Assembly: GCF_033153115.1 (NCBI RefSeq)
Contig: NW_026889803.1
Span: 12,586,001 to 12,650,000, forward strand
Reading direction: 5' to 3'
DNA: 64,000 bases
From: Saccostrea echinata
Lineage: Eukaryota
Shown one piece after another: positions 1 through 64,000 of this stretch; position 1 is the stretch's first letter, and each line of letters opens with the position of its first letter. The notes below the pieces were generated by a model. That model did no database searches, had not been told where the DNA came from, and saw nothing but the letters and a program-made list of their open reading frames with translations. Position numbers and translations under genes: made by a program.

Positions 1-244
1 AGAAATAATTCTATGCATCATATTAAGAGAAAATGTTATAAAAATGAAGGTATTAAAACATGATCACAAATGCAAAATTTAAGTCGAGCATTCTAATGAT
101 TCATATATTGTACAAAATGTAACATATCACAAATAAAAAATGAAAAGAAAAACAAAATAAAACATGGTTCAACAAGTTGTTCATGAGATAAACTCAAACT
201 AAAGTCAGACATCGATGTGGGATTTCGCAAACTGACTAAACAGA

Positions 245-2478
245 CTATATCCGCTGATACATGACGCGGCGGCGCCTCTTCGTCCTACAGCACAGGCAGA
301 TGACAAGGAAAGGAATGATAAGGATAGCAAAGAACACTCCTACGATGATGCCAATGATGGCGGCTGCTGTGAGGTACAACGCTGCACATAGTGAATTGTA
401 CTCATCGCTGCCGTCGCCGCAGTTGTTACGTTTGTTGCAGATGAGACCGACAGCGATACAGCGACCATTTTCACAGTGGAATTCATTGGAATAGCAGGGT
501 GCTGTAATTTTAAAAGACGTGATCAAGCCAATCGTATAAGAAAGGGGGATATGCTTACACTTGTTTTTTTTTTTAATTTTTCTCCTTATTTAACTAACTC
601 AACAATTAGCCAGCGTAAGAAGTGAATTTCAAAATCCTTAACTTTGATTTTGATGCAAATTTGATCGCCCGCATAATAAAAACTAATAGTCTGAGTGCAG
701 TTCTAGAACTCTCATCTTGAAAGTACAAATAAAATCCAGTATATATGTATACAGCATTTGTATTACAAGAAATTAGACTAAGCAATTGCATACCTTTGTG
801 AAATGGAGTAGCAAAAGCCTTAAATTTGATCCCTTGTTGTAAACCATGTGATTTCAGTTCTATTCCCATCTCTTTGTGAGCGGTGCTATTGGTGGCATAA
901 GTACTCTGATCCAAATGTCTTCCGCATAAATCCTGCTTATCTGGAAACGGAAACATAAAAACTTTCATTTAATATTTTAAAAATTATCCCTAAAAAGAAA
1001 TGCATTTAACAACGATTAAAAGATAGTACAGTGGCGTTAAAGTCTTGCATTAAAAGAAAGGAAAGAAAACACATAAGAAAAATACTTACTCAATTTTTCA
1101 GAGCCATCATAAATGTTGATACTATTATTTAGACATGCTCCTTCAATTCGTGGGGACAGTCTTATGTAATCAATCGTTAGAACCATCCCTGATTGGAGTA
1201 TTTCTGAATCTGTTCTGTTGGTAATGGTGGGTCTGAGATTCATTCTACAGTCAGTGATGTTTATAGGTGTAGACTCAGGAGCAAGCCTCACAATGCTTTC
1301 TTCAGAGATGTTTACGAGTTGATCACATTCTTGTGTAACATATACTGAAAATTTAAATTCCAAATTGAAAAAAATTTTTTTTTTTCAAACTTGGATAAAA
1401 TAAAAAAAAAAGTAATGCTAAATAAATAACACACACACACACACAAAACATATAAGTTACATGTTGCATACAGGGAAGAATTTGTTTCGTAGAATCCTAA
1501 CCTATAAACTTTCAAAAAATTGTAACATTTCGTTCACTTTTTTAATGCAGGGAAATACTGGTTTTTGTAAATCCGAACAATTCTGACAATAAAGTTTTAA
1601 AATGTTTTCCTTTAAATTCCCCATCAATCCTGTTAGTAGGCCCGCAAAGAGACAATGTACTCTTTTCTTAATCTTAAACTTCGACAAAAACTCTGAACGT
1701 ACATGCACAACACACATACATGTATTCAAGAGAATCAATTATTTTTTAGTCGAAATGTACATGTACAAAACACTCATTATATTCACTTGCATCAGTTATC
1801 TATATATCTATATAGTGCTTTAATGAGTCGAAATATTTCCGTGAATGTGTAATGTGAAATGTATACGTTTATTAGTCCTGTTTCTCTCATCGCCATGTTG
1901 AAAGTGCCATGAAACCTCAAGAGCACTATTGAAATAACAGTCGCTCCTAAAAAAAAATAGTTCCCAAACATGGGTTTAAAAAAAAAAGAATTGTACATGC
2001 CCCTCGACCCCTGTCTTCGCTAATCTCTACAAATATGGTCCGTTGTAGCCTCCATACTAATGTCTTTTTAAACCTGATCAAAACAAAGCATGTCAATTCA
2101 AGTCCTGATAGCTTTACATTAACTTTTCAGAAATATTTCTTCAATTCTTATTAAATTGTTTGATTAATTATTTTAATTTCCAATCCTTTGACTCTATATC
2201 ACTTGATCACTGAATAAAATTTGTTTTTCAAGTTAATTTTAAAAATCATATATTCCTTTTAACGTTAAGACCGTTTCTCCTAAAAATTAAAAAACAAAAT
2301 GTAAAATAGATCTACAGTAAGTGATGACTTCCTAAATCTAGATTATAGGCCTAGAATAAAAACTGTTCAATCCAGGAAGTAACCAAACTCGCTCACCTGT
2401 CGGGTGCTCACCACAAACACCACAGAGCAAAATAGTCGTTATAAAGGCTGAAACAGTGTAAATTAAAAATTCCCCCAT
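245..2478 (-). CDS. Single-pass membrane protein with signal peptide, divergent CUB domain, one LDL-receptor class A repeat and TM helix (246 aa, 4 exons)
   Basis: Exons 2478-2397, 1344-1090, 940-794, 501-245, all GT-AG, all introns phase 1, total 741 nt. Exon 1 [23 protein letters not shown] is signal-peptide-like. Exons 2-3 carry four Cys plus [22 protein letters not shown] and GIKFKAF (CUB-like pattern). Exon 4 has [37 protein letters not shown] (LDLa), hydrophobic [27 protein letters not shown] and basic tail [13 protein letters not shown]. Confidence 0.9.
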
Positions 2479-2660
2479 TGTAAGTTGTGAAATTGCTGGA
2501 ACGGTTCTTCGTTATGGATACTTATAAACTAAATTAAGATCACGTGCAGATGACATTAAATCTACTTTCGGTTGAGATGATTCTGCGTCATTGGTGTTCT
2601 ACGGAACACTGACCTCGTTAAAATTACGTATCTAGCAGTGTCTAGGCATTTATGTAAGTT
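2479..2660. promoter_or_regulatory. Putative proximal promoter of the CUB-LDLa gene, possibly shared with the divergent gene A
   Basis: Immediately upstream of the minus-strand ATG. Contains CACGTG (2541-2546), a TGCGTCA CRE-like half site (2584-2590), locally raised CpG, and a plus-strand GTAAGT donor-like site at 2654. Confidence 0.35.
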
Positions 2661-2899
2661 GTTGGCCGCATCAGGATAATGATTTGAAGGACTGGGGATT
2701 CATAATTGGCGTACTAGGAATACATGTATTTAATTGTTAAAAATATGTAGACTTCCTGAGCATGACTACCCTAGCATAAACATATGAATGTCTATTTGAT
2801 GTAAACTGTAAAAGGGTGGGTTATATTTGGTATTTTCCATTTTTTTTTCAAATATAAATAAGAAAAAATCATGCTCTTAAAACTCTGTTTTGTTTGCAG

Positions 2900-3087
2900 T
2901 GCATTCCAACGTGATTTTTCATTGGTATTTGTCATCGATTATGACGTCACATTCCTTAGTATGCTTACGTTGTGTTGTGGTTACCTCTCACTCTAGCGAC
3001 ATAAGTCAAATTAATCGGACGCATTCTTGCAACGCTCCCGTTTTTTCTGAAAATTCAGCTGCTCAGAGTAAAGAATTAACATAGAAG
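2900..3087 (+). promoter_or_regulatory. Conserved 5' block of gene A (promoter/5' UTR) with perfect CRE and reverse CCAAT
   Basis: TGACGTCA at 2942-2949 and ATTGG at 2921-2925. The block aligns with 59298-59472 upstream of paralog B, and both motifs are retained there. Confidence 0.5.
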
Positions 3088-6000
3088 ATGCATGAAAGTA
3101 CAGATATGAGGGTAATGCCTCAAGCTGTTTGTTTTCTTTTGTGAAAAATCATTTAGAACTGATTTCATTAGTAATACATATTTTCTCGGGGAGGGATGAG
3201 AGTGGGGAAGAGAGATGTAAGGGGCTTTACTGAGGATATTCTGACATCGTAGCACCCATTCTTTCACACACACACCCATTGTCAGTATCTACTGGCTTTT
3301 TTTTTTATTATTGTACATGTATGTGTTTGCTTTTGCCGGAGGAACTCGTATGAAATCATGACTGTATATTTTATATTTATTTTATAAGATTAGTAAATTG
3401 ATGTCCATCTTTTGTTGCTCATTATTTAGGTTTCAAAATATACTATACATTTATAATAAAGTAATTGAAATAAATATAATGCAATAAAATTCTTTCTTCC
3501 CAATAGGTTAAAAGAAACAGTTTTTCGTATATACTTGGTATGGAATAGAAAAGCAAAATATTTTCCTAGCTTTACATTATTTTGGACGTTGTTATTGACA
3601 ACGTCAATTTGTTCTAGCTAAATACATCATGTAGTGCACGAAGAATGTAGGAATTTTAGGAGGGGGGGGGGGTAAATATATTTTTTACAAGTTTCATAGT
3701 TTTGAATTTCTTAAATTGCAAAACTTTAATGTAACACAAGCAAAGATGAGGGTGTTATCAGATCTCTCACAAGGATTTATTATGCTGAAAATTGATTGAA
3801 ATTTTAGTTCAAAAGGCAATGTTTTGACGGTGATATAATATAGCCTATACATAGTTTATGACTATTTCTAACCAAAAAGAAAAAATGAATGATTTTCTTT
3901 GGAAGGGGATGGGGTGCGGGTGAGTAGTGATTACTGAGTTGAGTTGACTAAAAACAGACTCTGCGAACATATGCAGATTCTTGTATTTGCGACAAATTTT
4001 CAAAATAAACAATAAAGTAAGAAATAGTCAGGAAATCGGAGGAATTATCATGAAACTGTGTATTTAACAAATTGTCCTCAACACATCAAATGAGCACTTA
4101 AGCATGTTAGCCTATTACAATAAGTACTGGATTTTATTTATAATTTATAATCCCTCATTTACAGATCCAGAGATAATTCAGGTGCATGTTTATTGTCATG
4201 TATGTTATCAAACAGCTTAAAAAAAAGACTCCTTATAACTAAAAACAAGTACATACATGTCAGACATAATAGTATCGTTTTTGAAGGGCGGGGGGGGGGG
4301 TAATGAAAACTTACCTGAAAAACTTTAACAAGCAAAAAAATAAAAATTAAATAAAAAAAAAATAAATAAATAAATTGAAAATCCTTTTTCGTAGAGGTGA
4401 GGATAGGGGTTGTTCCAACTTTCCTTCACAACCTAATTATCAAATTATATTAAATACATTACCAAACTACCATGATTTAACCATGCTGCACCAAAAAGTT
4501 GGGGCGGTCTTTCAATGAACGTTTTCAAAAGTAAAACGTTATCTTTGGAAAATAGTGGGGGGGGGGGGGGGGAGCCCCCTCCCATTGTACTAAGTGCCAT
4601 GGGCACGTAGTACAATGTTATGCTCTTTAATACATTTCAGAAGTGTGACGATCCAGCCAAAGCCTCGCCAGAAACCACTACTCCGCCATCCTTCGACGAG
4701 GTACGGTACAGAATTTTCATATACAAGTACAGCTTTATATTCGAAATGTAATTTTACAAACATGTAAAATTATTATGATCATAACCATTTGTAATAATGA
4801 ATGGCTGGCATATGAGCGTATCCTTTTCTCTGTTTTGTAGGTTGTTGCCAAGTGGAGAAAGAGGCCATGGAGATACAACAGAGTCTGGCGGAAAGACCAG
4901 AAATGGACAAGAGAGGTGAATATAATATTTATACAGCTTTATATTCATAAATAACCGGTAAATGGATACATTGCCATTTTAACAGATAATAATTAAAATG
5001 CTGTTTTAGAAAAAATTCTGATACTAAATGCAAGCTTTTGATAACTTGATAAACACATCTATAAAGAGAGAGCGAGGGGGGTGGGGGTAACATGATGGAA
5101 CACTTTTTTGATTATATATAAGCCATAGATCAAAATTACATGCACCTCCTTTGATTTTAGGGACTGACCCCTTCCGAACATCAGAAGGCGCCAATTGTCT
5201 CTAAGGAACAAAGTGATCAACCTACACGGGTGGTACCTGTACCCAAACAGGTGTGTTGAATGATAGTCAATCAATAAAGTCTCATTGTGTTCATCATCCA
5301 TTTAATGTTTTTAATCCACCTGTAAAAGTGATAGATATGTAAGAAATTACAGCAAGTACATGATAATGATTTTTTTCTCAGAAGCTTGATGATCTCTCCA
5401 AAGAACTGGAAACCACAACTTCACCACCCTGGCCTGATGAGGTACGCTGTACAAATTTGACTAAATAATGTGATGGTTAAAATCAAAACAGGTGTATGTA
5501 ATTCATAGACATTTATTTGAAAGTGTAAGATTAGTTTATCCAATGTTTAGGTACTTTTTGGTTATTAAAAGTATTAATGTTCATAATACATTCTTTGTAT
5601 TGTAGGTTGTTCCCAAGCGACGAAAGAGACCCTGGAGGTACAACAAGGTCTGGAGTAAAGATCGGAAATGGACAAGAGAGGTGATATTCATCAACTTGGA
5701 AGGGGGGGGGGGGGTGACAATCTAAAATAATGAATAAAGAAAAGAATTGAATAGAATAATTATGCGAATAAAATAATTATGCGGTATTAATATGTAAATG
5801 GAGATTTTACAATTAAAAAAATAATTGTTATAAAGAAACATTTGTGATAAATGAAACACACTTCAGATAAATGGATATTTTTTAAACGCATCTTGGAGAG
5901 AGAGAGAATATGAATCATAAAAGAATCACTGAATGAAATAAACATAGTGTATTTTAGGAGCAGACTCAGCCACAGAAAGTACAACCCTCCGCCCCGGTAC

Positions 6001-9000
6001 AAAAGGAGCAACCCACAAAGGTGGTACCAGTCAGAGCTCCCAAACAGGTACAATTGTAATTAATCAAGTGTATATTACCATGGAAACTTTATCTTTTTAC
6101 ATTTTAATCATATGAAGGTCGATAACCCGTATGACTGAATTTTTTTGGTTGAAAAAAAAAATCCACCTTCCTCATTGTATTGGGTTAGTTAAGGATTGGG
6201 GGTTTGAAACTGCCTCCCAAAACAACCATTTTATAGCCTATCCTTACATGAAAAAATATAAAGGTTTTACAGTATTATGAACTTATTTTTTAGCCTGAGC
6301 CACCCAAGTTTTTGAGAAGATACTGGCGAATCAACAGGTTTTGGAGGAAGGACATGGTGTGGACAAAAAAGGTAAACATACAATTGTCCTCTGCGAGTTG
6401 GACAGAAATTAAATCTTCTCAACATAATTATAAAATTTTGAGTCGTATATATCTTTATATCAAGAAACCATGTTTATATTAATATTATTACCAGTTCTCT
6501 GAGTTTAGAAATATAAACTTTCGAACATGGCGGGACTCTCAGACAACTTTGAGATATCTGAGAGCTCTAAATATCGAGTTTAGAATCCGTGATTGTAATG
6601 ATGTTGGGATGGTCGATTCACCCATTTTGCAAGTTATTCGACATATCGGTGATCGAGATATCGGACTTTTAACATCAATTCTCTGTAAGGACCAAAATTT
6701 TACTGTAGGGCTGTGGCACACACCATGAGCGATTTTCATGAAACTTTTTCAGTTGATTAATGCCCATACACTATGACATAATCAACATTCAAAATTAAAG
6801 TTACTACCTTGGTTGCCATGGTAACGGGCCAATATAGATTTTGTCCCCATTTACTCTCAATTCAAGCATAAAAATGCTATATACTTGATTTCTTGTGGTT
6901 TAATCATCTTTATTATTTTGAGATAATTCATACATTATATGAATAGAACAAATGAAGCACTATATAACACAATAAAAAAAATTCTACAAGTCACCTGCAA
7001 ATTCTTCAATTGATGGCTCAAAGATGACCAAATTCTTACATTTTGAAAATGGTCGTTTTTACCCTATATTTCAAGAAGTCTTTCAAGAAATGCAGGCAAT
7101 TCAAGAAAAAATCACCTGAAATTTTAAAAACACCATAATAATATTAGTTAACTTTTATGAAAAGTGGAGTGGGGATTTTTTTCGTTTTCGGTATTTTTAA
7201 CTTCGAAAATTGGCATTTTGCCAAATAATATTTTGTTCAAAATGTTACTAGACACTGGTTGTTTTATAAAATTTCTTTTCCAAACATTTTTCTCACTAAT
7301 AAATAAGACAAACGGAATGATTAGTAAATATCATTAAAGATAATAAATAGGATAAAACAAAATTAAATGAATTATTATTGTTTCTCTATGATCCTTTACA
7401 AAGGGCAGATAACTCAAAATCTAATGAAAATTAGCTATTCAACTTTTCACTGGAACTTATTTCAGTAAACAACATTTTCAAATACTAGGTAAAAAATGGA
7501 AAAAGATAATGGATTAAAACTCTAATGATACTTTTCAACCAAAAATGATAAATAAATAATAAATTATTAGTTTTTCATGCATAGGTAGGTAGATACAGTG
7601 TATTAATTTAGCAGGTTTGAAATTTGATAAGCTAATGTTAATTTCCTCCTTTTAAATTTTGCTTGTTCCCAGATGCAAATCTTTAGATGTCAATTTTATT
7701 TGGTTAAAGAAATTTAGAATTATTTAGACTGACCATAAATTAACACCCCATTAAAAATAATACCATTAATGTATAGTCTTACAATCAGAAAACATACACA
7801 TATTCATGTGAATATGTATAATTTTATCGTTACTTTTAAAAACAGTTTGTTTTTTTTTTCAAATTATTAATCAAGCAATAATCTACATCTAAACATTATC
7901 CAAAATGTGTATTTAGAGATAAACAAAATGTAGAAAATAGCTGCTATATAGCAATTTTGTAGACAATAGGAACAGCTAGGCTTGATGTTTCCATGATTTC
8001 TCTTTACATCAGAGGTTGACCATTATGTGGTGTTGTGTCTGACCAGTCAAGAAGAATTTTAAATGGGTTTGAAAAGTGATACTTGAAATAATCATCTTCA
8101 TCTTTTCCCCTGAAAAAAAAACATACATGTATACTTTAATCAAAAATCAATTGTTTAATATCTACTACATTTTTCATGTGATAACAAATACAAGTATATA
8201 AGCATATCTATTTTTATCAAAATGTATATAATACTAAGCTAGTAGTTAGTATTTACATCTTGAAATAAATTGCCTCAAAATTCCTGCATGTGTACTTAAA
8301 AAGCAGGCTTCATATCACAGGTGCTTGGGGACGGGACCCCCCCCCCCCCCCCCCCATAAAAATTCATACTCTCGGATACTAAAAGAGAACTTTAGTATCA
8401 GAGATTATGAATTTTAATAAAAGGTTAGTTTTAGATTATATTTTGGATTTTTGAATTGTAATACTTTGTGAATGTGTAATAGAAATGTATTTTATTATAA
8501 AAAAAGTCGGGGAGAACCCTTGGAGTATGGAACGCGGGGGAGGGGGTCCCATTCCCAAGCACCTGTGCTTCATATTTTATTGCCTTTAACGCAGACAACA
8601 ATGCACCAATTAATGAATACCTTAACTAAATCATTAATAAATACAATACATGCCGCAGACGTATGTAGCGCTAATTCATGATTACTCCATACCCAGTGAT
8701 TGCGCTAAATTTTGAATACGCCAATTTATGTACACATACAGTATTTTCAGTGTAGCCAATCGCAAGATAAAAGTAACTGAAACAATTTACCATCACCTAC
8801 TCCAAAAGCTGTCCCCATGCTCAAACAGAATCTTCTCCAAAAGAATATTGTTCAGGGAAGATACTGTCCAATGTTCAATTCTCACAGTCAATTGCAAGGT
8901 TTCTGTCTCCATTAGTTAATTTTGTAACTGCCTCCTGCTTCTGGTATATAGCCTTTGTGTTGAATAATGATGATAAAAACACAAGAATAAAGGTTCTTTC

Positions 9001-12000
9001 CCAAGCATTTGCAACTATATCAATCATTACTGTATACTGGATATTTCTATTTGTAGTTAATTTATACATATAGGCCTATGCAATTTTCTTGTATAAATCA
9101 TATGCATTAGGGATAATCNNNNNNNNNNNNNNNNNNNNNNNNNNNNNNNNNNNNNNNNNNNNNNNNNNNNNNNNNNNNNNNNNNNNNNNNNNNNNNNNNN
9201 NNNNNNNNNNNNNNNNNNNNNNNNNNNNNNNNNNNNNNNNNNNNNNNNNNNATACATATTCAATGTATGAACTTGTACTCACAAGCGAAACTTTCCTGAA
9301 CAAGTTCTGATTGAATATTTATAAATTATACCCACCATAAATTTGCTTGTGAATTAAGATTATCTTAAAAGTTTGATAAAGCATACATCAAGTGAAAAAA
9401 GAAAATTGAATTAATTAAATTATAGTGTACTTACAGTTGCTCATATATCCTTCATCGTTGTACTATTTGAGTGCAACCTTTCATAAGTGATGCTCCTGTG
9501 TCACAGTCCTAAATTATATTATATTTTTATCTTATTAGTTTGTATTTATAGCTGCAGTTAAATATGTTTGTTCTTTTACAGTGAATCGGAATTATATGAC
9601 TTCTTTTTAGGCTAAATTTTTTTTTTATGTGTTTCCGTTAAGTCGACCATCTCTAATTTTTACCCACCACCAACTACTTTTTTGGCCAAATTAGATTTTA
9701 AACTGTACCAATGGCGGATTTAGAGGGGGGTCCAGCCCCCCCCCCCCTTTGTGTCCAAAATATACATCAGATTTCAGATTTAATAAATCAATTTTTTTGG
9801 TGTGGCCTTGAGCCAGTATCCCGAGACCACACTGGTCCCCCCCCCTTTTCAAGATTCCTGGAACCGCCACTGTGTACAATGTTTCCAAAAATATATAATT
9901 TTTTTATATAGCCTTGTGTATATTTTTTATTACATACAAACTTACATCTTCTAAAATATTCTCCTCCTTTTGATAAACTTTGTTGTTATGATTTGCCAAA
10001 GTAAGTTGCTTTCTGAAGCAAGCAAAAATTCCTATAATGCAAATATATTAATAAGATGTATATATCTGGAATATCCTGCTAACATGGTGATCTTTGAATA
10101 TAGACCAATTAAGTCTATTATATAAAAAAAATTATTTAAAATGTCAATTTATTTGAAAAAAGCTTCTTACGTGTAGTTTTTATACAAAATGAATATTTGA
10201 AAACATTCAAATTCATACCTGTGCCTAGGGTTGTTCTAACCATTCCCACTGACTGCCCTATCTTCTGCTTGTTGTTTTCCTCCAATTGCATCTTGTATTT
10301 TTCTCATGGGTTTTAGAGTACATGGAATCCCACATGATGGGAATGCAAGTCAGACCTCATAAAATTTGTTTCAATATTTTGCAAAGTGAATTTGACATTA
10401 AAAATCTATTATCATAATAAAGACCTGTACATCATTATCAAGTTGAATGCTGAGAAAGCAGTGTCTCCTTCATTTGATGAATTCCTTTGCCATTCACACC
10501 CGAATTCCAATTTAAAAAGTTGAAAAACACATCATTTTTCCGTTATTGTTTCATGTTTATTTTTCTGGCGTCTGTTTTTGCCACATGTTGTTATAAACTT
10601 CTTTAGACTTCAATACAGGAGAGTCAACAAAGGGAAATAACACCAGTTTAATTTTTTGTCTTCAGTGCAAAAGAGTCAGCAAAGGGAAATAACTCTAGGT
10701 TAATTTTTAGGAAAAGTTATAATTTGAGGGGATTGGAATATGACTTTTAACTGATTTCCCCACCTCAAATCTTTTTGCATCTTTTAGATCTAAGCTTGAT
10801 CTTACTAAAAAGATCTTTTTTCTAAGTTTCAATTGCCTGCAAAATTTAATATGCATATCAAGAAATAGGCACCTTTGTATTCATTTTTATGACAAATTCA
10901 TGTAAATTGATCTGTATCATATTAAAAACCTTGGGTTAAATTGAATAAAATTTAGATGCACAGAAACTTTGATTACTTAGCTGTAAAATGAAACCCATGT
11001 TATGTTCATAACTTTCCTACATTAAGGAAGCACGGAATTATTTTACATGGTGATGACAATCAGGTCAGTTTTGCCATGACAAAATATTTCAAAGTCGTTG
11101 CTATGGAAACCAAGGAGGTACTGTCCAAAATTTACCCACCAATAGTCTTTATATAGGGCACTCTCTAATATTATAGTGATAAAATAAAATTCCATGATAG
11201 TGCGTGGCCAAGCATTTTTGGTCCTTACAGAGAATTGATGTTAAAATACACAAAACAAACCTGAGTCCAAACTGCAGCAGCAAAATTGCACTGTGCCAGC
11301 ACAGCAGGATCAAGATGATGCTGGCAAGCAGTTTTGTGGAATTCTGGGTAAAAATATCAAAGGTAAACTTTTCAAAAATTTAGATTTGATCATTCTTTTT
11401 AGAACTTGTATATTCATCGTGCATGTAAATTGCTAAATATATGTGTATATTGATCTATGGTCAATTTCTATTTTAGGAAACTAATTTAAAATAATTACTT
11501 TACTATTGTTTTGGGAGGACTTATGTGGCATTAATAGTCTTTATTGATCTAAAAAAATGAGCAAATAAGCAGAGAAAAATGTCTATGGCTCGATAAAGAA
11601 AGTCATGTAGGATCATCAAAATTTGCTACATATCCCAAGTATTGAAATTACTTATCTATGAATTAGTATGCACACACAAAGGGCAAAAATGATCATAATA
11701 TAACACAATTTTCCCATTTAAGAGGATCCTTGCTACATTTTTTGAAAGTATATCTTCAGAGTAGGTGTTAAAAAAGTAGAGCAGTAGAAACACATTTTTT
11801 CGGTCAACAAATTAAAACGTGAAGCGAAGATTCATAATGTCCTAAAACTACACTTTTATGACACAACCTTTATATATTTCTGAGAAATACATGTATTTGA
11901 AGTCCATTATTCAAGGTCCATATCACAAACAAGATCTTAATACCATAGCCTGTTAATGAGTTGCGTGGTCTAGTGGTTGACATGTCAATCTCTAGGAAAA

Positions 12001-13544
12001 GAAATGATATGTTTTTTATTGCTATTTTTCATATTTTTATTGTTTTTTTTTTTATTGGATTCAAACCCCCAGGAAAATGTTTAATGCCTGGGTTGAAACC
12101 CCAAACAAAACCTTTTTAAACATAGAATAATTTTTGCAGAGAGAATTCTCCACAAAGAATTTTCAAACCTTTCAATGATCAGATTATTGCTTCAAATACT
12201 TCGTTCACAAAGACAATTTAATTTTTATACACTTGAAGCTATAAGCATTTTCACGTCTAATTCGTCCATGTTCTTTTTAAAAGATAGGTCTTTGGGCTAG
12301 GGTTTTGGCACTATCCAGGAAAAATTGTTTATAGTATATTGTTAACTTTTAATTTCCTTATTCTTTTCAGTAGTCCATAACAGAGCCATCAAAGACTAAG
12401 GATGTTGATGACGTAAGTATCACATACATGTATAAAGGAAAGCATGATAGATAAACTTGCTTCCAATATTTCATTGATAGATTTGTACATGGAATATGTA
12501 GAATTGTACATTATAGAATGTATGCCATGCACATTCTTCATAATATTACACTGAAAATCATTCGTATGATGAATGAATGTAATATGAATTTCAACATGTA
12601 AATCTTCTTTATTATATCACTAGATACAATATCTAATTTAGATATACACGGAACAAATTGTTGTTATCATTTGATATATAAATACTGAATGTAAATTATA
12701 AACTAAGGAGTATTAATCACACAGAATGACACATCAGAAGCATGTACCCAAGAAGTGACTGCATTGTCCTCCACTGACGAGACTCGTCCTAATCCTATAG
12801 ATGATGGACAGAAAGCTGTAGTTGAAAGGGTACGTATAATTCAATGATTTTCATTAAGTAAACTTTTTTTTCTTTCAGTTAGCGTAACCTTTTCAAGAAC
12901 TTATGAATAAACCTTGGCAATTTATGTGTTTCAATAATATTTCCTTCTGACACAATTAAGTGTTGAAAATCTTTTCTAGAACATGTAAATACATTAGTTT
13001 CATGAATTAATACCAAGTGTGTTTTGTTCAGATAATTGATGGACTGACAGAGTTTGAGAAGTTAGCAGACGACAAGGTAGAGGGGAACATCCCCGGGGAC
13101 AGCAGTGGTGATAGCAATGGGCTCCAACGGGTTAGCGACTGTTCTTCAACCCCACTCACAGACATACAGACAGAGGATAAGGTATGGAAAGATTATAATA
13201 ATCAAACACATCTATATATTTATTATAATATATTTGTTTTATTAGTGTTTGTGTCTGTGATATATATAATTTCGTTTTGTTTATAGGACAAGTCTACCCG
13301 GAAGCGGAAGAGGCCAGATTGCTCTTTTACGCCTTCAAAGAGACTGAAGTCTGCATTGGTATGCATAATTACTTTTTTTTAAACTATACGTTTAAAGTCT
13401 TTTTCATTGCTGTCCCCTTTGATGGAATAAATTTCACTGATTTCTAATTTGATTAATTGTATAATTGTGTTTTCTACGTAGTTTGCACCAGCCGAGATTG
13501 AAGTACAGTGCCTGGTGCGGAAGTTTGCCGCCATGAGCGTGTAA
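3088..13544 (+). CDS. Uncharacterised low-complexity protein with three Trp/Arg-rich repeats, NLS-like and NES-like motifs (gene A, about 326 aa)
   Basis: Phase-0 GT-AG exons: 3088-3111 MHESTDMR; 4641-4700 KCDDPAKASPETTTPPSFDE; 4841-4915 VVAKWRKRPWRYNRVWRKDQKWTRE; 5161-5250 GLTPSEHQKAPIVSKEQSDQPTRVVPVPKQ; 5382-5441 KLDDLSKELETTTSPPWPDE; 5606-5680 VVPKRRKRPWRYNKVWSKDRKWTRE; 5958-6047 EQTQPQKVQPSAPVQKEQPTKVVPVRAPKQ; 6294-6371 PEPPKFLRRYWRINRFWRKDMVWTKK; (possible 11231-11362); 12374-12412 SITEPSKTKDVDD; 12725-12829 NDTSEACTQEV...KAVVER; 13032-13181 IIDGLTEFEK...QTEDK; 13287-13358 DKSTRKRKRPDCSFTPSKRLKSAL; 13482-13544 FAPAEIEVQCLVRKFAAMSV*. The first 8 exons are conserved with splice sites in paralog B. 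Confidence 0.8.
4261..4601. mobile_element. Degenerate MITE-like insertion in intron 1 of gene A
   Basis: Poly-G tracts near both ends and decayed termini (cagacataatagtatc ... gtactaagtgccatg). Absent from the aligned intron of paralog B, whose flanks (actc.ttat..aactaaaaa / atg..cttta) join directly. No clean TSD seen. Confidence 0.45.
8316..8567. mobile_element. hAT-like MITE (252 bp) nested in the 4.6-kb element
   Basis: TIR CACAGGTGCTTGGG / CCCAAGCACCTGTG with a perfect 8-bp TSD CTTCATAT (8308-8315, 8568-8575). Confidence 0.9.
9119..9251. other. Assembly gap (133 N)
   Basis: Run of N. Confidence 1.
9709..9872. mobile_element. MITE (164 bp) with CARTGGCGG termini and 5-bp TSD, nested in the 4.6-kb element
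   Basis: Left CAATGGCGGATTTAG, right reverse complement CAGTGGCGGTTCCAG. TGTAC duplicated at 9704-9708 and 9873-9877. Confidence 0.8.
11551..12277. mobile_element. ~720-bp MITE-like element, copy 1 (gene A intron)
   Basis: Colinear similarity to 61751-62456 (ttgaaatta..., aaagggcaaa.atgatcat, gtggtctagtggtt, tgcctgggttgaaaccc, ttgaagctata.gcatttt) and decayed TIRs. Confidence 0.6.
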
Positions 13545-14749
13545 GCCCCAGTAGAAGTATAGAATCGTTTATCTGTGTGACAGTAGACCTCTAACTGTGT
13601 GGTTTGGCTTAGAGGGATTTAGATAATTGATACTATACCTTTTTGTAAATATATGTACATAGTTCTGTATAGTTTTTAATCATGAATTTTAATGTACATG
13701 CTATAATTGTTCTTATTTCAGACCTATATTTATTTTTTTTAACAGTGAATTCATAATATATTTTGTTTGTTTGTTTTTCTTATTTATTTTATTCATTTAT
13801 GCATGTTTGTTGTTGTGTTTTATTTTAAAGTATTTATTTTAAAATTTTTGACTTTGAATTCGTTATAAATTATAAGAATGATTTTTTTTTCTAATCAATA
13901 CCTTCTTTTCAATTTCCTTTTTAAAAAAAATGTTTCAATTAATTGTTTTACAATATTTTATTTTTTCTTTAGATAAAAACTTTAATGATTGTTTTTCATT
14001 TTTTCTGCATATTAATTCTCATTTTTGGTTAATTTTATTCTTGCAACAAAGAATTTTCAGTGTCTTGTTTTATCTTTTCATGAAGATTGTAAATACTAGC
14101 TGGATTTTTTCAATAAACATAAAAATCTATTTCTTGTCTTTTAATTTTTTTTTCATACATATCAAAAAATTTAAATTAATTTCAAAGACTCTCTGGTCTG
14201 GAAAAAATTGGGATGAACGACCAGAGAGCTACAAAGTCACCCATAGAAAAAAATATATATTTATTGCGCACAAAAAGTGCGCATGCATGTTTCTCAATTC
14301 TTTTCTCCGTCTATTTAATCTGCCATCTCAAAATATTACTAAACATTTATTTCTAACATTCTTTTAAAACAAAATAACCCTCACAACCGTTTTTAATAGC
14401 CCTCCTGGTCCTGAAATTAAGATCGTCGAAAATTTCCTTTATCTATACTGCTGTTTTGGCTGAGAAACTTCCGCACTATAAAATATTTGTATACACTTTT
14501 ATCAACAGGTGGCTTGGAATGTAGTTTCTGGTCGTCAATCCCATTTTTTTTTCAAACCTGCTTGAAATCTGCAGATATCTTACTGATAGCATCGTAAATT
14601 GCAAAAATCATTATAATTAATCACTGACCTTTATATTTACACTCTCACACTACTGTAGTGAAGTACTTGACAAAGTGTACGACACGTAAGAAGGTATGAT
14701 CTTCAAGTTTAATCAAAAGATCGACCACCACCAGGACTACGTTGATGAT

Positions 14750-14755
<6 letters not shown>

Positions 14756-14824
<69 letters not shown>
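14756..14824. repeat. (AT)n microsatellite
   Basis: Uninterrupted TA run of about 69 bp. Confidence 0.98.
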
Positions 14825-14827
<3 letters not shown>

Positions 14828-15470
14828 CCTTAGCTTCTTAAGCATATAATGAGATATAAAGCTGAATCTCTCTACTACCAATACATTCCAGTCTCCACAC
14901 ACAAATATACGCTATGACTATACGATTTGTGGTAAAACAATCAACGTATAGAGGCGGAAAAAGGATAGCATTTTTTTGATATAATCGAAAACCCCTGATG
15001 CATAGCAAGGGTGTGTGTCTTGGATATGACTACATTTTCTGTTTTTCAAACTTATGTAGGAATTCATTTCAATTTTTCTTTTACTTTTATGAAACACATA
15101 GTGTTTTAGGAGTATTCGCGAAAGTAAAGATAGCTGAGGAACAGGGTACAATTTTATTGATAGTTCTGGGTGTCTGTGGCCAATGAGATGCTTATAATGG
15201 GGTCATATCAAACTTATTGACGTTTGTTGAAGCCTTAGCATTGGAAAAGTTTGATGAATTTCATATACATATTATGTGCTTTCGGTGCACAACTTGTTTT
15301 CACCACCAATAAGGTTAGGTTTTGTCCTAAGCCCTAGAATCTTAACCTTACATAAAAAAAATCAACAAATGAACATTTACTAGGATTAGAAAAATATTCC
15401 CGATCTACAGAAGCTTGTAAGAGCAACTCCCTTCCCTCACTCAATCTGTCCCCAGTCTCCTTACTCTCTT

Positions 15471-15525
15471 CACACACACGCACACACTCTCTCTCTCTCT
15501 CAATCTGTGTGTGTGTGTGTGTGTG
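15471..15525. repeat. Compound (CA)n(CT)n...(GT)n microsatellite
   Basis: cacacacacgcacacactctctctctctctcaatctgtgtgtgtgtgtgtgtgtg. Confidence 0.9.
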
Positions 15526-16606
15526 CGGGCAATGCGTTACTATGTTGTAAAAAAACTTTTCCTGTATTATTAAGAAAATATTATTTATAGTCAAACATAA
15601 TTGAAAGTTGTAGTGTTTTAGGTATGTGTAAACTTTTATTGCTAAGAATCACAAAAATCGTTGATCAGATAGGAATCAAAGTACAACGAATTACTTTTAA
15701 AAATTCTGTTGAACATTCTTGAATAATTAATTTGCAAGAGAAATACATCTGTTAATTTATAACCACGAAATAAACCATTGAAACGCACAATGTATCTACA
15801 ACGTTGACGCCAAGAACAAAGACACTGATGGACCACCGACAACACTTTTCACCATTACTTTTTCTTTGACATGTATGTCCGCTTGAAACCATAAATAAAA
15901 CTCTTAAAATTACAACACAGTGTTAACCAAAATATAAAGACTTAGAGTATGACATTTCTGTCAAATCTGCTAAATTTTTTGTGACCATTATGATTTTGTT
16001 TTATCAGGTGTATCTCTATTATAACCTCGTCAATATCTTTATCAGGCAAAAAGTTTTGTTATATTTTATGGTTACCGTGGCTACATGCTCTAAAGTTTAA
16101 AAAAAAACAGTATTTTTGAACATGCTCAGGATTCCTTTACTAACATTATAGTAAGACTTTGCTTACAGTGACTGTGTCCAAAAGTTGAAAACTTAACTTC
16201 TCTAATTTGGAAGATAAGAATATTTAGGCAAGCTTTTAATATGTGACTAAGGAAACAAAGTACTGAATAATTTTTTCCTACATTTTGATAATTACAGTGT
16301 AAATAAGAGCAAACATGAGATCAAATTTATCCAAATAATAGATTAAGAATCTAGTAACATATTTTGAGGACGAAATTTAATATTATTTACTCTAAGTATT
16401 GGTCGCTATGGCAATAAATTCTAGAAGAGATTTCTGCATAAATTCTCTTTATGTTCTTATTTGTTTCTACTCTTTTTATGGAGCACAGTTTTTAATAACA
16501 GGAAAGCATTTTTATCACGGCAAAGTTATGTTCTAAAATTCTACATTTCAGACATTCGAACTTATCGTACAAAAAGCGTTGCTTTAGAAAATATACATTT
16601 ATGAAA

Positions 16607-17140
16607 ACAAGAAGTCCATGGGACACAACGTTCACCTGAGTCACCATGGCCCGGCTAATTTTTAGGGAAAAAAAATTATCCTCTTTATTCAGATCCAAAA
16701 AATCATTTATATTAACCAGCTTTAAAGGTTGAGGCTATCTGCTAGCTGGCAGGAGTTATCTCTCCATAAGTGTTTACGAGTTATCTCGCATTACAACCTT
16801 AATACTTTCATTACGGAAAATTTAGCCCCACCCTTACTTCAGGTTCCTTAATTTGAAAAAAAAAAATCAACAGAACTTAAAAAATATTAGCATAATGATA
16901 TGATATGGTATGGACTTTCTTCTCTTGATCCCGTATTCAGACTTGAATCTACACTAATCATGGTCCTGCTGTTTTTCATAAGAGTTTCACTATATAGTAC
17001 CATTTAAAAATTTGATTTCCTATTGTGAGTAATCATGGACCTACTGTTCTTCAGAAAAAAATGAAGAATTTTCCCTATATATATTCCTATGTACAACTTT
17101 GATCCCCTGGTTTGGCCCAACCTACCCCCAAGGATCTTAG
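16607..17140. mobile_element. Left part of a non-autonomous Helentron-type (HINE-like) element with Cg170-like satellite remnants
   Basis: Terminus ACAAGAAGTCCATGGGACACAACGTTCACCTGAG with subterminal IR TCACCTGAG. Internal satellite-like motifs acttgaatctacacta, aaaatttgatttcctattgtg, tttgatcccctggtttggcccaacctacccccaaggatc. Family assignment is from recognition of the motifs, not from a search. Confidence 0.75.
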
Positions 17141-17436
17141 CTGGGAATCATTCTTAATGCTTAATTCTTAAGTTAAAAATAAATTCTTTCTTAAGAAAAA
17201 ATTCTCAAGTCATAATCATATAAATTTTAAGCGCAATTCTTAGTTAAGTTTAATTCTGCGAAAATTAGAACACTTAAGTCCCCTAGTAACGCATAAAAAT
17301 TACCAAATAAAAAGTGCACTCTTCTGTGATGGAGGAATTAAGTATAGCATGGTTCCTAATGAAAGATTAAGATTTCTTCTGTGTACTATTAGTTTTATTT
17401 TGTTAAAGAAAACTTAAGTATTTCTTATCTACATGC

Positions 17437-17867
17437 ATCTGTGTAAATCACAATTGGGACGGAGTTAGTTGCATGAAAATGGTTTCAAAATAAAACTTTA
17501 TTTCTTTACAGTGTTTGAGAATGCAATTTTTGTAGGAAGATATAGCAGTTGCAAAGGTGTGAGAGAGTAATTGCACGTGCTCAGTGCAGTTCCAAACAAT
17601 ATACACACAACAAGTTCCATATTTCTTTCTGCTGTGAAGAAGTAAATACAAGGTCATTGTTGCAGTCTTTGAAAAGTAACTGTTTTGTCAGCTGAGCTCT
17701 AGTCATCACGTGACCAGTAACCGTACAGCGCTATCAATAGAAAACGTGAAAGTTCTTATAATTACCGACGCTTTAGACTTACAGTGTATGTAGATAAATG
17801 ATTTTTCAACGGTAACTGTCATTACACTTTTGCATGAATGTTAGATACTTTGCAGCGCATTGCGGCT

Positions 17868-17942
<75 letters not shown>

Positions 17943-20900
17943 AATCTTCTCTGTGACTCCACTTTTGTTCTGACTTAATTTTTAAAATTTATTTTCCATA
18001 TATGGGATTGAGAGGTGAAAATTTGAAAATTGGGCAGCATCTTAACAAACAACTTTAAATTTCACATCTTAACATTTTCATGTGCCAAAAATAAATAAAT
18101 AAATTCAGATGTTTGACTATATTAGACATAAACCAAAGTCAAATAAAATATGTGAGTTTCCAAGTCTAAACTGCGGCATTATACTTATGTCATTCGAAGA
18201 AAGATCACCAGAGATTTGAAGTGTTCATTCTACAACAAATAATTTTAATTTGTGCATATAAAGCGGTTTAATTCTTGTCGAACAAGGCAAAGTTTTGAGA
18301 ATACCCGAAGTCAGCAAAAGAAAGAGCATTCAATACATCTCAATGATTCGCAATAGCCTGAGTAAATTTTATATAGATACATGTATAAGATCATTGGCCT
18401 TGTCATGATTTGCATATTGCCGTTTTTAGGAGCATTTTTATTTCTAAATTTTAAAAATTATTTGTGCATAAATAATTTTAGAGAGTGCTACTGTTATCTA
18501 TTTGTCATTGTGTTCTGCAGGTTTCATGCATTTCGCTCGACCCAGTTAATCCAAATAAAGTCAGGTTGTACCTAAATATATTATTTCAAAAGAAATTCAT
18601 GCATGGGCAATGAAATTCAAAGACACGTACTGAAATACGGAATAAGAAGGGGGATCTTTTAGCCGATAAACATTTTCATATTATTTTTGACTTAATTGAA
18701 GATAATCCGTATTATTGAATATTTCTGACTTAATGTATCGTTAAGAGTGTTTTTTAAAAATGTTTTTCCTTTACTGACAATGTACTACAAAATGTATTGG
18801 TAAAAACTGACATGCATTAAAAATAAATATCTGCGGATTTCTGTTTGTTTGTTTTATTTGTTTTTTACTTTGAAAAAAAATTAAGTACCTCTTCTCTACC
18901 TCTTATGAAGGGTTTAATATAACGTAGTTTTCGCATCTTTTAACAGTATTTCTTTAGCAAGATAAACTCTCATCATTTCACAATGAACTTGCGCAATAAA
19001 ATTAGCTTCATTTCTTTGATCGTTGTTCTTACATCGTTCAAAGGGAGATCATTTGAATACAGCCAGAGTTACCTTATGCAAATTTCACAAAATAACAGTT
19101 AAGCATTTGAAAGATTAGTATAAATGCGAGATTTCTGAGGGTGGTGGTGGGATAATCTCTAAAAGGTTATTAACAAAAATTCTCTGCTTCTTTCTAATAA
19201 AGAAGGCACATTCACGCACATGTATCGGAAAGTGCACATGCATGCATAGTGCTGCAAATGCAGCCTGTGTACCCAAAATGTGCACCATCAACAACACTCG
19301 TACTTATTTCAAAGTTTCACAAATTGATTCATTTTTTTTTTTCAAAACCTCGGATATTTTAATCCTAAGATACTTTCCTTTATTTATACAAATGAGTTAT
19401 CTTTGTAAATCAGAATTGGGACGGAGTTAGTTGCATGAAAATGGTTTCAAAATAAAACTTTTTCTTTACAGTGTTTGAGAATGCAATTTGTGTAGGAAGA
19501 TATAGCAATTGCAAAGGTGTGAGAGAGTAATTGCACGTGCTCAGTGCAGTTCCAAACAATATACACACAACAAGTTCCCGATTTCTTTCTGCTGTGAAGA
19601 AGTAAATACAAGGTCATTGTTGCAGTCTTTGAAAAGTAACTGTTTTGTCAGCTGAGCTCTAGTCATCACGTGACCAGTAACCGTTCAGCGCTATCAATAG
19701 AAAACGTGAAAGCTCTTATAATTACCGACGCTTTAGACTTATGTAGAATTTTGTGTAGATGCATGTATAAGATCATTGGCCTAGTCATGATTTGCATATT
19801 GCTCTTTTTAGGAGCATTTTTATTTCTAAATTTTAAAAATTATTTGTGAATAAATAATTTTAGAGAGTTCTACTGTTATCTATTTGTCATTGTGTTCTGC
19901 AGGTTTCATGCATTTCGCTCGACCCAGTTAATCAAAATTAAGTCAGTTTGTGTCTAAATATTCTATTTCCAAAAAAATTTATGCATGGGCAATGAAATTC
20001 AAAAACACGTACTGAAATACGGAATAAAAAGGGGGGTCTTTTAGCCGATAAACATTTTCATATTATTTTTGACTTAATTGAAGATCATCTTTATTATTGA
20101 ATATTTCTGACTTAATGTATCGTTAAGAGTGTTGTTGTTTTAAAAATGTTTTTCCTTTACTGACAATGTACTACAAAATGTATTGGTAAAAACTGACATG
20201 CATTAAAAATAAATATCTGCGGATTTCTGTTTGTTTGTTTTATTTGTTTTTTACTTTGAAAAAAAATTAAGTACCTCTTCTCTACCTCTTATGAAGGGTT
20301 TAATATAACGTAGTTTTCGCATCTTTTAACAGTATTTCTTTAGCAAGATAAACTCTCATCATTTCACAATGAACTTGCGCAATAATATTAGCTTCATTTC
20401 TTTGATCGTTGTTCTTACATCGTTCAAAGGGAGATCATTTGAATACAGCCAGAGTTACCTTATGCAAATTTCACAAAATAACAGTTAAGCATTTGAAAGA
20501 TTAGTATAAATGCGAGATTTCTGAGGGTGGTGGTGGGATAATTTCTAAAAAGTTATTAACAAAAATTCTCTGCTTCTTTCTAATAAAGAAGGCACATTCA
20601 TGCACATGTATCGGAAAGTGCACATGCATGCATAGTGCTGCAAATGCAGCCTGTGTACCCAAAATGTGCACCATCAACAACACTCGTACTTATTTCAAAG
20701 TTTCACAAATTGATTCATTTTTTTTTTCAAAACCTCGGATATTTTAATCCTAAGATACTTTCCTTTATTTATACAAATGAGTTATCTTTGTAAATCAGAA
20801 TTGGGACGGAGTTAGTTGCATGAAAATGGTTTCAAAATAAAACTTTTTCTTTACAGTGTTTGAGAATGCAATTTGTGTAGGAAGATATAGCAATTGCAAA

Positions 20901-23900
20901 GGTGTGAGAGAGTAATTGCACGTGCTCAGTGCAGTTCCAAACAATATACACACAACAAGTTCCCGATTTCTTTCTGCTGTGAAGAAGTAAATACAAGGTC
21001 ATTGTTGCAGTCTTTGAAAAGTAACTGTTTTGTCAGCTGAGCTCTAGTCATCACGTGACCAGTAACCGTTCAGCGCTATCAATAGAAAACGTGAAAGCTC
21101 TTATAATTACCGACGCTTTAGACTTATGTAGAATTTTGTGTAGATGCATGTATAAGATCATTGGCCTAGTCATGATTTGCATATTGCTCTTTTTAGGAGC
21201 ATATTTATTTCTAAATTTTAAAATTATTAGTGCATAAATAATTTTAGAGAGTTCTACTGTTATCTATTTGTCATTGTGTTCTGCAGGTTTCATGCATTTT
21301 GCCCGACCCAGTTAATCAAAATTAAGTCAGTTTGTACCTAAATATATTATTTCAAAAGAAATTCATGCTTGGGCAATGAAATTCAAAGACACGTACTGAA
21401 ATACGGAATAAAAAGGGGGGTCTTTTAGCCGATAAACATTTTCATATTATTTTTGACTTAATTGAAGATAATCCGTATTATTGAATATTTCTGACTTAAT
21501 GTATCGTTAAGAGTGTTTTTTAAAAATGTTTTTCCTTTACTGACAATGTACTACAAAATGTATTGGTAAAAACTGACATGCATTAAAAATAAATATCTGC
21601 GGATTTCTGTTTGTTTGTTTTATTTGTTTTTTACTTTGAAAAAAAATTAAGTACCTCTTCTCTACCTCTTATGAAGGGTTTAATATAACGTAGTTTTCGC
21701 ATCTTTTAACAGTATTTCTTTAGCAAGATAAACTCTCATCATCTCACAATGAACTTGCGCAATAATATTAGCTTCATTTCTTTGATCGTTGTTCTTACAT
21801 CGTTCAAAGGGAGATCATTTGAATACAGCCAGAGTTACCTTATGCAAATTTCACAAAATAACAGTTAAGCATTTGAAAGATTAGTATAAATGCGAGATTT
21901 CTGAGGGTGGTGGTGGGATAATCTCTAAAAGGTTATTAACAAAAATTCTCTGCTTCTTTCTAATAAAGAAGGCACATTCACGCACATGTATCGGAAAGTG
22001 CACATGCATGCATAGTGCTGCAAATGCAGCCTGTGTACCCAAAATGTGCACCATCAACAACACTCGTACTTATTTCAAAGTTTCACAAATTGATTCATTT
22101 TTTTTTTCAAAACCTCGGATATTTTAATCCTAAGATACTTTCCTTTATTTATACAAATGAGTTATCTTTGTAAATCAGAATTGGGACGGAGTTAGTTGCA
22201 TGAAAATGGTTTCAAAATAAAACTTTTTCTTTACAGTGTTTGAGAATGCAATTTTTGTAGGAAGATATAGCAATTGCAAAGGTGTGAGAGAGTAATTGCA
22301 CGTGCTCAGTGCAGTTCCAAACAATATACACACAACAAGTTCCCGATTTCTTTCTGCTGTGAAGAAGTAAATACAAGGTCATTGTTGCAGTCTTTGAAAA
22401 GTAACTGTTTTGTCAGCTGAGCTCTAGTCATCACGTGACCAGTAACCGTTCAGCGCTATCAATAGAAAACGTGAAAGCTCTTATAATTACCGACGCTTTA
22501 GACTTATGTAGAATTTTGTGTAGATGCATGTATAAGATCATTGGCCTAGTCATGATTTGCATATTGCTCTTTTTAGGAGCATATTTATTTCTAAATTTTA
22601 AAATTATTAGTGCATAAATAATTTTAGAGAGTTCTACTGTTATCTATTTGTCATTGTGTTCTGCAGGTTTCATGCATTTCGCCCGACCCAGTTAATCAAA
22701 ATTAAGTCAGTTTGTACCTAAATATATTATTTCAAAAGAAATTCATGCATGGGCAATGAAATTCAAAGACACGTACTGAAATACGGAATAAAAAGGGGGG
22801 TCTTTTAGCCGATAAACATTTTCATATTATTTTTGACTTAATTGAAGATAATCCGTATTATTGAATATTTCTGACTTAATGTATCGTTAAGAGTGTTTTT
22901 TAAAAATGTTTTTCCTTTACTGACAATGTACTACAAAATGTATTGGTAAAAACTGACATGCATTAAAAATAAATATCTGCGGATTTCTGTTTGTTTGTTT
23001 TATTTGTTTTTTACTTTGAAAAAAAATTAAGTACCTCTTCTCTACCTCTTATGAAGGGTTTAATATAACGTAGTTTTCGCATCTTTTAACAGTATTTCTT
23101 TAGCAAGATAAACTCTCATCATCTCACAATGAACTTGCGCAATAATATTAGCTTCATTTCTTTGATCGTTGTTCTTACATCGTTCAAAGGGAGATCATTT
23201 GAATACAGCCAGAGTTACCTTATGCAAATTTCACAAAATAACAGTTAAGCATTTGAAAGATTAGTATAAATGCGAGATTTCTGAGGGTGGTGGTGGGATA
23301 ATCTCTAAAAGGTTATTAACAAAAATTCTCTGCTTCTTTCTAATAAAGAAGGCACATTCACGCACATGTATCGGAAAGTGCACATGCATGCATAGTGCTG
23401 CAAATGCAGCCTGTGTACCCAAAATGTGCACCATCAACAACACTCGTACTTATTTCAAAGTTTCACAAATTGATTCATTTTTTTTTTCAAAACCTCGGAT
23501 ATTTTAATCCTAAGATACTTTCCTTTATTTATACAAATGAGTTATCTTTGTAAATCAGAATTGGGACGGAGTTAGTTGCATGAAAATGGTTTCAAAATAA
23601 AACTTTTTCTTTACAGTGTTTGAGAATGCAATTTTTGTAGGAAGATATAGCAATTGCAAAGGTGTGAGAGAGTAATTGCACGTGCTCAGTGCAGTTCCAA
23701 ACAATATACACACAACAAGTTCCCGATTTCTTTCTGCTGTGAAGAAGTAAATACAAGGTCATTGTTGCAGTCTTTGAAAAGTAACTGTTTTGTCAGCTGA
23801 GCTCTAGTCATCACGTGACCAGTAACCGTTCAGCGCTATCAATAGAAAACGTGAAAGCTCTTATAATTACCGACGCTTTAGACTTATGTAGAATTTTGTG

Positions 23901-26900
23901 TAGATGCATGTATAAGATCATTGGCCTAGTCATGATTTGCATATTGCTCTTTTTAGGAGCATATTTATTTCTAAATTTTAAAATTATTAGTGCATAAATA
24001 ATTTTAGAGAGTTCTACTGTTATCTATTTGTCATTGTGTTCTGCAGGTTTCATGCATTTCGCCCGACCCAGTTAATCAAAATTAAGTCAGTTTGTACCTA
24101 AATATATTATTTCAAAAGAAATTCATGCATGGGCAATGAAATTCAAAGACACGTACTGAAATACGGAATAAAAAGGGGGGTCTTTTAGCCGATAAACATT
24201 TTCATATTATTTTTGACTTAATTGAAGATAATCCGTATTATTGAATATTTCTGACTTAATGTATCGTTAAGAGTGTTTTTTAAAAATGTTTTTCCTTTAC
24301 TGACAATGTACTACAAAATGTATTGGTAAAAACTGACATGCATTAAAAATAAATATCTGCGGATTTCTGTTTGTTTGTTTTATTTGTTTTTTACTTTGAA
24401 AAAAAATTAAGTACCTCTTCTCTACCTCTTATGAAGGGTTTAATATAACGTAGTTTTCGCATCTTTTAACAGTATTTCTTTAGCAAGATAAACTCTCATC
24501 ATCTCACAATGAACTTGCGCAATAATATTAGCTTCATTTCTTTGATCGTTGTTCTTACATCGTTCAAAGGGAGATCATTTGAATACAGCCAGAGTTACCT
24601 TATGCAAATTTCACAAAATAACAGTTAAGCATTTGAAAGATTAGTATAAATGCGAGATTTCTGAGGGTGGTGGTGGGATAATCTCTAAAAGGTTATTAAC
24701 AAAAATTCTCTGCTTCTTTCTAATAAAGAAGGCACATTCACGCACATGTATCGGAAAGTGCACATGCATGCATAGTGCTGCAAATGCAGCCTGTGTACCC
24801 AAAATGTGCACCATCAACAACACTCGTACTTATTTCAAAGTTTCACAAATTGATTCATTTTTTTTTTCAAAACCTCGGATATTTTAATCCTAAGATACTT
24901 TCCTTTATTTATACAAATGAGTTATCTTTGTAAATCAGAATTGGGACGGAGTTAGTTGCATGAAAATGGTTTCAAAATAAAACTTTTTCTTTACAGTGTT
25001 TGAGAATGCAATTTTTGTAGGAAGATATAGCAATTGCAAAGGTGTGAGAGAGTAATTGCACGTGCTCAGTGCAGTTCCAAACAATATACACACAACAAGT
25101 TCCCGATTTCTTTCTGCTGTGAAGAAGTAAATACAAGGTCATTGTTGCAGTCTTTGAAAAGTAACTGTTTTGTCAGCTGAGCTCTAGTCATCACGTGACC
25201 AGTAACCGTTCAGCGCTATCAATAGAAAACGTGAAAGCTCTTATAATTACCGACGCTTTAGACTTATGTAGAATTTTGTGTAGATGCATGTATAAGATCA
25301 TTGGCCTAGTCATGATTTGCATATTGCTCTTTTTAGGAGCATATTTATTTCTAAATTTTAAAATTATTAGTGCATAAATAATTTTAGAGAGTTCTACTGT
25401 TATCTATTTGTCATTGTGTTCTGCAGGTTTCATGCATTTCGCCCGACCCAGTTAATCAAAATTAAGTCAGTTTGTACCTAAATATATTATTTCAAAAGAA
25501 ATTCATGCATGGGCAATGAAATTCAAAGACACGTACTGAAATACGGAATAAAAAGGGGGGTCTTTTAGCCGATAAACATTTTCATATTATTTTTGACTTA
25601 ATTGAAGATAATCCGTATTATTGAATATTTCTGACTTAATGTATCGTTAAGAGTGTTTTTTAAAAATGTTTTTCCTTTACTGACAATGTACTACAAAATG
25701 TATTGGTAAAAACTGACATGCATTAAAAATAAATATCTGCGGATTTCTGTTTGTTTGTTTTATTTGTTTTTTACTTTGAAAAAAAATTAAGTACCTCTTC
25801 TCTACCTCTTATGAAGGGTTTAATATAACGTAGTTTTCGCATCTTTTAACAGTATTTCTTTAGCAAGATAAACTCTCATCATCTCACAATGAACTTGCGC
25901 AATAATATTAGCTTCATTTCTTTGATCGTTGTTCTTACATCGTTCAAAGGGAGATCATTTGAATACAGCCAGAGTTACCATATGCAAATTTCACAAAATA
26001 ACAGTTAAGCATTTGAAAGATTAGTATAAATGCGAGATTTCTGAGGGTGGTGGTGGGATAATTTCTAAAAGGTTATTAACAAAAATTCTCTGCTTCTTTC
26101 TAATAAAGAAGGCACATTCACGCACATGTATCGGAAAGTGCACATGCATGCATAGTGCTGCAAATGCAGCCTGTGTACCCAAAATGTGCACCATCAACAA
26201 CACTCGTACTTATTTCAAAGTTTCACAAATTGATTCATTTTTTTTTTTTTCAAAACCTCGGATATTTTAATCCTAAGATACTTTCCTTTATTTATACAAA
26301 TGAGTTATCTTTGTAAATCAGAATTGGGACGGAGTTAGTTGCATGAAAATGGTTTCAAAATAAAACTTTTTCTTTACAGTGTTTGAGAATGCAATTTTTG
26401 TAGGAAGATATAGCAATTGCAAAGGTGTGAGAGAGTAATTGCACGTGCTCAGTGCAGTTCCAAACAATATACACACAACAAGTTCCCGATTTCTTTCTGC
26501 TGTGAAGAAGTAAATACAAGGTCATTGTTGCAGTCTTTGAAAAGTAACTGTTTTGTCAGCTGAGCTCTAGTCATCACGTGACCAGTAACCGTTCAGCGCT
26601 ATCAATAGAAAACGTGAAAGCTCTTATAATTACCGACGCTTTAGACTTATGTAGAATTTTGTGTAGATGCATGTATAAGATCATTGGCCTAGTCATGATT
26701 TGCATATTGCTCTTTTTAGGAGCATTTTTATTTCTAAATTTTAAAATTATTAGTGCATAAATAATTTTAGAGAGTTCTACTGTTATCTATTTGTCATTGT
26801 GTTCTGCAGGTTTCATGCATTTCGCCCGACCCAGTTAATCAAAATTAAGTCAGTTTGTACCTAAATATATTATTTCAAAAGAAATTCATGCATGGGCAAT

Positions 26901-29900
26901 GAAATTCAAAGACACGTACTGAAATACGGAATAAAAAGGGGGGTCTTTTAGCCGATAAACATTTTCATATTATTTTTGACTTAATTGAAGATAATCCGTA
27001 TTATTGAATATTTCTGACTTAATGTATCGTTAAGAGTGTTTTTTAAAAATGTTTTTCCTTTACTGACAATGTACTACAAAATGTATTGGTAAAAACTGAC
27101 ATGCATTAAAAATAAATATCTGCGGATTTCTGTTTGTTTGTTTTATTTGTTTTTTACTTTGAAAAAAAATTAAGTACCTCTTCTCTACCTCTTATGAAGG
27201 GTTTAATATAACGTAGTTTTCGCATCTTTTAACAGTATTTCTTTAGCAAGATAAACTCTCATCATCTCACAATGAACTTGCGCAATAATATTAGCTTCAT
27301 TTCTTTGATCGTTGTTCTTACATCGTTCAAAGGGAGATCATTTGAATACAGCCAGAGTTACCATATGCAAATTTCACAAAATAACAGTTAAGCATTTGAA
27401 AGATTAGTATAAATGCGAGATTTCTGAGGGTGGTGGTGGGATAATTTCTAAAAGGTTATTAACAAAAATTCTCTGCTTCTTTCTAATAAAGAAGGCACAT
27501 TCACGCACATGTATCGGAAAGTGCACATGCATGCATAGTGCTGCAAATGCAGCCTGTGTACCCAAAATGTGCACCATCAACAACACTCGTACTTATTTCA
27601 AAGTTTCACAAATTGATTCATTTTTTTTTTTCAAAACCTCGGATATTTTAATCCTAAGATACTTTCCTTTATTTATACAAATGAGTTATCTTTGTAAATC
27701 AGAATTGGGACGGAGTTAGTTGCATGAAAATGGTTTCAAAATAAAACTTTTTCTTTACAGTGTTTGAGAATGCAATTTTTGTAGGAAGATATAGCAATTG
27801 CAAAGGTGTGAGAGAGTAATTGCACGTGCTCAGTGCAGTTCCAAACAATATACACACAACAAGTTCCCGATTTCTTTCTGCTGTGAAGAAGTAAATACAA
27901 GGTCATTGTTGCAGTCTTTGAAAAGTAACTGTTTTGTCAGCTGAGCTCTAGTCATCACGTGACCAGTAACCGTTCAGCGCTATCAATAGAAAACGTGAAA
28001 GCTCTTATAATTACCGACGCTTTAGACTTATGTAGAATTTTGTGTAGATGCATGTATAAGATCATTGGCCTAGTCATGATTTGCATATTGCTCTTTTTAG
28101 GAGCATTTTTATTTCTAAATTTTAAAATTATTAGTGCATAAATAATTTTAGAGAGTTCTACTGTTATCTATTTGTCATTGTGTTCTGCAGGTTTCATGCA
28201 TTTTGCCCGACCCAGTTAATCAAAATTAAGTCAGTTTGTACCTAAATATATTATTTCAAAAGAAATTCATGCATGGGCAATGAAATTCAAAGACACGTAC
28301 TGAAATACGGAATAAAAAGGGGGGTCTTTTAGCCGATAAACATTTTCATATTATTTTTGACTTAATTGAAGATAATCCGTATTATTGAATATTTCTGACT
28401 TAATGTATCGTTAAGAGTGTTTTTTAAAAATGTTTTTCCTTTACTGACAATGTACTACAAAATGTATTGGTAAAAACTGACATGCATTAAAAATAAATAT
28501 CTGCGGATTTCTGTTTGTTTGTTTTATTTGTTTTTTACTTTGAAAAAAAATTAAGTACCTCTTCTCTACCTCTTATGAAGGGTTTAATATAACGTAGTTT
28601 TCGCATCTTTTAACAGTATTTCTTTAGCAAGATAAACTCTCATCATTTCACAATGAACTTGCGCAATAATATTAGCTTCATTTCTTTGATCGTTGTTCTT
28701 ACATCGTTCAAAGGGAGATCATTTGAATACAGCCAGAGTTACCTTATGCAAATTTCACGAAATAACAGTTAAGCATTTGAAAGATTAGTATAAATGCGAG
28801 ATTTCCGAGGGTGGTGGTGGGATAATCTCTAAAAGGTTATTAACAAAAATTCTCTGCTTCTTTCTAATAAAGAAGGCACATTCACGCATATGTATCGGAA
28901 AGTGCACATGCATGCATAGTGCTGCAAATGCAGCCTGTGTACCCAAAATGTGCACCATCAACAACACTCGTACTTATTTCAAAGTTTCACAAATTGATTC
29001 ATTTTTTTTTTTCAAAACCTCGGATATTTTAATCCTAAGATACTTTCCTTTATTTATACAAATGAGTTATCTTTGTAAATCAGAATTGGGACGGAGTTAG
29101 TTGCATGAAAATGGTTTCAAAATAAAACTTTTTCTTTACAGTGTTTGAGAATGCAATTTGTGTAGGAAGATATAGCAATTGCAAAGGTGTGAGAGAGTAA
29201 TTGCACGTGCTCAGTGCAGTTCCAAACAATATACACACAACAAGTTCCCGATTTCTTTCTGCTGTGAAGAAGTAAATACAAGGTCATTGTTGCAGTCTTT
29301 GAAAAGTAACTGTTTTGTCAGCTGAGCTCTAGTCATCACGTGACCAGTAACCGTTCAGCGCTATCAATAGAAAACGTGAAAGCTCTTATAATTACCGACG
29401 CTTTAGACTTATGTAGAATTTTGTGTAGATGCATGTATAAGATCATTGGCCTAGTCATGATTTGCATATTGCTCTTTTTAGGAGCATTTTTATTTCTAAA
29501 TTTTAAAATTATTAGTGCATAAATAATTTTAGAGAGTTCTACTGTTATCTATTTGTCATTGTGTTCTGCAGGTTTCATGCATTTCGCCCGACCCAGTTAA
29601 TCAAAATTAAGTCAGTTTGTACCTAAATATATTATTTCAAAAGAAATTCATGCATGGGCAATGAAATTCAAAGACACGTACTGAAATACGGAATAAAAAG
29701 GGGGGTCTTTTAGCCGATAAACATTTTCATATTATTTTTGACTTAATTGAAGATAATCCGTATTATTGAATATTTCTGACTTAATGTATCGTTAAGAGTG
29801 TTTTTTAAAAATGTTTTTCCTTTACTGACAATGTACTACAAAATGTATTGGTAAAAACTGACATGCATTAAAAATAAATATCTGCGGATTTCTGTTTGTT

Positions 29901-32900
29901 TGTTTTATTTGTTTTTTACTTTGAAAAAAAATTAAGTACCTCTTCTCTACCTCTTATGAAGGGTTTAATATAACGTAGTTTTCGCATCTTTTAACAGTAT
30001 TTCTTTAGCAAGATAAACTCTCATCATTTCACAATGAACTTGCGCAATAATATTAGCTTCATTTCTTTGATCGTTGTTCTTACATCGTTCAAAGGGAGAT
30101 CATTTGAATACAGCCAGAGTTACCTTATGCAAATTTCACGAAATAACAGTTAAGCATTTGAAAGATTAGTATAAATGCGAGATTTCCGAGGGCGGTGGTG
30201 GGATAATCTCTTAAAGGTTATTAACAAAAATTCTCTGCTTCTTTCTAATAAAGAAGGCACATTCACGCATATGTATCGGAAAGTGCACATGCATGCATAG
30301 TGCTGCAAATGCAGCCTGTGTACCCAAAATGTGCACCATCAACAACACTCGTACTTATTTCAAAGTTTCACAAATTGATTCATTTTTTTTTTCAAAACCT
30401 CGGATATTTTAATCCTAAGATACTTTCCTTTATTTATACAAATGAGTTATCTTTGTAAATCAGAATTGGGACGGAGTTAGTTGCATGAAAATGGTTTCAA
30501 AATAAAACTTTTTCTTTACAGTGTTTGAGAATGCAATTTTTGTAGGAAGATATAGCAATTGCAAAGGTGTGAGAGAGTAATTGCACGTGCTCAGTGCAGT
30601 TCCAAACAATATACACACAACAAGTTCCCGATTTCTTTCTGCTGTGAAGAAGTAAATACAAGGTCATTGTTGCAGTCTTTGAAAAGTAACTGTTTTGTCA
30701 GCTGAGCTCTAGTCATCACGTGACCAGTAACCGTTCAGCGCTATCAATAGAAAACGTGAAAGCTCTTATAATTACCGACGCTTTAGACTTATGTAGAATT
30801 TTGTGTAGATGCATGTATAAGATCATTGGCCTAGTCATGATTTGCATATTGCTCTTTTTAGGAGCATTTTTATTTCTAAATTTTAAAATTATTAGTGCAT
30901 AAATAATTTTAGAGAGTTCTACTGTTATCTATTTGTCATTGTGTTCTGCAGGTTTCATGCATTTCGCCCGACCCAGTTAATCAAAATTAAGTCAGTTTGT
31001 ACCTAAGTATGTTATTTCAAAAGAAATTCATGCATGGGCAATGAAATTCAAAGACACGTACTGAAATACGGAATAAAAAGGGGGGTCTTTTAGCCGATAA
31101 ACATTTTCATATTATTTTTGACTTAATTGAAGATAATCCGTATTATTGAATATTTCTGACTTAATGTATCGTTAAGAGTGTTTTTTAAAAATGTTTTTCC
31201 TTTACTGACAATGTACTACAAAATGTATTGGTAAAAACTGACATGCATTAAAAATAAATATCTGCGGATTTCTGTTTGTTTGTTTTATTTGTTTTTTACT
31301 TTGAAAAAAAATTAAGTACCTCTTCTCTACCTCTTATGAAGGGTTTAATATAACGTAGTTTTCGCATCTTTTAACAGTATTTCTTTAGCAAGATAAACTC
31401 TCATCATTTCACAATGAACTTGCGCAATAAAATTAGCTTCATTTCTTTGATCGTTGTTCTTACATCGTTCAAAGGGAGATCATTTGAATACAGCCAGAGT
31501 TACCTTATGCAAATTTCACAAAATAACAGTTAAGCATTTGAAAGATTAGTATAAATGCGAGATTTCTGAGGGTGGTGGTGGGATAATCTCTAAAAGGTTA
31601 TTAACAAAAATTCTCTGCTTCTTTCTAATAAAGAAGGCACATTCACGCACATGTATCGGAAAGTGCACATGCATGCATAGTGCTGCAAATGCAGCCTGTG
31701 TACCCAAAATGTGCACCATCAACAACACTCGTACTTATTTCAAAGTTTCACAAATTGATTCATTTTTTTTTTCAAAACCTCGGATATTTTAATCCTAAGA
31801 TACTTTCCTTTATTTATACAAATGAGTTATCTTTGTAAATCAGAATTGGGACGGAGTTAGTTGCATGAAAATGGTTTCAAAATAAAACTTTTTCTTTACA
31901 GTGTTTGAGAATGCAATTTTTGTAGGAAGATATAGCAATTGCAAAGGTGTGAGAGAGTAATTGCACGTGCTCAGTGCAGTTCCAAACAATATACACACAA
32001 CAAGTTCCCGATTTCTTTCTGCTGTGAAGAAGTAAATACAAGGTCATTGTTGCAGTCTTTGAAAAGTAACTGTTTTGTCAGCTGAGCTCTAGTCATCACG
32101 TGACCAGTAACCGTTCAGCGCTATCAATAGAAAACGTGAAAGCTCTTATAATTACCGACGCTTTAGACTTATGTAGAATTTTGTGTAGATGCATGTATAA
32201 GATCATTGGCCTAGTCATGATTTGCATATTGCTCTTTTTAGGAGCATTTTTATTTCTAAATTTTAAAATTATTAGTGCATAAATAATTTTAGAGAGTTCT
32301 ACTGTTATCTATTTGTCATTGTGTTCTGCAGGTTTCATGCATTTCGCCCGACCCAGTTAATCAAAATTAAGTCAGTTTGTACCTAAGTATATTATTTCAA
32401 AAGAAATTCATGCATGGGCAATGAAATTCAAAGACACGTACTGAAATACGGAATAAAAAGGGGGGTCTTTTAGCCGATAAACATTTTCATATTATTTTTG
32501 ACTTAATTGAAGATAATCCGTATTATTGAATATTTCTGACTTAATGTATCGTTAAGAGTGTTTTTTAAAAATGTTTTTCCTTTACTGACAATGTACTACA
32601 AAATGTATTGGTAAAAACTGACATGCATTAAAAATAAATATCTGCGGATTTCTGTTTGTTTGTTTTATTTGTTTTTTACTTTGAAAAAAAATTAAGTACC
32701 TCTTCTCTACCTCTTATGAAGGGTTTAATATAACGTAGTTTTCGCATCTTTTAACAGTATTTCTTTAGCAAGATAAACTCTCATCATTTCACAATGAACT
32801 TGCGCAATAAAATTAGCTTCATTTCTTTGATCGTTGTTCTTACATCGTTCAAAGGGAGATCATTTGAATACAGCCAGAGTTACCTTATGCAAATTTCACA

Positions 32901-35900
32901 AAATAACAGTTAAGCATTTGAAAGATTAGTATAAATGCGAGATTTCTGAGGGTGGTGGTGGGATAATCTCTAAAAGGTTATTAACAAAAATTCTCTGCTT
33001 CTTTCTAATAAAGAAGGCACATTCACGCACATGTATCGGAAAGTGCACATGCATGCATAGTGCTGCAAATGCAGCCTGTGTACCCAAAATGTGCACCATC
33101 AACAACACTCGTACTTATTTCAAAGTTTCACAAATTGATTCATTTTTTTTTTCAAAACCTCGGATATTTTAATCCTAAGATACTTTCCTTTATTTATACA
33201 AATGAGTTATCTTTGTAAATCAGAATTGGGACGGAGTTAGTTGCATGAAAATGGTTTCAAAATAAAACTTTTTCTTTACAGTGTTTGAGAATGCAATTTG
33301 TGTAGGAAGATATAGCAATTGCAAAGGTGTGAGAGAGTAATTGCACGTGCTCAGTGCAGTTCCAAACAATATACACACAACAAGTTCCCGATTTCTTTCT
33401 GCTGTGAAGAAGTAAATACAAGGTCATTGTTGCAGTCTTTGAAAAGTAACTGTTTTGTCAGCTGAGCTCTAGTCATCACGTGACCAGTAACCGTTCAGCG
33501 CTATCAATAGAAAACGTGAAAGCTCTTATAATTACCGACGCTTTAGACTTATGTAGAATTTTGTGTAGATGCATGTATAAGATCATTGGACTAGTCATGA
33601 TTTGCATATTGCTCTTTTTAGGAGCATTTTTATTTCTAAATTTTAAAATTATTAGTGCATAAATAATTTTAGAGAGTTCTACTGTTATCTATTTGTCATT
33701 GTGTTCTGCAGGTTTCATGCATTTCGCCCGACCCAGTTAATCAAAATTAAGTCAGTTTGTACCTAAATATATTATTTCAAAAGAAATTCATGCATGGGCA
33801 ATGAAATTCAAAGACACGTACTGAAATACGGAATAAAAAGGGGGGTCTTTTAGCCGATAAACATTTTCATATTATTTTTGACTTAATTAAAGATAATCCG
33901 TATTATTGAATATTTCTGACTTAATGTATCGTTAAGAGTGTTTTTTAAAAATGTTTTTCCTTTACTGACAATGTACTACAAAATGTATTGGTAAAAACTG
34001 ACATGCATTAAAAATAAATATCTGCGGATTTCTGTTTGTTTGTTTTATTTGTTTTTTACTTTGAAAAAAAATTAAGTACCTCTTCTCTACCTCTTATGAA
34101 GGGTTTAATATAACGTAGTTTTCGCATCTTTTAACAGTATTTCTTTAGCAAGATAAACTCTCATCATTTCACAATGAACTTGCGCAATAAAATTAGCTTC
34201 ATTTCTTTGATCGTTGTTCTTACATCGTTCAAAGGGAGATCATTTGAATACAGCCAGAGTTACCTTATGCAAATTTCACAAAATAACAGTTAAGCATTTG
34301 AAAGATTAGTATAAATGCGAGATTTCTGAGGGTGGTGGTGGGATAATCTCTAAAAGGTTATTAACAAAAATTCTCTGCTTCTTTCTAATAAAGAAGGCAC
34401 ATTCACGCACATGTATCGGAAAGTGCACATGCATGCATAGTGCTGCAAATGCAGCCTGTGTACCCAAAATGTGCACCATCAACAACACTCGTACTTATTT
34501 CAAAGTTTCACAAATTGATTCATTTTTTTTTTCAAAACCTCGGATATTTTAATCCTAAGATACTTTCCTTTATTTATACAAATGAGTTATCTTTGTAAAT
34601 CAGAATTGGGACGGAGTTAGTTGCATGAAAATGGTTTCAAAATAAAACTTTTTCTTTACAGTGTTTGAGAATGCAATTTGTGTAGGAAGATATAGCAATT
34701 GCAAAGGTGTGAGAGAGTAATTGCACGTGCTCAGTGCAGTTCCAAACAATATACACACAACAAGTTCCCGATTTCTTTCTGCTGTGAAGAAGTAAATACA
34801 AGGTCATTGTTGCAGTCTTTGAAAAGTAACTGTTTTGTCAGCTGAGCTCTAGTCATCACGTGACCAGTAACCGTTCAGCGCTATCAATAGAAAACGTGAA
34901 AGCTCTTATAATTACCGACGCTTTAGACTTATGTAGAATTTTGTGTAGATGCATGTATAAGATCATTGGACTAGTCATGATTTGCATATTGCTCTTTTTA
35001 GGAGCATTTTTATTTCTAAATTTTAAAATTATTAGTGCATAAATAATTTTAGAGAGTTCTACTGTTATCTATTTGTCATTGTGTTCTGCAGGTTTCATGC
35101 ATTTCGCCCGACCCAGTTAATCAAAATTAAGTCAGTTTGTACCTAAATATATTATTTCAAAAGAAATTCATGCATGGGCAATGAAATTCAAAGACACGTA
35201 CTGAAATACGGAATAAAAAGGGGGGTCTTTTAGCCGATAAACATTTTCATATTATTTTTGACTTAATTAAAGATAATCCGTATTATTGAATATTTCTGAC
35301 TTAATGTATCGTTAAGAGTGTTTTTTAAAAATGTTTTTCCTTTACTGACAATGTACTACAAAATGTATTGGTAAAAACTGACATGCATTAAAAATAAATA
35401 TCTGCGGATTTCTGTTTGTTTGTTTTATTTGTTTTTTACTTTGAAAAAAAATTAAGTACCTCTTCTCTACCTCTTATGAAGGGTTTAATATAACGTAGTT
35501 TTCGCATCTTTTAACAGTATTTCTTTAGCAAGATAAACTCTCATCATTTCACAATGAACTTGCGCAATAAAATTAGCTTCATTTCTTTGATCGTTGTTCT
35601 TACATCGTTCAAAGGGAGATCATTTGAATACAGCCAGAGTTACCTTATGCAAATTTCACAAAATAACAGTTAAGCATTTGAAAGATTAGTATAAATGCGA
35701 GATTTCTGAGGGTGGTGGTGGGATAATCTCTAAAAGGTTATTAACAAAAATTCTCTGCTTCTTTCTAATAAAGAAGGCACATTCACGCACATGTATCGGA
35801 AAGTGCACATGCATGCATAGTGCTGCAAATGCAGCCTGTGTACCCAAAATGTGCACCATCAACAACACTCGTACTTATTTCAAAGTTTCACAAATTGATT

Positions 35901-38900
35901 CATTTTTTTTTCAAAACCTCGGATATTTTAATCCTAAGATACTTTCCTTTATTTATACAAATGAGTTATCTTTGTAAATCAGAATTGGGACGGAGTTAGT
36001 TGCATGAAAATGGTTTCAAAATAAAACTTTTTCTTTACAGTGTTTGAGAATGCAATTTTTGTAGGAAGATATAGCAATTGCAAAGGTGTGAGAGAGTAAT
36101 TGCACGTGCTCAGTGCAGTTCCAAACAATATACACACAACAAGTTCCCGATTTCTTTCTGCTGTGAAGAAGTAAATACAAGGTCATTGTTGCAGTCTTTG
36201 AAAAGTAACTGTTTTGTCAGCTGAGCTCTAGTCATCACGTGACCAGTAACCGTTCAGCGCTATCAATAGAAAACGTGAAAGCTCTTATAATTACCGACGC
36301 TTTAGACTTATGTAGAATTTTGTGTAGATGCATGTATAAGATCATTGGCCTAGTCATGATTTGCATATTGCTCTTTTTAGGAGCATTTTTATTTCTAAAT
36401 TTTAAAATTATTAGTGCATAAATAATTTTAGAGAGTTCTACTGTTATCTATTTGTCATTGTGTTCTGCAGGTTTCATGCATTTCGCCCGACCCAGTTAAT
36501 CAAAATTAAGTCAGTTTGTACCTAAATATATTATTTCAAAAGAAATTCATGCATGGGCAATGAAATTCAAAGACACGTACTGAAATACGGAATAAAAAGG
36601 GGGGTCTTTTAGCCGATAAACATTTTCATATTATTTTTGACTTAATTGAAGATAATCCGTATTATTGAATATTTCTGACTTAATGTATCGTTAAGAGTGT
36701 TTTTTAAAAATGTTTTTCCTTTACTGACAATGTACTACAAAATGTATTGGTAAAAACTGACATGCATTAAAAATAAATATCTGCGGATTTCTGTTTGTTT
36801 GTTTTATTTGTTTTTTACTTTGAAAAAAAATTAAGTACCTCTTCTCTACCTCTTATGAAGGGTTTAATATAACGTAGTTTTCGCATCTTTTAACAGTATT
36901 TCTTTAGCAAGATAAACTCTCATCATTTCACAATGAACTTGCGCAATAAAATTAGCTTCATTTCTTTGATCGTTGTTCTTGCGTCGTTCAAAGGGAGATC
37001 ATTTGAATACAGCCAGAGTTACCTTATGCAAATTTCACAAAATAACAGTTAAGCATTTGAAAGATTAGTATAAATGCGAGATTTCTGAGGGTGGTGGTGG
37101 GATAATCTCTAAAAGGTTATTAACAAAAATTCTCTGCTTCTTTCTAATAAAGAAGGCACATTCACGCACATGTATCGGAAAGTGCACATGCATTCATAGT
37201 GCTGCAAATGCAGCCTGTGTACCCAAAATGTGCACCATCAACAACACTCGTACTTATTTCAAAGTTTCACAAATTGATTCATTTTTTTTTCAAAACCTCG
37301 GATATTTTAATCCTAAGATACTTTCCTTTATTTATACAAATGAGTTATCTTTGTAAATCAGAATTGGGACGGAGTTAGTTGCATGAAAATGGTTTCAAAA
37401 TAAAACTTTTTCTTTACAGTGTTTGAGAATGCAATTTTTGTAGGAAGATATAGCAATTGCAAAGGTGTGAGAGAGTAATTGCACGTGCTCAGTGCAGTTC
37501 CAAACAATATACACACAACAAGTTCCCGATTTCTTTCTGCTGTGAAGAAGTAAATACAAGGTCATTGTTGCAGTCTTTGAAAAGTAACTGTTTTGTCAGC
37601 TGAGCTCTAGTCATCACGTGACCAGTAACCGTTCAGCGCTATCAATAGAAAACGTGAAAGCTCTTATAATTACCGACGCTTTAGACTTATGTAGAATTTT
37701 GTGTAGATGCATGTATAAGATCATTGGCCTAGTCATGATTTGCATATTGCTCTTTTTAGGAGCATTTTTATTTCTAAATTTTAAAATTATTAGTGCACAA
37801 ATAATTTTAGAGAGTTCTACTGTTATCTATTTGTCATTGTGTTCTGCAGGTTTCATGCATTTCGCCCGACCCAGTTAATCAAAATTAAGTCAGTTTGTAC
37901 CTAAATATATTATTTCAAAAGAAATTCATGCATGGGCAATGAAATTCAAAGACACGTACTGAAATACGGAATAAAAAGGGGGGTCTTTTAGCCGATAAAC
38001 ATTTTCATATTATTTTTGACTTAATTGAAGATAATCCGTATTATTGAATATTTCTGACTTAATGTATCGTTAAGAGTGTTTTTTAAAAATGTTTTTCCTT
38101 TACTGACAATGTACTACAAAATGTATTGGTAAAAACTGACATGCATTAAAAATAAATATCTGCGGATTTCTGTTTGTTTGTTTTATTTGTTTTTTACTTT
38201 GAAAAAAAATTAAGTACCTCTTCTCTACCTCTTATGAAGGGTTTAATATAACGTAGTTTTCGCATCTTTTAACAGTATTTCTTTAGCAAGATAAACTCTC
38301 ATCATTTCACAATGAACTTGCGCAATAATATTAGCTTCATTTCTTTGATCGTTGTTCTTACATCGTTCAAAGGGAGATCATTTGAATACAGCCAGAGTTA
38401 CCTTATGCAAATTTCACAAAATAACAGTTAAGCATTTGAAAGATTAGTATAAATGCGAGATTTCTGAGGGTGGTGGTGGGATAATCTCTAAAAGGTTATT
38501 AACAAAAATTCTCTGCTTCTTTCTAATAAAGAAGGCACATTCACGCATATGTATCGGAAAGTGCACATGCATGCATAGTGCTGCAAATGCAGCCTGTGTA
38601 CCCAAAATGTGCACCATCAACAACACTCGTACTTATTTCAAAGTTTCACAAATTGATTCATTTTTTTTTTTCAAAACCTCGGATATTTTAATCCTAAGAT
38701 ACTTTCCTTTATTTATACAAATGAGTTATCTTTGTAAATCAGAATTGGGACGGAGTTAGTTGCATGAAAATGGTTTCAAAATAAAACTTTTTCTTTACAG
38801 TGTTTGAGAATGCGATTTTTGTAGGAAGATATAGCAATTGCAAAGGTGTGAGAGAGTAATTGCACGTGCTCAGTGCAGTTCCAAACAATATACACACAAC

Positions 38901-41900
38901 AAGTTCCCGATTTCTTTCTGCTGTGAAGAAGTAAATACAAGGTCATTGTTGCAGTCTTTGAAAAGTAACTGTTTTGTCAGCTGAGCTCTAGTCATCACGT
39001 GACCAGTAACCGTTCAGCGCTATCAATAGAAAACGTGAAAGCTCTTATAATTACCGACGCTTTAGACTTATGTAGAATTTTGTGTAGATGCATGTATAAG
39101 ATCATTGGCCTAGTCATGATTTGCATATTGCTCTTTTTAGGAGCATTTTTATTTCTAAATTTTAAAATTATTAGTGCACAAATAATTTTAGAGAGTTCTA
39201 CTGTTATCTATTTGTCATTGTGTTCTGCAGGTTTCATGCATTTCGCCCGACCCAGTTAATCAAAATTAAGTCAGTTTGTACCTAAATATATTATTTCAAA
39301 AGAAATTCATGCATGGGCAATGAAATTCAAAGACACGTACTGAAATACGGAATAAAAAGGGGGGTCTTTTAGCCGATAAACATTTTCATATTATTTTTGA
39401 CTTAATTGAAGATAATCCGTATTATTGAATATTTCTGACTTAATGTATCGTTAAGAGTGTTTTTTAAAAATGTTTTTCCTTTACTGACAATGTACTACAA
39501 AATGTATTGGTAAAAACTGACATGCATTGAAAATAAATATCTGCGGATTTCTGTTTGTTTGTTTTATTTGTTTTTTACTTTGAAAAAAAATTAAGTACCT
39601 CTTCTCTACCTCTTATGAAGGGTTTAATATAACGTAGTTTTCGCATCTTTTAACAGTATTTCTTTAGCAAGATAAACTCTCATCATTTCACAATGAACTT
39701 GCGCAATAATATTAGCTTCATTTCTTTGATCGTTGTTCTTACATCGTTCAAAGGGAGATCATTTGAATACAGCCAGAGTTACCTTATGCAAATTTCACAA
39801 AATAACAGTTAAGCATTTGAAAGATTAGTATAAATGCGAGATTTCTGAGGGTGGTGGTGGGATAATCTCTAAAAGGTTATTAACAAAAATTCTCTGCTTC
39901 TTTCTAATAAAGAAGGCACATTCACGCACATGTATCGGAAAGTGCACATGCATGCATAGTGCTGCAAATGCAGCCTGTGTACCCAAAATGTGCACCATCA
40001 ACAACACTCGTACTTATTTCAAAGTTTCACAAATTGATTCATTTTTTTTTCAAAACCTCGGATATTTTAATCCTAAGATACTTTCCTTTATTTATACAAA
40101 TGAGTTATCTTTGTAAATCAGAATTGGGACGGAGTTAGTTGCATGAAAATGGTTTCAAAATAAAACTTTTTCTTTACAGTGTTTGAGAATGCAATTTTTG
40201 TAGGAAGATATAGCAATTGCAAAGGTGTGAGAGAGTAATTGCACGTGCTCAGTGCAGTTCCAAACAATATACACACAACAAGTTCCCGATTTCTTTCTGC
40301 TGTGAAGAAGTAAATACAAGGTCATTGTTGCAGTCTTTGAAAAGTAACTGTTTTGTCAGCTGAGCTCTAGTCATCACGTGACCAGTAACCGTTCAGCGCT
40401 ATCAATAGAAAACGTGAAAGCTCTTATAATTACCGACGCTTTAGACTTATGTAGAATTTTGTGTAGATGCATGTATAAGATCATTGGCCTAGTCATGATT
40501 TGCATATTGCTCTTTTTAGGAGCATTTTTATTTCTAAATTTTAAAATTATTAGTGCATAAATAATTTTAGAGAGTTCTACTGTTATCTATTTGTCATTGT
40601 GTTCTGCAGGTTTCATGCATTTCGCCCGACCCAGTTAATCAAAATTAAGTCAGTTTGTACCTAAATATATTATTTCAAAAGAAATTCATGCATGGGCAAT
40701 GAAATTCAAAGACACGTACTGAAATACGGAATAAAAAGGGGGGTCTTTTAGCCGATAAACATTTTCATATTATTTTTGACTTAATTGAAGATAATCCGTA
40801 TTATTGAATATTTCTGACTTAATGTATCGTTAAGAGTGTTTTTTAAAAATGTTTTTCCTTTACTGACAATGTACTACAAAATGTATTGGTAAAAACTGAC
40901 ATGCATTAAAAATAAATATCTGCGGATTTCTGTTTGTTTGTTTTATTTGTTTTTTACTTTGAAAAAAAATTAAGTACCTCTTCTCTACCTCTTATGAAGG
41001 GTTTAATATAACGTAGTTTTCGCATCTTTTAACAGTATTTCTTTAGCAAGATAAACTCTCATCATTTCACAATGAACTTGCGCAATAATATTAGCTTCAT
41101 TTCTTTGATCGTTGTTCTTACATCGTTCAAAGGGAGATCATTTGAATACAGCCAGAGTTACCTTATGCAAATTTCACAAAATAACAGTTAAGCATTTGAA
41201 AGATTAGTATAAATGCGAGATTTCTGAGGGTGGTGGTGGGATAATCTCTAAAAGGTTATTAACAAAAATTCTCTGCTTCTTTCTAATAAAGAAGGCACAT
41301 TCACGCACATGTATCGGAAAGTGCACATGCATGCATAGTGCTGCAAATGCAGCCTGTGTACCCAAAATGTGCACCATCAACAACACTCGTACTTATTTCA
41401 AAGTTTCACAAATTGATTCATTTTTTTTTCAAAACCTCGGATATTTTAATCCTAAGATACTTTCCTTTATTTATACAAATGAGTTATCTTTGTAAATCAG
41501 AATTGGGACGGAGTTAGTTGCATGAAAATGGTTTCAAAATAAAACTTTTTCTTTACAGTGTTTGAGAATGCAATTTGTGTAGGAAGATATAGCAATTGCA
41601 AAGGTGTGAGAGAGTAATTGCACGTGCTCAGTGCAGTTCCAAACAATATACACACAACAAGTTCCCGATTTCTTTCTGCTGTGAAGAAGTAAATACAAGG
41701 TCATTGTTGCAGTCTTTGAAAAGTAACTGTTTTGTCAGCTGAGCTCTAGTCATCACGTGACCAGTAACCGTTCAGCGCTATCAATAGAAAACGTGAAAGC
41801 TCTTATAATTACCGACGCTTTAGACTTATGTAGAATTTTGTGTAGATGCATGTATAAGATCATTGGCCTAGTCATGATTTGCATATTGCTCTTTTTAGGA

Positions 41901-44900
41901 GCATTTTTATTTCTAAATTTTAAAATTATTAGTGCACAAATAATTTTAGAGAGTTCTACTGTTATCTATTTGTCATTGTGTTCTGCAGGTTTCATGCATT
42001 TCGCCCGACCCAGTTAATCAAAATTAAGTCAGTTTGTACCTAAATATATTATTTCAAAAGAAATTCATGCATGGGCAATGAAATTCAAAGACACGTACTG
42101 AAATACGGAATAAAAAGGGGGGTCTTTTAGCCGATAAACATTTTCATATTATTTTTGACTTAATTGAAGATAATCCGTATTATTGAATATTTCTGACTTA
42201 ATGTATCGTTAAGAGTGTTTTTTAAAAATGTTTTTCCTTTACTGACAATGTACTACAAAATGTATTGGTAAAAACTGACATGCATTGAAAATAAATATCT
42301 GCGGATTTCTGTTTGTTTGTTTTATTTGTTTTTTACTTTGAAAAAAAATTAAGTACCTCTTCTCTACCTCTTATGAAGGGTTTAATATAACGTAGTTTTC
42401 GCATCTTTTAACAGTATTTCTTTAGCAAGATAAACTCTCATCATTTCACAATGAACTTGCGCAATAATATTAGCTTCATTTCTTTGATCGTTGTTCTTAC
42501 ATCGTTCAAAGGGAGATCATTTGAATACAGCCAGAGTTACCTTATGCAAATTTCACAAAATAACAGTTAAGCATTTGAAAGATTAGTATAAATGCGAGAT
42601 TTCTGAGGGTGGTGGTGGGATAATCTCTAAAAGGTTATTAACAAAAATTCTCTGCTTCTTTCTAATAAAGAAGGCACATTCACGCACATGTATCGGAAAG
42701 TGCACATGCATGCATAGTGCTGCAAATGCAGCCTGTGTACCCAAAATGTGCACCATCAACAACACTCGTACTTATTTCAAAGTTTCACAAATTGATTCAT
42801 TTTTTTTTTCAAAACCTCGGATATTTTAATCCTAAGATACTTTCCTTTATTTATACAAATGAGTTATCTTTGTAAATCAGAATTGGGACGGAGTTAGTTG
42901 CATGAAAATGGTTTCAAAATAAAACTTTTTCTTTACAGTGTTTGAGAATGCAATTTGTGTAGGAAGATATAGCAATTGCAAAGGTGTGAGAGAGTAATTG
43001 CACGTGCTCAGTGCAGTTCCAAACAATATACACACAACAAGTTCCCGATTTCTTTCTGCTGTGAAGAAGTAAATACAAGGTCATTGTTGCAGTCTTTGAA
43101 AAGTAACTGTTTTGTCAGCTGAGCTCTAGTCATCACGTGACCAGTAACCGTTCAGCGCTATCAATAGAAAACGTGAAAGCTCTTATAATTACCGACGCTT
43201 TAGACTTATGTAGAATTTTGTGTAGATGCATGTATAAGATCATTGGCCTAGTCATGATTTGCATATTGCTCTTTTTAGGAGCATTTTTATTTCTAAATTT
43301 TAAAATTATTAGTGCATAAATAATTTTAGAGAGTTCTACTGTTATCTATTTGTCATTGTGTTCTGCAGGTTTCATGCATTTTGCCCGACCCAGTTAATCA
43401 AAATTAAGTCAGTTTGTACCTAAATATATTATTTCAAAAGAAATTCATGCATGGGCAATGAAATTCAAAGACACGTACTGAAATACGGAATAAAAAGGGG
43501 GGTCTTTTAGCCGATAAACATTTTCATATTATTTTTGACTTAATTGAAGATAATCCGTATTATTGAATATTTCTGACTTAATGTATCGTTAAGAGTGTTT
43601 TTTAAAAATGTTTTTCCTTTACTGACAATGTACTACAAAATGTATTGGTAAAAACTGACATGCATTGAAAATAAATATCTGCGGATTTCTGTTTGTTTGT
43701 TTTATTTGTTTTTTTACTTTGAAAAAAAATTAAGTACCTCTTCTCTACCTCTTATGAAGGGTTTAATATAACGTAGTTTTCGCATCTTTTAACAGTATTT
43801 CTTTAGCAAGATAAACTCTCATCATTTCACAATGAACTTGCGCAATAATATTAGCTTCATTTCTTTGATCGTTGTTCTTACATCGTTCAAAGGGAGATCA
43901 TTTGAATACAGCCAGAGTTACCTTATGCAAATTTCACAAAATAACAGTTAAGCATTTGAAAGATTAGTATAAATGCGAGATTTCTGAGGGTGGTGGTGGG
44001 ATAATCTCTAAAAGGTTATTAACAAAAATTCTCTGCTTCTTTCTAATAAAGAAGGCACATTCACGCACATGTATCGGAAAGTGCACATGCATGCATAGTG
44101 CTGCAAATGCAGCCTGTGTACCCAAAATGTGCACCATCAACAACACTCGTACTTATTTCAAAGTTTCACAAATTGATTCATTTTTTTTTTTCAAAACCTC
44201 GGATATTTTAATCCTAAGATACTTTCCTTTATTTATACAAATGAGTTATCTTTGTAAATCAGAATTGGGACGGAGTTAGTTGCATGAAAATGGTTTCAAA
44301 ATAAAACTTTTTCTTTACAGTGTTTGAGAATGCAATTTTTGTAGGAAGATATAGCAATTGCAAAGGTGTGAGAGAGTAATTGCACGTGCTCAGTGCAGTT
44401 CCAAACAATATACACACAACAAGTTCCCGATTTCTTTCTGCTGTGAAGAAGTAAATACAAGGTCATTGTTGCAGTCTTTGAAAAGTAACTGTTTTGTCAG
44501 CTGAGCTCTAGTCATCACGTGACCAGTAACCGTTCAGCGCTATCAATAGAAAACGTGAAAGCTCTTATAATTACCGACGCTTTAGACTTATGTAGAATTT
44601 TGTGTAGATGCATGTATAAGATCATTGGCCTAGTCATGATTTGCATATTGCTCTTTTTAGGAGCATTTTTATTTCTAAATTTTAAAATTATTAGTGCATA
44701 AATAATTTTAGAGAGTTCTACTGTTATCTATTTGTCATTGTGTTCTGCAGGTTTCATGCATTTCGCCCGACCCAGTTAATCAAAATTAAGTCAGTTTGTA
44801 CCTAAATATATTATTTCAAAAGAAATTCATGCATGGGCAATGAAATTCAAAGACACGTACTGAAATACGGAATAAAAAGGGGGGTCTTTTAGCCGATAAA

Positions 44901-47900
44901 CATTTTCATATTATTTTTGACTTAATTGAAGATAATCCGTATTATTGAATATTTCTGACTTAATGTATCGTTAAGAGTGTTTTTTAAAAATGTTTTTCCT
45001 TTACTGACAATGTACTACAAAATGTATTGGTAAAAACTGACATGCATTGAAAATAAATATCTGCGGATTTCTGTTTGTTTGTTTTATTTGTTTTTTTACT
45101 TTGAAAAAAAATTAAGTACCTCTTCTCTACCTCTTATGAAGGGTTTAATATAACGTAGTTTTCGCATCTTTTAACAGTATTTCTTTAGCAAGATAAACTC
45201 TCATCATTTCACAATGAACTTGCGCAATAATATTAGCTTCATTTCTTTGATCGTTGTTCTTACATCGTTCAAAGGGAGATCATTTGAATACAGCCAGAGT
45301 TACCTTATGCAAATTTCACAAAATAACAGTTAAGCATTTGAAAGATTAGTATAAATGCGAGATTTCTGAGGGTGGTGGTGGGATAATCTCTAAAAGGTTA
45401 TTAACAAAAATTCTCTGCTTCTTTCTAATAAAGAAGGCACATTCACGCACATGTATCGGAAAGTGCACATGCATGCATAGTGCTGCAAATGCAGCCTGTG
45501 TACCCAAAATGTGCACCATCAACAACACTCGTACTTATTTCAAAGTTTCACAAATTGATTCATTTTTTTTTTTTTCAAAACCTCGGATATTTTAATCCTA
45601 AGATACTTTCCTTTATTTATACAAATGAGTTATCTTTGTAAATCAGAATTGGGACGGAGTTAGTTGCATGAAAATGGTTTCAAAATAAAACTTTTTCTTT
45701 ACAGTGTTTGAGAATGCAATTTTTGTAGGAAGATATAGCAATTGCAAAGGTGTGAGAGAGTAATTGCACGTGCTCAGTGCAGTTCCAAACAATATACACA
45801 CAACAAGTTCCCGATTTCTTTCTGCTGTGAAGAAGTAAATACAAGGTCATTGTTGCAGTCTTTGAAAAGTAACTGTTTTGTCAGCTGAGCTCTAGTCATC
45901 ACGTGACCAGTAACCGTTCAGCGCTATCAATAGAAAACGTGAAAGCTCTTATAATTACCGACGCTTTAGACTTATGTAGAATTTTGTGTAGATGCATGTA
46001 TAAGATCATTGGCCTAGTCATGATTTGCATATTGCTCTTTTTAGGAGCATTTTTATTTCTAAATTTTAAAATTATTAGTGCATAAATAATTTTAGAGAGT
46101 TCTACTGTTATCTATTTGTCATTGTGTTCTGCAGGTTTCATGCATTTCGCCCGACCCAGTTAATCAAAATTAAGTCAGTTTGTACCTAAATATATTATTT
46201 CAAAAGAAATTCATGCATGGGCAATGAAATTCAAAGACACGTACTGAAATACGGAATAAAAAGGGGGGTCTTTTAGCCGATAAACATTTTCATATTATTT
46301 TTGACTTAATTGAAGATAATCCGTATTATTGAATATTTCTGACTTAATGTATCGTTAAGAGTGTTTTTTAAAAATGTTTTTCCTTTACTGACAATGTACT
46401 ACAAAATGTATTGGTAAAAACTGACATGCATTGAAAATAAATATCTGCGGATTTCTGTTTGTTTGTTTTATTTGTTTTTTTACTTTGAAAAAAAATTAAG
46501 TACCTCTTCTCTACCTCTTATGAAGGGTTTAATATAACGTAGTTTTCGCATCTTTTAACAGTATTTCTTTAGCAAGATAAACTCTCATCATTTCACAATG
46601 AACTTGCGCAATAATATTAGCTTCATTTCTTTGATCGTTGTTCTTACATCGTTCAAAGGGAGATCATTTGAATACAGCCAGAGTTACCTTATGCAAATTT
46701 CACAAAATAACAGTTAAGCATTTGAAAGATTAGTATAAATGCGAGATTTCTGAGGGTGGTGGTGGGATAATCTCTAAAAGGTTATTAACAAAAATTCTCT
46801 GCTTCTTTCTAATAAAGAAGGCACATTCACGCACATGTATCGGAAAGTGCACATGCATGCATAGTGCTGCAAATGCAGCCTGTGTACCCAAAATGTGCAT
46901 CATCAACAACACTCGTACTTATTTCAAAGTTTCACAAATTGATTCATTTTTTTTTTTCAAAACCTCGGATATTTTAATCCTAAGATACTTTCCTTTATTT
47001 ATACAAATGAGTTATCTTTGTAAATCAGAATTGGGACGGAGTTAGTTGCATGAAAATGGTTTCAAAATAAAACTTTTTCTTTACAGTGTTTGAGAATGCG
47101 ATTTTTGTAGGAAGATATAGCAATTGCAAAGGTGTGAGAGAGTAATTGCACGTGCTCAGTGCAGTTCCAAACAATATACACACAACAAGTTCCCGATTTC
47201 TTTCTGCTGTGAAGAAGTAAATACAAGGTCATTGTTGCAGTCTTTGAAAAGTAACTGTTTTGTCAGCTGAGCTCTAGTCATCACGTGACCAGTAACCGTT
47301 CAGCGCTATCAATAGAAAACGTGAAAGCTCTTATAATTACCGACGCTTTAGACTTATGTAGAATTTTGTGTAGATGCATGTATAAGATCATTGGCCTAGT
47401 CATGATTTGCATATTGCTCTTTTTAGGAGCATTTTTATTTCTAAATTTTAAAATTATTAGTGCATAAATAATTTTAGAGAGTTCTACTGTTATCTATTTG
47501 TCATTGTGTTCTGCAGGTTTCATGCATTTCGCCCGACCCAGTTAATCAAAATTAAGTCAGTTTGTACCTAAATATATTATTTCAAAAGAAATTCATGCAT
47601 GGGCAATGAAATTCAAAGACACGTACTGAAATACGGAATAAAAAGGGGGGTCTTTTAGCCGATAAACATTTTCATATTATTTTTGACTTAATTGAAGATA
47701 ATCCGTATTATTGAATATTTCTGACTTAATGTATCGTTAAGAGTGTTTTTTAAAAATGTTTTTCCTTTACTGACAATGTACTACAAAATGTATTGGTAAA
47801 AACTGACATGCATTAAAAATAAATATCTGCGGATTTCTGTTTGTTTGTTTTATTTGTTTTTTTACTTTGAAAAAAAATTAAGTACCTCTTCTCTACCTCT

Positions 47901-50900
47901 TATGAAGGGTTTAATATAACGTAGTTTTCGCATCTTTTAACAGTATTTCTTTAGCAAGATAAACTCTCATCATTTCACAATGAACTTGCGCAATAATATT
48001 AGCTTCATTTCTTTGATCGTTGTTCTTACATCGTTCAAAGGGAGATCATTTGAATACAGCCAGAGTTACCTTATGCAAATTTCACAAAATAACAGTTAAG
48101 CATTTGAAAGATTAGTATAAATGCGAGATTTCTGAGGGTGGTGGTGGGATAATCTCTAAAAGGTTATTAACAAAAATTCTCTGCTTCTTTCTAATAAAGA
48201 AGGCACATTCACGCACATGTATCGGAAAGTGCACATGCATGCATAGTGCTGCAAATGCAGCCTGTGTACCCAAAATGTGCACCATCAACAACACTCGTAC
48301 TTATTTCAAAGTTTCACAAATTGATTCATTTTTTTTTTCAAAACCTTGGATATTTTAATCCTAAGATACTTTCCTTTATTTATACAAATGAGTTATCTTT
48401 GTAAATCAGAATTGGGACGGAGTTAGTTGCATGAAAATGGTTTCAAAATAAAACTTTTTCTTTACAGTGTTTGAGAATGCGATTTTTGTAGGAAGATATA
48501 GCAATTGCAAAGGTGTGAGAGAGTAATTGCACGTGCTCAGTGCAGTTCCAAACAATATACACACAACAAGTTCCCGATTTCTTTCTGCTGTGAAGAAGTA
48601 AATACAAGGTCATTGTTGCAGTCTTTGAAAAGTAACTGTTTTGTCAGCTGAGCTCTAGTCATCACGTGACCAGTAACCGTTCAGCGCTATCAATAGAAAA
48701 CGTGAAAGCTCTTATAATTACCGACGCTTTAGACTTATGTAGAATTTTGTGTAGATGCATGTATAAGATCATTGGCCTAGTCATGATTTGCATATTGCTC
48801 TTTTTAGGAGCATTTTTATTTCTAAATTTTAAAATTATTAGTGCATAAATAATTTTAGAGAGTTCTACTGTTATCTATTTGTCATTGTGTTCTGCAGGTT
48901 TCATGCATTTCGCCCGACCCAGTTAATCAAAATTAAGTCAGTTTGTACCTAAATATATTATTTCAAAAGAAATTCATGCATGGGCAATGAAATTCAAAGA
49001 CACGTACTGAAATACGGAATAAAAAGGGGGGTCTTTTAGCCGATAAACATTTTCATATTATTTTTGACTTAATTGAAGATAATCCGTATTATTGAATATT
49101 TCTGACTTAATGTATCGTTAAGAGTGTTTTTTAAAAATGTTTTTCCTTTACTGACAATGTACTACAAAATGTATTGGTAAAAACTGACATGCATTAAAAA
49201 TAAATATCTGCGGATTTCTGTTTGTTTGTTTTATTTGTTTTTTTACTTTGAAAAAAAATTAAGTACCTCTTCTCTACCTCTTATGAAGGGTTTAATATAA
49301 CGTAGTTTTCGCATCTTTTAACAGTATTTCTTTAGCAAGATAAACTCTCATCATTTCACAATGAACTTGCGCAATAATATTAGCTTCATTTCTTTGATCG
49401 TTGTTCTTACATCGTTCAAAGGGAGATCATTTGAATACAGCCAGAGTTACCTTATGCAAATTTCACAAAATAACAGTTAAGCATTTGAAAGATTAGTATA
49501 AATGCGAGATTTCTGAGGGTGGTGGTGGGATAATCTCTAAAAGGTTATTAACAAAAATTCTCTGCTTCTTTCTAATAAAGAAGGCACATTCACGCACATG
49601 TATCGGAAAGTGCACATGCATGCATAGTGCTGCAAATGCAGCCTGTGTACCCAAAATGTGCACCATCAACAACACTCGTACTTATTTCAAAGTTTCACAA
49701 ATTGATTCATTTTTTTTTCAAAACCTTGGATATTTTAATCCTAAGATACTTTCCTTTATTTATACAAATGAGTTATCTTTGTAAATCAGAATTGGGACGG
49801 AGTTAGTTGCATGAAAATGGTTTCAAAATAAAACTTTTTCTTTACAGTGTTTGAGAATGCGATTTTTGTAGGAAGATATAGCAATTGCAAAGGTGTGAGA
49901 GAGTAATTGCACGTGCTCAGTGCAGTTCCAAACAATATACACACAACAAGTTCCCGATTTCTTTCTGCTGTGAAGAAGTAAATACAAGGTCATTGTTGCA
50001 GTCTTTGAAAAGTAACTGTTTTGTCAGCTGAGCTCTAGTCATCACGTGACCAGTAACCGTTCAGCGCTATCAATAGAAAACGTGAAAGCTCTTATAATTA
50101 CCGACGCTTTAGACTTATGTAGAATTTTGTGTAGATGCATGTATAAGATCATTGGCCTAGTCATGATTTGCATATTGCTCTTTTTAGGAGCATTTTTATT
50201 TCTAAATTTTAAAATTATTAGTGCATAAATAATTTTAGAGAGTTCTACTGTTATCTATTTGTCATTGTGTTCTGCAGGTTTCATGCATTTCGCCCGACCC
50301 AGTTAATCAAAATTAAGTCAGTTTGTACCTAAATATATTATTTCAAAAGAAATTCATGCATGGGCAATGAAATTCAAAGACACGTACTGAAATACGGAAT
50401 AAAAAGGGGGGTCTTTTAGCCGATAAACATTTTCATATTATTTTTGACTTAATTGAAGATAATCCGTATTATTGAATATTTCTGACTTAATGTATCGTTA
50501 AGAGTGTTTTTTAAAAATGTTTTTCCTTTACTGACAATGTACTACAAAATGTATTGGTAAAAACTGACATGCATTAAAAATAAATATCTGCGGATTTCTG
50601 TTTGTTTGTTTTATTTGTTTTTTTACTTTGAAAAAAAATTAAGTACCTCTTCTCTACCTCTTATGAAGGGTTTAATATAACGTAGTTTTCGCATCTTTTA
50701 ACAGTATTTCTTTAGCAAGATAAACTCTCATCATTTCACAATGAACTTGCGCAATAATATTAGCTTCATTTGGTTGGTTTGGTTTTTCTTTCTTTAAAAA
50801 AAATTAAGTACCTCATCTCTACCTCTTATGAAGGGTTTAATATAACGTAGTTTCCGCATCTTCTAACAGTACTTCTTTAACAAGATAAACTCTCATCATT

Positions 50901-52703
50901 TCACAATGAACTTGCGCAATAATATTAGCTTCATTTCTTTGATCGTTGTTCTTACATCGTTCAAAGGGAGATCATTTGAATACAGCCAGAGTTACCTTAT
51001 GCAAATTTCACAAAATAACAGTTAAGCATTTGAAAGATTAGTATAAATGCGAGATTTCTGAGGGTGGTGGTGGGATAATCTCTAAAAGGTTATTAACAAA
51101 AATTCTCTGCTTCTTTCTAATAAAGAAGGCACATTCACGCACATGTATCGGAAAGTGCACATGCATGCATAGTGCTGCAAATGCAGCCTATGTACCCAAA
51201 ATGTGCACCATCAACAACACTCGTACTTATTTCAAAGTTTCACAAATTGATTCATTTTTTTTTTCAAAACCTCGGATATTTTAATCCTAAGATACTTTCC
51301 TTTATTTATACAAATGAGTTATCTTTGTAAATCAGAATTGGGACGGAGTTAGTTGCATGAAAATGGTTTCAAAATAAAACTTTTTCTTTACAGTGTTTGA
51401 GAATGCAATTTGTGTAGGAAGATATAGCAATTGCAAAGGTGTGAGAGAGTAATTGCACGTGCTCAGTGCAGTTCCAAACAATATACACACAACAAGTTCC
51501 CGATTTCTTTCTGCTGTGAAGAAGTAAATACAAGGTCATTGTTGTAGTCTTTGAAAAGTAACTGTTTTGTCAGCTGAGCTCTAGTCATCACGTGACCAGT
51601 AACCGTTCAGCGCTATCAATAGAAAACGTGAAAGCTCTTATAATTACCGACGCTTTAGACTTATGTAGAATTTTGTGTAGATGCATGTATAAGATCATTG
51701 GCCTAGTCATGATTTGCATATTGCTCTTTTTAGGAGCATTTTTATTTCTAAATTTTAAAATTATTAGTGCATAAATAATTTTAGAGAGTTCTACTGTTAT
51801 CTATTTGTCATTGTGTTCTGCAGGTTTCATGCATTTCGCCCGACCCAGTTAATCAAAATTAAGTCAGTTTGTACCTAAATATATTATTTCAAAAGAAATT
51901 CATGCATGGGCAATGAAATTCAAAGACACGTACTGAAATACGGAATAAAAAGGGGGGTCTTTTAGCCGATAAACATTTTCATATTATTTTTGACTTAATT
52001 GAAGATAATCCGTATTATTGAATATTTCTGACTTAATGTATCGTTAAGAGTGTTTTTTAAAAATGTTTTTCCTTTACTGACAATGTACTACAAAATGTAT
52101 TGGTAAAAACTGACATGCATTAAAAGTAAATATCTGCGGATTTTTGTTTGTTTGGTTGGTTTGGTTTTTCTTTCTTTAAAAAAAATTAAGTACCTCTTCT
52201 CTACCTCTTATGAAGGGTTTAATATAACGTAGTTTCCGCATCTTCTAACAGTACTTCTTTAACAAGATAAACTCTCATCATTTCACAATGAACTTGCGCA
52301 ATAATATTAGCTTCATTTCTTTGATCGTTGTTCTTGCGTCGTTCAAAGGGAGATCATTTGAATACAGCCAGAGTTACCTTATGCAAATTTCACAAAATAA
52401 CAGTTAAGCATTTGAAAGATTACTATAAATGTGAGATTTCTGGAGGGTGGTGGTGGATTAAATTATAAAAGGTTATTAACAAAAATTCTTTGCTTCTTTC
52501 TAATAAAGAAGGCACATTCACGCACATGTATCGGAAAGTGCACATGCATGCATAGTGCTGCAAATGCAGCATGTGTACCCAAAATGTGCACCATCATTAA
52601 CACTCGTACTTATTTCAAAGTTTCACAAATTGATTCATTTTTTCCCCCAAACCTGGGATATTTTAATCTTAGGATTCTTTCCTTTATTTACACAAGTGAG
52701 TTA
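17437..52703. repeat. Tandem macrosatellite: 25 copies of a ~1380-bp unit
   Basis: Marker GTGACCAGTAACCG recurs at 17710, 19670, 21055, 22435, 23815, 25195, 26578, 27959, 29340, 30720, 32100, 33480, 34860, 36239, 37618, 38999, 40378, 41757, 43137, 44519, 45903, 47285, 48666, 50046, 51592. Unit junction gagtt|atctttgtaaatca. Copy 1 is 1962 bp and copy 24 is 1546 bp. Confidence 0.99.
17871..17939. repeat. (AT)n microsatellite within the copy-1-specific segment
   Basis: Uninterrupted AT run, absent from copies 2-25. Confidence 0.97.
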
Positions 52704-52990
52704 CATGGGATTAAGGGGGCCGACTGGGGTTTTCATTGTGCAATACTTCGGGCAGCATAGTAAAATCATGAAAGCGTATTTCCTATTTTAAAGCAACTAT
52801 TTTTACATAATTTATAAAAATTTCATTTTTATAATTTCTTACTTAAAGTCAACACTTAAATACTAAATATGTTTATGAATTTCCAACATTAAAGTACATG
52901 TACTATTAAGAGAACTAAAGTAAAAAGATATCACTTAAGTGATTTTAAAACCTAAGTTTATACTAAGAAGTTTTATGAAACCCGTTCAAG

Positions 52991-53278
52991 GCTTGAATTG
53001 AACAATCTTAAGTTGATATTATGTCAGGAAACTTTCATACAAGTTTCATCTTTTCTGACCCACTGAATCTAAGGAAGAAGATTTTTAAAAGAGGTCACCA
53101 AATTTTCACCTATTCTAATTGAAAGAAGGCGTTGCTCTTCACTTGAAAAACAATTGGAATTCCCTTCTTTGAATGCTTTGTGACAAGTAGTCAAAATGCA
53201 GGCTTAAGCTGCAGACGACAGAAGGACGACGGACTAAATGTGATCAAGAAAGCATGAGCTTTCAGCTCAGGTGAGCAA
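52991..53278. mobile_element. Right part of the Helentron-type (HINE-like) element
   Basis: Satellite monomer resumes (ttgaacaatctt...ttcatacaagtttcatcttttctg...gaagaagattttt), followed by a GAC-rich microsatellite remnant (gcagacgacagaaggacgacggac), hairpin TGAGCTTTCAGCTCA and subterminal IR CTCAGGTGAG complementary to 16632-16640. Ends in an A run. Confidence 0.8.
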
Positions 53279-53982
53279 AACATGTGTTTTAAAATATCTG
53301 TTAAGTCTGAATTTTCTCCAAAACTTTTTAAATGATACCTATTTAAAACAACAAAATCAATCTAAATTTCAATGCTGGACATTACACAATTTTTTAATGG
53401 ATGTAAGATGCGACCACATATGTTTCAATGAAATGAAGTAAACAACATTTTCCTTCGGGTAGCCGTATTTTATATTCAACTTTAGTTCTCAAAGCGGGAT
53501 AACAAAAAGAAATGTTCCTTAAAATTAATTTGATAGGCAAAAAATAAATACACGTAAATAAACAAAAAAAAGAAGAATACAACAAAAAATACAGATTGTT
53601 GCTGAGGGCAGAAATACCAGAAGTATTGGGTAGTAAAAGATCGTCTAATTACTAGAGGTGTACACGGACGATAAACTTTACCAACGATTTCGATTTGGAC
53701 GGCCTACAAAAGCCTTTTTTGATGACCCTGCTTGAACAACACAAACTAGTAAATATCACCCCCCCCCCCCAAAAAAAAAAGAGAAAAAAATAAAAATAGA
53801 GCCTTACCCCACTGTTGCGGCTTTTGATTTGATAACGTTTTCAAGCTAGCGGGGTTTTTCATAAACTGGTTGAGTGTAAATGTCTGTGAGGGTACTGTCG
53901 GTATAGATGCTTTCGTTCTGTGACCTGGGCCATTTATGACATTCGTATGAGTAGACGAGGCTTTGGCGTGTTTTAGAGGAAC

Positions 53983-55575
53983 CAATGACAATGAATTTAT
54001 TTTCATAAACTGACATTAAGTACAGTGTAGAGACAGATTACAAATATTGTTAAACATGTGTGCATGCGTGAAACAGAAAAAGTACAAAGTCAAAAAGCTA
54101 ACAATGACCTAACCAGGAGAGCCAACTCTCTCACAGATAATTTTTATAATTTTACACAGTTTTATCAATTTAACTGTATTTTTTGTATTAGAAAGTTGTT
54201 CAAACTTATACACATTTGGATATAAATAGTAATACTTTGATAATAGTGATAATCTTGATTTCAAAATAGATGGGTCATTACAATTAAGGAGGCTGGGGGG
54301 TCAACAAATTAACCACAAAGTAACCACCAGATTTAACTTAACTTTTTTAGATATGATATCTTAAGCTGTCAACTATCATTTGGCAAAGAAAAATTTCAAA
54401 AATTTTAGTTTTAAAATTTGATCATTTTCTATATCTTCATATGGAGCTCTTCTTGTAAAGGAGATCAATATAGTCTAAAAATGGCCACAACCCCCAGCCT
54501 CTTTAAATAAGTAATGATATTCATCACCAATTTTATATTTTTAACATAACATACAAATTCTATTTTCTCTTGGTACATTTTGCCATCTCCCAACTTCAAT
54601 CGGTAATTTATTATTACAAGTTCTAAACCTACATAATAATTTCCAGTACTTACAAGGCAAAGATACTAAATACTTTTCTAAACAAAATGAAGTTTTATAT
54701 ATTCTGTAATTAAGACCTTTAGATGAATTAAACATTTCACTGTACCATAATGTCCATGACTGTTTAAACTTATCATACAGAGTGTTAAAAACTACTTTCT
54801 TCAGCCAAGATACATTCACTGGTTGGCAAGTTTGCCAGATATAAGAAAGCCCATATTCATTCAGTATAGATTTGATAAAGTAACACCATGGATTATTGTA
54901 GTTCTTCAAAACAATTAACAGATTTGAGGATAATTTATCACCTTGTAAAAAAGATAATTTTCACCAAAAACTTATCATTCTTACCTTAATATTAATTGAA
55001 ATAGGGTATCTACCTGATTCACCGTATACCATAAAATTTGGTGTAGATAATTTTACATTTAAAATATGTTTACAAAATTTTAAATGCAATTTTTCAACTA
55101 ATGGTGACTGATTATAACCCCATACTTCACATCCATATAAAAATACAGGCTTTACAATTTTGTCAGACATATCTAATGTACATTCTACAGTACGGTTGTG
55201 TTTTCTACATTTTCCTATAACACCATACATAGCTTTTGTTACTTTTTGAAATAATTCCTTAATATTTGTATTAAATGAACCATTTTTACAAAAACTTACA
55301 CTTAAATATTTAAAATTATCTATAATTTCTAATATTTTACCATTTAATGTAAATGGTGTTCCAATTCTTGGATTGCCTTTTCCAAAGATTACAACCTTAG
55401 TTTTATTAGCGTTAACTTTCAGATGCCATCGTTTACAATAATTGTTAAAAATATTCAATTGGTGTTGAAGATCTTCTGGTGTTTCTGACAGAAGAATTGT
55501 GTCATCAGCATATAAGAAAACAAACAATCTAAGATACAAATCAAACTCTTTTTCTAATTTGGCAGATATAAACGA
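53983..55575 (-). mobile_element. 5'-truncated, frameshifted non-LTR retrotransposon (RT C-terminal half; RTE-X/CR1-like group)
   Basis: LYADDTILL, LKVNANKTKVVIF, FKYL, LYGCEVWG, HLKFCK, YGESGRYP, KLPIEVGRW..PRENRICMLC, GDEYHYLFNC. Stop at 54111-54109, then AATAAA and a short CATTGT-type tail near 53983-54001. Confidence 0.92.
54288..54502. mobile_element. Kolobok-like MITE (215 bp) inserted in the retrotransposon
   Basis: TIR GGAGGCTGGGG / CCCCAGCCTCT with TTAA TSD (54284-54287, 54503-54506). Removing it restores GDEYHYLFNCNDPS on the minus strand. Confidence 0.9.
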
Positions 55576-55889
55576 TAACAAAACAAACCAAACAGCCAGA
55601 CAAACAAAACAAGAAACAGGCCAGCAGGAAGCAATTTCAGATTGAGGGGTACTACCAACCAAAAAAAAAAGGGGGGGGGGTAATAAGACGTAATTATTAA
55701 AGGGGCACATCCATAAAGTAGCTTTGTTTTCTATAGTATACCGATATTATCGGTAAAATTATTGGGGAGGGGGTGTCCTACGGCCATGAGAATTTTTTGA
55801 TGATAACAGGTAACTCTTTAGTTCACAGCTAAAATTTCTGCTTTAATTCTGCTTAAATTTTTGGCTGTCATATTTAATATATCATAACC

Positions 55890-56100
55890 TATCACTGAGT
55901 CGTAATTTGACTGTCATATGTTAGACCTTTGTTTTTATACTTAATTTGATTACGGGATATTCCGTCTACTGATCAATACAAAGGGCTGAGGGCGGGTGTG
56001 ACTGGTCGACAGAGGATGCTTACTCCTCCCAGGCATCAGATCCCACCTCTGAAATTCCCGGGGGTCTTTTATGCCCCGTTCACAGATTTTTATTGTTTGT
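55890..56100 (+). mobile_element. 3' fragment of an abundant bivalve retroelement (Penelope-like), copy 1
   Basis: GGCGGGTGTGACTGGTCGACAGAGGATGCTTACTCCTCCCAGGCATCAGATCCCACCTCTG, with a reverse-complement homolog at 63690-64000. Family label from recognition only. Confidence 0.6.
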
Positions 56101-56130
56101 AGGTTTATTTGAGGGACCATTCACTCGGCA

Positions 56131-56160
56131 TCTGTCTGTCCGTCCGTCCGTCTGTCCGTT
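56131..56160. repeat. (GTCY)n microsatellite, likely a remnant of another Helentron-type element
   Basis: tctgtctgtccgtccgtccgtctgtccgt. Confidence 0.6.
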
Positions 56161-57553
56161 TATCACACCCTATATCTTGAGAACTTGTAGAGGTATTGTG
56201 GATAGATGGATTGAACACATATTAATGCAATAAAAATAATAATAATAATTTCAATATTAATTTTAGCTCTGAGGGTTGTGGAAATATATTTCTATTTGAT
56301 TGTCAAATTTTGTATAATAAATGCTATTATATATATAGGTCTTGCTATCCGAGATTTTTTAAGGCAATTGATTAAGCTATAATGACAGTAGCAAATGAAA
56401 AGTTGACGACCCTTAGATTTACATTAATGATGCTAGAAAGCAGGCAACACATGCGTTCTTTGGAATACTTTAGTTTTCAGATCGATCACTGTTCTTCACC
56501 CTTTTTTTTCATTTTAGAGTTAACAAAAACAATAACTCATGGATTACCTTATACAATGTATATGGACAATCATACAATCATGTACGTTGCATAAAAATGG
56601 TATGTTATCGGCCTCAGAAAGGGTCGTCTATTTGTGGTTGTGTTAGAATGTTAGAAAGAACACATGGGGAATGAGACGTTGTTTTTAAGTAGTTCGGTAG
56701 AGTAAAAAAAAATTATTTGTAAAATATCTTAAAAATTGATGAAAACATCTTTAATGTACCACACAGTGGGGGACTCTTGCAATTTCAATTAAACGTTTAG
56801 ACGAGCAATACAATCCCGATGTATTTAAAAGGGATATGGAAGGGGGGATTATTGTTTCTTTATGTACACACTGTATATGAAACCCTATCCTTGATAATTA
56901 ATTATTTGTGGAAGGATTAAAAGATTATCCCTTTAATTTCGTTATAATTCCATAAATACCACGACATGCATTTTTTTTTATTTAAAAACGTTATGCTTCT
57001 GCTGCTACACCTTTTTAAAAAATTAGCTTCATTATTACTGGTCCATCTTATAATTATTCAAATAAATATTTCGTTTTTCTTAAATTTATGAAAATCCATG
57101 TTTTCATGAACTAATCCAGTTTTCAGAAGTTTACTGATCAAAGAGGAACAACTCTAAATATGTAGGAGATGTGTGTTTTCCCTCCCTTGATTGAGTTATT
57201 CCTCCTGTTTTCCGATCATTGTATTTTTTTTACGAGTTCATACTCAGACATATTTACCACACTTACAATGTGTTCTGATGAACGCAAGAACTAAAAATTA
57301 TAATATTTACAGAGTAAGTATCGAAACTGAAAATGAATTGCTTACTTATTCATTGAAGCAAATTGGTCCGAACTTCTGTCACTGTTTTAATTCGCATTTC
57401 CTCGAATCAAAACAAAACGTTATGGCCAACATGGACGTTTCTTATGTACGTCTATGGAACCAACGTTTCATATATCTTTCTACATAATTATTTAGGTATG
57501 TTAATATTTGATAAATGATAGATTTACGACATTAAATTGAAAACATGCATGTA

Positions 57554-57633
57554 CATTCGTAATTAATTTAATATGGACGAATTTCTATTTCATTTGTTAG
57601 AAGCATTCGTAATTAATTTAATATGGACGAATT
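57554..57633. repeat. 30-bp direct repeat, period 50 bp
   Basis: cattcgtaattaatttaatatggacgaatt at 57554 and 57604. Confidence 0.9.
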
Positions 57634-59203
57634 CCACAAACCGACACGTTGCCATAAATATTGAAAATGTGTTATGCTAAATTTTATACAGATAACATAC
57701 TAGCATATGTAGTATTTCCATATTTATTTGTAGATTTTTATCATGGTTTTTGTCCAAAGTCTGAAAGACGCAGAATAAGACATAATTTAGGAAAGGGGGA
57801 TTTTCCGCTATAAATTCAAAATGGGTCGTTTAAAAAAATACACAAACTAGTAAATTAACAAGATTATTTTTACAGTCAACTACATTTTCTTTTTTAATTA
57901 AACGTTAAGTTTTTTAATTAAAAAAATATTTTAAATTGGAAAACACGCATTTTCCATGGCTAATATGAACCCATGATTTTCCAATTTAAGTTGTTCAAAG
58001 TTTGTTTCTGTCTATGTGTACCACTACAAAATTACTTATATAACATGGTGGTCAAATCAATGAGTCATCAAAGTTAAACAACTAGGCTAACCAAACTGTG
58101 GAAAATCGTGGATTTTATAATCAGTTAGTTGAAAATTTCTCCTCCTCGTGAACAGCCTTTGGAGCTTCCTGTCCAAATATTAGGACTAAATGTGCACACT
58201 TATTCTTATAGTAGGTACATGAATAGTCATGTATAAAATATGAAAAGGAACGAAAAATAAAGGACATGAATTTTTGAGGATGGGTGTATTGTACATCTTA
58301 ATTTTTGTTATTATGTTTCAAATTTATTTTCATTTCTCATCAGATAGTTATTAATTTATGGTTTTATCAAAAGGGTTTTCAGTGAGTACATGGGAGTGTG
58401 TAAGATATGAATGAAAATCGTTATGTGTTTCCGGATATTAATCAAACAGTTTCAAAAGTGATAAATAAAAATTTAAAAATTGAATAGAACTAGCAAAATT
58501 TATTTTGTTTTGCTATTGCTGATATTGACACGGCGATAATTTTTCTACGCTTCGCATCAACCGCACCGTGCATCATAGTCTGTAGAAATCATCTGTATCA
58601 TCACGTGATAAAGATCCAGGGAAGGTTGGACATTTTGATAAAAAAAGTTAATTTTTTCAATTTTATGAAAATCTTTTGTTGTCCTTTGACTTTTCTTGAA
58701 AATTCTTTAAAATGCTTAATTTTTTTTTGCGACCGATTTGATATTTTGCATCAATAATAACCAAAGGAGCCAGTAACATACATGTACTTTGCTTGATTTT
58801 ACGTGATCACTTTTTATACAAAAATGCCTTTTTGTATAAATTATGATAAAAAAATCAAAAATAAAATTTAAAAATTCCTGTGATATTAATTTATATGTAT
58901 CTGTTTTTATCCTTATGAAAACATACTTTATTGCAAAAGTATTGTTAGCATGTAGAAAAGAAATGTAAAAGGAAACAAAATAATAAGAAATGCATTATAT
59001 ATCATTCCGATAACACTAATGTCTGTAACTGCATTTTTTAAAATAAAAATCAATTGAGTAAAAGTATAATTCACATATCTGTCCTCGGGATTATAAAACT
59101 GTTGACATACTTAAAACATAAAAAATCCAGTATAGACCTATAAATTAAACTAAAAGAGGTGAGTATGTCTGATATTTAATAGAGAATGGTTCAAATTTAA
59201 TTT

Positions 59204-59274
59204 GAGGGACATCGGGCGTGGAAAGTGCAGTAGATCTAATAGATCTACTGCACTTTCCTCGCCCGATGTCCCTC
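59204..59274. repeat. 71-bp near-perfect foldback (35-bp arms), probably the fused TIRs of a DNA transposon
   Basis: GAGGGACATCGGGCG(T/A)GGAAAGTGCAGTAGATCTA-A-TAGATCTACTGCACTTTCCTCGCCCGATGTCCCTC, one mismatch. Confidence 0.9.
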
Positions 59275-59472
59275 TTGCCTACCTTCAATATTTTCAGTGC
59301 ATCCAACGTGATTTTTCATTGGTGTTCGTCATTGATTATGACGTCACATTCCTTAGTATGCTTACGTTGTGTTGTGGTTACGTTTCACTCTAGCGACATA
59401 AGTCGAATTGATCGGACGCATTCTTACAACGCTCCCGATTTTTCTGCAAATTCTACTGTGTTGAGCAAAGAA

Positions 59473-62400
59473 ATGACATCAAAGACGTACGAAAGTAAAG
59501 ATAAGAGGGTAACGCCTCACTTTGTATGTTTTCTTTTGTGAAAAATCATTTAGTACCGATTTTATTTATAATACATACTTTCAAGCGGGGGGGGGGGGGG
59601 GTACGGGGTTCTACGGAGAATATTCTGCTGGCATGGTTTGTAACAATTCCTTCACACACACTCACACCCTTTTAAGTATCTTCTGGTATTCTAGTTATCA
59701 AAATACGCGTCTTTGCTTATGTAAAACATGATTGTACACAATGAATCTTATCATGATTGTATCGATATATTGTATCTATAGATCACTTGACCGCTTTTTT
59801 TGCTTATGGTGCACACATCTGTACAATTGAATTCATTTTATACTAGACATTTAGATAAATATAGTATAATCATTCAGTTAAGTGTTCCTTGGATAAAAAA
59901 AGGCAGTTTGCAGAACATAAATCTGTCATGGAATTAAAATAATACAGAATAGAAAACTATTTTCCTAGCTTTACATAAGGACGTCGTTATTGACAACGTC
60001 AACTTGTCCTAGCTTTGCATAAAAATGGACGTATTGTGGAAAAAAAGGCGGGGGGGGGGGGGGTTGGATAGGAGCAAAAAGGGGTTGTCAGAGCTCTTAC
60101 AAGGGTTCATTATGCTGAATATTTATTAAAGATGCAGTTCAAAAGATAATTTTTGACGATGTTTTAGATAAAGTTTATAAATATCTCTAGCAAAAAAAAG
60201 GGGGGTTGAAGGTTTTTTAAAAGGGGGTGTGGGTTTGGATCTGCTACCGTTGTAGTTACTACATGTTCTTACTCAACTAAAAACAGACTCAGTCAACAGA
60301 TGCTTCTGGTTCTTGTACTTCAGATAAATTTCCAAACTTATATACATTAATATTCATTGAATATATTTAACCACATAAAAAAGAGGAATTATATACTCTC
60401 AACAATTTTTAGCAAATCTTAAGCATTAAAAAAAACAACAACAAAATAACCTAGTACATCTTCTATATTTACCAGTACTAGAGCAGTTTTACTAGATGTT
60501 TTGAACAAACGTTTTTCTTGTGTCTGTTTTAAAGGTCGGGAAGAAATCAAATAAGCACTGAACAATTATATTTTTTTAATTAAAACTCCCACACGTAGAG
60601 ATCTCAGGTATCATATCACCATGTCATGTAAGAGCAAAATGCACGCATGTGTATTTAGTTCTACTTCAGTTTTCTTTTTTATTATTTCATCCCTTTTTAC
60701 TGAGAAAATTATGTTTATTTTCATGGATATTCTAAACCACTCCCAGAAAACTGAAAGACTCATTATATAACTAAAAAATGTCCTTTACTTTATTTTAGAA
60801 GTTTGATGATCCAGCCAAAGCCTCACAGGAAACCACCACTGCACCATCCTCTGACGAGGTACGCTGCTGAATTCCCCGAACTTAACAAAATGTGAATATT
60901 TTCAGTTTTATACTAGATATTGAACGTGGAAACAGGTTTGAAGAATATAATAATTACAATAATAATCATTTGTAATGAATGAATGGTATATGAGCGTATC
61001 GTATTCTCCGTTTTATAGGTTGTTGTCAAGCGGAGAAAGAGGCCATGGAGATACAACAGAGTCTGGCGGAAAGACCAGAAATGGACAAGAGAGGTGAATA
61101 TAATACTTATAATACAGCTTTATATGAATAACCGGTAAATTATCTTCGCTGAGAAGGGGTGTAGATCAGAAACCCTTGGCTAGCGAAGATCCTATTAAAT
61201 GGATACATTACAATTTTAACAGATAACAATTATATTGCTGACTAAGAAAAAGTCTTGATAATTAAAACAAGTTTATGACAACTTGATAGATACATCAACA
61301 AAGAAAAAAATAGAGAGAGAGAATGGGGTAAAGGATAGAGAGAGGGGAAGGGTAAATGATGGAACACATTTTTTGATTGAATATATAAGTCACTGATTGA
61401 AATGACCTCCTTTTAATTTAGGGACTGCCTCCTTCCGAACATCAGAAGGCGCCATTTGTCTCCAAGGAACAAAGTGACCAACCTACACAGGTGTTACCAG
61501 TTCCAAAACAGGTGTTTAAATTATAACCAATCAATAAAGTCTCATTTTGTTCATCGGCCATAATTTTCTTAATACACCAGTTAAAAAAGTAGATTTGTTA
61601 GATATTATAGCAAGTATACGAAAATATTTTTTTTCCACAGAACTTTGATGATCCAGACAAAGACTCATCAGAACCCAGACCTTCACAGTCCTGGGCGTCT
61701 GGAGAGGTATGGTACAGATTGATTAACTTCATATCATGCCATGGTTTTGAAGAAGATGGGCGAACCAGCCGAGCAAAATGCCTATTTTGTGACATACAGC
61801 AGAGTGAAAAAATAAATCTCAATTATGACAAAATTTTCTTTGATATTTCATTTAACATTGATATGTACTTTTTGTAAAATCTACACAATTTGCAATAATC
61901 TCACAAAGATTGAAATTATTCTTCTATCAAATAACATACACACACCAAAGAGGGCAAACATGATCATTTTTTCATACTAAATCGCAATTTTTCCATATGA
62001 ATGGGTTTTCGCTCCATTTTTTTGAAAGATTATACTCAAATATGCGTAAAGCTGTTCACATTTCGGTTAACAATTTATACACGAAGCAAAGACCAATTAT
62101 ACCTTAAAAATATGGCACAACATTCGTGTATTTCCGAGAAATATCCATTTAGTCAAGGGTCATAGCACAAACTTGATTTAAATGCCGCTATTTTTCATGA
62201 GCTTTGTAGTGTAGTGGTTAGCATGTTGGTATATATGAAAAAAACTGATACTAGTACTCAGGATTTTTATGCTTGGGTTTGAACCCAAAGAACACCACTT
62301 TTTAAAATCATTAAATAATTTTTGTTGAAAGAACTTTCCTTTGTCATAATTTCAATAATAAGAACTTTACTCTTAATACTAAATTTTCAAACTGAATATT

Positions 62401-63510
62401 TTTTCTACCTTTTGAAGCTATATAGGCATTTTGCACGCCTTGTTTGCCCATCTCTTTTTTTGCTCAAAATCAAATTAATATCCCAAAATAGGTGTATGTA
62501 ATTCATAGACATTTAATTCAAAGTGTAAGATTAGTTTATCCAATGTTTAGGTAATTTTTGGTTATTAGAAGTATTGATGTTCATAATACATTCTTTGTCT
62601 TGTAGGTTGTTCCCAAGCGGCGAAAGAGACCCTGGAGGTACAACAAGGTCTGGAGAAAAGATCGGAAATGGACACGAGAGGTTTGATGATATTCATCAAT
62701 TTGGAGGGGGGGGGTGAAAAACTAAAAATGAATAAATAAAAGAATTGAATGTTTTATTATCTGATAGAATACTCTGAATTAGTATAAATCATTGAATGAA
62801 ATAAGCATGGCATAATTTAGGAGCAGACTCAGCCACAGAAAGTTCAACCCCCCACCCCTGTACAAAAGGAGCAACCGACAAAGGTGTTACCAGTCACAGC
62901 TCCCAAACAGGTAATTAACCGAGTGTATGGTACTACAGATACTTTATCTTCTTGCATTTTAATCATTTAGAAATCGATAGGCTGCTATGAAATCCTTCAA
63001 GATAAACCTGAAGAATTACAATTATATCTCGGTACGATAGATTACATCGTCGGATACCTACTGGTGATCTCGTCCTTTTACTCATCATCACCCGCAGGTA
63101 TCCGACAATGGATAGTCTATTATAATATGTCGAGATTTCTTGCTGATTTTCAACATTTCTTTATGTAATAATTCTTATTTACAGTAAACTTTCAAATTCC
63201 CCATGAATCAAAGCTGTGATAGCTTCAATCAAAATATTATTAAAACTTATTGCCATTTGCGAATTCCAATAGTTACCATTTTGTCCTCGCAAGCTTCTAA
63301 ATTTAAAAAAAGGTCAACCTTCTTCCACTATGTCAAAGACTGGGGGTTTGAAACTGCAAAACAACCCTTTTTATGGCCCATCCTTACATGAAGAAATATA
63401 TAGATTTTATAGCATTATGACTTATTTTTTAGCCTGAGCCACCCAAGTTTTTGAGAAGATACTGGCGGACCAACAGGGTTTGGAGGAAGGACATGGTGTG
63501 GACAAGAAAG
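59473..63510 (+). CDS. Paralog B of the Trp/Arg-repeat protein (5' part; continues beyond the window)
   Basis: Phase-0 exons 59473-59508 MTSKTYESKDKR (in-frame upstream ATG also at 59338); 60799-60858 KFDDPAKASQETTTAPSSDE; 61019-61093 VVVKRRKRPWRYNRVWRKDQKWTRE; 61422-61511 GLPPSEHQKAPFVSKEQSDQPTQVLPVPKQ; 61641-61706 NFDDPDKDSSEPRPSQSWASGE; 62606-62680 VVPKRRKRPWRYNKVWRKDRKWTRE; 62821-62910 EQTQPQKVQPPTPVQKEQPTKVLPVTAPKQ; 63433-63510 PEPPKFLRRYWRTNRVWRKDMVWTRK. All GT-AG, no stops. Confidence 0.82.
61142..61190. mobile_element. ~50-bp foldback mini-element in a gene B intron
   Basis: ATCTTCGCT..AAGGG...CCCTTGGCTAGCGAAGAT. Absent at the homologous site in gene A (ccggtaaatggatac, about 4955). 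TAAAT occurs on both sides of the insertion. Confidence 0.7.
61751..62456. mobile_element. ~710-bp MITE-like element, copy 2 (gene B intron)
   Basis: TIR AGATGGGCGAACCAGCCGAGCAAAATGCCTAT vs the reverse complement of ATAGGCATTTTGCACGCCTTGTTTGCCCATCT. Absent from the homologous 164-bp intron of gene A (5442-5605). Confidence 0.75.
63045..63110. repeat. Internal hairpin of an intronic insertion in gene B
   Basis: CATCGTCGGATACCTACTGGTGAT ... ATCACCCGCAGGTATCCGACAATG. The surrounding ~350 bp does not align to the gene A intron. Confidence 0.7.
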
Positions 63511-63689
63511 GTAAAAATGGCAATTAGAATTGTTCTCTGTGAAATGGACGAAATTAAATCCTCTCAACATAATTATTAATCTTTGAGTGGTACTTTTTTT
63601 ATTGCAAGAAAACATGTTTAAATCTATGCTATTACTAGAAATATCATATCTCGGACATGGTGAGACTGTCGGGCAACTTTGAGACATGT

Positions 63690-64000
63690 AAAAGGTGAAG
63701 TTAACGAACAGTGATCAATCTCAAAAGACAAAACGAATCGTGAACAGGGCAAAACAAAAAACAACAAAAAACACAGACTCATGGAAACACCAATGGTGGG
63801 ATCAGGTGCCTAGAAGGAGTATACATTCCCTGTCGCTGGTCACACCCGCTTTGAGCCCTACGTATCGGTCAGGTAGACGGAGTATTCTGTAGTCAAATTT
63901 AGTATAAAAGCAGTGACCTAACAAATAGTATGAAACATGACAGACAAAAAAACGACATAACGTTAGGTTGAACTCAAGGCCTTTATAACGATCAAAGAAT
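63690..64000 (-). mobile_element. 3' fragment of the same Penelope-like retroelement, copy 2 (runs off the window)
   Basis: GGTGGGATCAGGTGCCTAGAAGGAGTATACATTCCCTGTCGCTGGTCACACCCGC is the reverse complement of the motif near 55990-56050. It begins where gene A/B intron homology (caactttgaga) breaks. Confidence 0.65.

What the first reader, a model, noticed from the sequence alone, without database searches (positions are those of the whole stretch)
3088..13544. Hidden tandem gene family encoding an unrecognised W-x5-W-x5-W basic repeat protein
Seen: a gene made entirely of 24-150 nt phase-0 exons, largely invisible to the ORF track. It has three copies of R-x-W-R-x-N-[RK]-[VF]-W-[RS]-K-D-x-x-W-T-[RK]-[EK], each encoded by its own exon and separated by acidic/Thr-Pro and Gln/Pro/Val linker exons. 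A paralog (59473-63510+) keeps all 8 visible exons, splice sites and frame, while its introns have diverged and gained different insertions. All nine motif Trp residues are invariant between paralogs, while one linker exon is largely rewritten. I do not recognise the motif as a named domain. Inference: a lineage-specific, selected, multivalent binding module (RNA/DNA or protein) in a disordered scaffold.
Basis: partly seen in the sequence, partly recalled or inferred. Interest (0 to 1): 0.8.

Follow-up and report, generated by a model that had tools for sequence, protein, structure and literature searches.

The report
Oyster-only gene family with tryptophan motif
This is a real, transcribed and spliced gene family found so far only in oysters, built from tiny exons that encode three copies of a strongly conserved basic tryptophan motif matching no described protein family; automatic annotation partly misses it and its function is untested.

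Summary
Copy A (3088-13544) and copy B (59473 onward) have the phase-0, AG/GT-bounded mini-exons described. All seven introns between the first eight exons of A appear as exact GT..AG joints in contigs of four public runs from two studies.

The genome (Saccostrea echinata, by a RefSeq protein on a contig of identical length) holds 10 intact-looking copies and one decayed copy, all on one chromosome.

The Trp exons are the most constrained part. dN/dS is 0.05-0.14 between the two chromosomal clusters.

A profile of 27 motif copies, searched against 1.84 billion proteins, finds credible relatives only among oyster proteins (Saccostrea, Magallana/Crassostrea). All are named "uncharacterized" or carry names that no domain match supports. 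Pfam, PDB sequences, the ESM Atlas and the literature give nothing.

AlphaFold sees a disordered chain with one confident C-terminal helix. The motif alone is modelled as a helix.

Each protein also carries a bipartite NLS-like exon and a terminal helix that fits the export-signal pattern.

My best reading is a nuclear, possibly shuttling, disordered protein whose three Trp/Arg motifs are multivalent binding sites, most likely for RNA. That function is inferred, not shown.

The assembly gap lies inside an A-specific transposon in intron 8 and does not touch coding sequence.

The parts
2897..3087 (+). Conserved promoter/5'UTR block of copy A, with ATTGG (CCAAT-box complement, 2920) and TGACGTCA (CRE-like, 2942)
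   Evidence: About 94% identical to B 59295-59472, while sequence further upstream is unalignable. Motif positions. A 28-nt core is also exact in the paralogues at 13.50 and 13.53 Mb.
3088..3111 (+). Copy A exon 1 (MHESTDMR). A uses an ATG 4 codons downstream of B's start, which in A reads TTA followed by an in-frame TAG.
   Evidence: Joint 3110->4640 GT..AG in run X1.
4641..4700 (+). Copy A exon 2, acidic/Thr-Pro linker (net charge -3)
   Evidence: Joints on both sides.
4841..4915 (+). Copy A exon 3 = Trp motif 1 (VVAKWRKRPWRYNRVWRKDQKWTRE, net +8)
   Evidence: Joint 4913->5159 in all four runs.
5161..5250 (+). Copy A exon 4, Gln/Pro/Val linker
   Evidence: Contigs with 0 differences (records 16, 26).
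5382..5441 (+). Copy A exon 5, acidic linker (the exon rewritten in B)
   Evidence: Joints 5247->5379 and 5439->5604 in X2-X4.
5606..5680 (+). Copy A exon 6 = Trp motif 2 (VVPKRRKRPWRYNKVWSKDRKWTRE, net +9)
5958..6047 (+). Copy A exon 7, Gln/Pro/Val linker
   Evidence: record 9, 0 differences.
6294..6371 (+). Copy A exon 8 = Trp motif 3 (PEPPKFLRRYWRINRFWRKDMVWTKK, net +7)
   Evidence: Joint 6045->6292 in X1, X2, X4.
6673..11240 (.). Not part of the gene product: A-specific 4.57-kb element in intron 8 with perfect 25-nt terminal inverted repeats and TTAA on both sides. It contains the assembly gap 9119-9251.
12374..12412 (+). Copy A exon 9 (SITEPSKTKDVDD). In A only, a second acceptor CAG lies 3 nt upstream. 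Its use would put TAG in frame and end the protein after motif 3.
   Evidence: Junction to exon 8 not verified by reads.
12725..12829 (+). Copy A exon 10, acidic
13032..13181 (+). Copy A exon 11, acidic (net -8). Found only in the 12-13 Mb cluster at this similarity.
13287..13358 (+). Copy A exon 12, bipartite-NLS-like (DKSTRKRKRPDCSFTPSKRLKSAL, net +7)
   Evidence: (present downstream of every W cluster).
13482..13544 (+). Copy A exon 13, terminal amphipathic helix (FAPAEIEVQCLVRKFAAMSV) and stop
   Evidence: The homologous residues 351-367 of P0002 are a helix at pLDDT about 80.
59295..59472 (+). Conserved promoter/5'UTR block of copy B (ATTGG 59317, TGACGTCA 59339)
59473..59508 (+). Copy B exon 1 (MTSKTYESKDKR)
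60799..60858 (+). Copy B exon 2
61019..61093 (+). Copy B Trp motif 1
61422..61511 (+). Copy B exon 4
61641..61706 (+). Copy B exon 5 (66 nt, rewritten)
62606..62680 (+). Copy B Trp motif 2
62821..62910 (+). Copy B exon 7
63433..63510 (+). Copy B Trp motif 3. B's exons 9-13 lie beyond the window end (L036 7162-8834).

Best explanation
**What is shown.**
- Copies A and B belong to a multi-copy gene family found so far only in oysters: 10 intact-looking loci and 1 decayed locus on one chromosome of Saccostrea echinata.
- Each gene is a chain of symmetric phase-0 mini-exons. A cassette of [acidic 60-nt exon][75-nt Trp exon][90-nt Gln/Pro/Val exon] is used twice. A third, 78-nt Trp exon follows, then an acidic tail, an NLS-like exon and a terminal helix exon.
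- The product of A is about 326 aa with net charge +12. By relatives' models it is intrinsically disordered.
- The 5' eight exons are transcribed and spliced as predicted.
- The Trp motif, core [KR]-R-x-W-R-x-N-[RK]-[VI]-W-x-[KR]-D-x-x-W, is under strong purifying selection.

**What is inferred.**
- The KRKRP...SKRLK exon takes the protein into the nucleus (my estimate 0.7).
- The terminal L-x3-F-x2-[MLVFW]-x-[LV] helix is either a CRM1-type export signal or a partner-binding helix.
- The three basic Trp motifs are disordered until they bind and have helical propensity. They act as multivalent docking sites.
- Their most likely ligand is RNA or another nucleic acid, bound in the manner of arginine-rich motifs: Arg/Lys on the backbone, Trp stacking on bases (about 0.4).
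- The acidic exon before each motif could mask it.
- Copy number and motif number change by duplication of the symmetric exons and of whole genes.
For: **Gene structure.**. All 29 motif exons checked in this genome keep AG/GT and frame.

**Splicing.** Seven exact GT..AG joints in 4 runs from 2 studies. Motif hits within any locus are at least 583 nt apart, against about 225 nt expected in a spliced copy. So the joints are not from a retrocopy in this assembly.

**Family and synteny.**
- 30 motif hits fall in 10 loci.
- The NLS-like exon lies 1.2-7 kb downstream of every motif cluster, on the same strand.
- The exons are colinear with XP_062582563 (P0002), which joins the motifs to the NLS and helix in one model. 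The M. gigas and C. angulata models do the same.

**Selection.**
- W exons have omega 0.05-0.14 at dS 0.75-1.35 between the 12-13 Mb and 39-40 Mb clusters.
- Other exons: e7 0.09-0.75, e12 0.33-0.42, e13 about 1-2.
- Between A and B, W exons are 95-97% identical and introns 57-86%.

**Restriction and novelty.** (oysters only). (no Pfam). (no PDB sequence). (Atlas). (no paper).

**Disorder and helices.**
- AF2 of P0002 gives mean pLDDT 46, with a terminal helix at 351-367 at about 80.
- The isolated motif with a 27-sequence alignment is one helix at pLDDT 83.

**Charge blocks.**

**No signal peptide.** The N-termini are hydrophilic.

**NLS and NES readings.** These are matches to published consensus patterns recalled from memory. 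They hold in every full-length member listed.
Against: - No experiment or expression atlas bears on function. The runs are coded and carry no tissue label.
- The runs are only guessed to be RNA, although their spliced contigs argue for it.
- RefSeq models in S. cucullata and Magallana also include short forms that read into the intron after motif 3, and forms holding only the 3' half. The long form may therefore not be the only product.
- In copy A alone, a CAG acceptor 3 nt upstream of the conserved TAG acceptor would bring a stop into frame.
- In the full-length AF2 model the motifs are below pLDDT 50. AF2 tends to make helices of short peptides, so the helix is weak evidence.
- In a helix, Trp at i, i+6 and i+12 point 120 degrees apart, not along one face.
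- Many amphipathic helices fit the NES pattern by chance.
- The Trp could serve protein binding as well as RNA binding.
Confidence: 0.45

Rival explanations
1. The Trp motifs are short linear motifs that dock onto a conserved protein partner rather than onto nucleic acid. One candidate is the minor NLS-binding site of importin-alpha, whose class-3 signals begin KR-x-[WFY]. Another is any hydrophobic Trp-binding pocket. The family would then be a multivalent adaptor, sponge or regulator of that partner.
For: - [KR]-R-x-W opens nearly every motif copy in S. echinata, and most copies in the other oyster genera.
- Invariant Trp in disordered chains is typical of protein-docking motifs.
- The chain is disordered.
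- The selection pattern fits any specific ligand.
Against: - The second half of the class-3 NLS consensus (xxAF) is absent.
- The invariant N, the second Trp and the D are not explained by it.
- The protein already has a classical NLS-like exon.
- Net charge of +7 to +9 per 25 aa is higher than in most protein-docking motifs.
- No partner is known.
Confidence: 0.3
2. The W-exon half and the 3' half are two separate transcription units, or the main product ends after motif 3 by intron read-through, polyadenylation or the CAG acceptor in A. In that case the motif protein lacks the NLS and helix.
For: - The one S. echinata family protein my searches returned, LOC133204871, holds only the 3' half of a paralogue.
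- Several S. cucullata, M. gigas and C. angulata models stop in the intron after motif 3.
- A has a CAG/TAG tandem acceptor at exon 9.
- The exon 8 to exon 9 joint of A was not observed.
Against: - The two halves are adjacent, on the same strand and in the same order in all 10 loci.
- Full-length models joining them exist in three species (P0002, P0020, P0006, P0022, P0023).
- Depth drops right after 6371 in all runs, so read-through is not the main form in those samples.
- The 158-aa model starts at an internal Met, as a truncated prediction would.
Confidence: 0.12
3. A polyprotein precursor of secreted cationic Trp-rich antimicrobial or cell-penetrating peptides, with acidic spacers neutralising each basic peptide.
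For: - Alternating acidic and basic blocks.
- Trp/Arg-rich 25-mers resemble known antimicrobial peptide chemistry (from general knowledge).
- Tandem gene amplification is common for immune effectors.
Against: - No signal peptide in any member. The N-termini are hydrophilic and charged.
- An NLS-like exon and a terminal helix are conserved.
- No paired processing sites flank the motifs.
- The Gln/Pro/Val linkers are themselves conserved.
Confidence: 0.03
4. Decaying or non-functional duplicates: exon-like remnants kept similar by recent duplication or gene conversion, not by selection on a protein.
For: - Within the 12-13 Mb cluster the W exons differ little even at synonymous sites (dS 0.04-0.11), against flanking-intron divergence of 0.20-0.28. 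This would fit gene conversion.
- One locus at 41.18 Mb is clearly decayed, with stops.
Against: - Between clusters, synonymous sites are near saturation while the peptide is kept (omega 0.05-0.14).
- The motif is conserved across oyster genera.
- All 29 exons keep frame and splice sites.
- Spliced transcripts exist.
Confidence: 0.03

Closest known systems
RefSeq 'uncharacterized' oyster proteins: S. cucullata XP_062582563, XP_062588612, XP_062614344; M. gigas XP_065922564 and LOC105347336; C. angulata LOC128165938; C. virginica LOC144625298
   Same: True relatives. They share the same Trp motif in 2-6 copies, the same Gln/Pro linkers, the same KRKRP...KR.K exon and the same terminal helix, and are colinear exon by exon.
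   Different: Motif number varies. In Magallana most copies keep only the first two Trp (W-x2-N-R-V-W-R-K-D). None has a described function or family. Names such as 'SRRM1-like', 'mucin-2-like', 'TRIO and F-actin-binding protein-like' and 'HIF1A inhibitor' have no domain match behind them.
Arginine-rich motif (ARM) RNA-binding peptides (HIV Rev and Tat, phage lambda N)
   Same: Short, very basic stretch in a disordered chain with helical propensity. It has key Asn and Trp among Arg/Lys. In Rev the motif is combined with nuclear import and a leucine-rich export signal. This is a resemblance from general knowledge.
   Different: No sequence homology. Lys is as frequent as Arg. There are three Trp at a fixed 6-residue spacing. 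The motif is repeated three times with long linkers. RNA binding is untested.
Trp-containing docking motifs of disordered proteins (GW182/TNRC6 W-motifs, Ago hooks)
   Same: Several invariant Trp in a long disordered chain, with multivalency.
   Different: Those Trp sit among Gly, Ser and Thr, usually in an acidic or neutral context. Here they are embedded in Arg/Lys with fixed spacing and an invariant N and D.
Multivalent arginine-rich linear motifs that drive nucleolar partitioning through nucleophosmin
   Same: At least two basic motifs separated by acidic or neutral linkers in a disordered nuclear protein.
   Different: That class needs no Trp and no fixed motif sequence. Nucleolar localisation is untested here.
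Trp-Arg ladders of thrombospondin type-1 repeats and the cytokine-receptor WSXWS motif
   Same: Periodic Trp interleaved with Arg.
   Different: Those have W-x2-W spacing, sit in disulfide-rich secreted domains and form strands. Here the spacing is 6, there are no Cys and there is no signal peptide.

Membership tests
Oyster Trp-motif family (unnamed; type XP_062582563) | Two or more copies of W-x2-N-[RK]-[VI]-W-x-[KR]-[DNG] | tested here: met
   Three copies each in A and B. A profile of 27 copies hits P0001-P0004 at E 1e-17 to 1e-29 and P0006 at 5e-4.
Oyster Trp-motif family (unnamed; type XP_062582563) | C-terminal KRKRP...KR.K exon followed by a terminal amphipathic helix exon, colinear with the motifs | tested here: met
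   Exons 12 and 13 align to P0002 residues 325-348 and 349-368. Present downstream of all 10 loci. The exon 8 to exon 9 junction of A is not verified by reads.
Any Pfam-A family | hmmscan match at or near the gathering score | tested here: not met
   No match at E<=10 for 10 single exons, nor at E<=1 for five full-length relatives.
Arginine-rich motif (ARM) RNA binders | Short Arg-rich peptide, unstructured alone, that adopts a helix or hairpin on RNA | tested here: inconclusive
   Net +7 to +9 per 25 aa. Low pLDDT in the full-length context, but a helix at pLDDT 83 for the isolated motif. Lys is about as frequent as Arg.
Arginine-rich motif (ARM) RNA binders | Specific RNA binding | not testable with these tools
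   Needs EMSA, anisotropy or CLIP.
GW182-type W-motifs / Ago hooks | Trp flanked by Gly/Ser/Thr in a non-basic context | tested here: not met
   The flanks are R, K, N, V and D.
Class-3 (minor-site) importin-alpha NLS, KR-x-[WFY]-x-x-A-F (consensus recalled from the literature) | Full consensus | tested here: not met
   KR-x-W is present, but it is followed by R-x-N-R, never x-x-A-F.
Classical bipartite NLS | Two basic clusters separated by about 10-12 residues | tested here: met
   RKRKRP-x8-KRLK in exon 12, and the equivalent in all paralogues and relatives. This is a pattern match only; import is untested.
CRM1 nuclear export signal, PKI class (hydrophobic spacing 2-3-2-1, recalled from the literature) | Five hydrophobic positions with that spacing in an exposed segment | tested here: met
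   V-QC-L-VRK-F-AA-M-S-V in A. The same spacing holds in the paralogues, S. cucullata and M. gigas. Helix at pLDDT about 80 at the chain end. This is a pattern match only; export is untested.
Secreted cationic antimicrobial-peptide precursors | N-terminal signal peptide | tested here: not met
   Exons 1-2 read MHESTDMRKCDDPAKAS. The relatives also start with charged, hydrophilic N-termini. Judged by eye; no predictor was run.
Thrombospondin type-1 repeat / WSXWS Trp-Arg ladder | W-x2-W spacing in a Cys-rich secreted domain | tested here: not met
   Spacing is 6 and there is no Cys in the motif.

The most novel reading that the evidence does not exclude
The 25-aa Trp/Arg exon is a new class of sequence-specific RNA-binding module. 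With their NLS and export-signal-like helix, these proteins would be cellular Rev-like shuttling adaptors. They would carry particular RNAs, for instance transposon or germline transcripts, between nucleus and cytoplasm. Tandem gene and exon amplification would then reflect an arms race or dosage demand in oysters.
Probability: 0.12. Interest if true: 0.7.

Novelty: new variant of a known kind. Interest (0 to 1): 0.45.

Why it matters
- It adds a clean, testable case of a taxonomically restricted protein family whose only strongly conserved part is a 25-residue motif encoded by its own symmetric mini-exon.
- It shows that standard annotation can miss such genes. The one S. echinata family protein my searches returned keeps only the 3' half, and relatives carry names that no domain match supports.
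- The motif is short enough to synthesise and carries three Trp as built-in fluorescent reporters. Its ligand could therefore be found quickly.
- If the ligand is RNA, this would be a new cellular arginine/tryptophan RNA-binding motif.
- If the function turns out to be mundane, the value is mainly a corrected annotation of about 10 oyster genes and a motif profile for finding more.

Tried and rejected
**Searches that found nothing.**
- Pfam on single exons and on full-length relatives.
- PDB sequence search with the motif profile and with P0002.
- ESM Atlas with P0002, whole and C-terminus: no usable feature hit, and only meaningless single-helix structure matches.
- Literature search for gene identifiers and motif strings: 0 papers.
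- Earlier findings of this scan near the window or by words.

**Other dead ends.**
- M. gigas P0006 as a six-frame query on this genome found no match. It is too divergent at exon level.
- P0005, a 1013-aa ENA protein with 15 repeats of SWRLNPVWYDD, is not basic and has a different architecture. Its Pfam 'hits' are repeat artefacts, so I treat it as a chance resemblance summed over repeats.
- Beta-meander, Trp-zipper and left-handed beta-helix ideas for the 6-residue period get no support from AF2, which gives coil in context and a helix in isolation.
- The CDK site T-P-S-K next to the NLS is not conserved. The 39-40 Mb cluster has V-P-S-K.
- Fold search was not run, because the models are disordered or a single helix.

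**Steps not taken or not available.**
The exons were searched one by one, and natural database proteins served as full-length stand-ins.
- The third word search was not spent. A 44-aa basic C-terminal module could not reach significance in 5.8 billion sequences.

Full report
**1. The observation**

The window is AT-rich animal DNA (GC about 0.32). It is G000:C54:12586001-12650000 of a 923-Mb genome.

Each is a multiple of three and is bounded by AG and GT.
- Copy A: 3088-3111, 4641-4700, 4841-4915, 5161-5250, 5382-5441, 5606-5680, 5958-6047, 6294-6371, 12374-12412, 12725-12829, 13032-13181, 13287-13358, 13482-13544.
- Copy B repeats the first eight exons at 59473-63510. Its five 3' exons lie just past the window end (L036 7162-8834).

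The three Trp exons of each copy align without trouble. Invariant columns among the six are K, R, W, R, N, W, K, D, W, T. In a six-frame translation of all 64 kb, W-x5-W-x5-W occurs six times, and all six are in these exons.

Between A and B:
- the Trp exons are 95-97% identical in DNA;
- the linker exons are 64-92% identical;
- the introns are 57-86% identical, with different insertions;
- exon 5 is rewritten (60 vs 66 nt).

- A's first Trp exon has an extra Trp.
- A has lost B's start codon (TTA, then an in-frame TAG) and uses an ATG four codons later.

**2. The assembly gap**

The gap at 9119-9251 lies in intron 8 of copy A. That intron is 6.0 kb, against 2.1-2.7 kb in four paralogues.

The excess is one insertion. 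A 6379-6675 and A 11241-12373 match positions that are contiguous in the introns of B and of the copies at 13.50, 13.53 and 13.92 Mb. The inserted piece (6673-11240) ends in perfect inverted repeats and has TTAA on both sides.

The gap is inside this transposon-like insertion, so frame and exon continuity do not depend on it.

**3. Transcription and splicing**

One search for runs gave four small runs from two studies. They are guessed to be RNA and are kept as contigs. Laid on 3001-9000, they give GT..AG joints that skip 1529, 140, 245, 131, 164, 277 and 246 nt. Those are exactly the seven intron lengths of my model.
- Four of the seven joints are seen in three or four runs.
- Some contigs match copy A without a single difference (records 9, 16, 26).
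- Others differ at 6-11 places and come from paralogues.
- Depth falls right after 6371.

Could the joints come from a retrocopy in DNA? All motif hits within a locus of this genome are at least 583 nt apart, whereas they would be about 225 nt apart in a spliced copy. So the assembly holds no retrocopy, and the spliced contigs argue for RNA.

What I could not check is the junction from exon 8 to exon 9 and the 3' junctions of copy A. The single read-laying run was used on the 5' part.

**4. The family in this genome**

A profile of the six motif copies finds 30 strong hits in six-frame search. They fall in ten loci, all on contig C54:
- 12.59 Mb (A) and 12.647 Mb (B);
- 13.503, 13.528 and 13.923 Mb;
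- 39.767, 39.788 and 39.818 Mb;
- 40.415 and 40.687 Mb;
- weak hits with stop codons at 41.18 Mb.

The NLS-like exon 12 lies 1.2-7 kb downstream of every one of these clusters, on the same strand. Exons 9-13 follow in the same order. All 29 motif exons inspected keep AG/GT and frame.

Variations:
- Most loci have three motifs.
- The 40.687 Mb copy has four.
- The 13.92 Mb copy shows only two.
- The 41.18 Mb locus is decayed.

Exons 2-3-4 and 5-6-7 are a duplicated 60/75/90-nt cassette. Because every exon is phase 0-0, cassettes can be gained or lost without breaking the frame.

A and B share a 190-nt block just upstream of the start that is about 94% identical. It holds ATTGG and TGACGTCA. Its core is exact in two more paralogues.

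**5. Selection**

Between the 12-13 Mb and 39-40 Mb clusters, the 57 core codons of the three Trp exons give dS 0.75-1.35, dN 0.06-0.12 and omega 0.05-0.14.

The other exons are freer:
- exon 7: omega 0.09-0.75;
- exon 12: omega 0.33-0.42;
- exon 13: omega about 1-2, on few sites, with the hydrophobic positions kept.

Within the 12-13 Mb cluster the Trp exons differ very little even at synonymous sites (dS 0.04-0.11), while flanking intron differs by 0.20-0.28. This could be gene conversion, splicing-enhancer constraint in tiny exons, or noise from about 29 synonymous sites. I leave it open.

**6. Relatives elsewhere**

A 25-position profile of 27 motif copies was read against 1.84 billion representative proteins. 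Six proteins passed E 0.001.
- Four are Saccostrea cucullata proteins.
- One is a Magallana gigas protein. Its cluster also holds Crassostrea angulata entries.
- The sixth (P0005) is a non-basic 67-aa tandem repeat from an ENA assembly. I take it for a summed chance match.

Word searches with P0002 and with a ten-sequence alignment add more S. cucullata, M. gigas and C. angulata proteins and one from C. virginica. No other taxon appears.

All are named 'uncharacterized' or carry names that no domain supports (SRRM1-like, mucin-2-like, platelet glycoprotein Ib-like, TRIO and F-actin-binding-like). None has a Pfam domain.

XP_062582563 (P0002, 368 aa) joins three motifs, the acidic tail, KRKRP...SKRQK and the terminal helix in one model. 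The window's exons align to it in order.

In Magallana and C. virginica the core W-R-Y-N-R-[VI]-W-R-R-D-x-V-W is kept in some copies. Other copies keep only the first two Trp.

**7. The organism and its annotation**

One hit, P0024, is 'uncharacterized protein LOC133204871 [Saccostrea echinata]'. It sits on a contig of 69,717,260 bases, exactly the length of C54.

P0024 (158 aa) maps to the 3' half of the paralogue at 39.77 Mb. It starts at an internal Met and omits that gene's three Trp exons. No database protein corresponding to A or B turned up in either word search.

So 'hidden' is fair: the micro-exon half escapes automatic annotation at least in part. For the same reason, absence of the family from the proteomes of other bivalves is weak evidence of real absence.

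**8. Structure**

- AlphaFold2 on P0002 with ten family sequences gives mean pLDDT 46. There are only two helices: 183-191, just before motif 3, and 351-367, the chain end, at pLDDT about 80.
- The Atlas's own model of this protein is also poor, at pLDDT 0.40.
- The isolated motif 3 with 27 aligned copies is modelled as one helix at pLDDT 83. Short peptides are often modelled as helices, so this shows helical propensity at most.

The product of A is 326 aa with net charge +12. Its blocks are -3, +8, +1, -4, +9, +3, +7, then -15 over exons 9-11, then +7.

**9. How it most likely works**

Shown:
- a transcribed, spliced, selected family found only in oysters so far;
- a disordered chain;
- three conserved basic Trp motifs;
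- a conserved basic exon and a conserved terminal helix;
- no hydrophobic N-terminus.

Inferred from published consensus patterns that I recall, not from a test:
- RKRKRP-x8-KRLK fits a classical bipartite nuclear localisation signal.
- The terminal V-x2-L-x3-F-x2-M-x-V fits the PKI-class CRM1 export signal in every full-length member.

On that reading the protein enters the nucleus and may shuttle.

The Trp motifs are too conserved to be mere charge. The invariant W, N, W, D, W imply a specific ligand. My first choice is RNA or another nucleic acid, by analogy with arginine-rich motifs in which Asn and Trp make the specific contacts (about 0.4). A protein partner is the main rival (about 0.3). 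Three motifs per chain would give avidity. The acidic exon before each motif could mask it.

Secretion as antimicrobial peptides is unlikely without a signal peptide. Decay is excluded by selection and splicing.

**10. Caveats for copy A**

Besides the transposon in intron 8 and the shifted start codon, A alone has CAG three bases upstream of the TAG acceptor that all paralogues use for exon 9. If that CAG is used, TAG comes into frame and A's product ends after motif 3. Only reads can tell.

Some relatives' models also end in the intron after motif 3, so a short motif-only isoform may be real in this family.

**11. Novelty and score**

The family fails membership of every named family I tested. 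It resembles known kinds: arginine-rich RNA-binding motifs, Trp docking motifs and multivalent basic motifs in disordered nuclear proteins. Its relatives are already in RefSeq, unnamed.

I file it as a new variant of a known kind, with moderate interest. It is solid and undescribed, but its function is open.

Noticed in passing
window 18850-52460: Macrosatellite between copies A and B: about 25 head-to-tail copies of a 1380-bp unit, 98-100% identical. The same unit forms arrays on at least seven other contigs, including C9, C22, C47 and C16, and elsewhere on C54, at 73-94% identity. A 165-bp sub-repeat sits at 50617-50936.
   Followed up: partly
window 6673-11240: A 4.57-kb insertion specific to copy A's intron 8, with perfect 25-nt terminal inverted repeats (CATCAATTCTCTGTAAGGACCAAAA) and TTAA on both sides. 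This is a piggyBac-like target site, but the superfamily was not determined. It holds the assembly gap.
   Followed up: partly
window 7941-8108 and 8790-8952, minus strand: Contigs of three runs join these two pieces with a CT..AC (minus-strand GT..AG) joint, inside the inserted element. No clear reading frame. Positions 8601-8800 are very deep (up to 828), so this is a high-copy repeat.
   Followed up: partly
window 54961-55710, minus strand: The only ORF of 150 aa or more in the window (249 aa). It is a reverse-transcriptase fragment (Pfam RVT_1, E 4.6e-11), so a retroelement remnant.
   Followed up: yes
G000:C10:7389619-7389868 (L048 4619-4868): A locus on another chromosome has good copies of the NLS-like exon and the terminal helix exon, with splice sites and a stop. 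It has no Trp motif within 14.6 kb upstream. The C-terminal module may exist without the motifs, or be older than them.
   Followed up: partly
G000:C54:39.77 Mb (L040 3941-9127): RefSeq LOC133204871 (158 aa) covers only the 3' half of this paralogue. Its three Trp exons (L040 3941-4012, 4859-4933, 5625-5702) are not in the model.
   Followed up: yes
window 12368-12376: Copy A alone has a CAG|TAG tandem acceptor at exon 9. The paralogues have AATAG or CATAG. Use of the CAG would place an in-frame TAG.
   Followed up: no
Trp exons of A, B and the 13.50 and 13.53 Mb copies: Synonymous divergence of the Trp exons within the 12-13 Mb cluster (0.04-0.11) is well below the divergence of their flanking introns (0.20-0.28). 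Between clusters it is about 1. Gene conversion, splicing constraint or small-sample noise are all possible.
   Followed up: no
G000:C54:41.18 Mb (L047): Decayed family member: motif remnants with in-frame stops (R*RPLRYNRVW, WRYNRV*KRD).
   Followed up: partly
P0005 (ENA, 1013 aa): An unrelated-looking protein with 15 tandem 67-aa repeats, each holding SWRLNPVWYDD. It scored E 3e-17 against the motif profile by summation. Origin unknown.
   Followed up: no

Follow-up and report, generated by a model that had tools for sequence, protein, structure and literature searches.

The 64,000-nucleotide stretch of DNA analyzed here (the window) contains a nest of three layers, in which an array of 25 units lies within an inner insertion and the inner insertion lies within an element classed from its sequence as a HINE, a non-autonomous Helentron. 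This nest, which had been proposed in an original prediction made for the locus, is real and well preserved. The array probably grew in place, inside the second insertion that splits the monomer of the HINE, by repeated unequal exchange between neighboring units. The insert that splits the HINE is 35.9 kb in length and consists of a 300-bp arm, the 25 units, and a 289-bp arm. Our literature search, which covered open-access text, found no report of this locus or of this exact nest. The locus behaves like known satellites that grew from the interior of an insertion through local recombination, and by itself it reveals no new mechanism.

The outer element lies on the minus strand and is present as two halves. 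The 3' half (16607..17136), which is single-copy in the window, contains the end box, the right module, and part of a Cg170-like monomer. The 5' half (52993..53278) contains the rest of the monomer, a microsatellite remnant (approximately 53213-53235), a decayed internal inverted repeat, and the 5' subTIR (53265-53276). Without the insert the HINE measures 816 bp and holds about one monomer. Comparison by eye with the boxes of Helitron-N2/N2C_CGi, as printed in the supplement of PMC8268682, matched Box 1 at 35 of 44 positions (53239-53278) and Box 2 at 31 of the 39 printed letters (16607-16645). When compared by eye with Table S2 of PMC7492417, the 5' subTIR is identical to that of Cg_HINE_1 (12/12), and the 3' palindrome agrees at 13 of 16 positions, with 3 changed; the 3' subTIR copy, also scored by eye, matches Cg_HINE_1 at 10/12. 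By eye, the internal inverted repeat beside the 5' subTIR is present with a loss of 4 nt, and the adjoining microsatellite is eroded. Judged from these sequence features, the outer element is a HINE, a decayed non-autonomous Helentron of the Helitron-N2/Cg_HINE group 1 type. On these matches we treat the host as an oyster. The decay of the element was gauged against the C. gigas consensus, and should the host be another species, the element's apparent age could be too high. The terminal hairpin described in the original prediction survives only as a 4-bp remnant (16614..16624, with a 3-nt loop), and the satellite described inside the HINE is present as about one monomer and not as an array.

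The two ends of the HINE are 36.7 kb apart and come from one element, as had been claimed, the matches to Box 1 and Box 2 sharing one orientation. The subterminal words, at 16632 and 53266, occur once each in the window, and the exact 9-bp inverted match of the ends is by itself weak, being equaled by 50 of 1500 random 60x60 pairs. The monomer belongs to the Cg170/HindIII family; when compared by eye with the C. gigas CL1 monomer, it is identical at 74 of 113 positions, ungapped across the break, such that the halves ending at 17136 and resuming at 52993 are contiguous. Because the monomer halves align without a gap, we conclude that both halves of the HINE represent one insertion, with no net loss, rather than two different insertions. 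Runs of A are found on the plus strand at both ends of the element, which fits a T-rich target without a target-site duplication.

The left arm of the inner insertion (17137..17436; 300 bp) and the right arm (52704..52992; 289 bp) are each single-copy in the window, consistent with the prediction of two unique arms of about 290 bp. Both arms contain CTTAAG-type words, these being many in the left arm. By counts of TTAAG/CTTAA words, a choice of words made after inspection, the left arm contains 14 (2.45 in shuffles) and the right arm 6 (1.98 in shuffles, p 0.02), whereas 90 tiles of the flanks contain 0.7 on average and never more than 3 each. The signal from the right arm is weakened because the right half of the HINE also has 4 such words. 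All 3 occurrences of ACTTAAGT in the window, a word likewise picked post hoc, are within the arms. The arms had also been taken as those of a TIR element, a label that the data do not bear out. An inverted repeat between the arms scored at the level of shuffles for all five lengths (p 0.51, 0.59, 0.85, 0.63, and 0.62), and the best end-anchored inverted match of the block ends, 10/16, was equaled by 635 of 3000 random pairs. Pairing of the arms as the terminal inverted repeats of a TIR DNA transposon or MITE was rejected on these two tests, neither of which reached significance.

The break in the HINE monomer has a 3-bp CTT overlap, and 7.3% of random joins reach 3 bp. The block did not show the features of the PHIS elements (PIF/Harbinger, NuwaI/II, Pangu), which are a 3-bp duplication of the form TWA, TNA, CWG, or ANT and terminal repeats led by G/A; its overlap is CTT, and the left joint fits CTNAG but the right joint departs from it. 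An LTR-like terminal repeat was also rejected, each arm being present once and the array ends carrying no extra terminal repeat. Palindromic words clustered near both ends have the look of transposase-binding subterminal regions. Because the arms carry clustered palindromic words, the block reads as a likely non-autonomous DNA transposon, its class unassigned and its ends eroded or very short; the clean break and the motif-rich arms are the basis for this assignment.

Neither arm resembled the start of any entry in the bivalve DDE library of PMC10294476, for which the first approximately 400 letters of each entry were compared. By eye, a word cluster resembling those of the arms lies near the start of hAT_A.kagoshimensis_17 in the same library, and we treat it as a lead only. 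The PHIS supplements gave no match to the inner block, and words of the block gave no match in the C. gigas CL1-13 array table, among the table text listed, except for one unrelated hit. A 19-mer from the right arm was found at 11 metagenome loci, none of them (0/11) related to the arm. The sole hit similar beyond the word itself (locus L008) shares 29 bp with the arm, was judged to be chance, and lies within what we take to be a LAGLIDADG-like open frame inside rRNA-like sequence. A 20-mer from the unit had 0 matches in metagenomes, and a 24-mer from the unit had 0 matches in viral contigs.

The array itself (17437..52703) consists, as counted in the assembly, of exactly 25 non-coding head-to-tail units of approximately 1380 bp each. 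Each of five unit anchor words occurs 25 times in register, with a period of 1379-1385 bp, in agreement with the 25 copies predicted for the interior; two of the five have one extra hit each, which either stems from a local duplication or lies outside the array. The array is a whole number of units, and the head-to-tail joint has an overlap of 1 bp. It is free of N, the only N run in the window being at 9119-9251. As predicted, the unit is unrelated to the HINE's own satellite. Pfam found 0 families in 12/12 stop-masked frames of the arms and edge units and matched 0 of the 7 array or arm ORFs (among 19 window proteins searched), and Rfam had 0 matches in the window. With many homogenized, kilobase-sized, head-to-tail non-coding units, the array is a macrosatellite, or large-unit satellite array. 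Depending on the length of the ancestral unit, the precursor before array growth would have been 2.8 or 3.4 kb, in keeping with the precursor of about 3 kb originally proposed.

Units 3-24 (20789..51325) make up a young homogenized core, which is preceded by unit 1 (17437..19403) and unit 2 (19404..20788) and followed by unit 25 (51326..52703), units 1 and 25 being the edge units. Unit 1 has a length of 1962 bp and unit 24 a length of 1546 bp. The length of unit 1 includes an extra segment of approximately 580 bp (about 17781-18364) that holds (TA)35 and is in no other unit; it lacks a terminal inverted repeat and gives no long match to any other part of the window. Most of this segment lies between the copies of a 5-bp direct repeat, an arrangement that fits an ancestral sequence deleted from the amplified unit and also fits an insertion.

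Variation among the units supports a stepwise growth of the array. The 22 core units differ by a mean pairwise value of 5.1 substitutions (0.37%). Adjacent core units differ by 3.0 changes, compared to 5.1 in shuffled order (p 5e-5; 20,000 permutations), and 11 of the 17 shared variant sites are found in contiguous runs (permutation mean 0.77, maximum 7). Neighbors are identical at pairs 4-5, 12-13, and 22-23. The core tree contains three strongly supported clades, all of which are neighbor pairs (8-9, 10-11, and 12-13); it is star-like at its base, with 14 of the 21 inner branches open and the bootstrap not settled. Of 136 site pairs, 21 fail the four-gamete test, a result that conversion or recurrent change would be expected to give. 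A star model, in which one concatemer is followed by independent mutation, never yielded more than 3 shared sites or fewer than 35 singletons across 300 runs, compared to the 17 and 9 observed, and a one-shot rolling-circle concatemer was rejected on this basis.

The edge units diverge by 3-6%, in the outward half of each. Unit 1 carries an older lineage in its left half, 24 of its 25 differences from the core majority falling within the first 690 positions (14/295 in one stretch). Unit 25 is core-like in its left part, with 3 differences in the first 805 positions, and carries an older lineage in its right part, with 36/597 differences in the last 600 bp. Unit 2 is a mosaic, its middle stretch representing a third older lineage that differs from the core at 11/320 positions and from unit 1 at 19/321. 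Because units 1, 2, and 25 keep these older lineages, the amplified unit is a chimera that crosses the joint within an earlier oligomer comprising 3 or more copies. An extra 166 bp in unit 24 (50771..50936) carries unit-25 alleles, with 1/166 differences from unit 25 and 11/166 from the core, and the sequence downstream is core-type again (1/388). This patch is an out-of-register local transfer from the neighboring unit 25. The variant pattern fits an array that began as an old tandem duplication and was enlarged afterward through local unequal exchange, which is its likely origin. The original prediction had a new satellite being born within a rolling-circle element. The birth of a satellite stands for one local array only. 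That the rolling-circle element accounts for the growth is not supported, the variants pointing to local duplication in steps, superimposed on an earlier oligomer, and the HINE ends being decayed.

We propose the following history for the locus. A HINE of the Helitron-N2 type, recognized by the similarity of its ends, would have entered an A/T run. A block of 2.0-2.55 kb, likely a non-autonomous DNA transposon, would then have entered the HINE monomer; the break is clean, and the mobility of the block is presumed. The interior of the block would have been duplicated head-to-tail with a near-blunt joint, possibly of repair type, at which the 1-bp overlap is observed. At least three copies would have persisted and diverged by 3-6%, as seen in units 1, 2, and 25. 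A chimeric unit spanning the joint would recently have expanded by local duplications and conversions to the 22 near-identical copies whose pattern is observed, unequal exchange or break-induced template switching being the mechanisms that may have operated. The outer Helentron is likely to have been a passive landing site. Because both arms, the monomer that received the block, the three old lineages of units, and the young core can all still be read, this one locus allows the course of events to be worked out.

Other origins for the array were also considered. The unit might have left its site as an extrachromosomal circle, or been copied by the Rep/helicase of a Helentron, to give a concatemer that integrated here, later turnover having partly overwritten the signal. 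We consider such a burst unlikely. The integer unit count and one common joint of the array are what a burst would produce, but an integer count is also expected from the expansion of any one tandem duplication. A burst would also predict the star-like base of the core tree and the identity of unit 17 with the majority sequence; since the base of the tree is open, a few copies may have arisen early in a burst, whether through rolling circle or another process. Against a single event are the rejection of the one-shot star model and the three older lineages in the edge units, which a single circle would not hold. A canonical Helitron has a 5' TC following an A, and a 3' hairpin and CTRR preceding a T. 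The array does start with A then TC, like the 5' ends of Helitrons, yet on the plus strand neither the unit nor the block ends in CTRR, and the array does not fit a canonical Helitron tandem array; the unit is also without any HINE end. The relevant section of PMC12628747 does describe truncated Helitrons arranged in tandem as a mechanism of array formation. Rolling circle is probably incidental to the array.

A second possibility is that the inner block is genomic DNA, or two unrelated fragments, patched in at the repair of a break, with the middle amplified later. The arms lack a terminal inverted repeat, Pfam found no coding remnant on the arms and edge units, the CTT overlap of 3 bp is matched by 7% of random joins, and a 6-bp inverted repeat lies across the right joint, as in snap-back repair (136/5000 random sites). 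We nevertheless hold a repair patch to be quite unlikely, as the same palindromic words are enriched in both arms (14 and 6, compared to a maximum of 3 per tile over 90 flank tiles) and the break, by eye, left the monomer with no net change in length. An assembly artifact, whereby a true locus of 1-3 units was inflated or concatenated by the assembler, is very improbable. The 35 kb is longer than many single reads, but only 3 identical pairs are found among the 22 core units, the variants are substitutions common to neighbors (18 transitions to 8 transversions), and the array is gap-free. The mean difference has no dip at lags 2 to 11, and an array made of two alleles joined in tandem was ruled out at these lags. 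Self-nesting or terminal-direct-repeat tandemization of the whole element, as in Russian-doll, LTR-like, or KolobokP-like arrays, is extremely improbable. Both routes yield kilobase-unit arrays, and the portion of PMC8268682 on such repeats includes 2414-bp Kolobok-related satellites in C. gigas; self-nesting is excluded here because each arm is present once in the window, and the array ends, with their 1-bp overlap, have no extra terminal repeat. Growth in place by unequal exchange is the reading we prefer. A broader proposal, to which we assign little probability, is that the inner block represents an unclassified mollusc DNA transposon with ends set by palindromic CTTAAG clusters instead of TIRs and with an interior that seeds kilobase-unit arrays at several loci, possibly via circles, this locus keeping every stage from an old oligomer to a fresh 22-copy expansion.

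The birth of satellites is mostly inferred from end points. Given population long reads, the rates at which units are gained, lost, and converted in a bivalve could be measured directly at this locus. The locus also advises caution, in that not every array between Helentron ends owes its existence to the Helentron, and surveys that score repeats as element-associated by nearby end boxes could count passive nests.

Several known systems resemble parts of the locus, among them miDNA4, Xstir, and Tetris, which have short units. As described in the pertinent section of PMC12628747, satellites of this kind have an interior amplified between two kept ends, like the inner block; Tetris is a further example of the type. 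The elements in question have demonstrated inverted ends and many copies, whereas here the unit makes up most of the element and one locus is known. The PHIS elements (PIF/Harbinger, NuwaII; PMC4482050) resemble the block in the 3-bp overlap, in the left joint, where CTTAG is the NuwaII target form, and in a GGG-led word that lies 6 nt in from one end and 9 nt in from the other. Unlike them, the block lacks that target at its right joint, has CTT as its overlap, has no significant terminal repeat, and is without a transposase remnant.

The HINE shares with Cg_HINE group 1 and Helitron-N2/N2C_CGi, as given in the element descriptions of PMC7492417 and PMC8268682, the subTIR, both boxes, what is left of an eroded microsatellite, the Cg170-family monomer, and a T-rich site without target duplication. 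HINEs bearing Cg170-family repeats are well described, according to sections of PMC7492417 and PMC4067079. The element here is 816 bp in length with about one monomer, whereas the Helitron-N2_CGi consensus, by its published description, reaches 2310 bp; the boxes are approximately 20% off those of Helitron-N2, and the large array is not the element's own central repeat.

Satellitomes of oysters, in the portions of PMC8268682 and PMC11136912 that bear on unit size, include kilobase-unit repeats related to DNA transposons and retroelements. Tables 1-2 of PMC8268682 give CgiSat34 (1423 bp, DNA3-8), CgiSat41 (1736 bp, Ginger1), CgiSat26 (1894 bp, Gypsy), and CgiSat52 (1656 bp, Polinton), and according to the source one assembly has, on a single chromosome each, 11 monomers of CgiSat41, 13 of CgiSat26, and 17 of CgiSat52. 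One supplement file of PMC8268682, which possibly holds no monomer sequences, contained none of four unit words. By description, not by sequence, these satellites resemble the array in unit size, low copy number, and transposon link; nesting in a HINE, as found here, is not among the features described for them in the relevant sections of PMC8268682. The tandems of Drosophila transposons that join internal to internal sequence, and the arrays grown from them, as set out in the corresponding part of PMC5932611, resemble our array in passing in two stages from a small tandem to a large array. The main seed there is a double insertion of whole elements, whereas here it would be a duplication inside one insertion. 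The two-stage model, a small tandem followed by unequal exchange, is presented in the relevant parts of PMC5932611 and PMC12628747. Kilobase-unit, transposon-derived satellites were known in oysters before, and the route to satellite DNA was also known.

Where the right arm (52704–52992) of the inner block borders the 5' half of the HINE element, the joint is spanned by an inverted repeat of 6 bp whose two halves are separated by a single nucleotide (52985–52997). An inverted repeat at least as good was obtained at 136 of 5000 random sites. At the opposite side of the block, the end of the left arm (17371–17432) is approximately 72% similar to a stretch within the repeat unit (18836–18899; E = 0.03), and these two segments may perhaps represent an older internal repeat. 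Tracts resembling splice acceptors, followed by short stretches and GT, were recognized by eye at 17513–17558 and 18522–18560 and are found in every unit; these acceptor-like stretches of the units gave no protein match.

The HINE locus lies between two blocks, 2893–6577 and 59291–63707, which contain collinear pieces on the same strand with 70–90% similarity. The two blocks would result from an old segmental duplication, or else belong to a long non-coding repeat that is present here twice. Additional similarity was observed between 61873–62339 and 11606–12151. A near-perfect palindrome of 71 bp (59204–59274) is positioned immediately ahead of the second block and is not present ahead of the first. 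The only assembly gap in the window, 133 N at 9119–9251, is located approximately 7.4 kb to the left of the HINE element.

Protein-domain matches were also detected in the flanks. On the minus strand, the regions 245–589 and 1037–1384 comprise an exon that encodes a hydrophobic stretch and an LDL-receptor class A domain (E = 3.6e-11), together with a frame upstream of this exon that appeared CUB-like on inspection by eye, with no Pfam match; no other copy occurs within the window. A broken fragment of a non-LTR retrotransposon, which matches reverse transcriptase (E = 5e-11), occupies 54541–55746 on the minus strand.

The metagenome locus L008, retrieved by an exact 19-mer scan with the right arm, contains within rRNA-like sequence a 180-aa frame (3182–3724) that, from our reading of the sequence, we take to be LAGLIDADG-like, and we judge the 29-bp match of the right arm to this frame to be due to chance.
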